From Pachysolen tannophilus NRRL Y-2460 (taxonomy: Eukaryota): a stretch of DNA of 64,000 nucleotides. The translations under genes were made by a program, and so were the position numbers. The stretch is taken from assembly GCA_001661245.1 (NCBI GenBank), contig KV454014.1, positions 1,197,989-1,261,988 of the forward strand. Direction: 5' to 3'. Shown one piece after another: positions 1 to 64,000 of the stretch (positions are counted from its first letter, which is position 1; every line of letters begins with the position of its first letter). The notes below the pieces were generated by a model, which saw nothing but the letters and a program-made list of their open reading frames with translations, ran no database searches and was not told the DNA's origin.

Positions 1-12
1 TAAATTGAAAAA

Positions 13-44
<32 letters not shown>

Positions 45-588
45 AAAAAGAAAAATTTGAACAAAGATGAAATGAATTGAAATGGTTAGACTTTCCATTC
101 ATAGTTTCCATCTTGATTTTTTAATTCTTGTCACTTTTGAGTTTTCACCATTTTATTTTATTTTTTATTCCATTTTTATCAAGGCAAATAGTTCAAACTT
201 ATCTAGAAATTGATGTCGATTTTCTTTTTTATATCATATTCCATATTTATTCCTGAACCCTTATTTATATAAAAGATCGAAAAAGATTATTAATATATAT
301 ATTTATTCCATGAATATTATTCATTCTAATCATTATTATCTCCATTTCCTCCTCCATTTACCTAATTACCAAAATGATGGGAAAGATAATGACAGTAGTG
401 CTCTAAATATCAAAAACACCAATCGAGCGATGCGTTTCACATGCCAAAACTAAAACCAAAAAACAGACCAAGAGAAAGGCAGGTACTATTTTTTTTCTGT
501 TTAAGTTTGTAATAATAATAAGTCTGTTGAAGTTATTCATTTGAAATTGAATTAGTAGATAATAGAAAGAAACGTTGGTATATATATC

Positions 589-2193
589 ATGAGGCCTGCA
601 AATTTGAGGGAGAGATCATTTATGGTCTCTTCTGTGGTAATCGTTGCTCTAGAATCGGTTTTATCTTCTATAACCTATTTATTACCATCATGGTTAATAG
701 AATTTTTCACAAAATTGGTTAAATTTCTTTTTTCCAGTATTCGTTTTTATTATAATGATCCGATGTATGATTCATTAATTAGTGAGTTTGAAGTTGCTGA
801 AACGGATGGGGCTGTTGTCAATGAAGATTCGAATATTTTCAAGCTTGTTCATCATTTACAAAATGCTAAAGATATTGATCAAATGTGTAAAATTTTTGGA
901 TATCAACTTGAAAATCATCTTATTAAGACCGATGATGATCAGTTATTAAATATACATAGGTTGAATCCTCTCACAAATAATAAGCCAGTAAATGGAAAAG
1001 TTGTTTATTTGCATCATGGATTATTGATGAGTAGTGAAATATGGGTCACAATGTATAAGAAAGAATTAAATTTACCATTTGTATTATGTGATTTGGGTTA
1101 TGATGTTTGGCTTGGAAATAATCGTGGTAATAAGTATAGTTGTAGAAATTTGAAACTTGATTTAGATGATCCAAAGTTTTGGGATTTCAGTATTGATGAA
1201 TTTTCTATTTATGATATACCAAATACTGTTGATTATATTATAAAATTCACTGGAAAGAAAAATTTAACTTATATAGGGTTTTCACAAGGATCTACTCAAG
1301 GTTTAGCTGCATTATCAATAAGTCAAAAATTAAATGAACAAATTGATAAAATTATTACAATTTCTCCTGCTACCACTCCTCATGGTTTACATAATTGGTT
1401 GATTAATTCTTTAATCAAATTATCACCAAATTTTTTATTTTTATTATTTGGTAAGAAAATACTTTTACAATCTGCAACTTTTTGGAAATCAATTATTTAC
1501 CCACCTTTATTTATAAAAGTAATTGATGTTTCCAATGAGATCTTATTCAATTGGAAAAGTTTGAATATTGATTATACTCAAAAATTTATTTCTTATTATC
1601 ATTTATATTCAACTACCAGTGTTAAATCAGTATGTCATTGGTTCCAAATTATTAAATCTAAGAAATTTCAAATGTATGATAATTCAAAAGTTTCTATTTT
1701 GAAAAATTTGATTCGTGATACTGGTTCTTCTAATCGTAATAGTTATTACCCAGATATAAATCAAAACAAGCAAAGTTCAAGTTCAAATTTTTCAAGCATG
1801 GTTTTCCCTACTAAGACAAATATAAAAATCCCAATTTTGATTATTTATGGTAAGATCGATTCCTTGGTTGATATTGATATAATGAAGACCCAATTGCCTA
1901 CTGAAAACTTACAAATAATTGGGGTAGATAATTATGAGCATTTAGATTTGATATGGGGAAGAGACGTAAAAGGTTATGTTTTTGATAACGTTGTTCAATT
2001 TCTTGAACAAAATGATTTTAAAGATAAAAATGGTTATGAATTTAGACAAAAAAAGAATGGAAAGACAATACCAGAGAAAGCTGTGAACGGCCAAATTTCT
2101 ATAGACGAAATTCCTGATGGTGATAAAAACGATTTGAATAGACCATTGGCATCAAGATTATCGAAATCGCTTGATATAATCGAAGAATTTTGA
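589..2193 (+). CDS. TGL1: Steryl ester hydrolase / AB-hydrolase lipase (Tgl1 family)
   Basis: 534-aa ORF; HHGLLMSSE, GYDVWLGNNRGNKYS, nucleophile elbow GFSQG, catalytic His in YEHLDLIW. Confidence 0.8.
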   Translation: MRPANLRERSFMVSSVVIVALESVLSSITYLLPSWLIEFFTKLVKFLFSSIRFYYNDPMYDSLISEFEVAETDGAVVNEDSNIFKLVHHLQNAKDIDQMCKIFGYQLENHLIKTDDDQLLNIHRLNPLTNNKPVNGKVVYLHHGLLMSSEIWVTMYKKELNLPFVLCDLGYDVWLGNNRGNKYSCRNLKLDLDDPKFWDFSIDEFSIYDIPNTVDYIIKFTGKKNLTYIGFSQGSTQGLAALSISQKLNEQIDKIITISPATTPHGLHNWLINSLIKLSPNFLFLLFGKKILLQSATFWKSIIYPPLFIKVIDVSNEILFNWKSLNIDYTQKFISYYHLYSTTSVKSVCHWFQIIKSKKFQMYDNSKVSILKNLIRDTGSSNRNSYYPDINQNKQSSSSNFSSMVFPTKTNIKIPILIIYGKIDSLVDIDIMKTQLPTENLQIIGVDNYEHLDLIWGRDVKGYVFDNVVQFLEQNDFKDKNGYEFRQKKNGKTIPEKAVNGQISIDEIPDGDKNDLNRPLASRLSKSLDIIEEF

Positions 2194-2441
2194 TCTTTAT
2201 AATGTATCTTTGGTTTTCTTGTATTTTAAAAAGTGGGTATGAGTGTCAAACTTAACAAGATGTCATGGGTTGTGTATAATATTTGCTACAATCTTTTGTA
2301 TATTGAATGATTGAAATGATAATTTATGAGATGAAATAAATGTAGATTACTATTGTGATTTCATTTTACTAAAACAAGTATTACTTTCATTAATTGAACT
2401 GTTATCTGAGACATCAATTACAAAAGGAAAAATCAGAAAAC

Positions 2442-2472
<31 letters not shown>

Positions 2473-2511
2473 TAAAAAGAAAAGAAACTAAAAAACCTTT
2501 TAGATTAATAC

Positions 2512-5500
2512 CTAGACACTATTCAAAATATTGAATAATTCATTGACACCTAAGATATTTTGCTGAGCAAATGTTCGTTTAATCTTTCCGACATTGACAC
2601 TTAATAAATCATCCACTTTACGATTTTCATACAACTCCATACCATACTTGAACAAATTCTCATCTGTTGGGGTTTGTCCACCTAAAATACATAATAATCT
2701 GACAGGTCCGTTACTCTCAGGGAAAAGTTCTTCTTCAGGTTGAGAGATTGGAGAAGAATTATTGGAACTAGGCAACCTTCTGAAGAAATTTTCTGTGCCA
2801 ACAGGTGAAGAAATAGGTCTAGCCTTGTTCAAAGAATTTAAGATGAACTGCAATGATCTAATTGGTAAGTCAACTTCCTGAATAATAACAATTTCATCAA
2901 CCAAAGTAGCATGAACATTTTCATTTTGAAACAAATCATTTATATGCGTCATTAAATCTCCAATCAATGCAATTTTATGCTCATAATCTTCTTTTTTAAC
3001 ATTTTCAGTATGAAATCTAATTGTACAATCTTCAATTTCGATGTAGGAACCAGGAAGTCTTTCAACTATTGAATTACTCAATTCTATGACGGATGGCATC
3101 CATTTCAATTCTTTCTTTTCGTCTATTATGGATATCCAGTAATTTGAATTATCTAATTTAATGTAACCACCATTTTCCGATATTAATCCTAAGTTTGGAA
3201 CACGGCGGTATTTACTTAATAAATTATCCCGCTTGTAGTACGACATTACATAAACAGCATTCATAGGATCAGAAGTAAGATTGTTTAATATTTTGAAAAT
3301 TCTGTTTGTGTCAACAGGAACTAACTTTGATCCTTGATACGTAAAAGAAGAAGCTAAATTTTCTAAATTTAAAATGAAGAATCTTCTACCATTATCAGAA
3401 ACCTTGTAATATTTTTGGTGGAAATGATCTTTAGTCAAGTAAGAAGTATTCTCTATTAATTTTTGTTGTTGGAACTCCCATGTTTCTTTTATTGATTTTA
3501 AACAATCCTTAACCCAATTTTTTGAATCATTTTTTAAAATTATATCATAAAGATTCTTCCATCTTCTCAATTTTTCATCTTCTTTCATTGACAATGCCTG
3601 TCTAATTCCCTCCGAGATTTGACGAATATCCCATGGATTAATCAATATACAATCTTTACCTAAAATTGAAGCAGATCCTGTAAATTCAGATAATATTAAA
3701 GGCGAATGTTTCTCATTAGTTGAGACAACAAATTCATGGGATGTTAAATTCATACCCTCTCTCATGGCACTAACTATAAAAGTATCTGCTTCACACAATA
3801 AGGCTAAATATTGTTCAAAGTCAATGTCTTGATTTAAGAAAACAACAGGCTGTGCAATTGAGATATTATGAGATTTTGAATTGATCCTGTCAACTACAGT
3901 CATAATACCAAACTCTAAATCTTCATCAATACCTCCTGCCGGTAAGCATATTTGAATAAAAATAATATTATCCAAATATTCAGGGTTGTCGGCCAAAAAT
4001 AATTCATAAGCCAATAGCTTTTGTTTGATACCTCTGATTTTATCCATTTTATCTCTGCTAACTATCAATTTCTTATTTGGCCATCTTTCTTTAATCATCT
4101 TACGCCAATAAGCAATTTCTTCTGATTGTAATTGGGTCCTTAAAGATGGAGCATCAATTCCAACAGGAATATGATTAACGGCAATGGTTCTACCATCATA
4201 TTTAATACCTTCATCATTGAAATCACTCAATAACAATTTATTGCATGTTTGCAAAAAATGTCTAACATATTCTTCAGTTTGGAAACTAATAACATTAGCT
4301 CCTAACATCCCTTGTAACAATTTTTCTCTTTGAGCAAAACAACGGAAAACTTCCGATGATGGGAATGAAACATGCAAGAAGAATCCGATTTTGGCATTAG
4401 GAAGTTTCTCTCTAATTAATTGAGGTAATAGTAACAAATGATAATCATGAATCCAAATGATATCACCTTCTTTATAAATTGAAACAATTCTTTCCGCAAA
4501 AATTTCACAAACTTTTTTATAATACCCCCAAGAATGTTGTTCGAATACTTTAGATTTTGGATGATCAGCAATTTGATAATGTAAAGCTGGCCATAAAATT
4601 TGTTTACAGAAACTTTTATAATGACCTTGAAAGACTAAATCATCAACAAATATAGATTCACTTTTATAATTTTCTTTTAATTCTTTTGCAATCCTTTCTC
4701 TTGTTGAAATGGGAAGTTCATCACTTGGCATTCCTAAAGTTCCTACCCATTTTACATCTATCTTCTCTTTTGAATTATTATCAGTTGCTAACTTGATAGC
4801 ATTTCTTAAACTTCCATTACCCTTTTTCAAAGGAATTACTTCAAAAGGTGCTTTTTCAAAAATTTTTTCTCTTGTTTTGAAAAGTTGAATATCGGGTTTT
4901 GAAAACCCACCATACGGAGTTATTTTTTCTTTATAATCAACATTTTCTGTTGCAATAACATCAGTCATTGATGAGTCCGATGACACTTCTATATCATCAT
5001 ATGGAACCGAATCTCCACTTCTATTATTATAAACCGACAAGTTTTTAAAAGAAGAACCTTTTGACAATGAAGATTTTGGATATGGTTGAGCTCTTAAACT
5101 AGCATTTACTGAAACTGGACTTTCAGACCGATTTACAGCTTTAATCATTGATCCACTTAAATCTTGAATTTTTTTTGTTGGATCAACCACAGCGGACGAC
5201 ATTGATAACGGTGGAGAATTTACTCTTGAGAGTGGTTGAATATAATTTGAACCACTAATAGCAGATCTCATAAGCTTTGGATGTTGTTTTGTTGAACTTT
5301 CCGATTCATCCAAAGCTGGAGTGGAAGTGCCCGAACTAAGTTGACTAACAGCATTTGAAGAAATTCTTAATTTTGGGTGATGATAAAAAAAATCTTCTAC
5401 TGAAGCAGAGCTAAGGTCATTTTCTAATAAATTAACTGAACTACTTTCTAAAGATTTTAATGTATAAACATTGTTTGTACTTGGTGGAGTTGAAAAATTA

Positions 5501-5839
5501 GCAGCTTGTTTTTTAGATTGCATAGATTTTAAAATTGAATAATTATCAAAACTTTTTGTCTTATTAAAAGGCGGCCGAGGTGGTACTGGAACCTGTGTTT
5601 GAGGAACAACAGCTGAAGCCGATTGATTCACTAACAATTTTTGCATTGAAATAGATTGAATGGAATCCGAATCCAAAGAATTCGGAGACCCATTGTCAAC
5701 AACTTCAAATTCAACAGTATAAGGTAAGAATCTGTATATTCATTCAATCTTTGTTAGTAAAATTTAATATTCACCAGTTTAATTTTGAAAATCAACATTT
5801 ATTTTTAACTACTTACAATGAAGCAACAATTAAAGTCAT
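2512..5839 (-). CDS. TPS3: Trehalose synthase complex regulatory subunit (Tps3/Tsl1); exons 5839-5817 and 5731-2512 (1080 aa)
   Basis: Glyco_transf_20 motifs (WIHDYHL, GFFLHVSFPSSEVFR, REGMNL); phosphatase DxD motif lost. Splicing restores the N-terminus MTLIVASLFLPYTVEFE. Confidence 0.88.
5732..5816 (-). other. Spliceosomal intron in TPS3 (85 nt)
   Basis: GTAAGT donor, TACTAAC at 5759-5753, CAG acceptor; splicing is in frame. Confidence 0.9.
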
Positions 5840-5911
5840 TGTCTATGCTGATAACCATAATATTTGAACAGTACTAATCAATTATCAATCTCTGCTGTCA
5901 ATTTATTATAT

Positions 5912-5952
<41 letters not shown>

Positions 5953-6154
5953 AACAATTGTTTAACCGCTCTTGTAAATATATAACTCTTCTTATTCCAA
6001 GTAACGAGAGATTTCTAGAATTTTAGACTTGCATTTAATTCACGCATGTTTTTTTCCCCTTTTTAAATAAGTAAGTAAATTAAATTCAAATAGTATTTTA
6101 AATGTATATATGACGGAATAGGTTACGGAAATTAGGTTACGGAGATGGTTTAAG

Positions 6155-7156
6155 ATGCTGCTGTTCTATGATGCGCATTGTCATTTGTCACCTTTTTTCG
6201 TTAAGAATGAGTTTGATGTTAGAGATGGAGTTTGTATAAATTTGATGTCTACAAATCAATTTGATGTTTATGAGGTTTTCAAGTTATCAAAAAAATATGA
6301 GAATATTATTCCATGTTATGGAATTCATCCTTGGTATTCACACCTTTTCACTTTTGATGAATATGATGGGAATTTAAGTAAAGAAGAATTTAAAAAAATT
6401 CATTATCTTAAAGTTTTAACTAATATGGGGAAAAAAATTGATTCATTTGATGATAATGATAAATTTTTATCAATTTTACCATTTCCAATTTTTATTAAGG
6501 ATTATATTAGTAATGTTATTGAAAAATATATTAAAGAATCTAAAGATTCAATGATTGGAGAAATTGGACTTGATAAATTATTTAGAATACCGAGTACTGG
6601 ATATTTTGGTTATTATAGAGATGATAAGGAGGAATATGATAATAATGATAAAAAATTAACAAATTATAAAGTTTCAATGGATCATCAAATATTAATTTTT
6701 AAAGAATTTTTAAAAATCTCTTTAATTTATGAAAAACCAATTTCATTACATTGTGTTAAAGCTCATGGAATATTATTAGATATAGTTCAAAAATTTTGTT
6801 TGGAAAATACAAAAATAACTATATGTTTACATTCATATACTGGATCAATAGATCAAAGTAAAAATTGGATAAAATTATTTAAAAATCGAATTTTTTTTTC
6901 ATTTTCTAAAATTATAAATTTACTGAAAGATGAAATTTTTTGTGAATTAATTAATATAATACCAGATAAAAATATTTTAATTGAAACCGATTTAGGAATA
7001 GACAATTATTATAATTTAAATTTAAATTTAAAATATGATAATAAACATATAGATGATTTGAATCAAGTAATTTATAAAATTTCTTATTTAAAAAATTGGA
7101 ATTATGATTTTACAAAATCAAAAATATTGGAAAATTGGAATAATTTTAAAAAATAA
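6155..7156 (+). CDS. TatD-family metallo-hydrolase/DNase (YMR262W/Scn1-like)
   Basis: DAHCH, GIHPW, IGEIGLDK, SLHCVKAHG, LHSYTGS, ILIETD motifs; divergent from TPS3 as in S. cerevisiae. Confidence 0.85.
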   Translation: MLLFYDAHCHLSPFFVKNEFDVRDGVCINLMSTNQFDVYEVFKLSKKYENIIPCYGIHPWYSHLFTFDEYDGNLSKEEFKKIHYLKVLTNMGKKIDSFDDNDKFLSILPFPIFIKDYISNVIEKYIKESKDSMIGEIGLDKLFRIPSTGYFGYYRDDKEEYDNNDKKLTNYKVSMDHQILIFKEFLKISLIYEKPISLHCVKAHGILLDIVQKFCLENTKITICLHSYTGSIDQSKNWIKLFKNRIFFSFSKIINLLKDEIFCELINIIPDKNILIETDLGIDNYYNLNLNLKYDNKHIDDLNQVIYKISYLKNWNYDFTKSKILENWNNFKK

Positions 7157-7271
7157 TTTCAAACCATTTTTATTAATACTAATTGTACATACACATTTAT
7201 AGAGAAAAGATAAATTTTTACTATTCAACAACAAAAGAAAAAAAAAAAAAAAAAAAAGGCTTTATTTATAA

Positions 7272-7592
7272 TTAGATATCGGCCTCATCACCTATTACCA
7301 AATTTTTAATATCCCATTCGGCTTGAAACTTATTTTTCAATTGTTCTAATAAAGTTATTAAACTATTACAAGCATTTCTTAAAGCATCTTTTGGTTTATA
7401 ACCTTCTTCTGTTTGCAATCTCATCACAAAATTTGCGAAAAGAGGATGTTCTACTTTATAAGCAACAAATATCACTCTTGGATCATTTATCAACTGCTGT
7501 CTTAACAAGTTTCCCAACGTATGATCTTCTCTTTCAAACTTGATTAAAATACAATTTGGAACTCTTGGATCCGGATTTATTGTTAACCTGTG

Positions 7593-7629
<37 letters not shown>

Positions 7630-7788
7630 GTTAGTACTTGAATTTCTTTGAAAATTTGTGAAACTTTCAAGTCTCGATCAAACTTGAATCTCTCTCTCTC
7701 TCTTTCTCTCTGTCAAACTATCACATCATACATACTTTTGAACACCATCTGGCAATATGAAAAGTTCAAATCTATCGGGAGCATTCAT
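7272..7788 (-). CDS. RPB11: RNA polymerase II subunit Rpb11; exons 7788-7736 and 7587-7272 (122 aa)
   Basis: Spliced N-terminus [33 protein letters not shown] and AYKVEHPL motifs. Confidence 0.95.
7588..7735 (-). other. Spliceosomal intron in RPB11 (148 nt)
   Basis: GTATGT donor, TACTAAC at 7636-7630, CAG acceptor. Confidence 0.93.
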
Positions 7789-8181
7789 CTTATTGCTTCA
7801 AAATTAAATAAATATACTTCCACCACCACTATAACTAGTTCTATTATCTTTTTTCATTACCTTCTCTTTTAATAAAAAAAATGGTATTAAACTTTATTGA
7901 GTCTATCGAACACGACTATTGTTCTTCTTCACTTCACTTCACATCACTATAAAAATGGCCATTACCTATTATAGACACTTTAATTATGGAGTACACTACT
8001 ACAGTTTTCTTTAAAAAAAAAGTATTCTGTTGATAGTCTTTGCACGACTGATTTAAGGTTTTTCTCCTTAGTTTCCACAGCCCCTTATACGTTTGTTGTC
8101 AAAACACAAGGGCTGTTGCTGTTTTATTCTTGAAAGTTTTTTTTTTTTCATTCATTCATTCATTCATTCATTATTTTGTTT

Positions 8182-8189
8182 CCGGGTAA
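8182..8189. promoter_or_regulatory. Reb1-type site (CCGGGTAA) in the RPB11/SIN3 divergent promoter
   Basis: Exact match to the reverse complement of TTACCCGG; a second TTACCCG lies at 36416-36422 between YFT2 and MRPS28. Confidence 0.55.
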
Positions 8190-8488
8190 CAACACAAAAC
8201 TAAAATAAAAAAAGTGCGAAGAAGTTGCAGTGTGATATAGTTCACGCTTATTAGAGAAAAACTGTTTTCTCAAAAAGGATGCGTTTTTTTGAGTTTCTGT
8301 TAAGTTACTTACACCAACTAACTATAATTTATATATATATATATATTATTTTTTTTTTTTAACAAAGTGTTAAGATTAAAATAATTAATAACGGAATTTA
8401 GTTAGAAAGATCAGATATAGTTTTAATTTAATTGTTATAACTATTTTATCTTGATAAATTTCTAAGCGCCGTTACTTATTGTTGATTT

Positions 8489-8530
<42 letters not shown>

Positions 8531-8625
8531 TTTTTTTTTTCATCTTTCTTTATTTTACTATTGTTTCTAGCTTTTTTTATTTTTAATATTCAAAATAAAG
8601 CTAAAGAAAAGAAGATTGCTTGACA

Positions 8626-11600
8626 ATGCAGAATAACAATTGGAAAGGTCCAGATAATCAGGATAATAATCCGAATACTCAAGATAATAATAAACCTGGG
8701 ATTCAACCTCCGTTTCAGTATGTATAAATTATATATATATAAGTTGTGAAGAGTTTTACTAACAAAAATTTTTTTTTTTATTACAAAAGGCGCCATCAAA
8801 ATGGTCCTCCAATCTTACGACCTCCATCAAGTTTAGAGAATGGTAAGTTATATTCATTTGATTTTTTATTAAAACAATGAACCCCTTGATAACTAACATT
8901 TTTTTAATAATTATATTTTTTTAAAGGTCAATCATATTATTCGTTGCCATCGTTACCCGGATTAGGGTCACATAATCCATCGGGCGGTTATGGTATGCCT
9001 CCAATCAATAATCCACCAGGTATACATCAAGTAAGTTATAGAATAAAGAGAAAAAAAACTTCTTTCCTTCCTATAAATGAACTTTGTTTTTGTTTTTACT
9101 AACTACTGATTTTTTTTTTAATCTGTTCAGGATCAATCGCAGTCTACAAATTCGTTACCACCTCCACCGGTTCCTCCGCAACCACCAATGAGCAATACTA
9201 CCGGGCCAGCTCCATCACAGACAAATTCTCCTCCAAACAATCAACTGCAATTATCAGCACTGCCGGGGTCAGGATTAGCCGCCTATAGACCATTAAATGT
9301 TAAGGATGCATTATCTTATTTAGATCAAGTTAAAGTACAATTCCAAAATCAGCCAGATGTTTACAATCATTTCTTGGATGTTATGAAAGATTTCAAGAGT
9401 CAAACGTAAGTATTAACAATCCATCCATCTACCTCATTATTTTTTTTTTTATTAATTGTTTCATTTCATTTCATGGGTGATACATATATATATGTATATA
9501 TTTATTCAACTTTATTATTGGATAAATATGCACCTTAAATGAAAAGTTAAAAGAAAAAAAAAAAAAAAAAAAAAAAAAAGAGGGTAATTGTGTGTTTTTT
9601 ATTTTTTATTTTTTTTTGATTGTTTTAATACTAACTAATAATGAATTATAATTTTATTAATAGAATCGATACTCCAGGTGTTATTGATAGAGTTTCTTCT
9701 TTATTTAGAGGTCACCCTAATCTTATACAGGGGTTCAACACGTTTTTGCCTCCAGGTTACCGCATTGAATGTTCTTTAGACCCATCAGATCCAAATCCAA
9801 TAAGAGTTACCACTCCTATGGGAACTACAACTAGACCTGGTACCACTGGTGATTTTGAAAAAAGAGAATGGGGGCAACCAATTCTTCAGCCGTCACAGGA
9901 GTCTGATCAACAACAACAACAGCAACAACAAATAGCTTCACAGCAGCAACACCTGCAGTCGTATGCTCAACCACAGCCTCAACAGGTTGGTCCTCCACAT
10001 CCACTTGGAATCAATGCTCAACAACCACCAATGGGTGTACCACCTTCTAATAGTGGATCACCAGTTGAATTCAACCATGCAATTAGCTATGTCAACAAGA
10101 TAAAGACTAGGTTTGCAAATCAACCAGATATTTATAAGCATTTTTTGGAAATCTTGCAAACATATCAAAGAGAACAAAAACCAATAGGAGAAGTTTATCA
10201 ACAAGTTACTGTATTATTTCAAAATGCACCTGATTTGTTGGATGATTTCAAACAATTCTTGCCTGATACCAGTGCTAAGATTCCAGTACCACTTCCTCAA
10301 CAAGAACATTTCGTACCTCCTAGAAATGATGCAAACAATGGTAACGCTGGAAATAAAAGTATGCAATTACCACCGGTTGGTAATTTTCCACCTCCTTCTG
10401 CCGGCGGTGGTATGAATCAGCCACCAACAAAAGATCGTAAGAAGAAGGGTAGTATCACTTCCTCCAATGAAATCGCAACTTCAGATATTCGGGGACCTCC
10501 AATACAAACTTCAAAACGTGGAAGAAAAGAAAATGCTCAACGTGCTATGGAAGTTATTCAAGATCAAGAATATCAATCTAAAAATTCAACTTTATCCGAA
10601 GAAATTGGATTTTTTGATAAAGTTAAAAAGGCAATTGGAAATAAACAAACTTATAATGAATTTTTGAAAATGATCAATTTGTATTCACAGGAAATTATTG
10701 ATAAAGATACTTTAATCGAAAGAGTTGAAGGCTTCATTGGACCATATAAAGACTTATTTGATTGGTTCAAGCATTTTGTTGGATTTGAAGATACTCCAAT
10801 GAATATAGAGAATGTAACTTTTAAAAAGCATCAATTGGAATTGTCATTATGTAAGTCTTGTGGTCCTTCATATAGACTCTTACCAAAAGCAGAAACTTAT
10901 ATGCCATGCTCAGGAAGAGATGATATGTGTTGGGAAGTATTAAATGATGAATGGGTTGGACATCCAACTTGGGCCTCAGAGGATTCTGGGTTCATTGCGC
11001 ATAGAAAAAATCAATACGAGGAAATTCTTTTCAGAATTGAAGAGGAAAGACACGAATATGATTATTATATGGAAGCTAATTTAAGAACAATTCAAACTTT
11101 AGAGACCATTGCAAATAGAATTGCAAATATGACTCCAGAAGAAAAAGCTCATTTTAAATTACCAGAAGGACTTGGTCATACCTCATTAACAATTTATAAA
11201 AAAGTCATTAGAAAAATTTACGATAAGGATAGAGGTTTTGAAGTTATTGACGCATTACATGAAAACCCAGCTGTTGCTGTTCCAATTGTATTAAAAAGAT
11301 TGAAACAGAAAGATGAAGAATGGAAAAGATCACACAGGGAATGGAACAAGGTTTGGAGAGAAATGGAACAGAAAGTTTTCTTTAAAAGTTTGGATCATTT
11401 AGGATTAACTTTTAAGCAAGCTGATAAAAAGTTATTAACTACAAAACAATTAATTTCTGAAATCAGCACTATTAAAATAGAGCAAACACAAAAGAGATTA
11501 CATCCATTGACTCCAAAACCTAAAGAACAGTTGGAGTATTCATTCAAAGATTATGAAATTTTGATGGATATAGTGAAATTAGTCTTGATTTTTTTAAACC

Positions 11601-13597
11601 ATTCATCAAGTTATTCAGCTAATGATAGAGAGAGACTAGAACAGTTTTTCAAGACTTTTTTGTCGTTATTCTTTTCTTTAAGCTCCGATTATATTGAAGA
11701 AAGTTTGACTTCCAGAGATTTCGGAGGTAATGTTAGTCCTCAACCTAGTGAAGAGTCTAGTGATACTCTTGACGTGAGAGATTCTTTTGTCCCATCTGTT
11801 GCATCATCTCCAGAACCTTCTTTGCATAAGTCTTTGAAAAAGCGTTTACATGGTGATACTGATTTGCTTAAAGATGTCTTGAGACGAAACAATTTCAAAC
11901 AGGCAAAAAACAAAAAAGAAAATACACCAGAGTCATCATCTTCTTATTCAACACCTCAACCGGAATCTCAGTCAGAACTGATTGGTGCGGATGCTGATCT
12001 TCCAGAAGAATTAACTAAAGCTGCAGAATCATGGATTGAAACTTTGGCTACATATGGTGATGAACAACCATCGGCTAAAGAATACGAATCTTCGCCAAGA
12101 CATAATTTCAATATGTTCTGCAATACCAATATCTACATCTTTTTCAGATACTTGAGAACGATGTATGAAAGATTAGAGGAATTGAAGCTGATGCGTGCGG
12201 AAGTTGATAATGAAATTAAATCTAGAACTGATACCAAATTTGCCAAGGACTTGGACTTGTTTTCTCATCAAATAGAAGATATGGGCATCAATATAACTGG
12301 GAATAACAGTTACCTTGAAGCTTTGAAATTGTCTGCCAAATTAATTGAAGGTGACCTTGAGCATCAATGGTTTGAGGAATCTTTGAGACAAGGTTACAGG
12401 AATAAGGCTTATAAACTTTTCACTGTTGACAAGGTCATCCAAGGTATCATCAAACACCTGCACATAATACTTACCGATCACAAAACTTCTGAAATAATGT
12501 TATTGTTTGAGAAGGACAGAAATATGCCAGTGACTACTGCAAAGCAGCAAATTTTGTATCGTATGCAAACAAGATCATTTATGGGTGCTGAAGATCATAT
12601 GTTTAGGATTATGTTCAATGACGTACAAAATACAGTTGTTATCCAATATGTTGGGTTAGATGATCTTACCTTAAAAGAATTTAAGAATGATGATGCCAAG
12701 TATAATTATTATGTAACTTCTTATGTTATGTCCCATCCAACGGAAAGTGTTCAAGCAAATAAATTAACTTTACCATTCTTGAAGGATAATTTACAAGAGG
12801 AAGAAGATGACGATGATGAAGACGACGAATTGAAAGGTTTTATCGATTCTCAATTGAAGGTTAAGATTGATAAAAATACTTACAAATTGTTTTTTGAAAA
12901 CGGTTCATATGATGAATTTTCAAGGGATTCTGTCTACAGCAATACTTTGAAGAAATCAGCAAAAACAATAGAAAGTAGAGTAGAAAAATTATCAAGTGCA
13001 TTGGCTGGAACTAACGGTTGGTCTAAGGATTTAAGTGAGACTGAAGTAACAAATGCGGAGGAAAAATTCAAAACATTAATTAACAATGGACCTGAGGCTT
13101 ATAAAAAGTGGACAGATCCAGTTGTTAATGAAGAGGAAAAAGAATTGGGAAATGGAAAGCAAGAAGCAGAACTGATATCAGAAGATACTAATGATTCACA
13201 AGAAAAGACTGGACTGTCGGGAAAAGGACAGGATAAAGAAGTTTCGTCATCAGAGCATCAGGATGAGGAGTCTAAGCAAGATATTACAAAGGAGGTTTCA
13301 AGACAAGATTCATTTGAGAAGGAAAAAGATGAAAAAGTTGATGGAAACTCGAATCTTAGCGAAGAAAAGAGTAAGGGAGAAGAACTTAGTGATAAGCCAA
13401 CTGCAAAGGCAACTGAAAATTTTCCTTCATCAGCAGAAGTTGCTCAACAAGAGACTAACGCAACTACTGCCAGCAGTACAAGTGGTGGTGCAGAGAACTC
13501 TTCATCACAAACAATATTAAATACACCGGCATCCACTACAGTTGGTGGATATGAAATTAAGAAAGATAATGACGGAGATGTTGATATGACCAATTGA
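8626..13597 (+). CDS. SIN3: Sin3 corepressor scaffold; exons 8626-8717, 8790-8842, 8927-9030, 9131-9405, 9664-13597 (1485 aa)
   Basis: PAH1 ([14 protein letters not shown]), PAH2 ([14 protein letters not shown]), PAH3 and HID ([27 protein letters not shown]); four GT-AG introns join without stops. Confidence 0.93.
8718..8789 (+). other. SIN3 intron 1 (72 nt)
   Basis: GTATGT donor, TACTAAC at 8757-8763, AAG acceptor; phase 2 on both sides. Confidence 0.8.
8843..8926 (+). other. SIN3 intron 2 (84 nt)
   Basis: GTAAGT donor, AACTAAC at 8891-8897, AAG acceptor; phase 1 on both sides. Confidence 0.8.
9031..9130 (+). other. SIN3 intron 3 (100 nt)
   Basis: GTAAGT donor, TACTAAC at 9097-9103, CAG acceptor; phase 0. 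Confidence 0.88.
9406..9663 (+). other. SIN3 intron 4 (258 nt), within PAH1
   Basis: GTAAGT donor, TACTAAC at 9629-9635, TAG acceptor; restores the conserved KDFKSQT-IDTPGVI. Confidence 0.95.
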
Positions 13598-14029
13598 AAA
13601 GAAAATATTTTGTTTTACTTTGCCTTCTGTACATTTTTCTCATTCATTGATAATTTTTGAATATATTTTGATTTCTTTTCTGCTAGTTTAAACTTTCTAA
13701 TATTTTTCATTTTCATTTTGTCTTTTTTTTTTTTTTTTTGTTTTTTCTTTTTTATTTTACGTAGTTTCTTTTCACTTATTTAAAAAAAAAAATGTCTTAT
13801 TATTACTCTATTATTATTATATTATTACTATATTAGAAAGCACAGAAATTTAATTTACATGATTCCAATGCTTTTTTTTCAAGTCAATACTTATTTGTTT
13901 AAAAATCCAAAAAAAAAAAATTCTACGCTTTGTAAATCATATAGATTAATGAGAAGTAATTGTATATATACATATGTATTAGGTGACCGATATTATTTTT
14001 AGTAAAATTTGTAGTTTTATCATTGGGAA

Positions 14030-15424
14030 TCAATTTCCAGTACTGTTTCCAACGCCATCTTCTTGTTCCAGATATTTTTTGTTCACTGATGTATCATCAT
14101 AATCATCTTCCGCGTCCACGTCCACACCAAAATCTCCTAATCCTTCTCCAAATTCATTGTACCATTCTGTTCTTTTTAAAGAAAGTCTTGGATCTACAAA
14201 CTTAATTTTTTTCTTAAGACTATTTTTATCTGTAATTGATCTTGTAAACAGGATATTTTCATCTGTACCAGTAGCACAAACATTTTGATTACCACCATCT
14301 GGAGGCCACGGGAGACCCAACTGATCATCTTCTGCAAAATTTCCTTCTATTTCAAAAATCAATCCATTATTTGTAGGTGTATGAGGTGCTTTAGACCATG
14401 GATATAACCACAAGTACCAAGGTCCTAATGAGTTTGTTAAATTTTGGTAAAAAGAAATGTCATATGGGAATATAATATCATCAATTGTAAAATTTTGAGG
14501 AGGTTCAATATTATCTATATCTGTTGTTTTCAAATTTCTCATTTCTATTCCTGTTTCTGTTTCATCTTTTTCCTCATCATCATCATTAATATCAACATCA
14601 ACATCATTACCTAAAATATGATTTTCCGCTAGATTTTCTGTTAAATAATGACCACTTGTCTTGAGTGAATTTGTTCCAGTATTTGTCCATGTAGTCAATT
14701 TAGATAAATCTAAAAATTTCCCATATTGCTGATAATAATTTTTCGATATTTGTCTCCATAATCTTTTTGTAAAAAATTGTGATTCTAATCTTTCCCTTTC
14801 CCATATTTCAATTTGGGTCATACCTGAAAATCCTATACCATATAATACCCTTATTAATAAGATTGTAATAGTGGCAAACATCATAAAATCTAATAATACC
14901 AATATAATAACAAATATTAATTCAGTAATATTGAATAAATAAGCTGGTAAATTACTATTTTTAACAATTAAAATTAATTTCTTTCCCAATTCATATAAAA
15001 CAAAACTTGATGTAATTTCAACCCAAAATAAAAACCTCAAGAAATGAGGTGTATTTTCATATCCAACACAATTCATTGTCCAAGGACAATGATGATCCAT
15101 CTTTAAAACACAACACCTACAACTTTTACAATGATGACATCTTTCTGGTTTATAATTTGAACATTTCTTACACCATCTTTTCCACAGAAGCCGATTAGGA
15201 AATTGATCATTATTAAAATCCTTGGGAGGTGATCCTGGATGAGTTACTATTGCCAAGTAATATGAAAGCCATACCATCAACACCAGTAATTCAAAAATAA
15301 TCTGTTTTCCAATACTAAAATCATATCTAAACACAAAAAAATGTGAACAATACCCGATAAACGATATCAAAAATGAAGGAATCAGTATACCAAGCCATGG
15401 CCATCTCAAATGAACAATAGCCAT
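14030..15424 (-). CDS. PFA4: DHHC palmitoyltransferase Pfa4
   Basis: CKKC..KPERCHHC..MDHHCPW; N-terminus LRWPWLGI(A)IPSFLISFIGY; LGLPWPPDG. Confidence 0.93.
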   Translation of the reverse strand: MAIVHLRWPWLGILIPSFLISFIGYCSHFFVFRYDFSIGKQIIFELLVLMVWLSYYLAIVTHPGSPPKDFNNDQFPNRLLWKRWCKKCSNYKPERCHHCKSCRCCVLKMDHHCPWTMNCVGYENTPHFLRFLFWVEITSSFVLYELGKKLILIVKNSNLPAYLFNITELIFVIILVLLDFMMFATITILLIRVLYGIGFSGMTQIEIWERERLESQFFTKRLWRQISKNYYQQYGKFLDLSKLTTWTNTGTNSLKTSGHYLTENLAENHILGNDVDVDINDDDEEKDETETGIEMRNLKTTDIDNIEPPQNFTIDDIIFPYDISFYQNLTNSLGPWYLWLYPWSKAPHTPTNNGLIFEIEGNFAEDDQLGLPWPPDGGNQNVCATGTDENILFTRSITDKNSLKKKIKFVDPRLSLKRTEWYNEFGEGLGDFGVDVDAEDDYDDTSVNKKYLEQEDGVGNSTGN

Positions 15425-15662
15425 ACTACCTTTCCGTCTCTATTTTTCAATCTATCTATTCAATAAGATTTCAAATCAAACCACACAATAGATAACAATC
15501 TTTAGGGGGAAAAAAATGAAAAAAATTTTTTAAAGATTGTATTCCGAAATTTAATAAAAGTTGTCGATTTCCAAGCTTAATTACGCATAAATAATACTTC
15601 TGCATCTTTTTTTTACTTGATTAAGTGTGGTTCCTGGTAATTATAAAGCCGGTATCAAGAAA

Positions 15663-15758
15663 GATAAAAAAGATACGCCAAAAATAATCTATAGAGAAAG
15701 TGCAGTGATGCTAGATAGCGTGGCTAGATATCATAGTTAGATTTTGTGGTTAGATAAG
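15663..15758. promoter_or_regulatory. Cluster of GATA sites (GATAA/GATAG/GATAAG), nitrogen catabolite repression type
   Basis: At least five GATA cores within ~100 bp, upstream of an allantoate-permease-family gene. Confidence 0.5.
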
Positions 15759-15897
15759 TAACTGGAAGATTATAGATTGTGGTTAATTTCTTATATATAT
15801 ATATGTAGAGAATGATCTTTAGTTGTAAAAATATTATGACTTTTTATTTTTTTTTTTTTTTTTGTAAGAGAATGAATGAATTATAAGTATATTGATA

Positions 15898-17517
15898 ATG
15901 TCAGAGTTTCAGTATAATGGTGTTGATGAGAAATTGGCTAATGTCAATGTGGGTCAAAAGGAAGATAGTGAAGGTGATGGTTTAGATGAAGAAGCTGTCT
16001 TAGCTCAAGTTATTTCTTCAATTAGGAGTCATACAGATCATGCAGAATATGATATGAAAAATGATGTTGATGAAGCAATGTATTTAGCTCTTAAATCTAA
16101 AGGTGTTACTTTAGATGAAATTACTGATAAGAAATTATTAAGAAAAATTGATTTCCATATTTTACCATTATGTTGTATATTATATAGTATTCAGTATATG
16201 GATAAGACAACTACATCTTATGCATCTATTATGGGTATTACTGAAGATTTAGATATGGTTGGTAATATGTATTCATGGACTGGTACTGCATTTTATTTTG
16301 GATATTTAATATTTGTATTTCAAGCTTCTTATTTATTACAAAAATTCCCATTATCAAAGGCAACTGCAATTTTCATATTTTTATGGGGTGCAATATTATG
16401 TCTTAATGCTGCATGTACAACTTATAAATCATTTGTAACATTAAGAGTATTATTAGGGATGTTTGAAAGTTCAATTACACCTTCAATGATGATTCTTACT
16501 AGTCAATGGTATAAAAAAGAAGAACAATTTTTAAGAACTGCAATTTGGTTTTCATTTAATGGATTAGGAACTATAATGGGTAGTGGGATTGCTTATGGAT
16601 TAGCAATTCATCTGGATAGTTATTCAGTTACAGCATGGAAACTTTTATTTATTATAACAGGAGTTATGTCAATTTTTGTTTCAATTTTATGGATTTTCAT
16701 AATTCCTGATTCTCCTTCAAATGCATGGTTTCTTAATGAAGAAGAAAAATTAATGATTGTTGAAAGAATTAGAGAAAATAAACAAGGTTTTGGTAATAAA
16801 CATTTTAAAAAATATCAATTTATTGAAGCAATAAGTTCACCTTTAACTTATTTATATGCTTTTTATTCATTTTGTACAGATGTTCCAAATGGTGGATTAG
16901 GTAGTTTTGGATCAATTTTATTAACAGATGATTTTGGTTTTACAACAAAGAAAGCATTAATTATGTCAATGCCAGGAGGTGCAGTTGAAGTTGTTGGATG
17001 TATTGCTATTGCATTTTTTATGCAAAAAAAATTAAAAATTCATAGAATGTTATTAGCAACTATTAATACTGCACTTGTATTAATTTATTCTTGTATGTTA
17101 GCATTTGCAAGTCATTCAAAAAAAACAAGATTAGCTGGTTATTATTTATTTAGTACAGCACCAATAGGTATGATTTGTGCACTTTCATGTTTTTCTTCAA
17201 ATACAGCAGGTCATACAAAAAAAATTATTGTAAATGCAATTTTTTTAGTTGGTTATTGTGTTGGTAATATAGTTGGTCCACAAACTTTTAAATCAAGTGA
17301 AGCACCTCATTATCAAGGTGCAAAAATTGCAATTGTAATTTGTTATTGTTTTGCTGTAGCATTAATGCTGGGTGCATATATTGTTTGTTCTTTAGAAAAT
17401 AAAAAAAGAGATAAATTACAAGCTGAAAATCCAGATATTGGAATAAGTCATATCCAAAACTCAGAATTTGCTGACTTGACAGATAAGGAAAATGTCAATT
17501 TTAGATATGAATTATAA
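15898..17517 (+). CDS. DAL5: MFS allantoate/ureidosuccinate permease family (Dal5-like)
   Basis: KLLRKID, QYMDK, QWYKKEEQFLR, SNTAGHTKK, GNIVGPQTF, EFADLTDKEN motifs; first ATG at 15898. Confidence 0.8.
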   Translation: MSEFQYNGVDEKLANVNVGQKEDSEGDGLDEEAVLAQVISSIRSHTDHAEYDMKNDVDEAMYLALKSKGVTLDEITDKKLLRKIDFHILPLCCILYSIQYMDKTTTSYASIMGITEDLDMVGNMYSWTGTAFYFGYLIFVFQASYLLQKFPLSKATAIFIFLWGAILCLNAACTTYKSFVTLRVLLGMFESSITPSMMILTSQWYKKEEQFLRTAIWFSFNGLGTIMGSGIAYGLAIHLDSYSVTAWKLLFIITGVMSIFVSILWIFIIPDSPSNAWFLNEEEKLMIVERIRENKQGFGNKHFKKYQFIEAISSPLTYLYAFYSFCTDVPNGGLGSFGSILLTDDFGFTTKKALIMSMPGGAVEVVGCIAIAFFMQKKLKIHRMLLATINTALVLIYSCMLAFASHSKKTRLAGYYLFSTAPIGMICALSCFSSNTAGHTKKIIVNAIFLVGYCVGNIVGPQTFKSSEAPHYQGAKIAIVICYCFAVALMLGAYIVCSLENKKRDKLQAENPDIGISHIQNSEFADLTDKENVNFRYEL

Positions 17518-18007
17518 AAAATCTTATATATGTTATCTTAAACTTCCATCATCATATTTCCCTAATATATACATACAAAAAAGGGGGTATAAAAGGGGGT
17601 GATTCCCATATACTGAAAACTGAAAAAAAAAATAAACGCAAAAGTCTTAAAAATTTTAAATAAAAAAAACCACACAAACATTTACTTTCTCTCTTTCTTT
17701 CTGTAGCGACCTAGAAACTTCAAAACCTTTCTCCCATACTCAGAATCATAGCTGATTCAAATACATTCTTGTCGCTTTTCCCTCTTCAAATTTGTTCCAT
17801 TTGAAAAATTTCTCATATAAAAATTACAGTTAAGAAGAAAAAAGTCGTGTCGTTTTGACTCAAAATAAATTTTTTCATTTTTGTGAAAAAATTCAACCAA
17901 AAAAGAAAGAAAGGAAAAAAAAAAGAGTCAAAGAAGAAAATATAAAACTTGTTAATAAAGTATTATATATTGAAACTTTTTCTTTTTTAAGATATAAAGT
18001 ATTCAAG

Positions 18008-18723
18008 ATGCCAAAGAACGGTAAAGGTAAAGTAAGTATTGAGAAAATAAATGGGAATGAGAAAGGGAAAAAGAATGAGGTTATTGAAAGATAAATTTGC
18101 CGCTAAGAGATGAAAAAAAAAAAAAGATTTCAAATGATTTTTCATTAAATTTTTTGATCGAGCAATTAATATTGATATAGTGGTGAAAGAGTTTGAGTTT
18201 TTTTTTCTTTCATTTTTTCATTTTTTCATTTTTCCGTAAATTTTGTTGAATAGAAACTAACATTGAAAAAAATTAATTTGAATAGGGTGGTAAAAATAGA
18301 AGAAGAGGTAAGAATGATAATGAAGGTCAAAAGAGAGAATTAATACTTAGAGAAGATGGTCAAGAATATGCTCAAATTACAAAGATGTTGGGTAATGGTA
18401 GAGTTGAAGCTACTTGTTTTGATGGTGTAAAAAGAATGGCACACATTAGAGGTAAATTAAGAAAAAAAGTTTGGATGTCTCAAGGTGATATTATATTAGT
18501 TTCTTTAAGAGATTTTCAAGATGATCAATGTGATGTTGTTCATAAATATAACTTGGATGAAGCAAGAACTTTGAAAACCATGGGAGAATTACCAGAAAGT
18601 GCAAAGATCAACGAAACTGATACTTTTGGTGGTGATGACGATGATGATGTTAACTTTGAATTTGGTGCCGCCAGTGATGAAGATGAAGATGAAGATGAAG
18701 AATTGGATATCGATGATATTTAG
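18008..18723 (+). CDS. TIF11: Translation initiation factor eIF1A; exons 18008-18031 and 18286-18723 (153 aa)
   Basis: [45 protein letters not shown], acidic tail ending DIDDI. Confidence 0.96.
18032..18285 (+). other. Spliceosomal intron in TIF11 (254 nt)
   Basis: GTAAGT donor, AACTAAC at 18255-18261, TAG acceptor; phase 0. Confidence 0.92.
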
Positions 18724-19360
18724 ATTGTAAGGTAAGGTAAATCTACCCTTTTTTTTTTTTTTTTCTTTCTTTTCATTATTATTATTGTTATTATTTCTTT
18801 CTTTTTGCTTTTAACCTGTTAATATATAAAGTTTATATTTATTTGAAAGTTGAAAGGTTTGTGGCTTCAATTTTTTTTTTTTTTTTTGTATTTTTTTTTT
18901 TGTGAATAATATAATTCATTTTTCCAAGTTTATTAGGTAGGAATAGAGAGAATAGAAATTTGATCTTTTAATAAAAACTTTACCTAAGAATATTAATACT
19001 ACTAGTAGTAGTAGTAGTAGTAGTAGTATATATATGATATGGAAGTATAAAAATCAAACAACAAATAGTATATGATAAGTGGTTAAAATAATACCAAGGA
19101 AGAATCTAATTTTTTTACCAACTAATTTTTTGTCTCTTGATCCTTCTTGGCATTATCATCACAATAATAATAATAATAATAAAACACATGAATATATATA
19201 TATATATATATAAATGTAAAACAAACTAAACTAGAAAAAAAAAAAACGGATTGTCCATCCGATAAACAATTTTAATTTTGATGTCGATTTTTTTTTTTTT
19301 TGTTCTTTTAATTTTCATATCTAAAAAATAAACGAAAGCTTGCTTAATAATTTAATCTCT

Positions 19361-20425
19361 TTAATCATCAATTTCAAAACTGTCGTATCTTCTTAATTCT
19401 AACTCGGAATGATTAGTATCCCTTCTCATTTGCATTGATCGCCTACCTTGATAACTGCTAATACCATTATCACTAATTGGTAAATCTCCTAATCCATTTT
19501 TACTTGAACCAAATAAATGTTCTCCTTCTGGATTTTTTCTTGAAATATTTAACAAATAAACTCCACTAAAAATGATCAAAAATCCACAAATTAATGAAAT
19601 AATATTAACAGATGATGTAGTATTAAAGCCTTTAAATAAAATAAATGAAGCTACTAAAGTGAAAGTAGTAAAAGTCACATAATATAATGGATTAACAATT
19701 GAAGTATCAAATTGATCTAAAGCCTTATTAAAATAAGTCATTTGAGTCATAATACAAACAACAACAACAATAATAAAAATATAAGTTGATACATGTGTAA
19801 ATTGATTATTCCCACCTAAAGTCAATTTCAATGCAATACCAAAACCTTTTATTGACATAACACTAACTGAACCAACTGTAGAACATATACTAATATAAAT
19901 CATTGGATTTTTAGTTCCATATTTTGGAACAACTTTATAAATCATAACAGCACAATAAATCAGAATACATGTACAATAAAGTAAAAAACCAGGTTGAGTA
20001 GCATAACCTAAAATTTCATCCACAGTAGTAACTTCTTTATCAGGAGGAGCATGCAAAACAATAATAACTGAACCTAAAAGACATATTGCACAACCCATCT
20101 TACCTAAAGTACCTAATTCCTCTTTCAAGAAAACTGCTGCCAATACTGCACCAATAATTACAGAAAGAGCACCTAATGGTGTTACTAAAATTGCAGGAGC
20201 AAATGTATAAGCAGCAAAATTAGCAACTTCACCGATTGCCATAGTAAGCATACCAGCCCACCAAATGGGATTTTGTAAATATTCATAACCTTGAACTTGA
20301 TCATTTCCTGAAATCTTTGATGCATTTATTAAACCTTTCTTGGTGATAATAAAAGATGTTCCTATTGCCAACGAAGACGACATCGCTAAGGCCAATCCAA
20401 TATATTTATCATCAACCATTCTCAT
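19361..20425 (-). CDS. NIPA-family Mg2+ transporter (DUF803)
   Basis: DKYIGLALAMSSSLAIGTSFIITKKGL and NFAAYTFAPAILVTPLGALSV; start may be the second Met at 20419. Confidence 0.9.
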   Translation of the reverse strand: MRMVDDKYIGLALAMSSSLAIGTSFIITKKGLINASKISGNDQVQGYEYLQNPIWWAGMLTMAIGEVANFAAYTFAPAILVTPLGALSVIIGAVLAAVFLKEELGTLGKMGCAICLLGSVIIVLHAPPDKEVTTVDEILGYATQPGFLLYCTCILIYCAVMIYKVVPKYGTKNPMIYISICSTVGSVSVMSIKGFGIALKLTLGGNNQFTHVSTYIFIIVVVVCIMTQMTYFNKALDQFDTSIVNPLYYVTFTTFTLVASFILFKGFNTTSSVNIISLICGFLIIFSGVYLLNISRKNPEGEHLFGSSKNGLGDLPISDNGISSYQGRRSMQMRRDTNHSELELRRYDSFEIDD

Positions 20426-21110
20426 ATGTATATATATTTATATATATATATATATATATTTTTTTAATAGTATAATAACAGGTGTGTTTACTATCCTGTT
20501 GAAATGAATGCTTATGTTTTTTTATTTTTTTTTTTTTTCCTCTTCTATAATCAATTGAATTTATAGCTATTTCGTATAAATCTCTTTTCCCAAATGATTC
20601 TTATCAATAATGAAGCTAGATCAGATAAAATTCAAGACCAAAATGTGTAATGAAACATTGAAGTTTCACCAACTTTGAAAACGCGTACGTATTAATTATT
20701 AAAATGAGAAATGATTTTGTTTTTTTTTTGTATCACTTCAAAATTTATATTATTTTTTCAATTTTTTTTTTTTTTTAATTTATTTTATCTAAAACATTAA
20801 TTATTATTACTATAAACTACTACTAAAATTTAACCAAAAAATGAAGAAAAGAAAATGGGAAAAGCTTGCAAGACATGGGGTTGATATAGTGAAATGGTAA
20901 AACGGTGAAACAAAACTGGAAACTAAAAACTGAAAACTGAAAAAGACAAAAAGACAAAAAGAAAAAGCGAAAACTTTAATAAATATGGTTAAATTCTCGC
21001 TTTCTTGGTATATAGTAATAGATATATATGCACACACGGAAATGAATATTAAGGAATGGAAATAATGAATGAAGGGGAAAGGAATTGGGAGGACAATGAG
21101 GAGAGAAGTT

Positions 21111-21159
21111 GGGAATGGGAATGAGAATGGGAGTGGGAGTGGGAGTGATAGTGGTTGGG
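21111..21159 (+). repeat. GGGART hexamer repeat downstream of CDC5
   Basis: gggaat gggaat gagaat gggagt gggagt gggagt. Confidence 0.7.
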
Positions 21160-21175
21160 AGAGAAAATAAATTAT

Positions 21176-23008
21176 CTATTGTAAGCATTTTCTGAGACTT
21201 TTCTTAATTATTTCAAATTTAAGTGGGAAATAATCATCTGTTACTTCTCCATTCAAAGCATTTTTAAGACTAAGTGTAGTAACTTGTTTATCAGCACTAA
21301 TATGAGTAATAGTTGAACCTTTTAAAACATATTTATGATGGTCTTTGAAATTCCATTGAAAAGTTTCATTTGATAAATGAAATAAAACGTAAACATCATT
21401 ACGTACATAGAATTTCATATAAACTACTTCATTAGAAATACCTTTACCATCACCAGCTGAAGATAAATTAGCTTGCATATAATTTTCGAAAAAATGTAAA
21501 ATTTCAACATTTCTCTTTAAAGGATAAGGTATACCATTAGTTGGATATTTTCTCAGAGTATCATCTTTAATATAATAAATTTCATTTGAATTATTATCAA
21601 TATTTAAAATTGAATCTCCATTATTAAATAAAACACCAATATCTTTTGTAGATAATTCAAAGGCAAAACCATGTTTATTACTATAATCAACCCATTTTGT
21701 TACTGTAATTGGAGATTGTATATCTGTTTGTACAAATTGATTATTTTCAATTTTATCTATAATTAAAAGTAAATTATTAATTGCAGCATATGAAGATTCT
21801 TTTGAATCTCTTCTAGAAATCTCTTTATATTTATTTCTAGTATTTTTAGGTGATAATGATGATGGTAAAACTTTTTCTCTATTTGTTTCATTCAATTCTT
21901 GTTGTTTTAAAAGTTCAACTGGTGTTTGTTTATTGTCATTAATACCAGCTTTTAATTTAGCTGTTTTAAAATTAATAATTGATTGCTCTTTTGTAATATT
22001 TGAAAAATCTGGATTATGTCTTAAACTTTCAACAGTGATTTTTTTAGGAAATGAACCAGATTTAAACCAAGGATATTCTAAAATATCTTCTAATGAAGGT
22101 CTTTGTAAAGGATTTGTTGCTAATATATCTGAAATTAATTTTTTTGCTTCATTTGAAATTTGAACTTTATCATCATTTGGGAAATGATAATCATTTTGTT
22201 TAATTCTTTCATAAATAACTTGAACATCTTTAGATTGGAAAGGTGGTTTACCACATAATAAAGCATACATCATAACACCAATTGCCCAAATATCAATTTC
22301 AAAAGAATGTCCAGTATTTTTACCTTCTAATACTTCAGGCGCTATATAATTAGGAGTACCACAAATGGTATATTTTCTTGAAGAATGTGGACCCAAGACA
22401 GAAGCTAAACCAAAATCTCCAATTTTTAAATTCATTTCAGGATCGAAAAAAATATTACCTAATTTTAAATCTCTATGAATTACTCTTCTTGAATGTAAAT
22501 ATCTTATAGCTCCAATAATTTGAACCATGAAAAATCTAACTTCAGGTTCTGTTAAAGTTTTTCTTGTTTTTAAAAGGTCCATCAAACTTCCATTAGGACA
22601 TATTTCTAATAAGATATATACATTTGTATCATCTTCAAAACAATCAATAAATCCAACAATATTTATATGAGACATACTTTTATGAATTTTAATTTCAGAT
22701 AATAATTTTGTCTTGGTTTTTTCATTTTTAATTGAGGCCTTTGCAACTGTCTTTGCTGCAAAAATTTCCCCCGATTCATCTTTCATTTGAAAACATCTTG
22801 CAAAACCACCTTCTCCTAAGAAAAGACCTCTATGATAACCTCTTCCACCTCTAGTTCTAATAATTGAAGGAGGAGTCTTACAAAGCGCCGAAAGTTTTTC
22901 CTTCTTTTTCTTGGCCGGTTTATCAGAAACTGGCTTAACAGGTGTTTGCACTATAGCAAGATTGGTTCTTCTATTCAAATCAGAAGCTTGTAGCGGCTTT
23001 AAAGACAT
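21176..23008 (-). CDS. CDC5: Polo-like kinase Cdc5
   Basis: GEGGFARC, HRDLKLGN, DFGLA, TICGTPNYIAPE; polo boxes VTKWVDYSNKHG and FKDHHK. Confidence 0.95.
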   Translation of the reverse strand: MSLKPLQASDLNRRTNLAIVQTPVKPVSDKPAKKKKEKLSALCKTPPSIIRTRGGRGYHRGLFLGEGGFARCFQMKDESGEIFAAKTVAKASIKNEKTKTKLLSEIKIHKSMSHINIVGFIDCFEDDTNVYILLEICPNGSLMDLLKTRKTLTEPEVRFFMVQIIGAIRYLHSRRVIHRDLKLGNIFFDPEMNLKIGDFGLASVLGPHSSRKYTICGTPNYIAPEVLEGKNTGHSFEIDIWAIGVMMYALLCGKPPFQSKDVQVIYERIKQNDYHFPNDDKVQISNEAKKLISDILATNPLQRPSLEDILEYPWFKSGSFPKKITVESLRHNPDFSNITKEQSIINFKTAKLKAGINDNKQTPVELLKQQELNETNREKVLPSSLSPKNTRNKYKEISRRDSKESSYAAINNLLLIIDKIENNQFVQTDIQSPITVTKWVDYSNKHGFAFELSTKDIGVLFNNGDSILNIDNNSNEIYYIKDDTLRKYPTNGIPYPLKRNVEILHFFENYMQANLSSAGDGKGISNEVVYMKFYVRNDVYVLFHLSNETFQWNFKDHHKYVLKGSTITHISADKQVTTLSLKNALNGEVTDDYFPLKFEIIKKSLRKCLQ

Positions 23009-23448
23009 TTTTTAAAAAAACTCAATTTTGAATTCAATCTGGAATAATAATTAATACCTGTTAATGAAATTCCCACCTCTCTCTAAGCTATACAACGCTG
23101 ACAATGGAGAATAATATAAGGGAATCAGTAAAACAAAAAAAAAGAAATACCAAATAAAAAAGAATTTAGACGCCGATGGAGAAAAGTTATTTTCTTTTTT
23201 TATCTTGCAAGAAAATAAAACAAAAATTCACTCAATATACCCAATGATAAAAGAAAGTTAGAAACAACTAATTAACTCCTTTTTATTTTTTTTTCTTCCA
23301 GTCTTGATTAGATTGAAAGAAAGAAAGAAGAAAAGTTTATACACATGAAGAAAAGAATTATTACCATATACTTAAGTAATTCTTAAGTTTCAAATTCTTG
23401 AACAAAAAAATGATATTTTGATTTTAGCACAGAAAGACATTTTTTTAT

Positions 23449-23561
23449 TTATTTACTTATTGCCAAAAAAGGAAATTCTTTGACACGTAACTGTTTTTGA
23501 AAGTACTAAAGAAATGACAGATTCTTTAATTACACTTCCCAGAAGGGAAATTGATCAATAA
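23449..23561. promoter_or_regulatory. Two Mcm1-Forkhead composite elements (CLB2-cluster type) upstream of CDC5
   Basis: Minus strand TTTCCTTTTTTGGCAA-TAA-GTAAATAA (23475-23449); plus strand CTTCCCAGAAGGGAAA-TTG-ATCAATAA (23535-23561). Confidence 0.75.
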
Positions 23562-23910
23562 GGGTATTTACATATATATAAATATATATATATGTATTTA
23601 TACATCATGATGAACATATTGTTGGTGCGACATTAAGATTATTGGTACGATTAAAGTTCAAACTCTTTTAATGTTTACTGCAGAATTATTCTTGTGTAAA
23701 AAAAGAAAATTAAAAAAAAAAAGTTTTTCTTTAAAATTTGGCATTTTGTAACCCAAATGAGGCTATTGTTTCCTTGTAACTGGAAATTACAGTTTTACAA
23801 TTAAACAGTTTAACGCTTATCATGTTAGTTGTAAGTAAGAAAGTAAGAAATCCCACGTATACAGCCTCAATTTGGTGGCTAAAAAGGCAAAGAAAAAAAA
23901 TTTTTTTTTT

Positions 23911-24105
23911 TGTGTAGGGACAGCCCTAAAGAATTGTATAGTGAGTGTAGCCTTTGTCTCAATTGGGACTGTTTATTTGAGTCTCTATGCTGGACCAATG
24001 TTATGGGCTGCCTGTCTTCGCTGATTTTGATGCCTGGGGTGTCTCGCCTAGCTGGGCGGCACAGCCAGGCTGGTTTACCGCCTAGGAGTCTAACCCTAAC
24101 TATTG
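23911..24105 (+). other. GC-rich (~50%) non-coding island with stem-loops and ARCCCTAA (Tbf1-type) sites; candidate ncRNA or regulatory element
   Basis: Stems CAGCCC/GGGCTG, GCCTGG/CCAGGC and CGCCT-AGCT-GGGCG; AGCCCTAA at 23922, AACCCTAA at 24092. Confidence 0.4.
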
Positions 24106-24286
24106 AGCAATAAATCTACTTCTTCTCTTTATACTGAAAAAAAAAACTGCATTATAAGTACACAGTAATAACAAGTAAAATAAAACTAAAAAATTGATTC
24201 TTTCTAGACCTGAGATATTGGACAGTTTTCGAAAAAAGAAAAAGAAAAGGAATAAACAAAAAAAAAAACAATATATATATATATTA

Positions 24287-24904
24287 TTAGAATCTTCCTC
24301 TACCACGTCCTCCAAAACTGTTACCTCTCTGTCCACCTCTTGAACCACCACGTCCTCCAAAGCTACCACCTCTCAGACCTCCTCTTGAACCTCCACGACC
24401 ACCAAAACTGTTTCCTCTTGAACTAAAACCTCTAGAACCTCCACGTCCTCCTCTTTGACCTCCTCTAGCACCACCACGGGAAGCACCAGCACCACCTGGA
24501 GCTCTCTTCTTCTTAGGTTTTGGACCATATTCTTTTGGCTTTGGTAAAAATCTTTCCAAAGGTAACAACTTATCTGGACTTATATAAAATTTATCACCAG
24601 CTTTAAAAGATTTAGCAACAACACCTTCTGAAGGTTTTATGGTAAAAAAAACTTCATTTAAAGGACCCAATATCTCATCAACTTTACCCACCTGAGTCTT
24701 ATTCTCCAAATAAATTGGCGCATTAAAATACGGAATCTTAGAATTGATCGAATTGCAAACTATATCACCCTCACATGAATGTAAAAAAGTACCCATTTCT
24801 TGAACAGTATCTGGAGGTCCCTGTTGTATAGGCCTCTGAGTACGTCCACCACCAAAACCTCCTCTACTACTTCCTCTAGAAAATCCACCTCTACCTCTAT
24901 TCAT
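24287..24904 (-). CDS. GAR1: H/ACA snoRNP protein Gar1
   Basis: [38 protein letters not shown]-rich termini; ATG at 24904. Confidence 0.96.
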
Positions 24905-25054
24905 TATCAACTATGACTATATCTACCTCAAAACTAATATATATATATATATATAGATTCGTCTTTTGAAAGTTATCAATCAGTACCTTTAACAACCTCT
25001 TCTTCCTATCTTTTTTAGCGTTAAAAATTTTTTTATTTTATTTTTTTTTTTGTA

Positions 25055-25068
25055 TGAAAAATTTTTCA
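25055..25068. promoter_or_regulatory. RRPE element (palindromic TGAAAAATTTTTCA) in the GAR1 promoter
   Basis: Exact RRPE consensus ~150 bp upstream of a ribosome-biogenesis gene. Confidence 0.7.
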
Positions 25069-25192
25069 GATGATGATGACGTGAAAAACACTACTTTTAT
25101 TTTAAATTGTACACATAGTTCAATTGGGTATATATGAGAATCAATTTAGTAATAGATATAATGATTGAAGTTGATGGGTAGGAGTTTTAACG

Positions 25193-28100
25193 ATGGTTAA
25201 TCAAAAGCGAAAGAATCTGGAGAAGAATCTGGAGAAGTCGTTTCAAAATACTGATAAGTTATCTGAATATGCTCAGAAGTATTGGCTTGGTAAAAAAAAT
25301 GTTAAAAAGATTGATAATAAATTGGTTGGTGAGATATGGTCAATGATATGTTCATCAGAGAATCAAGGGGAAATTATAGATTGTTTGAACAAGTTAGAAT
25401 ATTTACCTAGATTTTTGTGGCCTTTGTTTCATGAAGATGGTACTAGAGAACATGTTAATTCTGTAATTTTTTTGTTCCCATATTCATTAGATTTGGTTGT
25501 TACCGATAAGGTAAAGTTTAAACAACTTTATTTTAGAGTCTTATCAATGTATGCAAATATGGAAAGGTTAAATTTGAAAGATAAAGAGCATTTATTAAGT
25601 TTTATGAATTGTTTGATGTTGAATTTTGGTAATCTGATAGTGAAAGAAGTTATTAGTCCTTTAGTATCTATATCTTCATGGGAATTTTTAACTTATAAAG
25701 ATAATTTATTGATATCAACTGGATTAACTAAAGTTTATGAATCGGAATTAACAATTTTTAAAAAATTAAAAGGTGAAGAAAAGGGTAATGCATATTTACA
25801 GAAATGTTGGTTTTATAATTTATTAATTGATCATATGAAATTGTTATTACAAGTGAAACACACAGATGAAGAAGATATTGTACATTATAACAAAAAAATT
25901 GTTCAATTTTTAATCAATGTATTGTCTCAATTGCCAACCAGAAAATTTATAAACACTTTGGTAAAAGAGATAAGTTACTTAGCAGCTTTAAAAAAAATTT
26001 CACCTTCACCTTCAGTTGATTATATTCTGTTATTGGAGTATTTTGTTTTTTTCCCTATAAATGATTTTGAAAGCTCAATGGTAAATAAATCATTAGATCA
26101 ATTACATTCAGAAAAAATTTCTAAACTACAAAGAGTTGCATTTGCAGAATTTAATGATTCATTATCAGATTTGGCAACAACAAATTTTGGAAATTTAGAA
26201 GGAAATTTTAAAGAATTTTTTAATAAAATTGATGATTTAAAATTGGAAGAATTTTTAAGAAAAATTAATTTACAAATTGATTTCCCATTCAAAGTTGATA
26301 GAAATTTCATGTTAAAAGCAATAGAACTTAAATATAAGAGACCAACTACTGTATACGAAATATCTGAGACCATAAAGACTTTACCTAAGGAGTCAGATTT
26401 ATATAAAATTGAGCATGATTATCCAGCTACACTGGAAGGAAATTTTTTTTTAAATATTGAAGAATTTTTATTAAGAAATTTGACAACTTTGCAAAAAGAT
26501 TTTTTTAGAAAGATTGCTCATGATATTCAAGACACCATTAATAATTTAAAGATAAAAAATGATGAATTGAATGGGTTCAAGATAACTGGGAGTGATAGAT
26601 ACACTTTAGGAATTGATCAACATATAATTATCCACGAGATCGAACCTGCAACGATAGAATCAAAATATCCATTAAAAGTAAATGCAGAAATTATCATTGA
26701 TTATTTTAAAGTTAGTCATGAATTTAGAAAAGAATGGGATAATTTATCCAAAGGTGATATAGTTTTCTTGCTACAAATTATTAGGCCTGATTCTATATCT
26801 AATTCCACTAATTCCAAATCTAAACCTTCCAATGCGTTGAAATTAATGAGATCTGCCGAAGTCTTGGAAATATTAGATGGAAATGGGAAACCATTGAGCT
26901 CATTCTCAAAAAATGATAATCGTCGTAGAAGATTATATGTTAATATAGATCCTAAACAGTTTGTCAAAGATAGTTCAAAGATTTATGAAGGATTTAGTTT
27001 CATTGTGAGAAATCGTGATAATCTGCTTAAAAATCGAATGGATACTATTAAAGAGATCATCAAGTATGACAAAATTGAATTACCAGAATGGTTTAACGAT
27101 TATTTTCTTGGTTTTGAAAATATGAACAAATGTGATTATCGTAATCAAGAAAATAGACCTTTATTTTTAAAATTTAACGAAATTTTCAATTCAGTTGATA
27201 ATTTGAAAGATGTTTTTAAAGATTATAGTCTTAAATTTGGACTATCTGAAGAGGAACCAACTAAGAAAAAAAGAAAAGTGCTGATAGGAAACAAGAAAGA
27301 AGAAGAAGAATTTTTTTCAAAAAATAATGACATTGAATTTCCAGTTGCCATTGATTTTTCATTGGAAGCTAATAAAGAACTTACTGTTTGTCCTTATATA
27401 GATATCAGTTGTGAAAGCAAGCAGGACTTGGAAACAAAATTTTCTTCAAAAGAAATTGAATTATTGATTTCAGGAATGTCAACAGGTTTAACAGTAATAG
27501 AAGAAGAAAATATATCTTTACTTATAAAAATCATTAATAGCATAATTTACAATTTCCCAGAAGAGAGAATAGTAATAGTTTGCAAAGATTCTAAAAATTT
27601 ATCAGAGATACGGAATTTGTTGAATGTTAATGAATATGATATATATTTTACTACTAATAAGAATCAATCTAGTAAGAACGATGGTGGGAAATTGACTAAT
27701 TTGTTAAAAAATGTTGATACATTAGCTATTTTTTTACAAATAGATGGAGCTCATGGTGATTCTCCTGAAACTGCTATTTTTTTCTTTAAAAATAAGATTC
27801 AACCATTATGGTCAAATTTTTTAAAAAAATTACATGAAAAAGGTGCTACAAATGAAAATTTACTTCAATTATATCCATTCAATACAAACTCAGATACAAT
27901 TATTGACCTAAAAACAAATTTTGAAAAAAACTTAATACAAATAATAAACCATTACAGAAATAAAGTGCTTTCAATTTTTAATAACTTGAACCATTACAGA
28001 GAACAATTGGTTACACATGATGCTAAAATTTTAATGAAAAATTCAAAAATTATCTTAATGACTCCACAAGAAATCTTACAAAACTACAAGCACATGGGAA

Positions 28101-28225
28101 AAACAGATAGCATAATCTTACTCCATCAACTCCATCAACTCCATAACCATGACTTGGACCTAGAAATGTTGCTCCTATCAAATCAAAATCTAAAAAGAAT
28201 AATTAAAACCATTAGAACCGTATAG
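25193..28225 (+). CDS. Aquarius/IBP160/Cwf11-like spliceosomal protein, degenerate and C-terminally truncated
   Basis: Aquarius-like blocks LEYLPRFLWP, LSQLPTRKFINTL, LQRVAF, EWDNLSKGDIVFLL, LPEWFNDYFLGF, NFPEERIVIV, GAHGDSPETA; no GxxxxGKT. Confidence 0.75.
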   Translation: MVNQKRKNLEKNLEKSFQNTDKLSEYAQKYWLGKKNVKKIDNKLVGEIWSMICSSENQGEIIDCLNKLEYLPRFLWPLFHEDGTREHVNSVIFLFPYSLDLVVTDKVKFKQLYFRVLSMYANMERLNLKDKEHLLSFMNCLMLNFGNLIVKEVISPLVSISSWEFLTYKDNLLISTGLTKVYESELTIFKKLKGEEKGNAYLQKCWFYNLLIDHMKLLLQVKHTDEEDIVHYNKKIVQFLINVLSQLPTRKFINTLVKEISYLAALKKISPSPSVDYILLLEYFVFFPINDFESSMVNKSLDQLHSEKISKLQRVAFAEFNDSLSDLATTNFGNLEGNFKEFFNKIDDLKLEEFLRKINLQIDFPFKVDRNFMLKAIELKYKRPTTVYEISETIKTLPKESDLYKIEHDYPATLEGNFFLNIEEFLLRNLTTLQKDFFRKIAHDIQDTINNLKIKNDELNGFKITGSDRYTLGIDQHIIIHEIEPATIESKYPLKVNAEIIIDYFKVSHEFRKEWDNLSKGDIVFLLQIIRPDSISNSTNSKSKPSNALKLMRSAEVLEILDGNGKPLSSFSKNDNRRRRLYVNIDPKQFVKDSSKIYEGFSFIVRNRDNLLKNRMDTIKEIIKYDKIELPEWFNDYFLGFENMNKCDYRNQENRPLFLKFNEIFNSVDNLKDVFKDYSLKFGLSEEEPTKKKRKVLIGNKKEEEEFFSKNNDIEFPVAIDFSLEANKELTVCPYIDISCESKQDLETKFSSKEIELLISGMSTGLTVIEEENISLLIKIINSIIYNFPEERIVIVCKDSKNLSEIRNLLNVNEYDIYFTTNKNQSSKNDGGKLTNLLKNVDTLAIFLQIDGAHGDSPETAIFFFKNKIQPLWSNFLKKLHEKGATNENLLQLYPFNTNSDTIIDLKTNFEKNLIQIINHYRNKVLSIFNNLNHYREQLVTHDAKILMKNSKIILMTPQEILQNYKHMGKTDSIILLHQLHQLHNHDLDLEMLLLSNQNLKRIIKTIRTV

Positions 28226-28565
28226 AAGTATAGTTTGTTTGGTCGTGTTATCACACCACAAAATTCCGTTTCTTTTAATCACATGAAAGGGCGACTGTTA
28301 AAATACAACTAAAATGAGTATTTTATATATTTACCCAACTATATATATATATATATTTATATATATATAATTATTATATATATGTATTTGATTGATAAAT
28401 TCTTGAATTAATATTGGAAAGTATTAATTGAAGATTATTTAATTTTGCTTTGATAAAATTTCAAGTGTATTTGAATAATTTTAAATTTTTTAATTTATTT
28501 AGAAATCTTAAAAAGTAATTTCATAAAGAAAAAAGAAAAAAGAAAGAAAAATATAGAAAAAGAAA

Positions 28566-30299
28566 ATGTCTCAAAAGCTGCCTTTAGAGGATATTTTAAA
28601 GATTGAAGATGAACCTATAGGTTCATGGGCAGATGATGATATTGATATTTCAGCGCTTAGCATTCCGCCTATTTCTCCGAAGAGATCGCAGCCGCTGTTG
28701 GCCGATCATTCATATGAGAACGGTAATGGCTTTAATCATTATAATAATTCTGGTGCTAATCATTATCATGGTAGTTATGGTAACAACCATAATGATTATG
28801 GACATTCGAATTATACTCATTATGGGAGCGATAATAGATCATTTCATAATGGTGGCGGTGGATCCAATAGGTTCAATAATAGTTATGGCTATAATAATGG
28901 CAATAATTATAATAATTATAATAGTAATTATAATAATAGCTATAACAATAATAATAGATATGGTTCTTCTTCACATTCAACTAATGATGGCGGTGATTTT
29001 AACAACAATAATTATTCCACTTCACCAACAAAAAGATATCAGTCAAGTGATCGTTTTAATAATGGTAGTAGATTTAACAATAGAAATCTCAATGGGTTTA
29101 ATTCTCAATTCCCTTATTTGGGTGAGACAAATTCTTCTACAGCTAAATCACTTCCTCGAGCATTACCAGAAAGTACAACGACACCTACAATCATGTCACA
29201 TTCTTCTGCTGCTTCTAAACCGAAAACAAATCCTTTTGGTAATGCAAAACCTGTTGATATTGATCCAGCTAAAATTGAACAACTTACTCGTAAACCGAAG
29301 CTGAATCCATTTGGAAGTGCTAAACCTGTTGATCAATCTAAGATAGAGCTGGAAATCAAGAAAAAATTGCAAAAATTATCTGTTAATGGAACAACTTATC
29401 AATTAGGTGATACAAAAGTTGGGGAGAAAAGTAATAATAATAACGATAATGGAAATGACGAAGAGAAAGGAAAGAATAGCCAAGAAGAACAAGAACAAGA
29501 ACAAAGTGGACCTTGGAAGAATGAAACGTTAGCTGACAAATTAGCCGGTCGATTCCGTAATAAATATTCAAATTCTACATCATCTTCTCAAAAATCGTCA
29601 CATTCACCAACGCCCACTCCTAGTAACAATAATAATAGAAAGTTGAGTTTAAATTCATCCCAGAAGCCACAAACGAAACTTATATTGAGAAGGAAAAGTT
29701 CTTCTGCCGCAACAAACTCAGATTCAAGTGCTTCTTCAAGTTGGTCTACTGCAACGATAAAGAGAAAAGGATCTTCTTCCGCCAGTACTCCTGCTACTGG
29801 TTCTGTTGCTTCATTAGCGACCGGTAGAAGTGATGATAGCAATGGCAAAGATGTTGTTAAAGAAGATGGCAATTCTGCACATTTAAAGAATGGAGCAAGC
29901 CCAGGAGAAAAAACTGGGAAAATTGTGAAAACTGGAAAAAATGAATCAGTAGAAACAGGGAAAGAACCTACCAAGAAAATCTTGTCAAGAGGAAAAGATC
30001 CAAAGCTGAAAAATTTAGAAAATGAAGAGGTTGATAACAAGAAAGAGTCTAGTGATAGTGTCAGAGGTAAAACGGCTACTATGGAAACAAAAGCAGGGAA
30101 TGGTATAACTTCTACTCCAATGACCGAAAGAAACTCAACTAGTAGTAACAGAGGAAGAAGTCGAGGAGTTAGAGGCAGAACTAGGGGAAGAGGAAGAGCA
30201 AGGGGTAAAGGAACTTTCCATAATCTGATTTATGTCAGAAAAGATAATAGTGATAATAATAATAATAATAATAAAAATAATAATAATGATAGTAAATAA
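28566..30299 (+). CDS. Psp2/eIF4B-related low-complexity RNA-binding protein with no recognisable RRM
   Basis: N-terminal SWADDDID motif, two NPFG.AKPVD repeats followed by a coiled segment, C-terminal RG repeats. Confidence 0.6.
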   Translation: MSQKLPLEDILKIEDEPIGSWADDDIDISALSIPPISPKRSQPLLADHSYENGNGFNHYNNSGANHYHGSYGNNHNDYGHSNYTHYGSDNRSFHNGGGGSNRFNNSYGYNNGNNYNNYNSNYNNSYNNNNRYGSSSHSTNDGGDFNNNNYSTSPTKRYQSSDRFNNGSRFNNRNLNGFNSQFPYLGETNSSTAKSLPRALPESTTTPTIMSHSSAASKPKTNPFGNAKPVDIDPAKIEQLTRKPKLNPFGSAKPVDQSKIELEIKKKLQKLSVNGTTYQLGDTKVGEKSNNNNDNGNDEEKGKNSQEEQEQEQSGPWKNETLADKLAGRFRNKYSNSTSSSQKSSHSPTPTPSNNNNRKLSLNSSQKPQTKLILRRKSSSAATNSDSSASSSWSTATIKRKGSSSASTPATGSVASLATGRSDDSNGKDVVKEDGNSAHLKNGASPGEKTGKIVKTGKNESVETGKEPTKKILSRGKDPKLKNLENEEVDNKKESSDSVRGKTATMETKAGNGITSTPMTERNSTSSNRGRSRGVRGRTRGRGRARGKGTFHNLIYVRKDNSDNNNNNNKNNNNDSK

Positions 30300-30644
30300 T
30301 TTTTTTTTTTTGTTTTTTTGTTTTTTCGGGGTCTTTGTGTTAGTGTTTGTGTTTGTGTTTTCTTATGAAATGATGATGATGATGATGATATTGTTTATGG
30401 TGGGGTTTTATTTATTACAGTTTTGATAGATTACGCTTATGCTAATGTTTGTACGATAATATGGTTTTCTTTTTTTGACCTTTATAGTTAATATTAGTTA
30501 ATATTTGTGAAAAATGTCGATGAAATAATCTTGTTTTATATTGATATTTGCTAGCTCATAACTGAATATATTAACAAATAAATTAAATGTAATAATTAGT
30601 AGCTTAACGTTATTATTTAGGATTATCGATTAGGCAATCTATTA

Positions 30645-30890
30645 TGTTTAGTGTCGAAGTAGAAGTTGAGGCAATTGAATAATCGAGGAAAATATCATTT
30701 GAAAAATAAACTTTTGCTGGTTTTCCGTATTCGTAGGTGAGTGACTGAATGTTGAAAGCAATTCGTAGTATCTACCATTGGGTAAATAAGCATGAATGCC
30801 AACTTCAGTATAACAGTCAGCAGTAGTGGGATTAACCGGATTAACACCACTGCTATTGATGTTGTTGATTGTAAGCGCACTTTTAGAATA
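30645..30890 (+). ncRNA. Candidate structured non-coding RNA of unknown family
   Basis: Multi-stem fold by eye with G-U pairs favouring the + strand, e.g. ACAGTCAGCAG(30813)/TTGTTGATTGT(30862) and GAAGTT..GGCA/TGCC AACTTC. Confidence 0.25.
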
Positions 30891-31695
30891 TAACAATTAA
30901 TGTCTAGAAGAAGAGAGATTCCTTAAATAATTTTGTTGTGATTATAATTTCTTTCCAATAAGAAAACAGTGTAGTTTATAGCATACCATAGCTAAATGGA
31001 TAAAATATATATGATGTATTTGCTTAGAGTTTGAGTTCACGCATGCCAATAAACTTTTTATTGGGAAGAACGAGAATAAAGCCACTTGACAAAGTTGCAG
31101 ATATTGATTATATTGCAAGAAAATGCGGTCATCAGAATTCTATGCTTTCATGGGAGAATAAATGTTTGACAACCACTGCTCAGCTCTGGGTAACAAAACC
31201 AAGGCTGATTAAAAAAAAAATAACTACTTTGCTTTGTAATAAACAGTTGAACGATATCCAGTAATTTTGAAAATAAGCTTAACATTTTAAATACCCCAAA
31301 ATATTGGAAAACATTTAAATTTTGAAAAAACTCAAATTAATAGTTTACCAGTTACAAGTGATCAACTCAAAAGACTTTAGAGATCACTAATATCGGTAAT
31401 TCTTATATGATTCCCAAGTTACATTATTATTAGAGGTGAAACCCCTATTTTATGTATGCGAGTTAATGCATGAGTTGTCTTAAAAAGGAAGATGAGAAAA
31501 CTTAAATGCTTCTCTAAAGAAAACAAACAGGTTCTGGATTTTGCGACTACTCAATTAATTTGAATCTTATACAAATTACTTATTTATAAACAATATGACA
31601 CTATATATTAGGAAAATATTAATAGCTTAGGAATGGAAATAATCAGAAATAAAAAGAGAAAATCTAGTTTCACTTAAGCTTTTTAATTCTATTTT

Positions 31696-34149
31696 TCAAA
31701 ATCTCCAGTTTTCATCAGCACTTTGAATTGCCCAATTGAACTTTTCTCTCAAAGTCTTGGTAAATAATTTTTCTATTGGGACATTGAATTTTTTTGAAAA
31801 GACAACTGTTAATCTCGGGTCTATATAGTTAATTTTGGACGTGCCTAATGCAACTTGCGAGTTATCTTCTTTATCCTTGAGTTGTAATGTTGTATTGGTA
31901 ATTCTTTGATCTAATTTTTCAATTTGAGCCTCCAATTTTTCAACAGTTATATTTGAGGGTTTTACTTCTGGTTTCCCTGTTTTCAACTCTTTCTTGTATT
32001 CTTTTTCCAACTCTTTTACTTTATCTAGTTTTTCTTTTAATTCCTCTTTTGGTAAAGGTTCCAAACCTTCGAGCTTTCTCTTTTCGTTATCTCTTATAAA
32101 TTTTTTTTCCCATTTATCCTTTTCTCTTTCTATAATTACTTTATGTATATTTTCTTCATCTTCTTTGGAAATGTCATCAAGTTCTTCAAAAAACTTTGGA
32201 TTTTTTTTCAATAATTTTTTATCCAATTGTAACATCATTTTTTTGAACCTAATCTTTTGCCACACCATTTCTTTTATTCTATCCTGAATTTTGGTGACTC
32301 CAGCTTCATGACCTTTAGCAATAGTACGCTGATGATTACATAATATGGCAACTGTTCTGTTGGCGGCATTAAACTTGACAACTTTTTCATTTACAGTACC
32401 CTCATTTTTAATCAAATCTAATTGATCTTGCATAGTCTTGGAAGCGTTATAAGTACGGAAAACTTTTGCAGTTAAACCAGGCATATAATTTTGTAAATGT
32501 TTGTTCAAAATAGAAGGATCCAATCTATCAAATAAATCATCACCAGGTTTCTTTGGAGCTTTTTTGAAAATTCTTAAATTTTTGAAAACTTGTGGATCTA
32601 CTTCAACTTCTTGGTAAAATCTTATAGAATCTTTACCCAAGAAATCAAATATAACCTTATTTGGAGGTTTTAATGTAACATGTTCAAAACGTAATGAACA
32701 ACAACCTACAGTATCAGCTTCTTCTTCAGATTTTTCACCACCTGCTCTTAAAGCAAATACATCAATAAGGTATGTAGCAGTGGCAATTTGTCTATCCAAC
32801 ATCAATTGAGATTTTAAATTTTTCTTATAATTTTCTCTAATGACATCAATATGATATTTTAATTCTCTTGCTTTTTCAAATTTTTTAAAATCACTCATAC
32901 CTTTTAATGAAGAATTTGCAGCAAATCTAACATATTTAAAACTATTGGAAATATTTTCTCTCCACATAGCTAACCATGAAACATTATTATCATGTCTAAC
33001 TTCAGCCCATTGATGTCCTTCAGGAGGTGGAGGAACTGGTGCATCTTTACTCAAATTTAAAACCACATCTTCTGGTTTAACTCTTCTTTTTAATTTACCT
33101 GTTTTTGGATGAGCACCACGTCCTCTAAATAATCCTGGAGGTTCAATTCTAAAATTTCCAACTTGTTCTTTTCTACCATTTAAAAGACAAGTTTTATATT
33201 TTTCTTCAAAAGCTTCTTTTTCCAATTTAATTGCTTTCTTTTCAGCCAGAGATAAATTTTTCTTTTCACCTCTTTTTTGTTCAAAATACAGGAACATTAC
33301 AGAAAAATCACATTTAGAAAATTCTTTTATATCTGCATCTTTACAACCACCACTTTCTTTTAAAACTTTTAAAAAATCATTAAAGAAATTTTTTTGGAAA
33401 ACTGGATTTTTAGCATGATCTGTTTCTAACATAGCAGCATAAAATCCAGCAACTTCTTCAGCATCTGGAGGTAAAGAAACACGTTTACCATCATAAATAA
33501 GCTTTACTGATTTGGGTAAAGGTTCATATTCTGGAGGAAAAATAACACCATTATGTTCCAAAGATTCCCATTTTATCTCTCCATCCATATCATCAAGTTC
33601 CCACCATTTATGAATTTCTTCTTCTTCTTTTTCCTTTTCTTCCTCTGCTTTAATACTGGCGCTTGGTGTCTCTTCCTTCTTAATAGTACTAGATTTCTTT
33701 ATCAGTTTACCATTTTTTTTAGGTAAAGCAGCTTTCCCATTGACATTATTTTCTTTTTCTTTCTTAACTTTGACTTTGGACTCTTTTTTCACTTTAACTT
33801 GAGCTTTTTTCTTTGGAGTAATTTTTCTTTTTTTCTTTTGAACAAAAGGCTCATCGTCATCATCGTTATCGTCGTTATCGTCGTTATCCTCAGACTCAGA
33901 CTCAGACTCATCTTTTATCTTCTTTTTATGTTTAGAAACTCGTCTTCTTTTTGTACCAATTGGTTCATTGGAATCATTAGAATCATCAACATCATCATCA
34001 TCATCATCAACTGAAGTATTTGTAGTACTAGCGTTATTGGTCTGACTGAGCCTGGCTAACGGCAAATCATCACCAGAATCCAACTTGATTTCATTTCTCA
34101 GTCTCTTCCGCTTACTCAAGCCAACATTGTCCTCGTCGCTTGAGCTCAT
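31696..34149 (-). CDS. TOP1: DNA topoisomerase I (type IB)
   Basis: [37 protein letters not shown]; catalytic Tyr in SKINYIDPR. Confidence 0.98.
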
Positions 34150-34366
34150 CTTACTTCACTTTTACTCGAACCAATTATTGTGAAATGACAAAAGAAAAAA
34201 AAAAAAAATAAATTATAAAAAGAGAGAAAAAACTCGATTTTTCTTTTATTTTTCTTTTTTTTGGATTTTTGAAAAAAAAAAAAAAAAAAAAAAATCAGAA
34301 CTTCTCCGGAGAAGATTTGAGCTTCCGCGTTTTTTCCATTGAGGAGATACGTTTTTTCCAAAAATA

Positions 34367-34372
34367 ACGCGT
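34367..34372. promoter_or_regulatory. MCB-like ACGCGT in the TOP1/MCM21 divergent promoter
   Basis: Exact ACGCGT plus a nearby CCGCGT (34325) in CpG-poor DNA. Confidence 0.5.
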
Positions 34373-34555
34373 ATTTTCTCCGATGCGGAGGAAAATCCAA
34401 AAAACCCCCAAAAAACCCATTTTAAGTATGTAATAATTTTAATATATGTGTTTACCAATAAATTTGTTATTATTATGTTTATAAAGTATATAAAGAATAA
34501 TTAATTAATGAATTAATTAATTAATTAAATAATTAATGGCAAGCAGTAATTGAGG

Positions 34556-35344
34556 ATGATATCTTTGAATGATTTTAAACAGGATATAACTTCTTTGGAG
34601 TCGGAGATATCTGAGCTTGATCAAGAGTATGAAGCGCTCACGTTGAAATATAATGAATTGTTGTTAAGGGTAAAAGATAATAAGCGCGGTAATGATGATG
34701 GGGAAGGAAAGCAAGTTTTTAATAATGAAGAAATGAGCGTACCTCTGCTGATTGAACATCAATATTTTGATCCATCTATACTGAGATTTTTCGATGTTGA
34801 GGTTGAGAGGTCTGTATCTGTGCCTGCAACTGTGCCTGTGCCTGTTGAAGAAAAAGAACAAAGGTTGGGTGATAGGAAAAGACAGAAGATTGATGATGGT
34901 GGTGATCAAGAAGATCTGCATTCATTATTATCCAAGATAAATCTAGAGAATTTATACAGGTTGAATACAATAACGGCGTTTCCAATAAACGATCCGTCGT
35001 TATTTGATCTGGAACTCGAATCTCTGGAACTTAAGTCTCAGCAAAAAGATTTTAATAGTCTAGAATATTTAGGGATAAGGTTTGATCTATTCAACAATAC
35101 TTTAAAAAAATTTCACAAACCACATTATATTATCTTGAAAAAAATTAAAAAAAATAATAATTGGCAAATATTTAAAACCACCATACCAAATTATATAGAA
35201 TTGAGTGATAGTGATAAATGGCTAAATGTCGATCTAAGAAAATTTGCAACCACTGTTAGGAGAAAATTAATACTAATCCAAGTCAATAAAGAAAAGCGAA
35301 AGGAATTGGAATTGAAACTAGCGGAACCAGCAACCAGCAGTTAA
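34556..35344 (+). CDS. MCM21: Kinetochore COMA subunit Mcm21 / CENP-O-like
   Basis: N-terminal coiled coil, ENLYRLNTITAFPINDP, YLGIRFDLF, PHYIILKK, FKTTIP; convergent with a FIT-family gene as in S. cerevisiae. Confidence 0.8.
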   Translation: MISLNDFKQDITSLESEISELDQEYEALTLKYNELLLRVKDNKRGNDDGEGKQVFNNEEMSVPLLIEHQYFDPSILRFFDVEVERSVSVPATVPVPVEEKEQRLGDRKRQKIDDGGDQEDLHSLLSKINLENLYRLNTITAFPINDPSLFDLELESLELKSQQKDFNSLEYLGIRFDLFNNTLKKFHKPHYIILKKIKKNNNWQIFKTTIPNYIELSDSDKWLNVDLRKFATTVRRKLILIQVNKEKRKELELKLAEPATSS

Positions 35345-35437
35345 GTCCAACTAGTCAAAATTGAAAATTGTTTTAATAATCAAAAAGGAAAAAAAAAAAG
35401 GTTCTTTTTTTTTTTTGTTGTTGTTGTTGTTGTTGTT

Positions 35438-36277
35438 CTAGAAAAAAAAGTTAACAGCTAAAGGTGTTATTAAACCACACAAAAATCCAATGATTTTTTC
35501 TAAAATTGTATGGAAAAAAATACAAGTAACTGAAAATAACCACCACCATATCAATAACAAGACAGTACTTATTAGAATGGTACAATTATAGGAAAAAAGC
35601 AAATATTTTTGATCGATTCTATCATCATTTGCCATTTTCAAATAAACTAAATCTTTTAATTCAAAAAGTACCATTAAACTAATATTTGTTGTTAAAAACA
35701 AGTGACCACTTGGATCGAATCCTCCAACCCATGAACCACCACTTGATAAGCAGCTCAGTTTTGAATCTGGTACAGTTTCTGGGTTTGAAGACCCAAGTTC
35801 ACAATAAGCACCTGTTTTCTTGAAAACATAATCAAAAATTGCATTTGGATATAAACACAGATTTAACAGCAAAAGTAATAAAGTGATTTTTAATAATTGT
35901 CTTAAAAGTAATGGTTTTATTTTTTGAAAATTCACATTTTCAGTATTTAAATCTTGAAGGGTAACAGGTAAGCTAAATTCAACCAAATGTTTTAATTTTA
36001 TAATTAAAATACTTATTAAAAAAAACACAAACATACACCAATAATAGGCATTGCCTGCAAACACAACATTGATCAAATTCTCAGGATTTGTGATACCTAA
36101 TACATTTTTCTCTTTTATGAAATTTAAAAAGCCAATCAGTTTGATTGTACAACCTATAACTAATGTAACGGGAAGGTATGATAAAATTATTTTATTCTTT
36201 AATATACTGGCCAGAGCAGTTTCTATCTTTTCTGATACCTCTTGGGGTACGCGAAGAGCTAAACTGAAATCCACCAT
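35438..36277 (-). CDS. YFT2: FIT-family acyl-CoA diphosphatase (Yft2/Scs3)
   Basis: C...GGSWVGGFDPSGHLF and TCIFFHTILEK motifs; multiple TM segments. Confidence 0.75.
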   Translation of the reverse strand: MVDFSLALRVPQEVSEKIETALASILKNKIILSYLPVTLVIGCTIKLIGFLNFIKEKNVLGITNPENLINVVFAGNAYYWCMFVFFLISILIIKLKHLVEFSLPVTLQDLNTENVNFQKIKPLLLRQLLKITLLLLLLNLCLYPNAIFDYVFKKTGAYCELGSSNPETVPDSKLSCLSSGGSWVGGFDPSGHLFLTTNISLMVLFELKDLVYLKMANDDRIDQKYLLFSYNCTILISTVLLLIWWWLFSVTCIFFHTILEKIIGFLCGLITPLAVNFFF

Positions 36278-36647
36278 TGACCACCAAACCCCTTTAACCT
36301 ATAGTCCTAGTCCTCTAATAATAAATATATATATATATATATATCGATTCAATTGACTAGATTGACTTATCTGTTTAAAGGCTTGTGTTGTTTAAAAATT
36401 AGAGGCTTCACAAATTTACCCGCACTACGGAAATTTCAAAATTTTTTTTTTTTTTTGTTTAATTTTTTTTTTATTTTTTTTTTTTTTCAACCATTTTTGT
36501 ATTTTGTCGGAGAACTAGACAAAAATACATAATATTAAATCAAGTTATATCAGTGTTGTGAGTGAGAGATAATTTGAGAGAAAGGGGTTTCTTTTTTTTT
36601 TTTTTATTTTTTCCATTCGAAAGTTTGCACATCTTAGTGATTGAAAG

Positions 36648-37553
36648 ATGAATTCGTTAACTCGATTTATTGGCCCATCTTCAATAGGAGCATTGGTACC
36701 ATCAATAATATCTAGGCCATTTACTAGTAGTACAATTAATTATGGTAGTAAAATAAGAGCTTTACAAAAATTAAAATCTCAAGAAAAGAAAAATCAAAAT
36801 AAGGCAAGACAGGCTACAAAATTGGAAAGTTTAGAGAAAGTTGATCCTGTTTATGGAAGGAAAGATAATCCATTTATTAATCGTATTAAAGCAGAAGTTA
36901 GTGAACCAAATTTTTTAGCAAAAGGTTATACTACAGAAGAAGTTGAAAAATTATTATTTGGAGCACAACAATCTGTTTTATCAAAATTTTCAGAAGAAGG
37001 TGATACAATTTTGAAACAAACTGCTTTAGAACAATCTGATTTAAAAAGAGAAATTATTATGAGAATTTTATCTATGAAAAATGCAAGTAAACAATCACAA
37101 CGTAAATTAGCTATTGAATTGGCTAGAAAAGAGTTTGAAAGGACTGTTGGGGATACCGGTTCCTCTGAAGTTCAGGCTGCTGTAATGAGTATTAAGATAA
37201 TGTTTTTAATGGAGCATGTTAAGGAACATCCAAATGATTTGGATAAAGTTAGAAAAACAAGAATGTTGGTTCAACAAAGACAACGTATTTTACGTTATTT
37301 GAAAAGAGACAACCCAAAACGTTATTTCTGGGCCATTCATAAACTTGGGTTGAACGATGAGTCAATACATATGGAGTTCAATATGGATAGGAGGTATATG
37401 CAAGAATTTGAAATATGGCCAGGTAGAGTTTTAGTTAAAGAGAGTAAAAAAGATATGGAAGAGAAACGTAGAGAAAAGAGAAAGCAAAAAAGAGCTTTTA
37501 GACAAGCTGCAAATGAGTTCTCAAGAGAACAAAAGGAAGAAGCCAGTTTATAA
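36648..37553 (+). CDS. MRPS28: Mitochondrial ribosomal protein uS15m
   Basis: VDPVYG, GDTGSSEVQAA, LVQQRQRILRYLKRD motifs. Confidence 0.93.
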   Translation: MNSLTRFIGPSSIGALVPSIISRPFTSSTINYGSKIRALQKLKSQEKKNQNKARQATKLESLEKVDPVYGRKDNPFINRIKAEVSEPNFLAKGYTTEEVEKLLFGAQQSVLSKFSEEGDTILKQTALEQSDLKREIIMRILSMKNASKQSQRKLAIELARKEFERTVGDTGSSEVQAAVMSIKIMFLMEHVKEHPNDLDKVRKTRMLVQQRQRILRYLKRDNPKRYFWAIHKLGLNDESIHMEFNMDRRYMQEFEIWPGRVLVKESKKDMEEKRREKRKQKRAFRQAANEFSREQKEEASL

Positions 37554-37878
37554 TAAAAGTATATTAAAGAAGAGTTGTTTTGCATGTATATATATTATAA
37601 TAAATACTAATCAATGTATATTATATATGGAAAATATATTATTGTATTGTATTGTATTAAACAAAAAAAAACCAAAAAAACCAAAAAAGGAGGTCTACTT
37701 TCTTAATCCGGAAATCCAATTTTGCTAACTTACCTAGCTTCCTAAATAGGAAACAGAGGGGCTATATCCATTTTTATATAAAAAAAGAAACACGAAAAAA
37801 ACCGCCCCTTTCTTTTTGTCCCAAACTACTTAGCTACTCAACTACTCAACTGCTTACTTTACATAACGTTAAAAGAAA

Positions 37879-38258
37879 AAACTGTGGCACATATGTAATC
37901 ACGTGCATTTGAACAATCGTGAAGTTTTTTTGTTCAATTGTACATCAACCCACATATACATACATATTTTCTGGATAATTCAACTTCTTGATGTTTTTAA
38001 CCAGGCAATTATATTGTAGAAAAATTTTGAATGAAAAAGCAAAAATAAAAAGAAAAAAAGAAAAAGAGAAACTGAGTCAGTGATCAGAAGAAATAATAAA
38101 AGGTTTAAAAAAAAAAATCAATTAAAGGGTGATTTGAAAATTTAAATATTAAAGGTATTTTTCATTTGAGTTGTGATTGAAACTTTTTTCATTTTCATTT
38201 TTTTTCATCTTGCAGATCAAATCTTGTTTGCTATAATATTACTAATAGTAAACTGTGG
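37879..38258. promoter_or_regulatory. Sulfur-regulon promoter: Met31/32 AAACTGTGG (37879, 38250), Cbf1 TCACGTG (37899), Gcn4 TGAGTCA (38073)
   Basis: Four exact consensus matches upstream of a cysteine-pathway gene. Confidence 0.8.
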
Positions 38259-38536
38259 ATAAATTCAAGATACAAATAATTTGTATCAGAGGTAATTATT
38301 TGTTGATATCAGTTTTAATTTAACTGGAATTTAACTCAACTTATCTCATCTCATCTCATTCAAGTTAAAAAAAAAAAAGTTTTTTTTTCTTCTTCTTCTT
38401 TTTCATTATTTTGCTAATATTCTAATCTCTTGAGTTCGGGCTTCAGAGTCACCGCCCAAACAAAGAAAAGAGAGAAAAAAAAAATAAAATAATATTTACA
38501 AGACGAATAGCATATTTTCTGGTATACGGTCCAGTA

Positions 38537-40129
38537 ATGTTGTTAGGAAGAAGTATGATAAAGAATCAGAAACGCATATTTAGATCGGTGAGGCGTAATT
38601 TATCGTCGACTCTGTTAGTTTCCAAGTTTCGTCCAACACCTTCAGCATCAGCGGTGATATCTTCATCGCTCAATCAAACAACTTCAAATGGGAATTCTGG
38701 GAATGTTTCATCATCAAATAATTCATCAAATCCTCAAATGTTATTCCCATGTTTAGATAAATTGGAAGATAGATCTCAAAAATTCTTAAATGAATCTTCT
38801 GGACCAGAGCCTGCTTATGGGAAAGTTGGCAAACATAATACTTTACTTTATAAATCAGATGAACCAATTTTTTTGGATTATGGTGGGTTTTTACCAAGTT
38901 TTGAAATTGTATATGAAACATGGGGGAAATTAAATGAAGATAAATCAAATTTAATATTAATTCATACAGGGCTTTCAGCTTCTTCACATGCTAAATCAAA
39001 TAGTTTAAATAAAAATCCAGGTTGGTGGGAAGGTTTTATTGGACCTAATAAATATCTTGACACAAATAAATATTTTCTTGTTTGTACAAATGTCATTGGT
39101 GGATGTTATGGTTCCACAGGCCCTTCTTCAATAGATCCTTCCGATGGGAAAAGATATGCAACAAGGTTCCCAATGCTTTCTGTTCAAGATATGATAAGAG
39201 CTCAAAATAGATTGATTAAAGAACAATTTGGTGTTTCTAAAATATATGCTTCAATTGGTTGTTCAATGGGAGGTATGCAATCTTTAGCATATGCATCTGA
39301 GTTTCCTAATGAAGTAGGAAAGATAATTTCGGTAAGTGGATGTGCAAGATCTCATCCTTACTCAATTGCAATGAGACATTGTCAAAGACAAGTGTTGATG
39401 AGTGACCCTAATTGGAATCGTGGATTTTATTATGATAATAAAATACCTCCTCATACAGGTATGAAATTAGCAAGAGAAATTGGAACAATAACTTATAGAT
39501 CTGGTCCTGAATGGGAATATAGATTTGGTGTTGAAAGACTGGATCCTTCAAGGCAACCTGCTTTATGTCCTGATTTTTTAATTGAAACATATTTAGATCA
39601 TCAAGGTGAAAAGTTTTGTCTTGAATATGATCCAAATTCCATGTTATATATAAGTAAAACTATGGATCTTTTTGATTTAGGATTGACTAATGTTTCTAAA
39701 TTACGTAAGGGAAGATTTCAAGCAGAAGAAAAATTTAATGGTAAAGATATAGATCCTAAAGAATTACAATTTCGTCCCGTTGAATCTGCATGTTCTATAG
39801 ATCCTGATACGCTGCCAGTAAGTAATGTCAGAAGAACAAGAAAGCTTACTCCATTAGAGAGTAAAGTTGATTTATTGGAAGGTATGAAACATTTTTCAAA
39901 TAAAGATATCTTGGTAATTGGTGTTGAGTCAGATATTTTATTTCCAGCTTGGCAACAAAGGGAAATAGTAGACTTGTTAAGACAAGGTTGTAAACAACAA
40001 GGCCTTGGAGATGGTTCAAATATCAAGCATGTGGAATTGTCTGAAGAAGTTAGCATGTACGGTCATGATACATTTTTGTTGAGTTTGGAACATATAGGTG
40101 AGCCTGTAAAGCATTTTTTAGAAGGTTAA
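38537..40129 (+). CDS. Serine O-acyl (acetyl/succinyl) transferase, Cys2/CysA subfamily of the homoserine acetyltransferase fold; probably mitochondrial
   Basis: Basic presequence, FPCLD..SGPEPAY, HTGLSASSHAKS, GCSMGGMQ, ITYRSGPEW, YGHDTFL. Confidence 0.82.
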   Translation: MLLGRSMIKNQKRIFRSVRRNLSSTLLVSKFRPTPSASAVISSSLNQTTSNGNSGNVSSSNNSSNPQMLFPCLDKLEDRSQKFLNESSGPEPAYGKVGKHNTLLYKSDEPIFLDYGGFLPSFEIVYETWGKLNEDKSNLILIHTGLSASSHAKSNSLNKNPGWWEGFIGPNKYLDTNKYFLVCTNVIGGCYGSTGPSSIDPSDGKRYATRFPMLSVQDMIRAQNRLIKEQFGVSKIYASIGCSMGGMQSLAYASEFPNEVGKIISVSGCARSHPYSIAMRHCQRQVLMSDPNWNRGFYYDNKIPPHTGMKLAREIGTITYRSGPEWEYRFGVERLDPSRQPALCPDFLIETYLDHQGEKFCLEYDPNSMLYISKTMDLFDLGLTNVSKLRKGRFQAEEKFNGKDIDPKELQFRPVESACSIDPDTLPVSNVRRTRKLTPLESKVDLLEGMKHFSNKDILVIGVESDILFPAWQQREIVDLLRQGCKQQGLGDGSNIKHVELSEEVSMYGHDTFLLSLEHIGEPVKHFLEG

Positions 40130-40379
40130 GTTAATATACTTATGTCATATTTTTTAATACAATTTGGATTATATTGTTACGGAGTTATGTTTGAAAATTA
40201 TAATAAAAATTACTTATTTTGTACCAAATATTGATGTTTATGTTGAAACAGTACCTGAAATCTGATGAACTAAATCAAATTAAAAATAGAGAGAGAAAGA
40301 GAAAAAAAAAAATAAAATAAAAATAAAATAATAAAAAAAAGCAAATAAACGCAAACTAAACCTCATACAAAGAATAATT

Positions 40380-41417
40380 TCATGTTAAATCATCTTCGCC
40401 ACCAGCACCATCTACTATATTACCACCTCCTCCAGCAACACTATCTTTAATTTTTGTTAATATACTAACTTTCCAATTGTCCAACCTACTAAATTGGTCA
40501 TAATCAGCACATGATTTTCCAATTGCTTCGGAATCGCCATCTTTAACATTTTCTAATAATTCATTTAAAAATTTAAATTCTCTAGTAGTTGCAAAAGTAC
40601 GGTCCCATGTAACGAAAAGATCCAATTTCGAGAATGCTCCAGGGTAATCATCAGAAGCCAATCTGCATAATATTGCTTTTGTAAAATAATCTTTTGTTGA
40701 CCATTTAGTTAAATTGTTAGATAAAGATTTTTCTGCAATTTTTTCATAAGTTTCAGCAGCTTCTATATAATTACCCATTTCTGCTTTCAAATCTGCAGCT
40801 TTCAAATATGATTTATTTGATAAACTTTCTGCTGAATCAGAAGAATACCAATCCCCTGCATCTTCAAACGATTTTATTGCACTTTCTTTATCATTTACTA
40901 ATAAATATAAATCACCTAAATCACATTTAAAATTAGCAGCTCTTCTAAATTGACCTCTTGATGTAAAATGTTCAATAGCTTTGGATAAACATCTTGCAGC
41001 ATCTGCTGGTGAAGTATTTTTATATGCTTTATAACTTTCAACTAATATATTACCTGCCTCATCCGGTGAGGAAGCTTTTAAATAACTTTCAGAAGCTTTT
41101 TCAAAAAGTTTACCAGCTGAAGAGAAATTCTTCTGCAACTTATACTGGTTTGCTGCTTGGACATACAAATCTGCAGCTTCCTCAAAACGATAAGTTGAAC
41201 TTCCAGAGAAAAGTGATGAAAACCCACTAACTGGTTTAGCCTTTTTATCAGCCTTAACATATTAATAAAATAAAGAAAAAAAGAAAAAAAAAGTGTTAGT
41301 AAATACTTTTTCCAAAAATCAAATTTTTTTTGTCTTCATCTTCATTCATCAATCAATCTAAATAACATTTGAAATTCTAATACATACTTGTGCAATTAAT
41401 TCCTCAGGAGTTGACAT
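40380..41417 (-). CDS. SEC17: Alpha-SNAP Sec17; exons 41417-41388 and 41252-40380 (300 aa)
   Basis: Spliced N-terminus MSTPEELIAQ-ADKKAKP; GQFRRAANFK, YDQFSRLDNWK, C-terminal DDLT. Confidence 0.95.
41253..41387 (-). other. Spliceosomal intron in SEC17 (135 nt)
   Basis: GTATGT donor, TACTAAC at 41301-41295, AAG acceptor (first AG after the branch point); falls after codon 10. Confidence 0.92.
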
Positions 41418-41885
41418 ATTTTCTTCTTAATTATTCAATTCAAATCACTTCTCTGAGTTGTTCTTCTTTATTATACTTTATTTTCTAAAAGACTTCAACA
41501 GATCACTTTGCACACTATACACGACCACAATTATCAAAATTGGTGATAATAATTCTTTATTATTAGGTAGGAAGATGGTGTTATTGAGAATATGATTACG
41601 GGGTGGAAGGGCAAAGCGAAAGGCAAAGCCGGAAGGATAAGGGTATATATATAGTTCATAAGCATATACATTTGTGTGTTTAGCTAGCCACGAGGAATGT
41701 TAACGGGAAAGAAGAAGAATGAAAAAAAAAAAAAAAAAAAATATAAAATACAAAGAGGTAAATTCTGATTATAGAATTAAAAGTAAAAGTAGAAATGTAG
41801 AAATGCGAATAACGTGTGGAATTTGTAATTCATGGGATCCGTGTGTTGTTGCTGTTATTGTTATCATTGTTGTTGGTAGAGTAAT

Positions 41886-42617
41886 TTATATCTGATCCAC
41901 TTGATTAATCATTTCTTTTAGGTTATTATACACTTGTTGATACTCTTTATCATCTTGTCCTAAATTTAAGAAATCATGGTCCAATTTCTCTATATCTGTT
42001 ATGTAATCATTAGATTCTTGTATGATTTTTTCTAATTCTTTAAATTTTAAATTATTTTCATTTTTCAACAGTTGTAATTGTAATTGATAATCTTTAATTT
42101 TTAAATTTTTTAAATCAATTATTTGACTATTTATAATTTCATTTGGTGATAATTTATCATAAAAAATTTTTAAATCTTGTTTATTTAATAATTTTCTCTT
42201 TTGTGCTTCATAAATTAATTCATCTAATTCATCTAACTTAAATTTTAAATTTCTTTCTTTATAAATCAGTTGAAATTCTTCAATTGAATTTTTACTCCAA
42301 TACTCTTGAATTTGTACTTGTGCCAGTTCCAAATATTTTATTCCATTAGTAGTCTTTGCAATATTGGGATAACATGTTTTCAATTTTTCTAATGATAATG
42401 TCTTTAAAGATTCATCTAATGCTTTTAAAACAACTTCTTCAAATTTTGAAAACCGAATTTTTTGAAAAGGCGGCAACTCCACAGATTCTATTAACTCTGG
42501 CAACTTTGACAGCTCTGACAGCTCTGGCAGCTCCAGAAGCTCCAGAAGCTCCAGAGATCCCACAGATTCCTGCTGCTGTGTATCTACTTTCTGTTTCCTC
42601 ACTCTCTTCAAAGGCAT
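41886..42617 (-). CDS. NNF1: MIND/Mis12 complex subunit Nnf1
   Basis: IRFSKF..KAL, CYP, EFQLIYKERNLKFKLDELDELIYEAQKR, LSPNEII, C-terminal coiled coil. Confidence 0.82.
   Translation of the reverse strand: MPLKRVRKQKVDTQQQESVGSLELLELLELPELSELSKLPELIESVELPPFQKIRFSKFEEVVLKALDESLKTLSLEKLKTCYPNIAKTTNGIKYLELAQVQIQEYWSKNSIEEFQLIYKERNLKFKLDELDELIYEAQKRKLLNKQDLKIFYDKLSPNEIINSQIIDLKNLKIKDYQLQLQLLKNENNLKFKELEKIIQESNDYITDIEKLDHDFLNLGQDDKEYQQVYNNLKEMINQVDQI
42490..42556 (-). repeat. Coding 9-bp tandem repeat (GAGCTTCTG/GAGCTGTCA-like) in the NNF1 N-terminus
   Basis: About seven degenerate 9-bp units. Confidence 0.75.
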
Positions 42618-42911
42618 CTCCTACCTCTTCAAACAAAACCTACTACAATCACTTTTAAACATTTATATATCTTTTATAAAACTTTGGTTTTATATTTTTG
42701 ACTTTTGTTTACATAATAAACTATATAAGATTATGGGTTATTTTGTACACGACCGTTTTTTCTCACCAAAAGTTGAAATTTGATTGATTCAACCGACGAC
42801 GAAGACGACGACGACAACGATGAGTAGTTGTTAGAGTAAGTTATGATATGATGATGATGATGATGAGCAAAAGAAGGTTTAGTTTTGGGGGAAATAAAAG
42901 TTGATTGAAGA

Positions 42912-43625
42912 TTAAATATTCAATTTTTTGAAAACTTTATTGATTTCTGTATTAAAATCTTGTTGTTTTAAAAATTGACAATTTTCAATTATTGTTGAAC
43001 AAGCTAAAGTTGTTTTTAAATCATCAGTTTTTAACCATATTTTCCCATTTATACCTATAGCAATTTCAAATTTACATTTTGAAGCTAAAATTTCTAATAA
43101 TGGGTTTTGTTTATCAAAAAATAACCATCTAGCATAACCCAATTTAACTTCAAATACGTATCCACCTTCTAAAAGACCAAATCCACCATCTTTACCTGTA
43201 GTTGGATCTATACATTCAATTTCAACATCAATATCTTTAAAACAAGAAGATACTCTAGCATATACTAAATCACCATTTTTCAAATTAGGCCTATTTTTCT
43301 TTGATGCATTGGGGAAAGCCATTGTAGAAAGTATTACAGAAGATTGGAAATTAGATAATGATATTTTAAAATAATCTCCAAATACACCAGTAACTGTTCC
43401 AACAACATAATCTCCCATAGAAGGTATATACCTCTTATTATTTGACTCAATATATATATAATTTTGATTCTTCTTTTCTTGTAATTGTAATATTCCAGCA
43501 GATGTTGGTATTATACTCTCATTATCCTTTTTAGATATACAAACACCTGGTCCTAATACAACATTATTTGCATCAAATTTAACAGATATTAAATCTCCAG
43601 GTATAACAAGCAATTCAGAATCCAT
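42912..43625 (-). CDS. RRP40: Exosome subunit Rrp40
   Basis: KRYIPSMGDYVVG, AFPNASKKNRPNL, FEIAIGINGKIW; ATG at 43625. Confidence 0.94.
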   Translation of the reverse strand: MDSELLVIPGDLISVKFDANNVVLGPGVCISKKDNESIIPTSAGILQLQEKKNQNYIYIESNNKRYIPSMGDYVVGTVTGVFGDYFKISLSNFQSSVILSTMAFPNASKKNRPNLKNGDLVYARVSSCFKDIDVEIECIDPTTGKDGGFGLLEGGYVFEVKLGYARWLFFDKQNPLLEILASKCKFEIAIGINGKIWLKTDDLKTTLACSTIIENCQFLKQQDFNTEINKVFKKLNI

Positions 43626-43819
43626 CACTAACCTTCAATAACTAATACTATAAAAGCAAAACTCTTTATAATTTTAATAATTTTTGAAATTTAAAATTTT
43701 AATTAAATTTTTATAAAAAAAATTTTTTGTATTTTTTTTTGTTTTTTCTCTTGTATAATAATAAATGATAATAATTTTATATATTTAATTATTTAATTAT
43801 TTATTTAATTATTGGGAAT

Positions 43820-44578
43820 ATGGATTTTACAACACCAATAGGGGATTTGAGAGTTGAGAATCCTATAGTGAAGCAGCTGAGAGGGAATGATGTTAATTAT
43901 GTGGATTCTTCGCCAACTATGAATCATGTTAGGTTTAAAAATTTTCTTAAGAATAAAAATAAAAATAGATATAGTGGGAATAATAAAAATAGCGTGTTAG
44001 ATGAATTTCAAACAAAGATAACAAATAGAAATAATGATTTATATCATCCGTTGTTAAGAGATACTGATGATTCAAAAGTTTCATATACTAGTGAATGTTT
44101 TGCGAATCAAAGACCGAAAAATAGGTTTCATTCACATGGACATCAATATAATCATAATAATGGTCAAAAACAATTTAAAGAAAATATTAGAAATAAAAAA
44201 GATAACAAAATTTTGTATAATAGAGAATTTTTAAATTATAGAAATAACAAACAAGAAACAGAAAAGGCAATGAACGATATGGCGAGGAATATGAGTATTG
44301 AAGTAGATGAATATGAAAGTTTAAATACAACTATAGATGAAATTTTTGGTGGAGGTGATTTAATGTATGATCGATCGCGTAAAGGACGTGATTTTGAACT
44401 TGATCAAACAGATATGAATTATGACGATAAAGATTATGATATGGCTTTTGAAGCCGATGATGAAATGGGTAAACCCCAGTTGGATTTAGAAGAAATAAGA
44501 CAAAGAGAATTGGAAGAATATTTAAGACTGCAAGAGGAAGAGTTGGAGTATCTCACTGCTAATTTGAGTATTGGATAG
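43820..44578 (+). CDS. Hypothetical protein (basic N-terminal half, acidic/coiled C-terminus)
   Basis: 252-codon ATG-initiated ORF filling the gap between RRP40 and COQ2; no family recognised. Confidence 0.65.
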   Translation: MDFTTPIGDLRVENPIVKQLRGNDVNYVDSSPTMNHVRFKNFLKNKNKNRYSGNNKNSVLDEFQTKITNRNNDLYHPLLRDTDDSKVSYTSECFANQRPKNRFHSHGHQYNHNNGQKQFKENIRNKKDNKILYNREFLNYRNNKQETEKAMNDMARNMSIEVDEYESLNTTIDEIFGGGDLMYDRSRKGRDFELDQTDMNYDDKDYDMAFEADDEMGKPQLDLEEIRQRELEEYLRLQEEELEYLTANLSIG

Positions 44579-44801
44579 TATGGTTGATTGATTTATTAAA
44601 AAAATTTATATATGGTATGTTTAAGGAGTTTATTTTTTTTTTTTTATTTTTTGTTTTATTGTTTTTGGGCTTTTTGGCCCTCTATCTATATCTTTATCTT
44701 TCATGATAATGATTGGAATTATGGTTAATTTGTTGTATATTAGTTTAATATTTATTTTTATTCATAAAGTTGTATTTACACAAAACTCTATTCTTCTAAT
44801 T

Positions 44802-45959
44802 TTACAAAAATCCAAAAAGTTTTAACAAGTAATCAACAAACATTCCAAAAAAAAATAAATGACCAGTATTAATGTTTGATTGGAACGAATTCCAGCAGCT
44901 TTGTGGATCATCTAAATCAACTTTCTTAATCATTTGAAATAGTCTGTAACTACCAATTATAGTTGAAATAGCAAAACCTGGACCCATAGTATTCATATAA
45001 CCTGAAAGAGCAAAACAACCCATTTGAATCAGAGTTAATCCTTTGAAAATAGATTTGGAATTATTACCCCATGCTAAAGCAGTTGATTTAATTCCTGCTT
45101 TAACATCAAAATTCTTATCCTGATGAGCATAAATTGTATCATAAACCATCGTCCAGCAAAAACTTGAAAAATATAATGGTAAAATCACTGACCAATTCCA
45201 AACACCCATTGCAGTAGATCCTAACATTATTCCCCAATTAAAACATGCAGATAAAACTACTTGAGGATAATATGTAAATCTTTTGAATAAAGGATAAGTT
45301 CCAACTAATGCTAAACTACTCAGACCAAGCAAAAAACAATCCAAAGGTAATTGTAATAAGACCATTAAGCCTACACTTAATTGTCCAAGTAAGAAAATAC
45401 TTGCTTGTTTAACTGAAACTCTCCCACTTGCTAAAGGACGTTCAATTGTTCTAACAACTTTATTATCCAAATTCCTATCTAAAATATCATTGATTGTACA
45501 ACCAGCACCTCTCATCACTATAGATCCAACTCCAAAAACTGCCAACATCCATAAAGTTTGACTCAATGGGGCATTAATTGAATAAGCAGCCATAGTTATT
45601 CCCCAAGCTGATGGAGAAAATAAAAGCCAAGTACCCACAGGTTTTTCAAGACGCATAAGTTCAGCGTATGGAATCCATCTTTCTGGTAATTTTGAAACAA
45701 TAGGACCTAAATTTACCAATCTGGTTTCTTTTGCTTTTTTCAAATCTTCTGGTAAAAATTGAGTTACACCAGTGAAATTACGTGAATTGCCTTTAGTCTG
45801 TTCTGATACATGATTTGAAAAATTTTTACAAAATAAATTTTTTTTCAACAGCGATATTCCTCCTGATTGTTTTAGCAACAGCAACAGCAACAGACTTGAA
45901 GAGTTCTTAGTAACTGAAGACAATAGAAAAGGTGCTGAGACCCGGCCTTTAACCAACAT
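44802..45959 (-). CDS. COQ2: 4-hydroxybenzoate polyprenyltransferase
   Basis: ELMRLEKPVGTWLL, RGAGCTINDILDRNLD, YDTIYAHQD motifs. Confidence 0.96.
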   Translation of the reverse strand: MLVKGRVSAPFLLSSVTKNSSSLLLLLLLKQSGGISLLKKNLFCKNFSNHVSEQTKGNSRNFTGVTQFLPEDLKKAKETRLVNLGPIVSKLPERWIPYAELMRLEKPVGTWLLFSPSAWGITMAAYSINAPLSQTLWMLAVFGVGSIVMRGAGCTINDILDRNLDNKVVRTIERPLASGRVSVKQASIFLLGQLSVGLMVLLQLPLDCFLLGLSSLALVGTYPLFKRFTYYPQVVLSACFNWGIMLGSTAMGVWNWSVILPLYFSSFCWTMVYDTIYAHQDKNFDVKAGIKSTALAWGNNSKSIFKGLTLIQMGCFALSGYMNTMGPGFAISTIIGSYRLFQMIKKVDLDDPQSCWNSFQSNINTGHLFFFGMFVDYLLKLFGFL

Positions 45960-46328
45960 TTTCAGTATTTAACGAAAGTAAATGTATATACAAATATATA
46001 TATATATATATATATAAATATATATTTATGTATATACATTTTGTTAAATTTTTTTGTACGGCTCAACCACTTTTACTCAACTACTTTAACGAGCCTAATT
46101 ACGATGAAATACAATGAAATACGAAATGATAAAACACAATACCTTTTTCGGTATAAAGGAAATTAGACGATTACACAATTAGATAGCCCAATAATGATAA
46201 TTAGTTAGTGTAGATTATATAAGGACGAATTGAATTAAATTGCAAAACAAGTTAAGAAACGATATAAAAATGGTTCAAGTAAATAAAATGATAAATAGTA
46301 AAATCCCAGTCTATAGAACAAACAGTTC

Positions 46329-47732
46329 TTAAATACCAAGTTCAGCTTCAACTTCAGTTACGGCTCTGAAGACGTATTCGATGACTTGGTCTACAAGTTC
46401 TTTAGTGATAATGAAAGATGGTGCAAACAAGATGTGGTCACCTTTAACACCATCGATAGTACCTTGAGCAGCCATATTAGTAGCACCAAATTCATAAATC
46501 TTATTACCAATCTTGTGTGCAACATCAAGTTCAACTGGGAATGGCTCTTTAGTCTTTTGATCTTTAACGATTTCAAAAGACCAGAATCCACCTCTACCTC
46601 TAACATCACCAACAATCTTAGTTTTAGTTAATAATTCTGTTAATCTTTCACCAAGATAATTACCAACGTTATAGATATTTTGAACCAACTTATCTCTAGA
46701 AACTTTCTTTTGGACAGCTAAAGCAACTCTACAATTAAAAGCATGAGAATGATAAGTTTGAGCACCTAAAATTTTACCACTACCATTAACGAAAACGTCT
46801 TTAACTTTTGGTGAAACCAAGACACCAGCAATTGTAACATAACCTGAACCTAAAGTCTTACCAATGGTTTGAATATCTGGACCAACAAAACCTTTTGAAC
46901 CATCGGCCAAGGTAATGAATTGTTCCCAAGCGTGTAAAGTACCACAACGACCCATACCACACATAACTTCATCCAACATAAATAAAGCTCCATATTTATG
47001 ACAAATGTCTCTAACACCGTCCAAGTATCCTGGAATTGGTAATGGGTTACCATAAGTGGAACCACCAACAGTTTCACAAATGAATGCAGCGACAGTTTCA
47101 GGACCATTTTCAATAAAAGTTTCCTCAACTTCTTGTAACAATCTATCTTTATATTGTTCTAAAGTTTCACCTTCTTTAGTATTACGGTAAGCATAAACTT
47201 GAGAAACTTTTGGTGTAATTTCTTGTGGTAATAAGATTTCTGTAAAACCTTCTTTTCTACAATTATCACCAATAGATAAAGCACCCAAGGTATAACCATG
47301 ATAAGATTGTTTTCTAGAAATAAATTTAACTCTTTTAGTATCACCTTTTTCATTATGATATTGTCTAATAATTTTCATTGCATTTTCATTTGATTCAGAA
47401 CCTGAACCTGTAAATAACGCAGAAGCAAAAGCACCTTTTGGAGATTCCTGAATGATGAATTCAGCCAAATCTTCAGCTGCATAATTACAAACAGTAACTG
47501 GGAAAGAATAAACTGACTCCTTAGCAGCTTTGCACATTTCTTCAATAACTTCTGGATCTCCATGACCAAGAGAACCAACGGCGGCACCTGTAGATGAATC
47601 AATATACGTCTTTGTTTCACCAGTAGATGGATCTTCAATTGAAATATACAGACCCTTACCATGAACTGCCATAGGCAATTTTTTTTCAACCTCAACTTGG
47701 AAAACGTGAGAAACTTGATCAGTAACAGTCAT
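46329..47732 (-). CDS. Class III PLP-dependent aminotransferase (omega-amino acid type), substrate unknown
   Basis: SGSESNE, SYHG, LDEVMCGMGR, PDIQTIGKTLGSGY, VRGRG motifs. Confidence 0.9.
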   Translation of the reverse strand: MTVTDQVSHVFQVEVEKKLPMAVHGKGLYISIEDPSTGETKTYIDSSTGAAVGSLGHGDPEVIEEMCKAAKESVYSFPVTVCNYAAEDLAEFIIQESPKGAFASALFTGSGSESNENAMKIIRQYHNEKGDTKRVKFISRKQSYHGYTLGALSIGDNCRKEGFTEILLPQEITPKVSQVYAYRNTKEGETLEQYKDRLLQEVEETFIENGPETVAAFICETVGGSTYGNPLPIPGYLDGVRDICHKYGALFMLDEVMCGMGRCGTLHAWEQFITLADGSKGFVGPDIQTIGKTLGSGYVTIAGVLVSPKVKDVFVNGSGKILGAQTYHSHAFNCRVALAVQKKVSRDKLVQNIYNVGNYLGERLTELLTKTKIVGDVRGRGGFWSFEIVKDQKTKEPFPVELDVAHKIGNKIYEFGATNMAAQGTIDGVKGDHILFAPSFIITKELVDQVIEYVFRAVTEVEAELGI

Positions 47733-47778
47733 TTTTGTTTTCTTTTCTTTCCTTGCTTCTAATTAATTATAGATCTTA

Positions 47779-48474
47779 TCGGCGGCTAATTAATTATTGA
47801 AAAATAATGAACTAAAACCAAAACCAAAAAACAACAATAAAATAGAAAATTTCAAACCTTTAAATATCAATCAATAACCCTCTGGCGCTAAAAAATTTCA
47901 AAAAAAAAAAAGTTTTCTTTCAAATAAAAATTCAAATTCAACTTTATGATAGCAATTAGATAATTAATACCTTTTTTATATTTGATCATTTTACCGTCTT
48001 TACATTTGATTTCTTGGAGCTTTCACCTTATCGCTAAAACAAAAACAATTTTTAAGCCGTATCTTAAAAACCCCCAAAAAAAAACCAAAAAGAGAAACTT
48101 ATCCGCTTTTGGGGGTTGGTTGGGGGCTAGTAAAGGACGGTTAAGGGGATGCGGCGCTTAATTGCCCCAAAAAGGGTAAGAACAGATCTATGCTTAACTA
48201 TAACTGTCTGCGGTAACAGGACTGCGCGAAAGTGGCCTTCATCTTTTTAGCAGCCGCCAGCCAGCCGCCAAGTTTATTATAGGGGTCGAAGTATAAATGT
48301 GTCCGGTTAGCAAACTGTTTGTGTTTGGTTTAGGGGGGAAGAGGAAGAAAGGAAAAAGAAAGGAAGGAACAGGAAAAGGTAAATGGAGGCGGGCGGAATT
48401 TTTATTAGCCTGCCTTTCTTTTCTTTTTTTTTGGCGGACTTTTTTTTTCTTTTGGCGTCTACTTCTGGCGGCTA
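47779..48474. promoter_or_regulatory. URS1/Ume6-type GGCGGCT sites (47781, 48252, 48263, 48467) plus GATAAG sites upstream of the aminotransferase
   Basis: TCGGCGGCTA, AGCCGCC twice, TGGCGGCTA; CTTATC at 47775, 48027, 48098. Confidence 0.65.
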
Positions 48475-48623
48475 ATCTGGATTTGGTTTTAAGCGCTTAA
48501 ATACTATGTATGGATGTTGTATAATTTTTATAGGTACTAAATATTACTATGTATATGTTATTATATATAAACTTTTCACAACATTCTATTCTAACTATTT
48601 TATTTTTATAAGACTACTTTAAT

Positions 48624-51600
48624 TTAATTTGGTTTATTCAGGTGGTAGTAGTTACCGCTATTTTCAATATCTTTGTAAATTTTCTTTAAACGTTTGTTTT
48701 CGGATCTTGTTAGGTTTTTAATCATTAAACTATTGTTCAAATTATCGTTAATCTTGATTAAATTTTTACTAAGAAACATATTGATTAAAAAAATTGGGAA
48801 ATTATTTGGGATTTTATTTAATATAATTTCAAATTTTTTAAATAATTCATCAATATTTTGTTCTTGGTGTTCGTTAAATTTAAAAATCTTGTGATTATTT
48901 AAAAAATTTTCTATTAAATTAAAATCGTTTAAACTCAAATAATGTTCAAAGACTTGTAGTAATAATTTTTCATTCAATTCGGAATCATCTTTAGTTAAAA
49001 CTCCATTTCCAGTTTCTTCTTCTTCTTCTTCTTCTACTACTACTTCTACTACTTCCTCTTCCGGTACTATTAGTTTATCTTTATTCTGTGTAAAGTTTAA
49101 TTTGTTTCTTGGATGATTATGCTCCTGGATGAAATGATCAATTTTATGATCAAAATTAACAAATTCAATTGGAATCTTAAAAGTCATAGCTAAAGTTTCT
49201 GCACTTTTAAAATCTGTTAATTGACATAGCTGATCAATACATGACTCATATGATCCTAATTTGAAAATAATCAATATTAGTAAATAGGGCAAGTTATTGT
49301 TAATTTTAAGTTTTGATTCACATGTTTTTAATACATTTTTATTTTCATTTTTATTGGTAATTATTTTTGATTCCCTCGATATAATAGATATAAAATTGCA
49401 TAAATTATTATGCAATTTAACAAATTCATTATTTTTAATTGTTTTTAAAGATTCAATCTTCCAATATTTATCAAATGTCGATTTTGGAATTTTTAAAATC
49501 CGATATTTAGATATTAATAATTCCAAACTTTCTTGTAAATTTTTATCCTGATCTAATAATTTTAACATCTTGTTCAAAATTTCAATAATTAAATCACCAA
49601 TAAATTGAATCTCACTTTTTTCAACAACTAATACTTGTAAATAACTTAATTTTAAACCTCCACTATCTTCAGATATCTTATCAAGTAAAGTTAACACTTT
49701 ATGTTCGTTAATATTACATTTCAATTGTGAAGAAGCAAACAACTTAACTGCATATTTCGGATGTTTTGTAACTAACCATTCCCCATATTTCCAAATAGAT
49801 TGTTCATCGTCAAAATTATTCACTATAAACTCAATCAAGTTTTCTAATTTTAATTCATCATTTCTTTGGAAAAAAATCTCAAAATCATCATCTTGAATTT
49901 CATTTTCTAAAAGTTTCATGAATAAATTAACTGAATTTGATGCTTGTCCCAAATGTTCATAATATTTACAAGCAACATAAAATTTCTTATTTTCAAGTAA
50001 AATGTTCACAGTCTCATCTTTCATTATTAAAACATATTCTTTAATTAAATCTGTGAAATTATTAATAGCATGTACATTAGTAAATGAATTATCAGATAAA
50101 TATTCTAAAACTAATGAAACTTCTAATGTCTTGAAAATAACATGTCCATCCTCTCCTTTGAAAATAGATCGTTTGTTCATCCATCCATTTAAAAACAATT
50201 TATAAAATTCATTAACAGCTGATTTTTTAGACTTGAGTCCTGAGTCACTGATTTCATCATTTAAAATCAGTTGAATCTTTGTTCTTACATTTCGTATTTT
50301 CTCCAGTAATGATGAAAACGTTAATAACCCACCATATATATATTTGATGTTTTTGGTGAAAATGAAAATCAAAACTCTTGGATCTAAGTTACCATCAATC
50401 CAATAATCAAATGCTCTATCAAATTGTAAATCACCAACAAGAATTAGACCAATTAGTAATGTTATAAAATCAGATTCAACCTTACCATAGTCTGTCGAGT
50501 TATCTGAAATCCTAATCTCGTCCTGTAGATCTTCAATTACTGATTCAGTGTTATTTGCATTTTTGTCAGCCAAATCAACTAATCTAACAAGCTTAGGAGT
50601 CGGAAGAAACAATTTCACTCCTTCCTTGACACCATAAAGTAAACTTGATGATGATATATTAGAAATTTTTGAGATTTTCAGGTCAAAGTCCGAAATCTTT
50701 TCCTTTAATTCGTAGTCTTTTATATCTCCATTATTCAGAAGTACAGAAAGTCTGATTAATTCAATAATTTTATCATTTGCAAAATTGAAAATATGGCTGA
50801 CACTGGACACTTTAACTTTGTCATCACACGTAATTTGCTGAGCTTGCAGTTGATCATGAATAGAATGTATAACTACCTCATTACCACTATTCAAAACTGC
50901 AATTGCGTATGGATAATCAACAATTAATGAGGACGGGTAAGAGCTCCATGGAATAGTTCCTCTACTTATATCACCATTTGTATTAACAATCATTCCCATG
51001 GATGGTTCCTCTTTTGTATTACCACACGAAAGTAAGAATTCTCTTTTACCAACAGGGAATATTAGTGGTTTTAACAGCAATTTTTTCGATGTGGAAACAT
51101 CATCATTTTCGGTTTTATTGAAAGAAGTTGATATTGGGAACAAAGGTATTTTTTGACCTCGTATCATATCAACTAAATCGTAACCAAATTGAGTTGCTGC
51201 TGCTGCGTAATTAGATCTTCTGATACCTGCTATTGAATTTGGATAATTGAGATCCTTGATTAATTTTATGGAATCTGATGCTACCCTTACCAATCTTATA
51301 CATTTTTTCGTAAGCAACGTTGCCACTATTCCATGGGTTTGATCATACTCCGCAATTTTGTTGGAGTTTCTTAAGTCTAACTTAAAAGAATCCCAATCTA
51401 AAGATATGTCATTCACGTCTTTAATCTTTCCAATATTTGCAGGTGACAATTCAGGCAACATAAAACAAGAAAGAATCGAACCGCTCAAAACCAAGGCCCT
51501 AGATATGCTAGGTAATAATACGATCTTTTTAATTTGTCTTGTCTTGGTTTCACTAAATCTTTGTCTAGATATTAACATATATCCTATTTCATCATCAATT

Positions 51601-52430
51601 TTAAAATAATGCAATAGTTCCCCAACTGAAGTTCCAATATAAATGTTTGAGTCAAATGATTCTATACTCGTCACCTGTGCATTTTGAGATTCGGGTATTT
51701 CTGAATTTTCCACTGGAATTGAATTAATCAATGAAACTAAAGAATATGGACCAGATGATATTATAGGATCATGATGTATTTCCTTCAATTTCAAGTTTTT
51801 ATTTTCATTATCCTTTGGATCCTCAACGGGATCAGTTTTCCCATCGAACTCTTTATTATCGTTTTCCGAAAAATCTTTTTGACTAGAAACACCCAGCTCA
51901 GAATTCTCAGCCGTCTCTTTACAATCTTGATTTTGAGACGTTTCATCTGTCTCTGTATTCACATCTTTCTCATCGAGGTTATTATTATTGACTTTAATTT
52001 CACCTTTTTGCTGCTTTTCTTCCTTTTCCTCTTCCATTTCCAGAACTCCTTCGAGTGCTTCCAGAGTTTCTTTGTGATTCATTTCAGGCAATAATTCTAA
52101 GTTAGAATTTGAGTTTAAATCATCAGGACTATTTTCATTTGCATTTTCCTGTATTACATCCTGCGGTACCGATTCCTTTACTTCATTATTAGACAAATCA
52201 GATGATAATGACTCTTTTGTTTCTTCAGTACAATTATCTGGCAATTTTGCCGTTTCCAGGCTTTCTTCGTTATTTGAATCAATTGATTCATTTTCCACTT
52301 GAGTATTACCTTTGCTGTTTCCACCCGCAGCATAATCTTCATTATTATCGCTATGATTATTATTCCCTGCAACATCTACTTCTCCATTTTTGCTATTTTT
52401 TCTATTCTTAGACTTTTGGCGTTTAGCCAT
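48624..52430 (-). CDS. VPS3: CORVET subunit Vps3 (CNH domain plus alpha-solenoid)
   Basis: NIYIGTSVGELLHYF, LPELSPANIGKIKDV, NGDISRGTIPW, LDPRVLI; long acidic N-terminus. Confidence 0.85.
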   Translation of the reverse strand: MAKRQKSKNRKNSKNGEVDVAGNNNHSDNNEDYAAGGNSKGNTQVENESIDSNNEESLETAKLPDNCTEETKESLSSDLSNNEVKESVPQDVIQENANENSPDDLNSNSNLELLPEMNHKETLEALEGVLEMEEEKEEKQQKGEIKVNNNNLDEKDVNTETDETSQNQDCKETAENSELGVSSQKDFSENDNKEFDGKTDPVEDPKDNENKNLKLKEIHHDPIISSGPYSLVSLINSIPVENSEIPESQNAQVTSIESFDSNIYIGTSVGELLHYFKIDDEIGYMLISRQRFSETKTRQIKKIVLLPSISRALVLSGSILSCFMLPELSPANIGKIKDVNDISLDWDSFKLDLRNSNKIAEYDQTHGIVATLLTKKCIRLVRVASDSIKLIKDLNYPNSIAGIRRSNYAAAATQFGYDLVDMIRGQKIPLFPISTSFNKTENDDVSTSKKLLLKPLIFPVGKREFLLSCGNTKEEPSMGMIVNTNGDISRGTIPWSSYPSSLIVDYPYAIAVLNSGNEVVIHSIHDQLQAQQITCDDKVKVSSVSHIFNFANDKIIELIRLSVLLNNGDIKDYELKEKISDFDLKISKISNISSSSLLYGVKEGVKLFLPTPKLVRLVDLADKNANNTESVIEDLQDEIRISDNSTDYGKVESDFITLLIGLILVGDLQFDRAFDYWIDGNLDPRVLIFIFTKNIKYIYGGLLTFSSLLEKIRNVRTKIQLILNDEISDSGLKSKKSAVNEFYKLFLNGWMNKRSIFKGEDGHVIFKTLEVSLVLEYLSDNSFTNVHAINNFTDLIKEYVLIMKDETVNILLENKKFYVACKYYEHLGQASNSVNLFMKLLENEIQDDDFEIFFQRNDELKLENLIEFIVNNFDDEQSIWKYGEWLVTKHPKYAVKLFASSQLKCNINEHKVLTLLDKISEDSGGLKLSYLQVLVVEKSEIQFIGDLIIEILNKMLKLLDQDKNLQESLELLISKYRILKIPKSTFDKYWKIESLKTIKNNEFVKLHNNLCNFISIISRESKIITNKNENKNVLKTCESKLKINNNLPYLLILIIFKLGSYESCIDQLCQLTDFKSAETLAMTFKIPIEFVNFDHKIDHFIQEHNHPRNKLNFTQNKDKLIVPEEEVVEVVVEEEEEEETGNGVLTKDDSELNEKLLLQVFEHYLSLNDFNLIENFLNNHKIFKFNEHQEQNIDELFKKFEIILNKIPNNFPIFLINMFLSKNLIKINDNLNNSLMIKNLTRSENKRLKKIYKDIENSGNYYHLNKPN

Positions 52431-52619
52431 CGTTACCTAAATAATCATATATCTCCTTCTCCTATTGAACTCAAGTATTCCTTGTTTATTATGTATCTAC
52501 ATGAACATTAAAAAGTATGCGAAATTTATTTTTTTAAATTTTTGTTAGTAAAACACATCTCTATAAAACTATCTAATTAATTACATCAATACAATTTTAA
52601 AAATTTTTTTGATGAAAGC

Positions 52620-54179
52620 TCATCCAAAGATTCTAACACCATCATTTTGAATCTCTTCCTCTTCTTCTTCTTCTTCATTTTGTTCGTTTTGTTCACTTGC
52701 ACTTTCTTCAGCATCAGACTGTTCATTCATGTTAACTTTTTGTCCCAATAAGCCAGCAAAATATTCATCTATTTGATGATCACTCCATTTATCTTTAGAG
52801 TTTCTCGGAGTTTCAAAGTTTGCAATTGGTTCCTGAATTTTATAGTTTAATTTTCTTCCCTTTGAAGCTTTTCTTTCGTAATTTTTATGTGATTTTAAAG
52901 TAGATTTATTAACAATAACCATGGATGATGATAGTTGATTATTTGAAGATGATAATTTTTTATCGACTAAATCGTTCAATAATGATCTATAAAAATCTTC
53001 ATCATCAAATATGTATTGATTTTCTTGTAAAGATTTATCAATGTTCTTGATGATTGGGTTTGAGTCATCTTCAAAATTAGTTTCATCCGTTTCATGTTTC
53101 TTATCTTCAACATAACCCAACGGTATAATATTTCTTCTATTGATTCTAGTTCTCTTTATCATTCTTTCCATATCTTGTAAATTGGTTTCGACCTGAATAT
53201 TAGCATTTTGGTTAACAATCTTGAATTTATTAGAATTCAATGCTGTGGAACCTGAAGAGCTTTGAACTTTATGAGACCATTTTACTAAAACATTTTTCCT
53301 ATATCTATTTAAAATTGAATCTAATTCATTTGTTTGATCCAAATAATCACTCAGTTTTCTTTTCCTATTATTTAATTTAACCTGTGATTTTATAACATTC
53401 TCCTTCAAAAATATTTTACTTCTTAATTCAAATATAGAATCTAACAGATCATATAATTTATCTTCAATTGTTTTTATCATTGAACTGCTTTTATTATCTT
53501 TAAATTCTTCATATATCTCTTTTTTTATAGGTAACTGATTTGAAGCGATTAATGATTTTTGCAATTTTATTCTTAAATCCAAAAATTGATCAAAATATTT
53601 TTGTTGATTCAAAACTGCGTACCCTTTTAAAGCATCATTCTGTGCTGATTCTGAAAGTCTGTTTACAATGTGTTTTCTCTCGTTTGATAATAATTCTTTT
53701 AATTTATTTCTCTTATATTTGTCATCAGTTACATCTTCCAAGTCGTCGTTTTCTTCCAAGTTTTCGTCTTCATCTTCTTCTTCAACATCTTCTTCCTCAA
53801 TCAGTTCCTCGGAATCTGACTCAAACGATATCAGACTATTCTCACTTTCTGTATTTTCCTCTTCTTCTTCTTCTTCTCCTTCATCTTCTTCACTTTCATC
53901 TTCATATAAATCCTTCCGACTCTTCAGTTCACCACTATATTTCACACCATTTACTTTCAATCCATCATCTCTCAATCTTGACTTTGGAACATGAACATAA
54001 TGCTGTTTCTCTAATTCCTCATCTTTACCTTCGTCAGCGCTATCATCACCATCTTCATCATTAAACTGATCATCTTCAAAATGTTCAAAAACATCTCTTT
54101 CTGTATCTTCAATATCAAAATCCAGAACCCGCGGCTTTGCGAGCTCGGAAATTTGGTCCGCTAATGACTTCTTGCCCAT
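52620..54179 (-). CDS. BFR2: Bfr2/AATF ribosome biogenesis factor
   Basis: DALKGYAV, LDLRIKLQK, IFDDEDFYRSLLNDLVDKK, RKASKGRKLNY; ATG at 54179. Confidence 0.95.
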   Translation of the reverse strand: MGKKSLADQISELAKPRVLDFDIEDTERDVFEHFEDDQFNDEDGDDSADEGKDEELEKQHYVHVPKSRLRDDGLKVNGVKYSGELKSRKDLYEDESEEDEGEEEEEEENTESENSLISFESDSEELIEEEDVEEEDEDENLEENDDLEDVTDDKYKRNKLKELLSNERKHIVNRLSESAQNDALKGYAVLNQQKYFDQFLDLRIKLQKSLIASNQLPIKKEIYEEFKDNKSSSMIKTIEDKLYDLLDSIFELRSKIFLKENVIKSQVKLNNRKRKLSDYLDQTNELDSILNRYRKNVLVKWSHKVQSSSGSTALNSNKFKIVNQNANIQVETNLQDMERMIKRTRINRRNIIPLGYVEDKKHETDETNFEDDSNPIIKNIDKSLQENQYIFDDEDFYRSLLNDLVDKKLSSSNNQLSSSMVIVNKSTLKSHKNYERKASKGRKLNYKIQEPIANFETPRNSKDKWSDHQIDEYFAGLLGQKVNMNEQSDAEESASEQNEQNEEEEEEEEIQNDGVRIFG

Positions 54180-54223
54180 CACCTATAGAAACTTGTTCAA
54201 TTATGAATTCAAATATGAAAAGA

Positions 54224-54267
54224 GCTCATCTATATATTATATATAAAGTTATACAAAAAAATTTTCA
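54224..54267 (-). promoter_or_regulatory. PAC (GATGAGC) and RRPE (TGAAAATTTT) elements in the BFR2 promoter
   Basis: Both consensus motifs within 90 bp of the BFR2 start. Confidence 0.75.
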
Positions 54268-54283
54268 GCGCCTTTAAAAATTA

Positions 54284-54495
54284 CAAATGCAATCAAACTG
54301 CGTCTCAAATGCGCTCAAAATGCAATTTAAAGGCGTACTGAAGTGCGTAAGCAAGATACAAATACATTGCGTGCCACAAGGTGCACATATCCTACGCAGT
54401 ATATTTGACAAAATGTGCACTTAGTAATGCGCTTAATTGTGTGTTTTATGTGCGCTTTCTCTATATTTAAATGCGTATCACTTTTTGTGTGCATT
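54284..54495 (+). repeat. Degenerate ~11-bp repeat / TGCG-TGCA array
   Basis: TGC (once GGC) at 54288, 54299, 54310, 54321, 54332, 54344, then further copies to 54490. Confidence 0.6.
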
Positions 54496-54634
54496 TTTGT
54501 TTTTATTTTTTCTTTAATAATTCATAAACAAATAATAATTATAATCAATCTATATTGATGTTATCCTTTTCATATTTCTTTTTTTTTTTTTTTTTTTTTG
54601 AAAGAGTGTTTTTGCTTGATAAAAAAATCATTCA

Positions 54635-55061
54635 ATGAAGTTAACGATTAAGAGGTGGCATGCAGTGACATCATGGTATTGGGATATTTTAAATGATGAA
54701 TTGTGTGGTATTTGTAGAGTGTCATTTGATGGTACTTGTCCAGTTTGTAAATATCCAGGTGATGAATGTCCTTTAGGTAAGTCAATAACTAATTTTTCAA
54801 ATTTTTTTATTTTTATTTGGTTTTTAATTGCTTTTTTACTGACTGTTTTAAGTTATTGGTGAATGTCAGCATGCATTTCATATGCATTGTATCTTGAAAT
54901 GGTTAGAGACAGATACATCAAAAGGATTATGTCCGATGTGTAGACAAGCCTTTAAGATGAATGGCGGTAGTGATATCTTGACAAATTCAGCACTGGAAAA
55001 TGATAATAATCAAAATAATAACCTTGGTGAAAATACTCTGGAAATCGTTATGGAAAGGTGA
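54635..55061 (+). CDS. APC11: APC/C RING-H2 subunit Apc11; exons 54635-54776 and 54853-55061 (116 aa)
   Basis: [48 protein letters not shown] after splicing. Confidence 0.96.
54777..54852 (+). other. Spliceosomal intron in APC11 (76 nt)
   Basis: GTAAGT donor, TACTGAC at 54837-54843, AAG acceptor; restores the RING domain. Confidence 0.93.
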
Positions 55062-55657
55062 ATTTTAGATCCGATCAGAAACAACAAAAATTAAATGTAA
55101 CTATTGAGTTTGCTCAATTTTACAAAAAAATAGCTTTTGACAGAGCCGGCGATTTACAGTAACTGGTATTAGGTCAAGTACTAAAATTTTCCAATGGCTA
55201 GCTATATTGACAATTAAAATGAGCTATAGATTGATAATCTCATGTCATACAACTGCTAACCGGTAATTACTTACAGCGGATAATCTAAAAACGTGATTTT
55301 TTTTGCTTTTTCTTTCTTTCTTCCGGTTTTTCAGCAAAGAGAAATTTTAAAAAGAACATACTGAAACTTGAATGATATTCATATCGAAAATTAATTCTTC
55401 CAAATAAGAATTATCTGTCTGCTTTTATGATTATTTGTTTCATTTCATTGTTAATATAAATTCGGATTTATAATAGATTCTCCGGAAGTCGTGTATTTTG
55501 GTATTGAAAAGTTTTTTCAATTTTTTTTTTTTCATTTCATTTCATTTTGTATATGATGATGGTCTTTACATAAATTTTTCACTTTTTTTTTTTGTAAAAT
55601 GTTACTTGTAGCTGATAGAATTTTTAGAGTTTCAAGTTGGAAGATTTAGAAGAGTAT

Positions 55658-56974
55658 ATGATGTTAAAGTCAGAGAGCCGTTTTTCGACAATAGTTATCA
55701 AACTAGGGTCTTCCTCGTTGGTGGACGTTAAAACGAGGGAGCCGAGACTTGCCAATATGTCATCTATAGTGGAAACAGTGGTTAAATTGAGAAGACAAGG
55801 TCATAAGATTATACTTGTATCTTCTGGAGCTATTGCATTTGGGATGCAAAGAGTAGATATAGCTAAAAAGCCAAAACATTTGTCGCAAGTTCAAGCTTTG
55901 GCAGCTATTGGGCAAGGAAGATTGATAGCACTTTGGGATGATTTATTTGGGCAATTAAATCAACCGATTGCACAGATATTATTAACAAGAAATGATATTA
56001 CTAATTATACACAATTTCAAAATGCCAAGACCACCATTGATGAATTATTAAAGATGGACATTGTTCCGATAGTTAATGAAAATGATACTTTATCCATTAG
56101 AGAAATTCAATTTGGTGACAATGATACATTAAGTGCTGTCACTGCTGGAATGTGTAATTCAGATTATTTATTTTTAATGACTGATGTAGATTGTTTATAT
56201 ACAGATAATCCAAGAACAAATCTGGATCTGAAACCTGTAATGGTTGTGAAAGATTTTAAGAATTTAAAAGTGAATGCAACAACATGTGGTTCTGCTGTTG
56301 GTACTGGTGGAATGAAAACTAAGATAATTGCTGCTGAGTTGGGTGCAAGTGCAGGTGTTACAACAGTTGTTCTTAATTCAGGACATCCAGAGAATATTTT
56401 AAAAATTGTGGAATATTCTGAAAAATTTGATGATTTTGATTTTGATATTGATGAAAGTATAACTGATGAACAATTTATATTACAAAATGAATTAGAATAT
56501 AAAAGATTATTAGAAAATGATATGCCACTTCATACTAGATTCTTGGCATCAAAACATTTTTCTGTTAAGGACAAAGAATTTTGGTTATTACATGGATTGA
56601 AATCAGCAGGTTCTATTATAATTGATCCTGGATGTTATAAAGCTATATCCAACGTAAATAAAGCAGGCTTATTACCTGTTGGAATCATAGCTGTAGAAGG
56701 TTCTTTTCATGAACTAGAATGTGTTTCAATTAAATTGGGATTCAGAAATAAGGATAATACTTTAAACACTCATAAACCTTTGATTGAAGTTGGTAGAGCA
56801 AGATGTAATTATTCAAGTACTGAAATTGACAAGATTAAAAACTCCCAAAGTCATGATATTTTCAAAATCTTGGGTTATTTCGAAAGTGAATATGTGGTCC
56901 ATCGTGAAAATTTTGCATTTCCCTTGCACTTGAACATTGATGTCGAAAAGATTATTGAAGAGAATGACAAATGA
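55658..56974 (+). CDS. PRO1: Glutamate 5-kinase with PUA domain
   Basis: VIKLGSSSL, VSSGAI, NENDTLS..FGDNDTLSA, GTGGMKTK; first ATG at 55658. Confidence 0.96.
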   Translation: MMLKSESRFSTIVIKLGSSSLVDVKTREPRLANMSSIVETVVKLRRQGHKIILVSSGAIAFGMQRVDIAKKPKHLSQVQALAAIGQGRLIALWDDLFGQLNQPIAQILLTRNDITNYTQFQNAKTTIDELLKMDIVPIVNENDTLSIREIQFGDNDTLSAVTAGMCNSDYLFLMTDVDCLYTDNPRTNLDLKPVMVVKDFKNLKVNATTCGSAVGTGGMKTKIIAAELGASAGVTTVVLNSGHPENILKIVEYSEKFDDFDFDIDESITDEQFILQNELEYKRLLENDMPLHTRFLASKHFSVKDKEFWLLHGLKSAGSIIIDPGCYKAISNVNKAGLLPVGIIAVEGSFHELECVSIKLGFRNKDNTLNTHKPLIEVGRARCNYSSTEIDKIKNSQSHDIFKILGYFESEYVVHRENFAFPLHLNIDVEKIIEENDK

Positions 56975-57035
56975 ATGAACTGTTTTTTTTTCTTGCTTTT
57001 TTTAAATAGATATAATAGACGACTACATGAATAAA

Positions 57036-57071
<36 letters not shown>

Positions 57072-57958
57072 CTATCTGAAACCTGTAGAATATAATTGAT
57101 GTATATATGTGGTGTAGGGTGTCAACTTTTTTTTTTGCTTTTTTTTTTAAAACTGTTGAAACCTCAACCAACACTGAAAAAAGGTATAGTTCACAATACT
57201 TTAAAAGCTTCAATTAAAGAATTGTCTTTCATGTACTTGTTCAAAAACATTTTCAATACTGGTCAATTGAATAAATATATAAAAGTTGAAGTACCTAACT
57301 ATGAATAAAGTAAAGAAACATGCCTAAAATTTTTAACCTTATAGAAAAAGCAAAAGCCAAAAAAAAAAAAACTATTTCCAGATTTACATTTATCAATCAA
57401 ACTCACCACTATAGTGTCATTTCATCATTTCAAAGTTCAGTTGAACTCAATCAAGTAAATAAATGTCTTCTTTAAGATCATCGCAGAGCATTCATCCAAT
57501 AATAAATGGTGCAGAAACTTGCATCTTCTCCGTATAGGAGAAAAGATTTTAAAGTTATAGGAAAAACGGAGAAAAAGTAAATTAATTTATAAAACTTCTC
57601 CACTTGTGGAGAAGAACTTTCAATTTTTTTCATTTTGGTAAGCGATGAGGTACTTTAAGTTATAGTATTAAGGGGACACGCCTAGACACACACAAAAATA
57701 TATTATTAAAATATAATTGTTTATTAATGTATTTATAATGTGGAATTGTTTGCTATTTATTGTATAATAATCTCCCCTTTTTTCTTGTAATTCATTCATT
57801 AATTGCTAGGTAAGATAGGTTTTAAGGTTTTATTTTGTTTAGAAGTAAAAAAAAAAAGAAGAAAGCTTTTTTTATTTGATTGATAATTGATAATTACCAG
57901 ATCACAAATTGAGAAAAAAAAATTAAATTAAATTAAATTGAAAATCCAACATTAGGTT

Positions 57959-60898
57959 ATGGGGAGTACTAAGGGAATACGCATTGGCGGTAAGGATAAT
58001 GGCGCTAATAGAAAAAATAGTCGTAATAAGAAAGTTAGTAAAAAAAACGAGAATTTAGATCAAGAGGAAATTGATTTTATTAATGGTGATTTTAGCGCCA
58101 AGTATCACATTAGAAAAAATAGTATTGAGTTTGAAAGCGACAATAAAAAAAATGATTTTGAGAAGGAGGAACCTTTGAATACTACAAATGTATTGAGTTC
58201 TACTCCTTTGAAAATTACTGGTGGGTTTAGTGGCTTGAATTTAGCGAAAGAAAACATTATTGAACATAATCAAAATATAGTACCGAGATCTACATTAGAG
58301 AAAAAAAGACGGAAAAGTATATTATCAAATATGTTGTCAAGTAGCGCAAATACATCGAAAAATGGCCTTAGAGATAGACCAGCGTCTGAAAATTCGAGTT
58401 TTGTCACACAAAATCTAGGATTGACCGGTAATGATGATAATAAGGATAAGGATGGTGACAAAGAGCAGCAGCCAATTGTTGATGTTAACAATCCAAATCA
58501 AGAAGTTCTCGATACAGTTAATAGACATCTAGTCAATCAAAATGATTTAGTTTCAAATGCAAGTATGTTACCGTTGAAATCAAATAATTCTGCTTCAATT
58601 TCTTCTTCTAATGTCCAACAACAACAACAACAACAATCACTGTTAAAGGAAGGATTTGATTCTTTGCAATTAGCAGGTGGAGATATTACAAGAGAAATTT
58701 ATAACTGGGCTGAAAGACATAACCCTGGAACTATTCATAATGAAAGTTCTAGTGCTTTTGGATCACCTATTAAGAAATCATCAAGTTTTGGAGAATTTGG
58801 AAATAATAAAAATCTTAAAAAGGCTATTAGCAAAAATAACAATATAGAAGGTTCAGATGATCATTACAATACATTTGATGAAGCTGTAGGCTCAGAAGAT
58901 GAATTGATGTCTGTTAGTGATATCAAGGTTCCAGGAGGTTTTAGAAGAAGTTTTATTGCTCAAAAATACAGAAATAAACAATTAGCACGTGAACAGAACG
59001 AAGGTAACAGTAACGCTCTTTGGAGAGGCAAAAGGAGTTCGAAAAAAGTAAGTAAACCTAATTTTTTCACTTCCAATTTCATAGAATTTTTAACGTTATA
59101 TGGCCATTTTGCTGGTGAAGATTTAAGAGATGATGAGGAAAGCAATTTCCCACAATCATCAGATACGGAAAATTATTCTACTGAACAAGAAGATGATACA
59201 GACAACAACTCACAATTTAGTGATTTAGAAAATAATGTGGTTTCTGATGATGAATTTAATCATAATAATCAAAATACATCTAATTTACATATGGAAAGAG
59301 CGTTACTTCAAAAAAATGCCAAATTTGCAATTGACAGGTACAATTCTTTTGGGTCTGCCGGAAGTCACAACACAAGTGATTTACAATTTAGGTATCAGTT
59401 ACAAAAACAGAACCTGCAGATCTTAAAGCAAAGGAAACAGAGAATTAAAAGAAAGGAAAGATTGAAAGATTCATATTCTTCTGTTAAAAAGGCTTCAACG
59501 TTTAAGACTTTCTTATTATTGTTAAAGGCTTTCATTGGTACTGGTGTGTTATTTTTACCTAAGTCTTTTTCTAATGGTGGATTGATTTTTTCAAATTTGA
59601 TGCTCTTGGTCTTTTCATTATTGTCTTACTATTGTTTTGTGGTGTTAATTAATGTCAGATTAATAACTAATGTATCATCATATGGTAACATTGGTTTAAT
59701 TTTGTATGGTCAGAATTTTGAACGCTTAATTTTACTCTGTATTATATTATCTCAAATTGGCTTTAGTTCTGCGTATATTGTATTTGTTGGTGAAAACTTC
59801 AAAAGTTTATATACACAATTCTTTAGTCTGGGATCTAATTTAAACATTGTTTATTTCATTTTTCTTCAATTATTAATCTTTATACCGCTATCTTTAACAA
59901 GAAAAATAGCAAAATTGTCATTTACTGCATTAATTGCAGACTTTTTTATTTTGTTAGGCTTGCTTTATGTTTATTATTATTCAGCTTTCAATATTTTTCA
60001 AGAAGGAATTGATTTAAACAATTTACAATATCTAAATCGTTCTGATTGGCCATTATTCATTGGAACGGCTGTTTTTACTTATGAGGGTATTGGTTTGTTG
60101 ATTCCAATTCAGGAATCTATGAAAAGACCTCAAGATTTCAATAAAATTCTTGCTATTGTTATAGGAATTGTCACTATTATATTTGTAACCATAGGTACAT
60201 TATGTTATCTTTCATTTGGTGATGACGTCCAAACAGTGATACTTTTAAATTTTCCAAAAGATTCTATATTAGTTAGGGTGATTCAATTATTGTATGCCAT
60301 AGCAATATTATTATCTACTCCTTTACAGTTATTTCCTGCTATTAAAATAATAGAAAATTTCATATTCAAAAAAAGAGATGAAGAAGAGAACCATGACAAT
60401 GTTGACAGTAACCTATATTTTTCTGAAGAATATAACAACAATGACAACCGAGAAAGAAATTCTCTTCTTAGTCCATTAAGAAGTAGCAGAAGTAATGCCA
60501 GTCAATATGGATCATCTAATCAAACTAATTTACAGTTGGCTGAACGTATTGAGGAAGCGGGTGATAAAGTTCTTTCTGGTAAAAATGATCCAGTTGTCAA
60601 ATCACAGAAAAATTTAACTAGAGTTGCGATTGTTCTTATGACTTGTTTGATAGCTTTTTTTGGTTCCAATGATTTAGACAAATTTGTTTCATTGGTTGGA
60701 AGTTTCACTTGCATACCCTTGATTTATATATTCCCACCTTTATTACATTTAAAACTATTAAATACTGATTCATTTAAAGAGCAAGATACTGGATCTTTGC
60801 ACAGAAGGTTGAAGGTTATTGATTACATCATATTGGCTCTTGGTATTATTATAATGATATATACAAGTTATCAGAATTTAGGTAGTTGGATACGTTAA
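57959..60898 (+). CDS. AVT4: Vacuolar amino acid transporter Avt3/Avt4 family
   Basis: GGDITREIY, VPGGFRR, NFIEFLTLYGHFAGEDL, LLKAFIGTGVLFLP, LSTPLQLFPA; Avt3 versus Avt4 not resolved. Confidence 0.8.
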   Translation: MGSTKGIRIGGKDNGANRKNSRNKKVSKKNENLDQEEIDFINGDFSAKYHIRKNSIEFESDNKKNDFEKEEPLNTTNVLSSTPLKITGGFSGLNLAKENIIEHNQNIVPRSTLEKKRRKSILSNMLSSSANTSKNGLRDRPASENSSFVTQNLGLTGNDDNKDKDGDKEQQPIVDVNNPNQEVLDTVNRHLVNQNDLVSNASMLPLKSNNSASISSSNVQQQQQQQSLLKEGFDSLQLAGGDITREIYNWAERHNPGTIHNESSSAFGSPIKKSSSFGEFGNNKNLKKAISKNNNIEGSDDHYNTFDEAVGSEDELMSVSDIKVPGGFRRSFIAQKYRNKQLAREQNEGNSNALWRGKRSSKKVSKPNFFTSNFIEFLTLYGHFAGEDLRDDEESNFPQSSDTENYSTEQEDDTDNNSQFSDLENNVVSDDEFNHNNQNTSNLHMERALLQKNAKFAIDRYNSFGSAGSHNTSDLQFRYQLQKQNLQILKQRKQRIKRKERLKDSYSSVKKASTFKTFLLLLKAFIGTGVLFLPKSFSNGGLIFSNLMLLVFSLLSYYCFVVLINVRLITNVSSYGNIGLILYGQNFERLILLCIILSQIGFSSAYIVFVGENFKSLYTQFFSLGSNLNIVYFIFLQLLIFIPLSLTRKIAKLSFTALIADFFILLGLLYVYYYSAFNIFQEGIDLNNLQYLNRSDWPLFIGTAVFTYEGIGLLIPIQESMKRPQDFNKILAIVIGIVTIIFVTIGTLCYLSFGDDVQTVILLNFPKDSILVRVIQLLYAIAILLSTPLQLFPAIKIIENFIFKKRDEEENHDNVDSNLYFSEEYNNNDNRERNSLLSPLRSSRSNASQYGSSNQTNLQLAERIEEAGDKVLSGKNDPVVKSQKNLTRVAIVLMTCLIAFFGSNDLDKFVSLVGSFTCIPLIYIFPPLLHLKLLNTDSFKEQDTGSLHRRLKVIDYIILALGIIIMIYTSYQNLGSWIR

Positions 60899-60972
60899 TG
60901 TATGAGCTAAATATCTACAAATACTATAATCTACATATATATATATTTACATAAATTTATACATTTATAATA

Positions 60973-62037
60973 TTAAATATAGACGTATAGACATAAATCT
61001 TCTTTATTAAAAAAAGATTTGAATTCATCACTTTTTCTTTCGATATCATTAGGTAAAGGAATGACTAAATTTGATTTTACTAAATCATAATTATCATCAT
61101 TGGTATTAATAACTAAATTTTTTCCTGTTGGATCATAATATAAACAATACTTATTTGTGGTTAGTTTTGATTTTATTTTAATTAATAATTTAAAATTATC
61201 TTTTGTATCATTGGGTCCTAATTTTATGAAAAAAGTTTCATATGTTAATTTTTCTTTCCCCACTGATTTAAAAAATTGTTCATTTTTGGTTGATTTTTTC
61301 TCAATAACAACTGGCGAAACAACAGGTGAAGTTATTTTCATATCATTAATTTCTTCAATTAAAGGTTTACTTGGTTTACTTGTTTGCAGCTTTTGTCCTA
61401 ACAATGTGGATAATCCGTTTTCAGAATCCACATTGATATCATCAGTGCCTTCATCAGCTTCATTCTGTAATTTTTTAGCTTCTATCAACGTCAATGGTTC
61501 ATTGTCATTCAAATTTTCTTTAAAAATTTTCAACTCATTTTGTTTTAATGAGTTAAGATCAATTTCCAACTCAATATCAGATTTAACAGATCCTTTATAA
61601 GTCATCTTTGGAGTGGTGATTGTTTCTCTGTCTATCATCAAGTCATCAAACTGAAACTCAATCGACTCAATACACCACTCCATCAATATGGTTAACAAAT
61701 CCTTATTTAATAAACTCCATCTCATTGCAGTATCATTAATAATACAATCAACAACAAGTGATAAATTTTTTTTCTTGTCAAAATCTTTTTTCAAAATTGA
61801 TGTCGTATATATAGGAATTTCCCATTTGTTTTCAATAATTAATTGGAAAGTCTTGTTTTTATCAAAATCATCCGTAGGCTTTGGAATATTTTTATCTGAC
61901 AAAACATTTATGAATAATTTTGTTTGTGAAGGAAATTCCTTATAATTCGTTAATAACTTGGTCTTTATAACGAAAAAAGGTGTTGGTCTTATTCTTAATA
62001 TCTCCGGAGACATACTTTTTTCCCTAATCAATGCCAT
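60973..62037 (-). CDS. PIH1: Pih1/Nop17 R2TP subunit
   Basis: PTPFFVIKTK, KLFINV, KWEIPI, DKKK...VDCIIN, LMEWCIESIE motifs. Confidence 0.85.
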   Translation of the reverse strand: MALIREKSMSPEILRIRPTPFFVIKTKLLTNYKEFPSQTKLFINVLSDKNIPKPTDDFDKNKTFQLIIENKWEIPIYTTSILKKDFDKKKNLSLVVDCIINDTAMRWSLLNKDLLTILMEWCIESIEFQFDDLMIDRETITTPKMTYKGSVKSDIELEIDLNSLKQNELKIFKENLNDNEPLTLIEAKKLQNEADEGTDDINVDSENGLSTLLGQKLQTSKPSKPLIEEINDMKITSPVVSPVVIEKKSTKNEQFFKSVGKEKLTYETFFIKLGPNDTKDNFKLLIKIKSKLTTNKYCLYYDPTGKNLVINTNDDNYDLVKSNLVIPLPNDIERKSDEFKSFFNKEDLCLYVYI

Positions 62038-62103
62038 CTCAATCTAAACCGCAAATCACAATTCAATAAATTAAAAAAAAACAATATTTGAAAAATAGTC
62101 ATA

Positions 62104-62150
62104 ATCATCATCATCATCATCATCATCATCTTCTTCTTCTACTTCTTCTT
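62104..62150 (+). repeat. Compound (CAT)n(CTT)n microsatellite upstream of PIH1
   Basis: Read directly from the sequence. Confidence 0.85.
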
Positions 62151-62705
62151 CCATCATCTCTCTATCTACTCAATATTGACTTATTCTGCCACGAGCTAAG
62201 ATATAAAAAAGTACGTGCCACTAAAAACCCGCTTTTACTATGGCTTTACTATACAATTTATTTAAATTGAGGTTTTACATATATAAAATGGGTTTTATAA
62301 AAGTTATAAATCTTTAAATATGTTTAAAATTAAATTTCAATCCATATGAGAGTAAAAATTTTATCAATTTGATTATAAATTGATTTTATCTGGCACCATA
62401 TCAGTCACGAATTGTAGATGAGAGAGCTTTTAGTAAAAAGCCGTTGATAGCAGATCGCGGTAGTGCCGATATACACCAAAATGTACTAAAGAGGAAAATT
62501 TAAGGTAAGGTACGTTTCTTACTTAAGGTTATTTTTGATATCAGTTCAGTTCAGTTAGTTAATTCAGTTCGATTCAGTTCAGTTTAGTTGTATAATTGCT
62601 GAGAGAGCGATAAAAGCATTTAGAAAAAATTTTTTTTTTAAAAAAAAAGGATATTAAAAACGAAAATCTGTAACAAACAGGACAGGTCCTATATACTACT
62701 ATTGT

Positions 62706-64000
62706 TCAATCCATGTTTCGGTAGACATTATTATTGAATAAATCATTACCGAACAAAAGGTCTATTAGTTCAGTATCAAATAGCATGCTATTATCAAAGC
62801 TATAGTCTATGGATGCTGGTGTAATATTGACTGGTTGCTGGTCCGTTGACAGGAATTGAGAGTTGCCAATTTTATGTTCTTGATGTGGTTGTAAAGAGTG
62901 TTGCGGCAACCCGTATAGTGGCTGTTGTTGTTGTTGTTGTTGTTGTTGCTGATCACTAGCACAAGTGGTGTATTGGTGATTATTATTTTCATTGCCAGCA
63001 ATGTTATAATCAAGTTCCAGTGGGGAATGAGTAATGGTATTGGAAAAATTATTGACTGATGATACGAATGATTTATTAATCTTGCCATCTTTCTTGTTGA
63101 AATCACCAGGAATTGGAGAAGAATTCAACTTTGTTGCATTGATTAACAAATTAATATTACTAGCTTCTTTGTTATTTTGAGGATATTCATTATTTTCGTT
63201 TCTGCTATTCTTTTCATAGCTTCTAATAAGGAAATTTAGATCATTGATTAAAATATCAATTATATCACTGATTGCTTTTAAACTTCCTTTAATTTTATCA
63301 ACATTTCTCTGCTTCATAATATTAATCAAATTAACCGATTCTAACAAAGTATTAAAATTTACCTGATATTTAGTGTTTATGAAATCAACATCCACACTTT
63401 TACTATTTGTTAATAATAAAATATAAGAAACCACTAAGACCATTGTAGCATGATATCCAATGAAAAGATCATTACATAAAGTACCATTGAAAAATTGCAT
63501 TTGATCTTCAAATGCTAGAATTTTCGCAATTTCAATAGAAGAGTTCATACATTGACAAATGAAATCTAATAATGGATCATCATTTTTCAAAATTAAATTA
63601 GAATGAGTGATTAAATATAATAAAAATGGTAATGATAGTGAAATATAGTAATAATGATATTGTAATAATAATGTTAATTTCAATTTACTTACTGGCTCTA
63701 ATTTATAATTTTTCAAATCTTGATCTAAATTGACATACCAGTTGTAAAATTTTCTCTTGATTGTTAAAACTTTTTCCATGTTTGTTAATGACAACAACTC
63801 ATTATTCAAATATAAAGTTTTTCTATATTCTAATAATTCAAACAGCAATTTGCTTAATTCACAATATTGAATATAATATCTTCTGTGCACCGATAATTTT
63901 TCTTCATCAGAATATTCTTCAATTTTCACTTTGTTTGATGTATTGTAACCAATAATACTTGGATATTCAACATTAATATCTTCAATTTGGATACAAGAAG
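62706..64000 (-). CDS. C-terminal part of a fungal-specific (Zn2Cys6-type MHR) transcription factor; 5' end outside the window
   Basis: Frame open to the window edge (SCIQIEDINVEYP); helical MHR-like region, polyQ, acidic-hydrophobic C-terminal tail. Confidence 0.7.
   Translation of the reverse strand, partial: SCIQIEDINVEYPSIIGYNTSNKVKIEEYSDEEKLSVHRRYYIQYCELSKLLFELLEYRKTLYLNNELLSLTNMEKVLTIKRKFYNWYVNLDQDLKNYKLEPVSKLKLTLLLQYHYYYISLSLPFLLYLITHSNLILKNDDPLLDFICQCMNSSIEIAKILAFEDQMQFFNGTLCNDLFIGYHATMVLVVSYILLLTNSKSVDVDFINTKYQVNFNTLLESVNLINIMKQRNVDKIKGSLKAISDIIDILINDLNFLIRSYEKNSRNENNEYPQNNKEASNINLLINATKLNSSPIPGDFNKKDGKINKSFVSSVNNFSNTITHSPLELDYNIAGNENNNHQYTTCASDQQQQQQQQQQPLYGLPQHSLQPHQEHKIGNSQFLSTDQQPVNITPASIDYSFDNSMLFDTELIDLLFGNDLFNNNVYRNMD

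Follow-up and report, generated by a model that had tools for sequence, protein, structure and literature searches.

In-frame CTG codons behave as alanine codons in a 64-kb window of Pachysolen tannophilus DNA

The nuclear genetic code in which CUG stands for Ala is NCBI table 26. The same codon is read as Ser (table 12) in Candida yeasts, the CUG-Ser1 group; Ascoidea and Saccharomycopsis form the CUG-Ser2 group. For P. tannophilus NRRL Y-2460, CUG was shown to specify Ala by tRNA analysis together with LC-MS/MS (Mühlhausen et al. 2016, PMC4937558). By the account in that paper, the tRNA(CAG) of this yeast carries the Ala identity elements G3:U70 and A73 and is free of a long variable arm, and CUG occurs at 16,824 positions across 80% of the genes. 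Ala was reported at 97.2% of the 907 fully supported CUG positions, and the same source describes non-Ala readings at CUG as being equal in rarity to those at the unambiguous AUG codon (PMC4937558). The CUG-Ala clade, as reported by Krassowski et al. 2018 (PMC5951914), consists of Pachysolen, Nakazawaea and Peterozyma. A stochastic decoding of CUG is described for another yeast, Ascoidea asiatica (PMC6041473).

The DNA analyzed here (the window, 64 kb over its whole length) is almost certainly nuclear DNA of P. tannophilus NRRL Y-2460, in which CUG is decoded as Ala according to table 26. When CTG is translated as A, the SIN3 ORF matches the tail of the protein PACTADRAFT_50307 (P0122) of this strain at every position, starting with residue 31 of the ORF and continuing through its last residue. 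Hanseniaspora and Ascoidea, both AT-rich yeasts, had been candidate sources of the DNA and were discarded once this match pointed to Pachysolen. The species belongs to the order Alaninales, which was named after the reassignment of CUG to Ala. The protein match and this lineage bear out the original prediction, which had placed the genome within the CUG-Ala clade. The deposited proteins carry A at all 13 visible CTG positions (PFA4 2/2, FIT 5/5, SIN3 6/6); this A is the annotators' choice of translation table and not independent biology. The closest relative found is represented by two proteins (P0002, 53% identity; P0123, 71% identity) and could itself be a member of the CUG-Ala clade.

The window agrees with the published code of P. 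tannophilus in strain, in its Ala-like CTG columns and in the deposited A. Nothing differs from that code; the window merely lacks a tRNA gene, since a tRNA gene search of the 64 kb found none. The proportion of ORFs with CTG (23/27) is similar to the 80% of genes given for the whole genome (PMC4937558). The window lies inside the CUG-Ala clade as reported by Krassowski et al. (PMC5951914), with the identical reassignment. The CUG-Ser codes of Candida and of Ascoidea/Saccharomycopsis have reassigned the same codon, also via an anticodon-CAG tRNA of non-leucine descent. They differ in the amino acid, and in the window Ser is disfavoured by Pfam scores, by alignment columns and by a control with true Ser codons (see below).

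Judging from the literature, the decoder would be an anticodon-CAG tRNA whose descent and identity elements (G3:U70 and A73) both mark it as an alanine tRNA. Because the tRNA(CAG) has these elements, it would be charged by alanyl-tRNA synthetase; with CUG decoded as Ala in P. tannophilus, all 93 CTG codons of the window would then be Ala codons. The organism identity, the Ala-like CTG columns and the deposited A were established here, while the tRNA and peptide evidence comes from the literature. Biologically there is nothing new in this result: the deduction that CUG is Ala is correct and has been in print for P. tannophilus since 2016, and the code has its own NCBI table. In practical terms, table 26 is needed for annotating the window, because otherwise 23 of the 27 ORFs would be mistranslated at 93 positions. 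The case also shows that reassignment of a sense codon can be recognised from 64 kb of raw sequence without tools.

Table 1. Position of the ORFs and CTG codons of the window discussed in the text.
Feature	Position	Strand	CTG content or context
27 long ORFs	589..63779	.	93 in-frame CTG; at least one CTG in 23/27 ORFs
SIN3 codon 850	12188..12190	+	CTG; column A 27, K 19, S 17, G 15, N 11, Q 11, L 10
SIN3 codon 940	12458..12460	+	CTG; IKH[CTG]HII
PFA4 codon 392	14249..14251	-	CTG in Leu/Ile column: L 59, I 22 of 119 homologues
PFA4 codon 14	15383..15385 (CTG 15385-15383)	-	WLGI[CTG]IPSF
GAR1 codon 177	24374..24376 (CTG 24376-24374)	-	within SRGG[CTG]RGG
TOP1 codons 301, 287	33247..33291 (CTG 33249-33247, 33291-33289)	-	NLS[CTG]AEKK, VMF[CTG]YFE
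NNF1 codons 22-36	42510..42554	-	six CTG: GS[CTG]EL[CTG]EL[CTG]E[CTG]PE[CTG]SE[CTG]S
COQ2 codons 213, 310	45030..45323	-	both CTG
COQ2 codons 23-28	45876..45893	-	CTG TTG CTG TTG CTG TTG; N-terminal presequence region
PRO1 codons 189, 191	56222..56230 (CTG 56222-56224, 56228-56230)	+	PRTN[CTG]D[CTG]KP

CTG accounts for 93 of the 14,703 codons in the long ORFs of the window (Table 1). The seven CTG codons that had been named individually in the original prediction were recomputed against these ORFs, and each of them is in frame at its coordinates.

The effect of the three possible readings on protein family scores was analyzed with Pfam. Whole-protein scores were computed with CTG read as Ala, Ser or Leu and added up across the 18 families that responded to the change of reading, which are found in 17 ORFs. 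The sums were 2986.4 bits for Ala, 2980.8 bits for Ser and 2967.6 bits for Leu; hence Ala exceeds Leu by 18.8 bits and Ser by 5.6 bits, while Ser exceeds Leu by 13.2 bits. Ala scored better than Leu in 13 families and worse in five, namely AATF-Che1 (by 2.7 bits), NIPA (1.7), UbiA (1.0), Abhydrolase_1 (0.7) and MFS_1 (0.4). The TRAUB score shifted by up to 2.9 bits even though the matched stretch contains no CTG, and single-family differences below about 3 bits are therefore noise. With TRAUB removed, the sums still differ by +15.9 bits (Ala-Leu) and +5.7 bits (Ala-Ser).

Control codons, present inside the Pfam stretches in numbers similar to CTG (27 CTG, 21 CTA+CTC, 30 TCC+TCG, 33 GCC+GCG), moved the scores in the opposite direction. 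Reading the true Leu codons CTA/CTC as Ala cost 16.0 bits and reading the true Ser codons TCC/TCG as Ala cost 19.5 bits; the true Ala codons GCC/GCG lost 20.3 bits when read as Ser. Such a comparison of Pfam scores with control codons is a cheap test for a reassignment, which requires neither a genome nor a set of tRNAs.

A second test used the columns of orthologue alignments. Profiles from three alignments were combined into a column classifier, for which 12 CTG sites were usable. The column tests left out codon 426 of MET2 as well as the CTG codons near the N termini of COQ2, NNF1, VPS3, BFR2 and SIN3, which are unalignable or belong to low-complexity or presequence regions; SIN3 105, SIN3 1178 and COQ2 23 are exceptions, which were retained by the 0.6 occupancy filter. 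Of 43 ordinary codons, the classifier assigned 42 to the right amino acid. For CTG it chose Ala, ahead of Ser by 2.5 nats and of Leu by 7.8 nats. An orthologue tally had been proposed along with the original prediction, and on these three alignments it returns the residue expected. The columns are not mostly Leu or Ser: Leu has an average frequency of 0.10 in the CTG columns vs 0.61 in true Leu columns, and Ser is the top residue in no CTG column of the alignments, with a maximum weighted frequency of 0.17.

The log-likelihood differences were calibrated with draws of 12 sites from other codons. For true Leu codons LL(A)-LL(L) ranged from -22.1 to -8.9, compared with +7.8 for CTG; for true Ser codons LL(A)-LL(S) ranged from -10.1 to -3.2, compared with +2.5 for CTG. 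In draws from true Ala codons the 95% ranges were 10.2 to 23.6 for LL(A)-LL(L) and 2.7 to 10.8 for LL(A)-LL(S), and the CTG values are slightly under both. The two controlled tests, Pfam log-odds and column profiles, support the view that CTG acts as an Ala codon in the genes of the window. On its own, the window sets Ala well apart from Leu, which it excludes, and gives Ala a modest margin over Ser (5.6 bits, 2.5 nats). Together with the controls and the organism identity, these results uphold the prediction that CTG is Ala.

At COQ2 codons 213 and 310 Ala is the top residue, with weighted frequencies of 0.62 and 0.41 (150 representatives). Among 119 homologues of PFA4, the column of codon 14 contains A 37, I 25, V 5, L 2, Q 2, F 1 and 47 gaps. 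The motif LGIAIP had been given for this site from S. cerevisiae, and A-I-P is indeed present in S. arboricola, S. uvarum and S. mikatae as well as in Vanderwaltozyma, Zygosaccharomyces, Komagataella, Babjeviella and Ascoidea; the PFA4 of Ascoidea rubescens is 47% identical to that of the window. In SIN3 the column of codon 940 contains M 77, A 14, C 13 and L 10 (119 homologues). K-H-A-H, the sequence that the original prediction gave for this position, was seen in four Saccharomycetaceae among the alignments listed (Zygosaccharomyces, Lachancea and two Eremothecium species).

Conservation is lower at the CTG sites than at ordinary Ala sites. Most of the CTG codons occupy weakly conserved positions, which would be expected for codons that have newly arisen after the reassignment. 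PFA4 codon 392 is the clearest site running counter to Ala. It is very unlikely that the minority of CTG codons in conserved Leu/Ile/Met columns are relics of ancestral CUG-Leu or tolerate residual Leu decoding; if this were true, decoding in Pachysolen would be less clean than published. PFA4 codon 392 and SIN3 codon 940 are example sites of this kind. Perhaps the CTG codons of NIPA and BFR2 can be added, as judged from family scores and not from columns: Mg_trans_NIPA and AATF-Che1 are higher with Leu.

The columns also bear on a reading in which CTG is ambiguous, i.e., usually read as Ala but to an appreciable extent as Leu or Ser, the situation reported for A. asiatica. The CTG columns have a weaker Ala character than the columns of ordinary Ala codons, a few CTG sites are within hydrophobic Leu/Ile/Met columns, and stochastic decoding does exist in that yeast (PMC6041473). 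However, the weaker signal is explained equally well by young CTG codons at variable sites, and the published peptide data report non-Ala residues at CUG as rarely as at AUG (PMC4937558). The degree of ambiguity is not a quantity that can be measured from sequence alone, and we consider this reading highly improbable.

That CTG is Ser, as in the CUG-Ser1 or CUG-Ser2 yeasts, is hardly credible, although Ser was the runner-up to Ala both in the Pfam sums and in the alignments. By family, Ala scored higher than Ser in nine cases, lower in seven and equal in two. The seven families slightly preferring Ser are Aa_trans (0.8 bits), Nnf1 (0.6), Abhydrolase_1 (0.5), TatD (0.4), MFS_1 (0.3), POLO_box (0.1) and TRAUB (0.1). 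Yet true Ser codons lose when read as Ala, where CTG gains; the LL(A)-LL(S) of CTG has the opposite sign to that of true Ser codons, and Ser does not lead in any CTG column. Furthermore, the organism is P. tannophilus, for which mass spectrometry is reported to give Ala at 97.2% of the CUG positions (PMC4937558). The standard code, with CTG as Leu and Ala-like sites by chance, can practically be dismissed: PFA4 codon 392, the five families scoring higher with Leu and the L that P0002 carries at PFA4 codon 14 are in its favour, but Leu is far below both Ala and Ser in the Pfam sums, the true Leu codons CTA/CTC behave in the opposite way, and both the Leu frequency and LL(A)-LL(L) of the CTG columns are remote from those of true Leu columns.

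The assignment of CTG to Ala was also compared with the remaining sites, which differ in how much they say. Both PRO1 codons had been taken as evidence for Ala. In three bacterial glutamate 5-kinases the residues opposite codon 191 are A/A/A, and those opposite codon 189 are P/P/S; hence among the PRO1 sites only codon 191 favours Ala. The two TOP1 codons are in frame where they had been placed, but they are uninformative as to the amino acid: the residues opposite codons 301 and 287 in human TOP1 are K and Q, respectively. This comparison covers the four PDB alignments shown; yeast TOP1 (1ois) was matched but is outside those four. The Topoisom_I_N score of TOP1 was 334.8 with Ala, 334.7 with Ser and 331.5 with Leu. 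Variable columns, likewise uninformative, were found in the PDB alignments at MET2 codon 335 (I, R, A, Q) and at the VPS3 CTG sites (Q, D, E, T, gap, I). A word-index search for FIT/SCS3 homologues retrieved only the window's own protein and thus yielded no alignment. The apparent Leu run of COQ2 is an alternation of CTG and TTG, as had been noticed, over codons 23-28. In GAR1 the octapeptide around codon 177 mirrors an earlier copy, SRGGARGG, as was also claimed; the codon in the earlier copy that matches this CTG is GCT (Ala), at codon 142.

The window is AT-rich (GC 0.26-0.32) and consists of tightly packed yeast genes with few introns. We retained 27 non-overlapping ORFs with a minimum length of 150 codons, most of which were assigned families by Pfam; the gene names used here are our interpretation of these families. 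Besides the ORFs placed in the table, Pfam matches indicate a lipase-type hydrolase, a TPS2/TSL1-type trehalose synthase, TatD, SIN3, an MFS transporter, NIPA, a polo kinase, GAR1, TOP1, CENP-O/MCM21, FIT, mitochondrial S15, a MET2-type acetyltransferase, RRP40, COQ2 (UbiA), a class-III aminotransferase, PRO1, an AVT-type transporter and PIH1. No tRNA genes were found within the 64-kb window.

Features with coordinates in the window
Feature	Position	Strand	Basis
SIN3 residues 1-83	8626-9030	+	tblastn, 61% identical over 135 aligned positions
SIN3 residues 83-175	9128-9406	+	tblastn
SIN3 residues 176 onward	from 9665	+	tblastn
PFA4 (DHHC)	14030-15424	-	Pfam
Aquarius-like protein	25193-28225	+	Pfam
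NNF1	41886-42617	-	Pfam
VPS3 (CORVET) homologue, 1268 codons	48624-52430	-	match to S. cerevisiae Vps3 (8qx8_E)
BFR2 (AATF)	52620-54179	-	Pfam

The VPS3 homologue, for which no Pfam family was found at E<=1e-5, matches the S. cerevisiae protein over residues 165-709 with E 1.2e-30. Its N-terminus carries a long acidic extension with 4 of the ORF's 11 CTG codons. The only Pfam matches of the aquarius-like ORF (1010 codons) at E<=1e-5 are the two N-terminal aquarius domains. In human aquarius the helicase is located in the C-terminal part; no helicase family was found by Pfam at this threshold in the C-terminal 400 residues of the yeast ORF, and the helicase part of this copy may be degenerate or missing.

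In-frame CTG accounts for 93 of the 14,703 codons and occurs at least once in 23 of the 27 ORFs. The original prediction, that CTG encodes alanine, had named seven of these codons, and recomputation placed all seven in frame at exactly the coordinates given. It had also described a CTG/TTG alternation in COQ2, which indeed reads CTG TTG CTG TTG CTG TTG, and a repeat in GAR1, where the octapeptide SRGG-x-RGG occurs twice with x encoded by GCT in one copy and by CTG in the other. The orthologue residues it had cited held where they were compared. Three Saccharomyces species and five further yeasts have A-I-P at the PFA4 site, and four Saccharomycetaceae have K-H-A-H at the SIN3 site. In PRO1, compared with three bacterial glutamate 5-kinases, codon 191 aligns with A in all three and codon 189 with P, P and S. 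At the TOP1 sites the human enzyme has Q and K, which decide neither way.

We compared whole-protein Pfam bit scores, taken as log-odds, of the CTG-containing ORFs translated with CTG as alanine (table 26), leucine (table 1; 19 ORFs) or serine (table 12; 17 ORFs); GAR1 and PIH1 were omitted from the serine run because their scores did not move between tables 26 and 1. Summed over the 18 families with an altered score, alanine reached 2986.4, serine 2980.8 and leucine 2967.6 bits. Alanine exceeded leucine by 18.8 bits, with 13 families up (foremost AA_kinase +5.8, Aquarius_N_1st +4.4, Nnf1 +3.5 and Topoisom_I_N +3.3) and 5 down (AATF-Che1 -2.7, NIPA -1.7, UbiA -1.0, Abhydrolase_1 -0.7 and MFS_1 -0.4). 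It exceeded serine by only 5.6 bits, with 9 families up, 7 down and 2 equal.

Control recodings were applied to the same 17 ORFs on top of table 26. Reading the true leucine codons CTA/CTC as alanine changed the sum by -16.0 bits (21 codons inside Pfam stretches), reading the true serine codons TCC/TCG as alanine by -19.5 bits (30 codons), and reading the true alanine codons GCC/GCG as serine by -20.3 bits (33 codons); of the 70 CTG codons in the tested ORFs, 27 lie inside such stretches. CTG shows the sign of an alanine codon against both leucine and serine, and relative to the controls the effect is of full size against leucine and about one third of full size against serine. Single differences must be regarded as noise, since families whose matched stretch is untouched also shift: between tables 26 and 1 the score of TRAUB (BFR2) differed by 2.9 bits with no CTG in its matched stretch, and in the CTA/CTC control that of Nnf1 shifted by 1.8 bits with no changed codon in its stretch. 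Small shifts of a Pfam score in comparisons of this type do not point to particular sites. With TRAUB left out, alanine leads leucine by 15.9 bits and serine by 5.7 bits.

Orthologue columns were analyzed for PFA4 and SIN3 (119 homologues each, the best 120 of 589 and of 1582, respectively, minus the own protein) and for COQ2 (150 cluster representatives); 12 CTG sites lay in columns with an occupancy of 0.6 or more. In raw counts among these best 120, alanine leads at PFA4 14 and SIN3 850. With sequence weighting it leads at COQ2 213 and 310, columns tallied in weighted form only, and comes second or ties for first at PFA4 14, SIN3 850 and SIN3 940. Leucine tops a single site, raw or weighted, namely PFA4 392 (L 59 and I 22 of the 119 from the best 120 of 589), and serine tops none of the 12 columns. 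The remaining columns show E/D, Y/S/C/T or a mixture. In the CTG columns the residue frequencies averaged A 0.17, E 0.12, L 0.10 and S 0.06; the reference means were A 0.42 in true alanine, L 0.61 in true leucine and S 0.33 in true serine columns.

A classifier comparing the columns of each codon with the mean column profile per amino acid was correct for 42 of 43 ordinary codons, missing only ATG. For CTG it called alanine, with serine 2.5 nats and leucine 7.8 nats behind. Both values are near-compatible with alanine alone, falling slightly below the true-alanine ranges; the profiles include the drawn sites, which slightly flatters the controls.

Log-likelihood differences in 1000 draws of 12 sites (95% ranges)
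Sites	LL(A)-LL(L)	LL(A)-LL(S)
True Ala	10.2 to 23.6	2.7 to 10.8
True Leu	-22.1 to -8.9	2.5 to 7.3
True Ser	7.6 to 14.2	-10.1 to -3.2
CTG observed	7.8	2.5

From the window alone, leucine is excluded and alanine is modestly preferred over serine. The alanine interpretation proved right: the Pfam and column tests favor it, and the identity of the organism together with the literature settles the question. Assignment of the genome to the CUG-Ala clade was likewise confirmed, as NCBI taxonomy gives the order Alaninales and SIN3 is identical to a P. tannophilus NRRL Y-2460 protein; the ORF translated with CTG as alanine equals, from residue 31 to the end, the tail of the deposited PACTADRAFT_50307. 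The deposited PFA4, FIT and SIN3 proteins have A at 13 of 13 visible CTG positions, so table 26 is already in use in the public record.

That CTG is alanine here is already known. Mühlhausen et al. (2016), working on the identical strain, report that the Pachysolen tRNA(CAG) clusters with alanine tRNAs, has G3:U70 and A73, and does not have the long variable arm typical of leucine and serine tRNAs (PMC4937558). Of 907 fully supported CUG positions, 97.2% were alanine in their LC-MS/MS data, and deviations were described as reaching no higher frequency than those at AUG codons. Krassowski et al. (2018) define an 'Ala clade' of Pachysolen, Nakazawaea and Peterozyma and credit CUG-Ala to two independent discoveries in 2016 (PMC5951914). 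We read the CTG codons as alanine codons at positions less conserved than average. This agrees with the tRNA-loss model as put forward in PMC4937558, in which a tRNA is lost, the old CUG codons dwindle and the codon is captured by another tRNA; on that model the present-day CTG codons would be young.

The deposited PFA4 protein (348 aa) begins at Met117 of a 464-codon ORF, directly after the DHHC motif (DHHCPWT/MNCVG). The 116 further open codons upstream can be aligned with orthologues, for example at A-I-P at codon 14, and the public gene model looks N-terminally truncated, without the catalytic motif. The nearest relative among the matches listed, with both proteins on a contig of 65,447 bases, is 53% identical in PFA4 (P0002) and 71% in SIN3 (P0123). 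At PFA4 codon 14, P0002 has L and other yeasts A or I; this L would fit another CUG-Ala species whose CTG was translated with the standard code.

About 175 N-terminal residues of the deposited SIN3 protein (1485 aa) are encoded upstream of the long ORF (region 8626-9739, + strand). The tblastn placement makes 9407-9664 an intron and means that translation does not begin at the ATG at 9641. The match of residues 1-83 is probably interrupted, given its identity over 135 aligned positions. A 1387-residue SIN3 homologue (P0241), 54% identical and with Sin3 Pfam domains, lies on a 1,220,266-base contig and is labeled by NCBI 'hypothetical protein JNB11_00605 [Kocuria palustris]'. SIN3 being eukaryotic, the contig looks like one from a yeast that carries a bacterial name.

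What the first reader, a model, noticed from the sequence alone, without database searches (positions are those of the whole stretch)
25193..28225. Aquarius-like helicase with eroded Walker A motif and missing second RecA domain
Seen: several Aquarius-family blocks are present. Where Aquarius has GLT..VGPPGTGKT, this protein reads GMSTGLTVIEEENISLL (~27473-27520). The ORF stops at 'NLKRII', about where motif III (LKR..GDH) would begin. Established: S. cerevisiae lacks Aquarius, which in humans drives ATP-dependent branch-site remodelling during spliceosome activation. Inference: a catalytically dead scaffold retained in an intron-richer yeast, possibly an intermediate in loss of the intron-binding complex. 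The intact 1010-codon frame in AT-rich DNA argues against a pseudogene.
Basis: partly seen in the sequence, partly recalled or inferred. Interest (0 to 1): 0.7.

Follow-up and report, generated by a model that had tools for sequence, protein, structure and literature searches.

The report
Truncated, ATPase-dead Aquarius splicing factor
A budding yeast still carries the gene for the spliceosome helicase Aquarius, but as a shortened protein without ATP-binding motifs or a second motor domain, so it can at most be a scaffold and looks like a stage in the loss of this factor in yeasts.

Summary
Window 25193-28225 (+) is an uninterrupted 1010-codon ORF. It matches Aquarius_N_1st (E 3.6e-48) and Aquarius_N_2nd (E 2e-24) but not AAA_11 or AAA_12. 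Its predicted structure superposes on human Aquarius residues 19-1098 of 1485 (Z 37.4).

In alignment the P-loop GPPGTGKT is replaced by a 4-residue gap plus E-E-N-I. The Walker B acidic pair is H-Q, inside a 9-bp tandem repeat. The protein ends 6 residues after 'NLKRII', where relatives continue 'LKRxxLIGDxxQ'. About 300-390 residues are missing: the end of RecA1 and all of RecA2. Nothing in the 64-kb window encodes them, and the next gene starts 340 bp downstream.

The retained part is conserved about as well as in full-length relatives, so I read it as a kept, non-enzymatic Aquarius derivative, probably a spliceosome scaffold. That function is inferred, not shown.

Eroded ATPase motifs are not unique to it: 29 of 105 scorable homologues lack both canonical motifs, including Cyberlindnera, Candida arabinofermentans, Kuraishia, Pneumocystis and Saitoella. 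S. pombe Cwf11 reads GPTRCGKH at motif I. Loss of RecA2 is the new feature.

The database copy reads CTG as Ala, pointing to a CUG-Ala (Pachysolen-type) yeast. Expression, partner binding and the rest of the genome could not be checked.

The parts
25193..28225 (+). Whole ORF, 1010 codons plus TAG: truncated Aquarius (AQR/IBP160/Cwf11) orthologue
25259..26323 (+). N-terminal armadillo-like helical domain (residues 23-377), Pfam Aquarius_N_1st
   Evidence: E 3.6e-48, 165 bits. Model pLDDT is mostly 80-94.
26576..26989 (+). Beta-barrel domain (residues 462-599), Pfam Aquarius_N_2nd
   Evidence: E 2e-24, 86.6 bits. Strands E454-606 in the model.
27242..27433 (+). Low-confidence linker (residues 684-747) where relatives carry the Aquarius insert domain (Aquarius_N_3rd). 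Contains PTKKKRKV, which resembles a classical nuclear localisation signal (resemblance recalled, not tested).
   Evidence: pLDDT below 50 over 684-720 and 724-747. PF21144 was not detected in this protein or in 9 of 9 crown-clade relatives scanned.
27443..28210 (+). Remnant of the first RecA-like domain with its helical insertions (residues 751-1006)
   Evidence: Alignment. Model strands E765-769, E792-797, E817-819, E953-956, E972-978 and E1002-1006. The model aligns to human AQR up to residue 1098.
27485..27523 (+). Site of motif I (Walker A): GLTVIE-EENISLL. Four residues are deleted; Lys is replaced by Asn773 and Thr by Ile774.
28112..28144 (+). Site of motif II (Walker B): IILLHQLHQLH. 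The acidic pair is replaced by His978-Gln979. It overlaps a 9-bp tandem repeat, ACTCCATCA x2.8 (28120-28144).
28187..28225 (+). Stump of motif III (NLKRII), then a 6-residue tail KTIRTV and the TAG stop. This is the point of truncation.
28226..28565 (.). A+T-rich 340-bp spacer before the next gene, with a (TA)24 run at 28340-28387. It holds no trace of Aquarius coding sequence.

Best explanation
This is a real, intact gene for a shortened orthologue of the spliceosomal SF1 helicase Aquarius in a CUG-Ala-clade budding yeast.

Shown from sequence: the protein keeps the armadillo-like N-terminal domain, the stalk and beta-barrel, and the shell of RecA1 with its helical insertions. It has lost the P-loop, the Walker B acidic pair, motif III onward and the whole of RecA2. 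It therefore cannot bind and hydrolyse ATP as Aquarius does, and it cannot clamp RNA between two RecA domains.

Inferred: it is kept as a non-enzymatic structural subunit that still docks on the Syf1-Isy1 arm of the NineTeen complex, as Aquarius/Cwf11 does in solved spliceosomes. Catalytic activation would then be driven by Prp2 alone, as in S. cerevisiae. The ATPase probably became dispensable first, since motif erosion is shared with many yeast relatives. The useless RecA2 was then deleted in this lineage. Losing the RNA clamp would also avoid the dominant-negative stall that an ATPase-dead full-length Aquarius causes in human extract.
For: Identity:
- Pfam Aquarius_N_1st and Aquarius_N_2nd.
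- phmmer against PDB: fungal Aquarius 9l5r_Y E 7.4e-65, human AQR E 7e-46, Cwf11 E 7.8e-13.
- AF2 model with pLDDT 77.4 and pTM 0.70.
- Foldseek ranks 1-16 are all Aquarius/Cwf11 chains with TMq 0.72-0.83; the next-best rows score TMq <=0.28.
- VIA-align: 4pj3 Z 37.4, rmsd 3.6 A, 935 residues aligned, model 19-1010 on AQR 19-1098. Ranks 1-15 are all Aquarius/Cwf11 chains and the first non-Aquarius row has Z 16.5.
- On a 41-row tree it sits inside a starred (99) 18-row clade of budding-yeast Aquarius homologues.

Catalytic death: motif I, II and III states. No AAA_11 or AAA_12 was found, whereas AAA_12 is found in 12 of 14 relatives scanned.

Truncation is not a local sequencing error:
- tblastn of 12 homologue C-termini against the window found nothing better than E 0.87.
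- The next ORF starts 340 bp downstream and has no Pfam family.
- There is no TACTAAC branch-site motif in 25000-28700.

Retention:
- Open frame, P = 4e-44.
- Terminal branch 1.02 against 0.43-1.75 for the other 17 rows of its clade.
- It keeps 30 of 49 family-conserved N-terminal columns (5 crown relatives keep 23-31) and 28 of 77 in the RecA1 part (crown relatives keep 29-39).
- Its Pfam scores for N_1st (165 bits) and N_2nd (86.6 bits) exceed those of 9 of 9 crown-clade relatives.

Context from papers:
- Aquarius/Cwf11 binds one arm of Syf1/Cwf3 (PMC4830896, passage).
- K829A Aquarius is dominant negative (PMC10208982, passages).
- S. pombe cwf11-delta is a viable splicing mutant with negative genetic interactions (PMC4210515, passage).
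Against: - No expression evidence: no RNA run is listed and the read-laying run failed.
- No close relative exists in the libraries (best is 32% identity). So there is no dN/dS, and the truncation cannot be dated.
- The whole genome is not held, so a separate RecA2 gene and the presence of Syf1, Isy1 and other partners were not checked.
- Binding to any partner was not tested.
- Conservation was judged only against equally fast-evolving relatives.
- The tree is a quick LG+G4 search with 11 of 38 forks open. Composition warnings include this row, and its place within the clade is unresolved.
- The RecA1 remnant is modelled with only middling confidence (pLDDT 44-90 per block).
- Two in-frame tandem repeats (12 bp and 9 bp) show some slack in the sequence.
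Confidence: 0.6

Rival explanations
1. It is a relic on its way out. The ATPase died long ago, RecA2 was deleted recently, and the remaining ORF has simply not yet collected a stop. It has no function.
For: Homologues show a graded decay and S. cerevisiae has lost the gene altogether. In-frame tandem repeats sit at 25211-25237 and at the Walker B site. No expression data are available. The truncation cannot be dated.
Against: - 1010 codons remain open in 27% G+C DNA (P = 4e-44).
- Erosion of motifs I and II needed many substitutions plus a 12-nt deletion, yet the frame stayed open throughout.
- N-terminal Pfam scores are higher than in 9 of 9 crown-clade relatives.
- The terminal branch is not longer than those of its peers.
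Confidence: 0.2
2. It is an artefact or a split gene. A misassembly or deletion in this assembly removed the 3' third, or RecA2 is encoded elsewhere and the two products work together.
For: The whole genome could not be searched. The word share of 0.99 in the runs does not exclude a single local difference.
Against: - The P-loop and Walker B are lost inside a continuous, well-aligned frame, so no exon or second gene can restore ATPase activity.
- The sequence after the stop looks like ordinary A+T-rich yeast intergenic DNA with a (TA)n run (my reading of the sequence), followed by an unrelated gene.
- Runs from two studies hold 0.99 of the sampled words of 25000-28700, though one of them may be the source of this DNA.
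- The window holds no Aquarius C-terminus.
Confidence: 0.07
3. The protein has been kept for a job outside splicing. For example, its ARM, barrel and RecA1 surfaces may serve as a protein-binding platform in another nuclear process.
For: Aquarius has reported roles beyond splicing catalysis: nuclear RNAi in C. elegans (PMC5554785, abstract seen in the search listing) and intron-encoded snoRNP assembly (Hirose et al. 2006, seen only as a reference title). The catalytic constraint is gone.
Against: Nothing in the sequence points to a new partner. The parts best conserved are those shared with spliceosome-bound Aquarius, and the overall architecture superposes on spliceosomal structures.
Confidence: 0.1

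Closest known systems
Human Aquarius (AQR / IBP160), PDB 4pj3 and spliceosome entries
   Same: Same domain order and fold over AQR residues 19-1098: ARM domain, stalk, beta-barrel, and RecA1 with insertions. VIA-align gives Z 37.4, rmsd 3.6 A, 935 residues aligned and 22% identity; phmmer gives E 7e-46.
   Different: About 387 C-terminal residues of AQR have no counterpart, namely the end of RecA1 and all of RecA2. The P-loop (K829 in human; PMC10208982) and Walker B are gone. The insert domain (Aquarius_N_3rd) is undetectable. Human AQR is an active ATPase needed for catalytic activation and, per PMC13736545 (abstract read), for spliceosome termination.
S. pombe Cwf11 (PDB 3jb9_X, 9esh_N)
   Same: A yeast Aquarius orthologue resident in the spliceosome. 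Its motif I is already non-canonical (GPTRCGKH in the alignment). The model aligns to Cwf11 residues 1-1012 with Z 37.6. The deletion mutant is viable (PMC4210515).
   Different: Cwf11 is 1284 residues long and keeps the region beyond residue 1012. Its Lys in motif I is kept. I did not examine its motif II or later motifs.
Motif-eroded but full-length Aquarius homologues of other budding yeasts (Candida arabinofermentans P0009, Kuraishia capsulata P0068, Wickerhamomyces ciferrii P0057, Cyberlindnera fabianii and C. jadinii P0026 and P0054)
   Same: They fall in the same starred clade on the tree. Motifs I and II are non-canonical, evolution is fast, and the insert domain is undetectable.
   Different: All keep a RecA2-like part. 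AAA_12 is detected in 4 of these 5, but not in P0057, where motif V and VI columns are still aligned. Most keep the motif I lysine. They are 1126-1197 residues long.
Candidozyma auris B9J08_002475
   Same: Reported as a lineage-restricted protein that resembles the Aquarius family only by structure, with less than 15% identity (PMC13194674, passage read). It is another strongly decayed budding-yeast Aquarius.
   Different: I did not see its sequence or domain content. The window protein is still recognisable by sequence (E 1e-47 range).

Membership tests
Aquarius / IBP160 / Cwf11 orthologous group (by descent) | N-terminal armadillo-like domain (Pfam Aquarius_N_1st) | tested here: met
   E 3.6e-48, 165 bits, residues 23-377 on profile positions 2-385 of 393
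Aquarius / IBP160 / Cwf11 orthologous group (by descent) | Beta-barrel domain (Pfam Aquarius_N_2nd) | tested here: met
   E 2e-24, 86.6 bits, residues 462-599
Aquarius / IBP160 / Cwf11 orthologous group (by descent) | Insert domain (Pfam Aquarius_N_3rd) | tested here: not met
   No hit at E<=1. The region 684-747 is modelled at pLDDT below 50. It is also absent in 9 of 9 crown-clade relatives scanned.
Aquarius / IBP160 / Cwf11 orthologous group (by descent) | Overall fold and domain order like solved Aquarius | tested here: met
   Foldseek ranks 1-16 are all Aquarius/Cwf11 chains, TMq 0.72-0.83. VIA-align Z 27.8-37.6 over model residues 19-1010.
Aquarius / IBP160 / Cwf11 orthologous group (by descent) | Groups with Aquarius homologues of related fungi on a tree | tested here: met
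   Inside starred sets of 18 and 19 rows of budding-yeast homologues. Its position within them is unresolved.
Aquarius / IBP160 / Cwf11 orthologous group (by descent) | Sits in the spliceosome bound to Syf1 and Isy1 (intron-binding complex) | not testable with these tools
   No genome of this organism is held, so no partner sequences were available. No proteomics data.
Active SF1 (Upf1-like) RNA helicase | Walker A / motif I, GxxxxGK[ST] | tested here: not met
   4-residue deletion; Asn773 at the Lys position and Ile774 at the Thr position
Active SF1 (Upf1-like) RNA helicase | Walker B / motif II acidic pair | tested here: not met
   His978-Gln979 where 13 canonical members have E-E
Active SF1 (Upf1-like) RNA helicase | Second RecA-like domain with motifs IV-VI (Pfam AAA_12) | tested here: not met
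   The protein ends at motif III. It keeps 2 of 83 conserved columns beyond its end. No AAA_12 hit. Nothing downstream.
Pseudogene | Frame disrupted by stops or frameshifts relative to homologues | tested here: not met
   One open frame of 1010 codons aligns collinearly with homologues up to motif III. The premature end itself is compatible with either reading.

The most novel reading that the evidence does not exclude
Yeasts preserve a stepwise dismantling of a spliceosomal helicase.

The stages seen here are:
- intact Aquarius (Lipomyces, Dipodascopsis, Saccharomycopsis, Babjeviella);
- full-length pseudo-helicase with dead motifs, arising at least 5 times on a 41-row tree (fission-yeast relatives, Phaffomycetales, Pichiales);
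- this RecA2-less form;
- forms recognisable only by structure (C. auris);
- complete absence (S. cerevisiae).

If the truncated protein is a working spliceosome subunit, then the conserved core function of Aquarius in these fungi is architectural rather than enzymatic. Two-helicase catalytic activation would then not be universal among Aquarius-bearing organisms, possibly not even in S. pombe.
Probability: 0.35. Interest if true: 0.7.

Novelty: new variant of a known kind. Interest (0 to 1): 0.55.

Why it matters
Aquarius is the only SF1 helicase of the spliceosome. [quoted passage not shown]

A naturally RecA2-less, P-loop-less orthologue, together with the many motif-eroded yeast orthologues found here, separates the protein's structural role from its motor role in nature. 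It offers a simple genetic system in which to ask what Aquarius does when it cannot burn ATP. It also warns against equating 'has an Aquarius gene' with 'has Aquarius helicase activity' in comparative surveys of spliceosome complexity.

Tried and rejected
- Whole-genome search: no genome is held for this window. A stand-alone RecA2 gene and the partners Syf1 and Isy1 could not be sought.
There is therefore no read-level check of the stop codon and no expression data.
- Word-indexed protein searches:
  - P0001 alone found only itself among 7998 scored candidates.
  - A 9-sequence profile found 56 hits. Of the 55 that were not the window's own protein, every named one was a filamentous ascomycete or an animal, and the best identity to the query was 26%, so there was no close relative.
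  - The C-terminus of P0003 searched among shorter proteins gave 588 hits. The 120 listed are fragments of canonical Aquarius genes. None of the named rows listed was from a CUG-Ala yeast, which is uninformative about a split gene.
- tblastn of 12 homologue C-termini against the window gave only chance hits, E 0.87-9.8.
- TACTAAC: 9 matches in the window against 6.4 expected, none in 25000-28700.
- Earlier findings of this scan: nothing by place, sequence or words.
- Papers: searches found no paper describing ATPase-dead or truncated Aquarius orthologues in yeasts, apart from the C. auris remark in PMC13194674. Subscription papers, such as De et al. 2015, are not in the library and were not read.
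- TOM13 Pfam hit (E 0.099, below its cut-off): dismissed as chance.
- Considered and rejected: that the low-complexity ORF at 28566-30299 is a displaced part of Aquarius. It has its own ATG, no Pfam family and no tblastn similarity.
Full report
**What is there**

Window 25193-28225 (+) is one open frame of 1010 codons ending in TAG. The region is 24-29% G+C. A frame this long is not chance:
- At the ORF's own base composition, a stop is expected at 9.4% of codons, so the probability of none in 1010 is 4e-44.
- The five other frames of the same stretch hold 39-141 stops.
- The longest open run in 1000 shuffles was 106 codons.

The copy of this protein in the protein collection (P0002) differs from a standard-code translation only at the 7 CTG codons, which it reads as Ala. 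In the 30-sequence alignment, only 1 of those 7 positions falls in a column where Leu is the commonest residue. So the organism appears to use NCBI table 26, the CUG-Ala code of the Pachysolen clade (order Alaninales; for the taxonomy). That the code marks this clade is recalled knowledge. The neighbouring genes are ordinary yeast housekeeping genes, including a polo kinase, Gar1, topoisomerase I, Sin3, Rrp40 and a NIPA transporter.

**Identity**

- Pfam finds Aquarius_N_1st (residues 23-377, E 3.6e-48) and Aquarius_N_2nd (462-599, E 2e-24). No helicase family appears even at E<=1.
- Against PDB sequences, the best hits are the Aquarius chains of a thermophilic fungus (9l5r_Y, E 7.4e-65), human (E 7e-46), C. 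elegans and Chlamydomonas, and S. pombe Cwf11 (E 7.8e-13).
- An exhaustive HMMER search of 1.84 billion representatives gave 435 hits at E<=1e-3. Apart from the protein itself, the nearest is only 32% identical (P0003, Saccharomycopsis crataegensis, 1384 aa).
- An AlphaFold2 model built on a 30-sequence alignment has mean pLDDT 77.4 and pTM 0.70.
- Foldseek ranks 1-16 are all Aquarius/Cwf11 chains with TMq 0.72-0.83. The next rows (senataxin, ZNFX1, Upf1) score TMq <=0.28.
- VIA-align puts model residues 19-1010 on human AQR 19-1098 (4pj3: Z 37.4, rmsd 3.6 A, 935 aligned) and on Cwf11 1-1012 (Z 37.6). The first non-Aquarius row has Z 16.5.

**The catalytic parts**

The MAFFT alignments (column readout) show the following.
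- Motif I: relatives read GLTxIxGPPGTGKTDVAxQI. This protein reads GLTVIE----EENISLLIKI. Four residues are deleted, Asn773 stands at the Walker A lysine position and Ile774 at the threonine position.
- Motif II: relatives read xxxEEAxQx. This protein reads ILLHQLHQL (His978-Gln979). The DNA here is a perfect 9-bp tandem repeat, ACTCCATCA x2.8, at 28120-28144.
- Motif III: relatives read LKRxxLIGDxxQ. This protein reads NLKRII, then KTIRTV and stop.
- Beyond that point, 13 canonical members share 83 conserved columns. The window protein fills 2 of them.
- About 300 residues present in yeast relatives, and 387 in human AQR, are missing: the end of RecA1 and all of RecA2 with motifs IV-VI.

**Could the missing part be nearby?**

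No.
- After the stop comes a 340-bp A+T-rich spacer with a (TA)24 run. A separate ATG-initiated ORF (28566-30299) follows; it is low in complexity and has no Pfam family.
- tblastn of the C-terminal parts of 12 homologues against all 64 kb gave only chance hits, the best at E 0.87.
- No TACTAAC branch-site motif lies between 25000 and 28700.
- No exon could restore the P-loop or Walker B in any case, because both are lost within a continuous, collinear frame.

What I could not do: search the rest of the genome (none is held), or look at reads (the call failed). Runs from two studies hold 0.99 of the sampled words of 25000-28700, and one of them may be the source of this DNA. That share does not exclude a single-base difference, and no RNA run was listed.

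**Is it kept or decaying?**

No close relative exists for dN/dS, so the case is comparative.

- Tree. On a 41-row maximum-likelihood tree, the protein falls in a starred 18-row clade with Babjeviella, Kuraishia, Candida arabinofermentans, Wickerhamomyces and Cyberlindnera. Its terminal branch is 1.02, and the other 17 rows of that clade span 0.43-1.75. The tree is a quick LG+G4 search on 1280 columns. 20 of 38 inner branches are starred and 11 are open, and composition warnings include this row.
- Conserved columns. Taking columns at least 85% identical among 13 canonical members, the protein keeps 30 of 49 in the N-terminal 750 residues, against 23-31 for five crown-clade relatives. It keeps 28 of 77 in the RecA1 part, against 29-39.
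- Pfam scores. Its scores for the two N-terminal domains (165 and 86.6 bits) exceed those of all 9 crown-clade relatives scanned. Their N_1st scores are 22.9-161.9 bits. Their N_2nd scores are at most 37 bits, or undetected in 5 of 9.

So the non-catalytic body is at least as well preserved as in relatives that still have RecA2, while the catalytic parts are the most reduced of all. That pattern, together with the long open frame maintained through enough time to erase two motifs, fits selection on a non-enzymatic function better than a drifting relic. It is an inference, and the relic reading keeps about a fifth of my odds.

**The wider pattern**

Erosion of the ATPase motifs is common among Aquarius homologues.
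- Of the 150 best representatives, 105 could be scored at both motifs I and II. Of those, 29 are non-canonical at both, and 22 of the 29 still fill the motif V columns.
- Named examples:
  - Candida arabinofermentans: GPINSGKQ / IIFDASHV.
  - Kuraishia capsulata: GLPGTGKN.
  - Wickerhamomyces ciferrii: GPSGSGKK.
  - Cyberlindnera fabianii and C. jadinii.
  - Pneumocystis jirovecii: GAPGTGRT.
  - Saitoella complicata: CPPGTGDA.
- S. pombe Cwf11 reads GPTRCGKH at motif I.
- Lipomyces, Dipodascopsis, Saccharomycopsis and Babjeviella keep canonical motifs.
- On the 41-row tree, 25 rows are eroded at motif I and/or II, and at least 5 changes of state are needed. The motif columns themselves were among the 1280 columns used.
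- Among rows that end before motif III, the window protein and P0139 (728 aa, no motif III columns filled, possibly a fragment) are the only two with an eroded motif I. The other 13 such rows have a canonical or cut-off P-loop and lengths of 465-1391 aa, and look like cut gene models.

The loss of RecA2 is thus the feature that sets this protein apart.

**How it probably works**

Established from papers:
- Human Aquarius enters the spliceosome in the pentameric intron-binding complex with SYF1, ISY1, CCDC16 and PPIE.
- A P-loop mutant (K829A) is dominant negative and stalls the spliceosome before branching.
- S. cerevisiae lacks Aquarius and activates with Prp2 alone (PMC10208982, passages).
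- In the S. pombe structure, Aquarius/Cwf11 binds one arm of Syf1 (PMC4830896, passage).
- cwf11-delta is viable and shows negative genetic interactions with other splicing mutants (PMC4210515, passage).
- Human AQR also acts in spliceosome termination (PMC13736545, abstract and passages).

Inferred for this protein: it retains the docking body (ARM, stalk, barrel, RecA1 shell) and so probably still sits on the Syf1-Isy1 arm as a static subunit. Lacking the cleft between two RecA domains, it neither translocates on nor clamps the intron, which would also spare the cell the stall seen with K829A. The sequence PTKKKRKV in the disordered linker resembles a classical nuclear localisation signal. 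That resemblance is recalled and was not tested.

**Novelty**

Massive loss of spliceosomal proteins in Saccharomycotina is known (bioRxiv 10.1101/2021.03.19.436190, passages). One paper notes a C. auris protein that resembles Aquarius only by structure (PMC13194674). My eight searches found no description of ATPase-dead or RecA2-less Aquarius orthologues. Subscription papers, notably De et al. 2015, were not readable. I file this as a new variant of a known kind.

Noticed in passing
window 25193-28225, CTG codons at residues 9, 13, 148, 279, 414, 611, 697: The database copy of the protein reads all 7 CTG codons as Ala (NCBI table 26). In homologues, only 1 of the 7 positions is mainly Leu. 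The window therefore comes from a CUG-Ala-clade yeast, and all ORFs here should be translated with table 26.
   Followed up: partly
window 25211-25237 and 28120-28144: There are two perfect in-frame tandem repeats inside the gene. One is 12 bp x2.2 (KNLEKNLEK) near the N-terminus. The other is 9 bp x2.8 (LHQLHQLH), exactly where Walker B would be.
   Followed up: partly
window 28566-30299 (+): The downstream ORF is 577 aa, rich in Asn, Ser and Gly, with two copies of an NPFG[NS]AKPVD motif and an Arg-Gly-rich C-terminus. It has no Pfam family at E<=0.001.
   Followed up: no
window 9629-9635 (+), 5753-5759 (-), 52544-52550 (-): TACTAAC branch-site motifs lie just upstream of the ATG-delimited ORFs at 9641 (Sin3-like), 5646 (trehalose-phosphate synthase/phosphatase-like) and 52430. 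The Sin3-like ORF appears to start in the middle of what looks like its first PAH domain (judged by eye from the translation, not from a call). These genes probably have a 5' intron and an unlisted first exon.
   Followed up: no
window 48624-52430 (-), 43820-44578 (+), 62706-63779 (-): Three further ORFs (1268, 252 and 357 aa) have no Pfam family at E<=1e-5.
   Followed up: no
proteins P0008, P0015, P0021, P0022, P0028, P0050, P0054, P0057 (homologues, not in the window): One yeast clade (Wickerhamomyces, Cyberlindnera and unnamed relatives) shares a conserved altered P-loop, GxxxxGK[KR], and a Walker B of the form x-E-A-[SG]-Q-L. The first acidic residue is lost and the second is kept. Conservation of the altered motifs hints at a retained nucleotide-related or structural role rather than free decay.
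   Followed up: partly
protein P0096 (1178 aa, unnamed source): This is another strongly decayed homologue in the same unresolved part of the tree. Pfam finds only Aquarius_N_1st, motif I reads APPNS-DG, and no AAA_11 or AAA_12 is detected. Its organism is unknown. It could be a relative that dates the decay.
   Followed up: no
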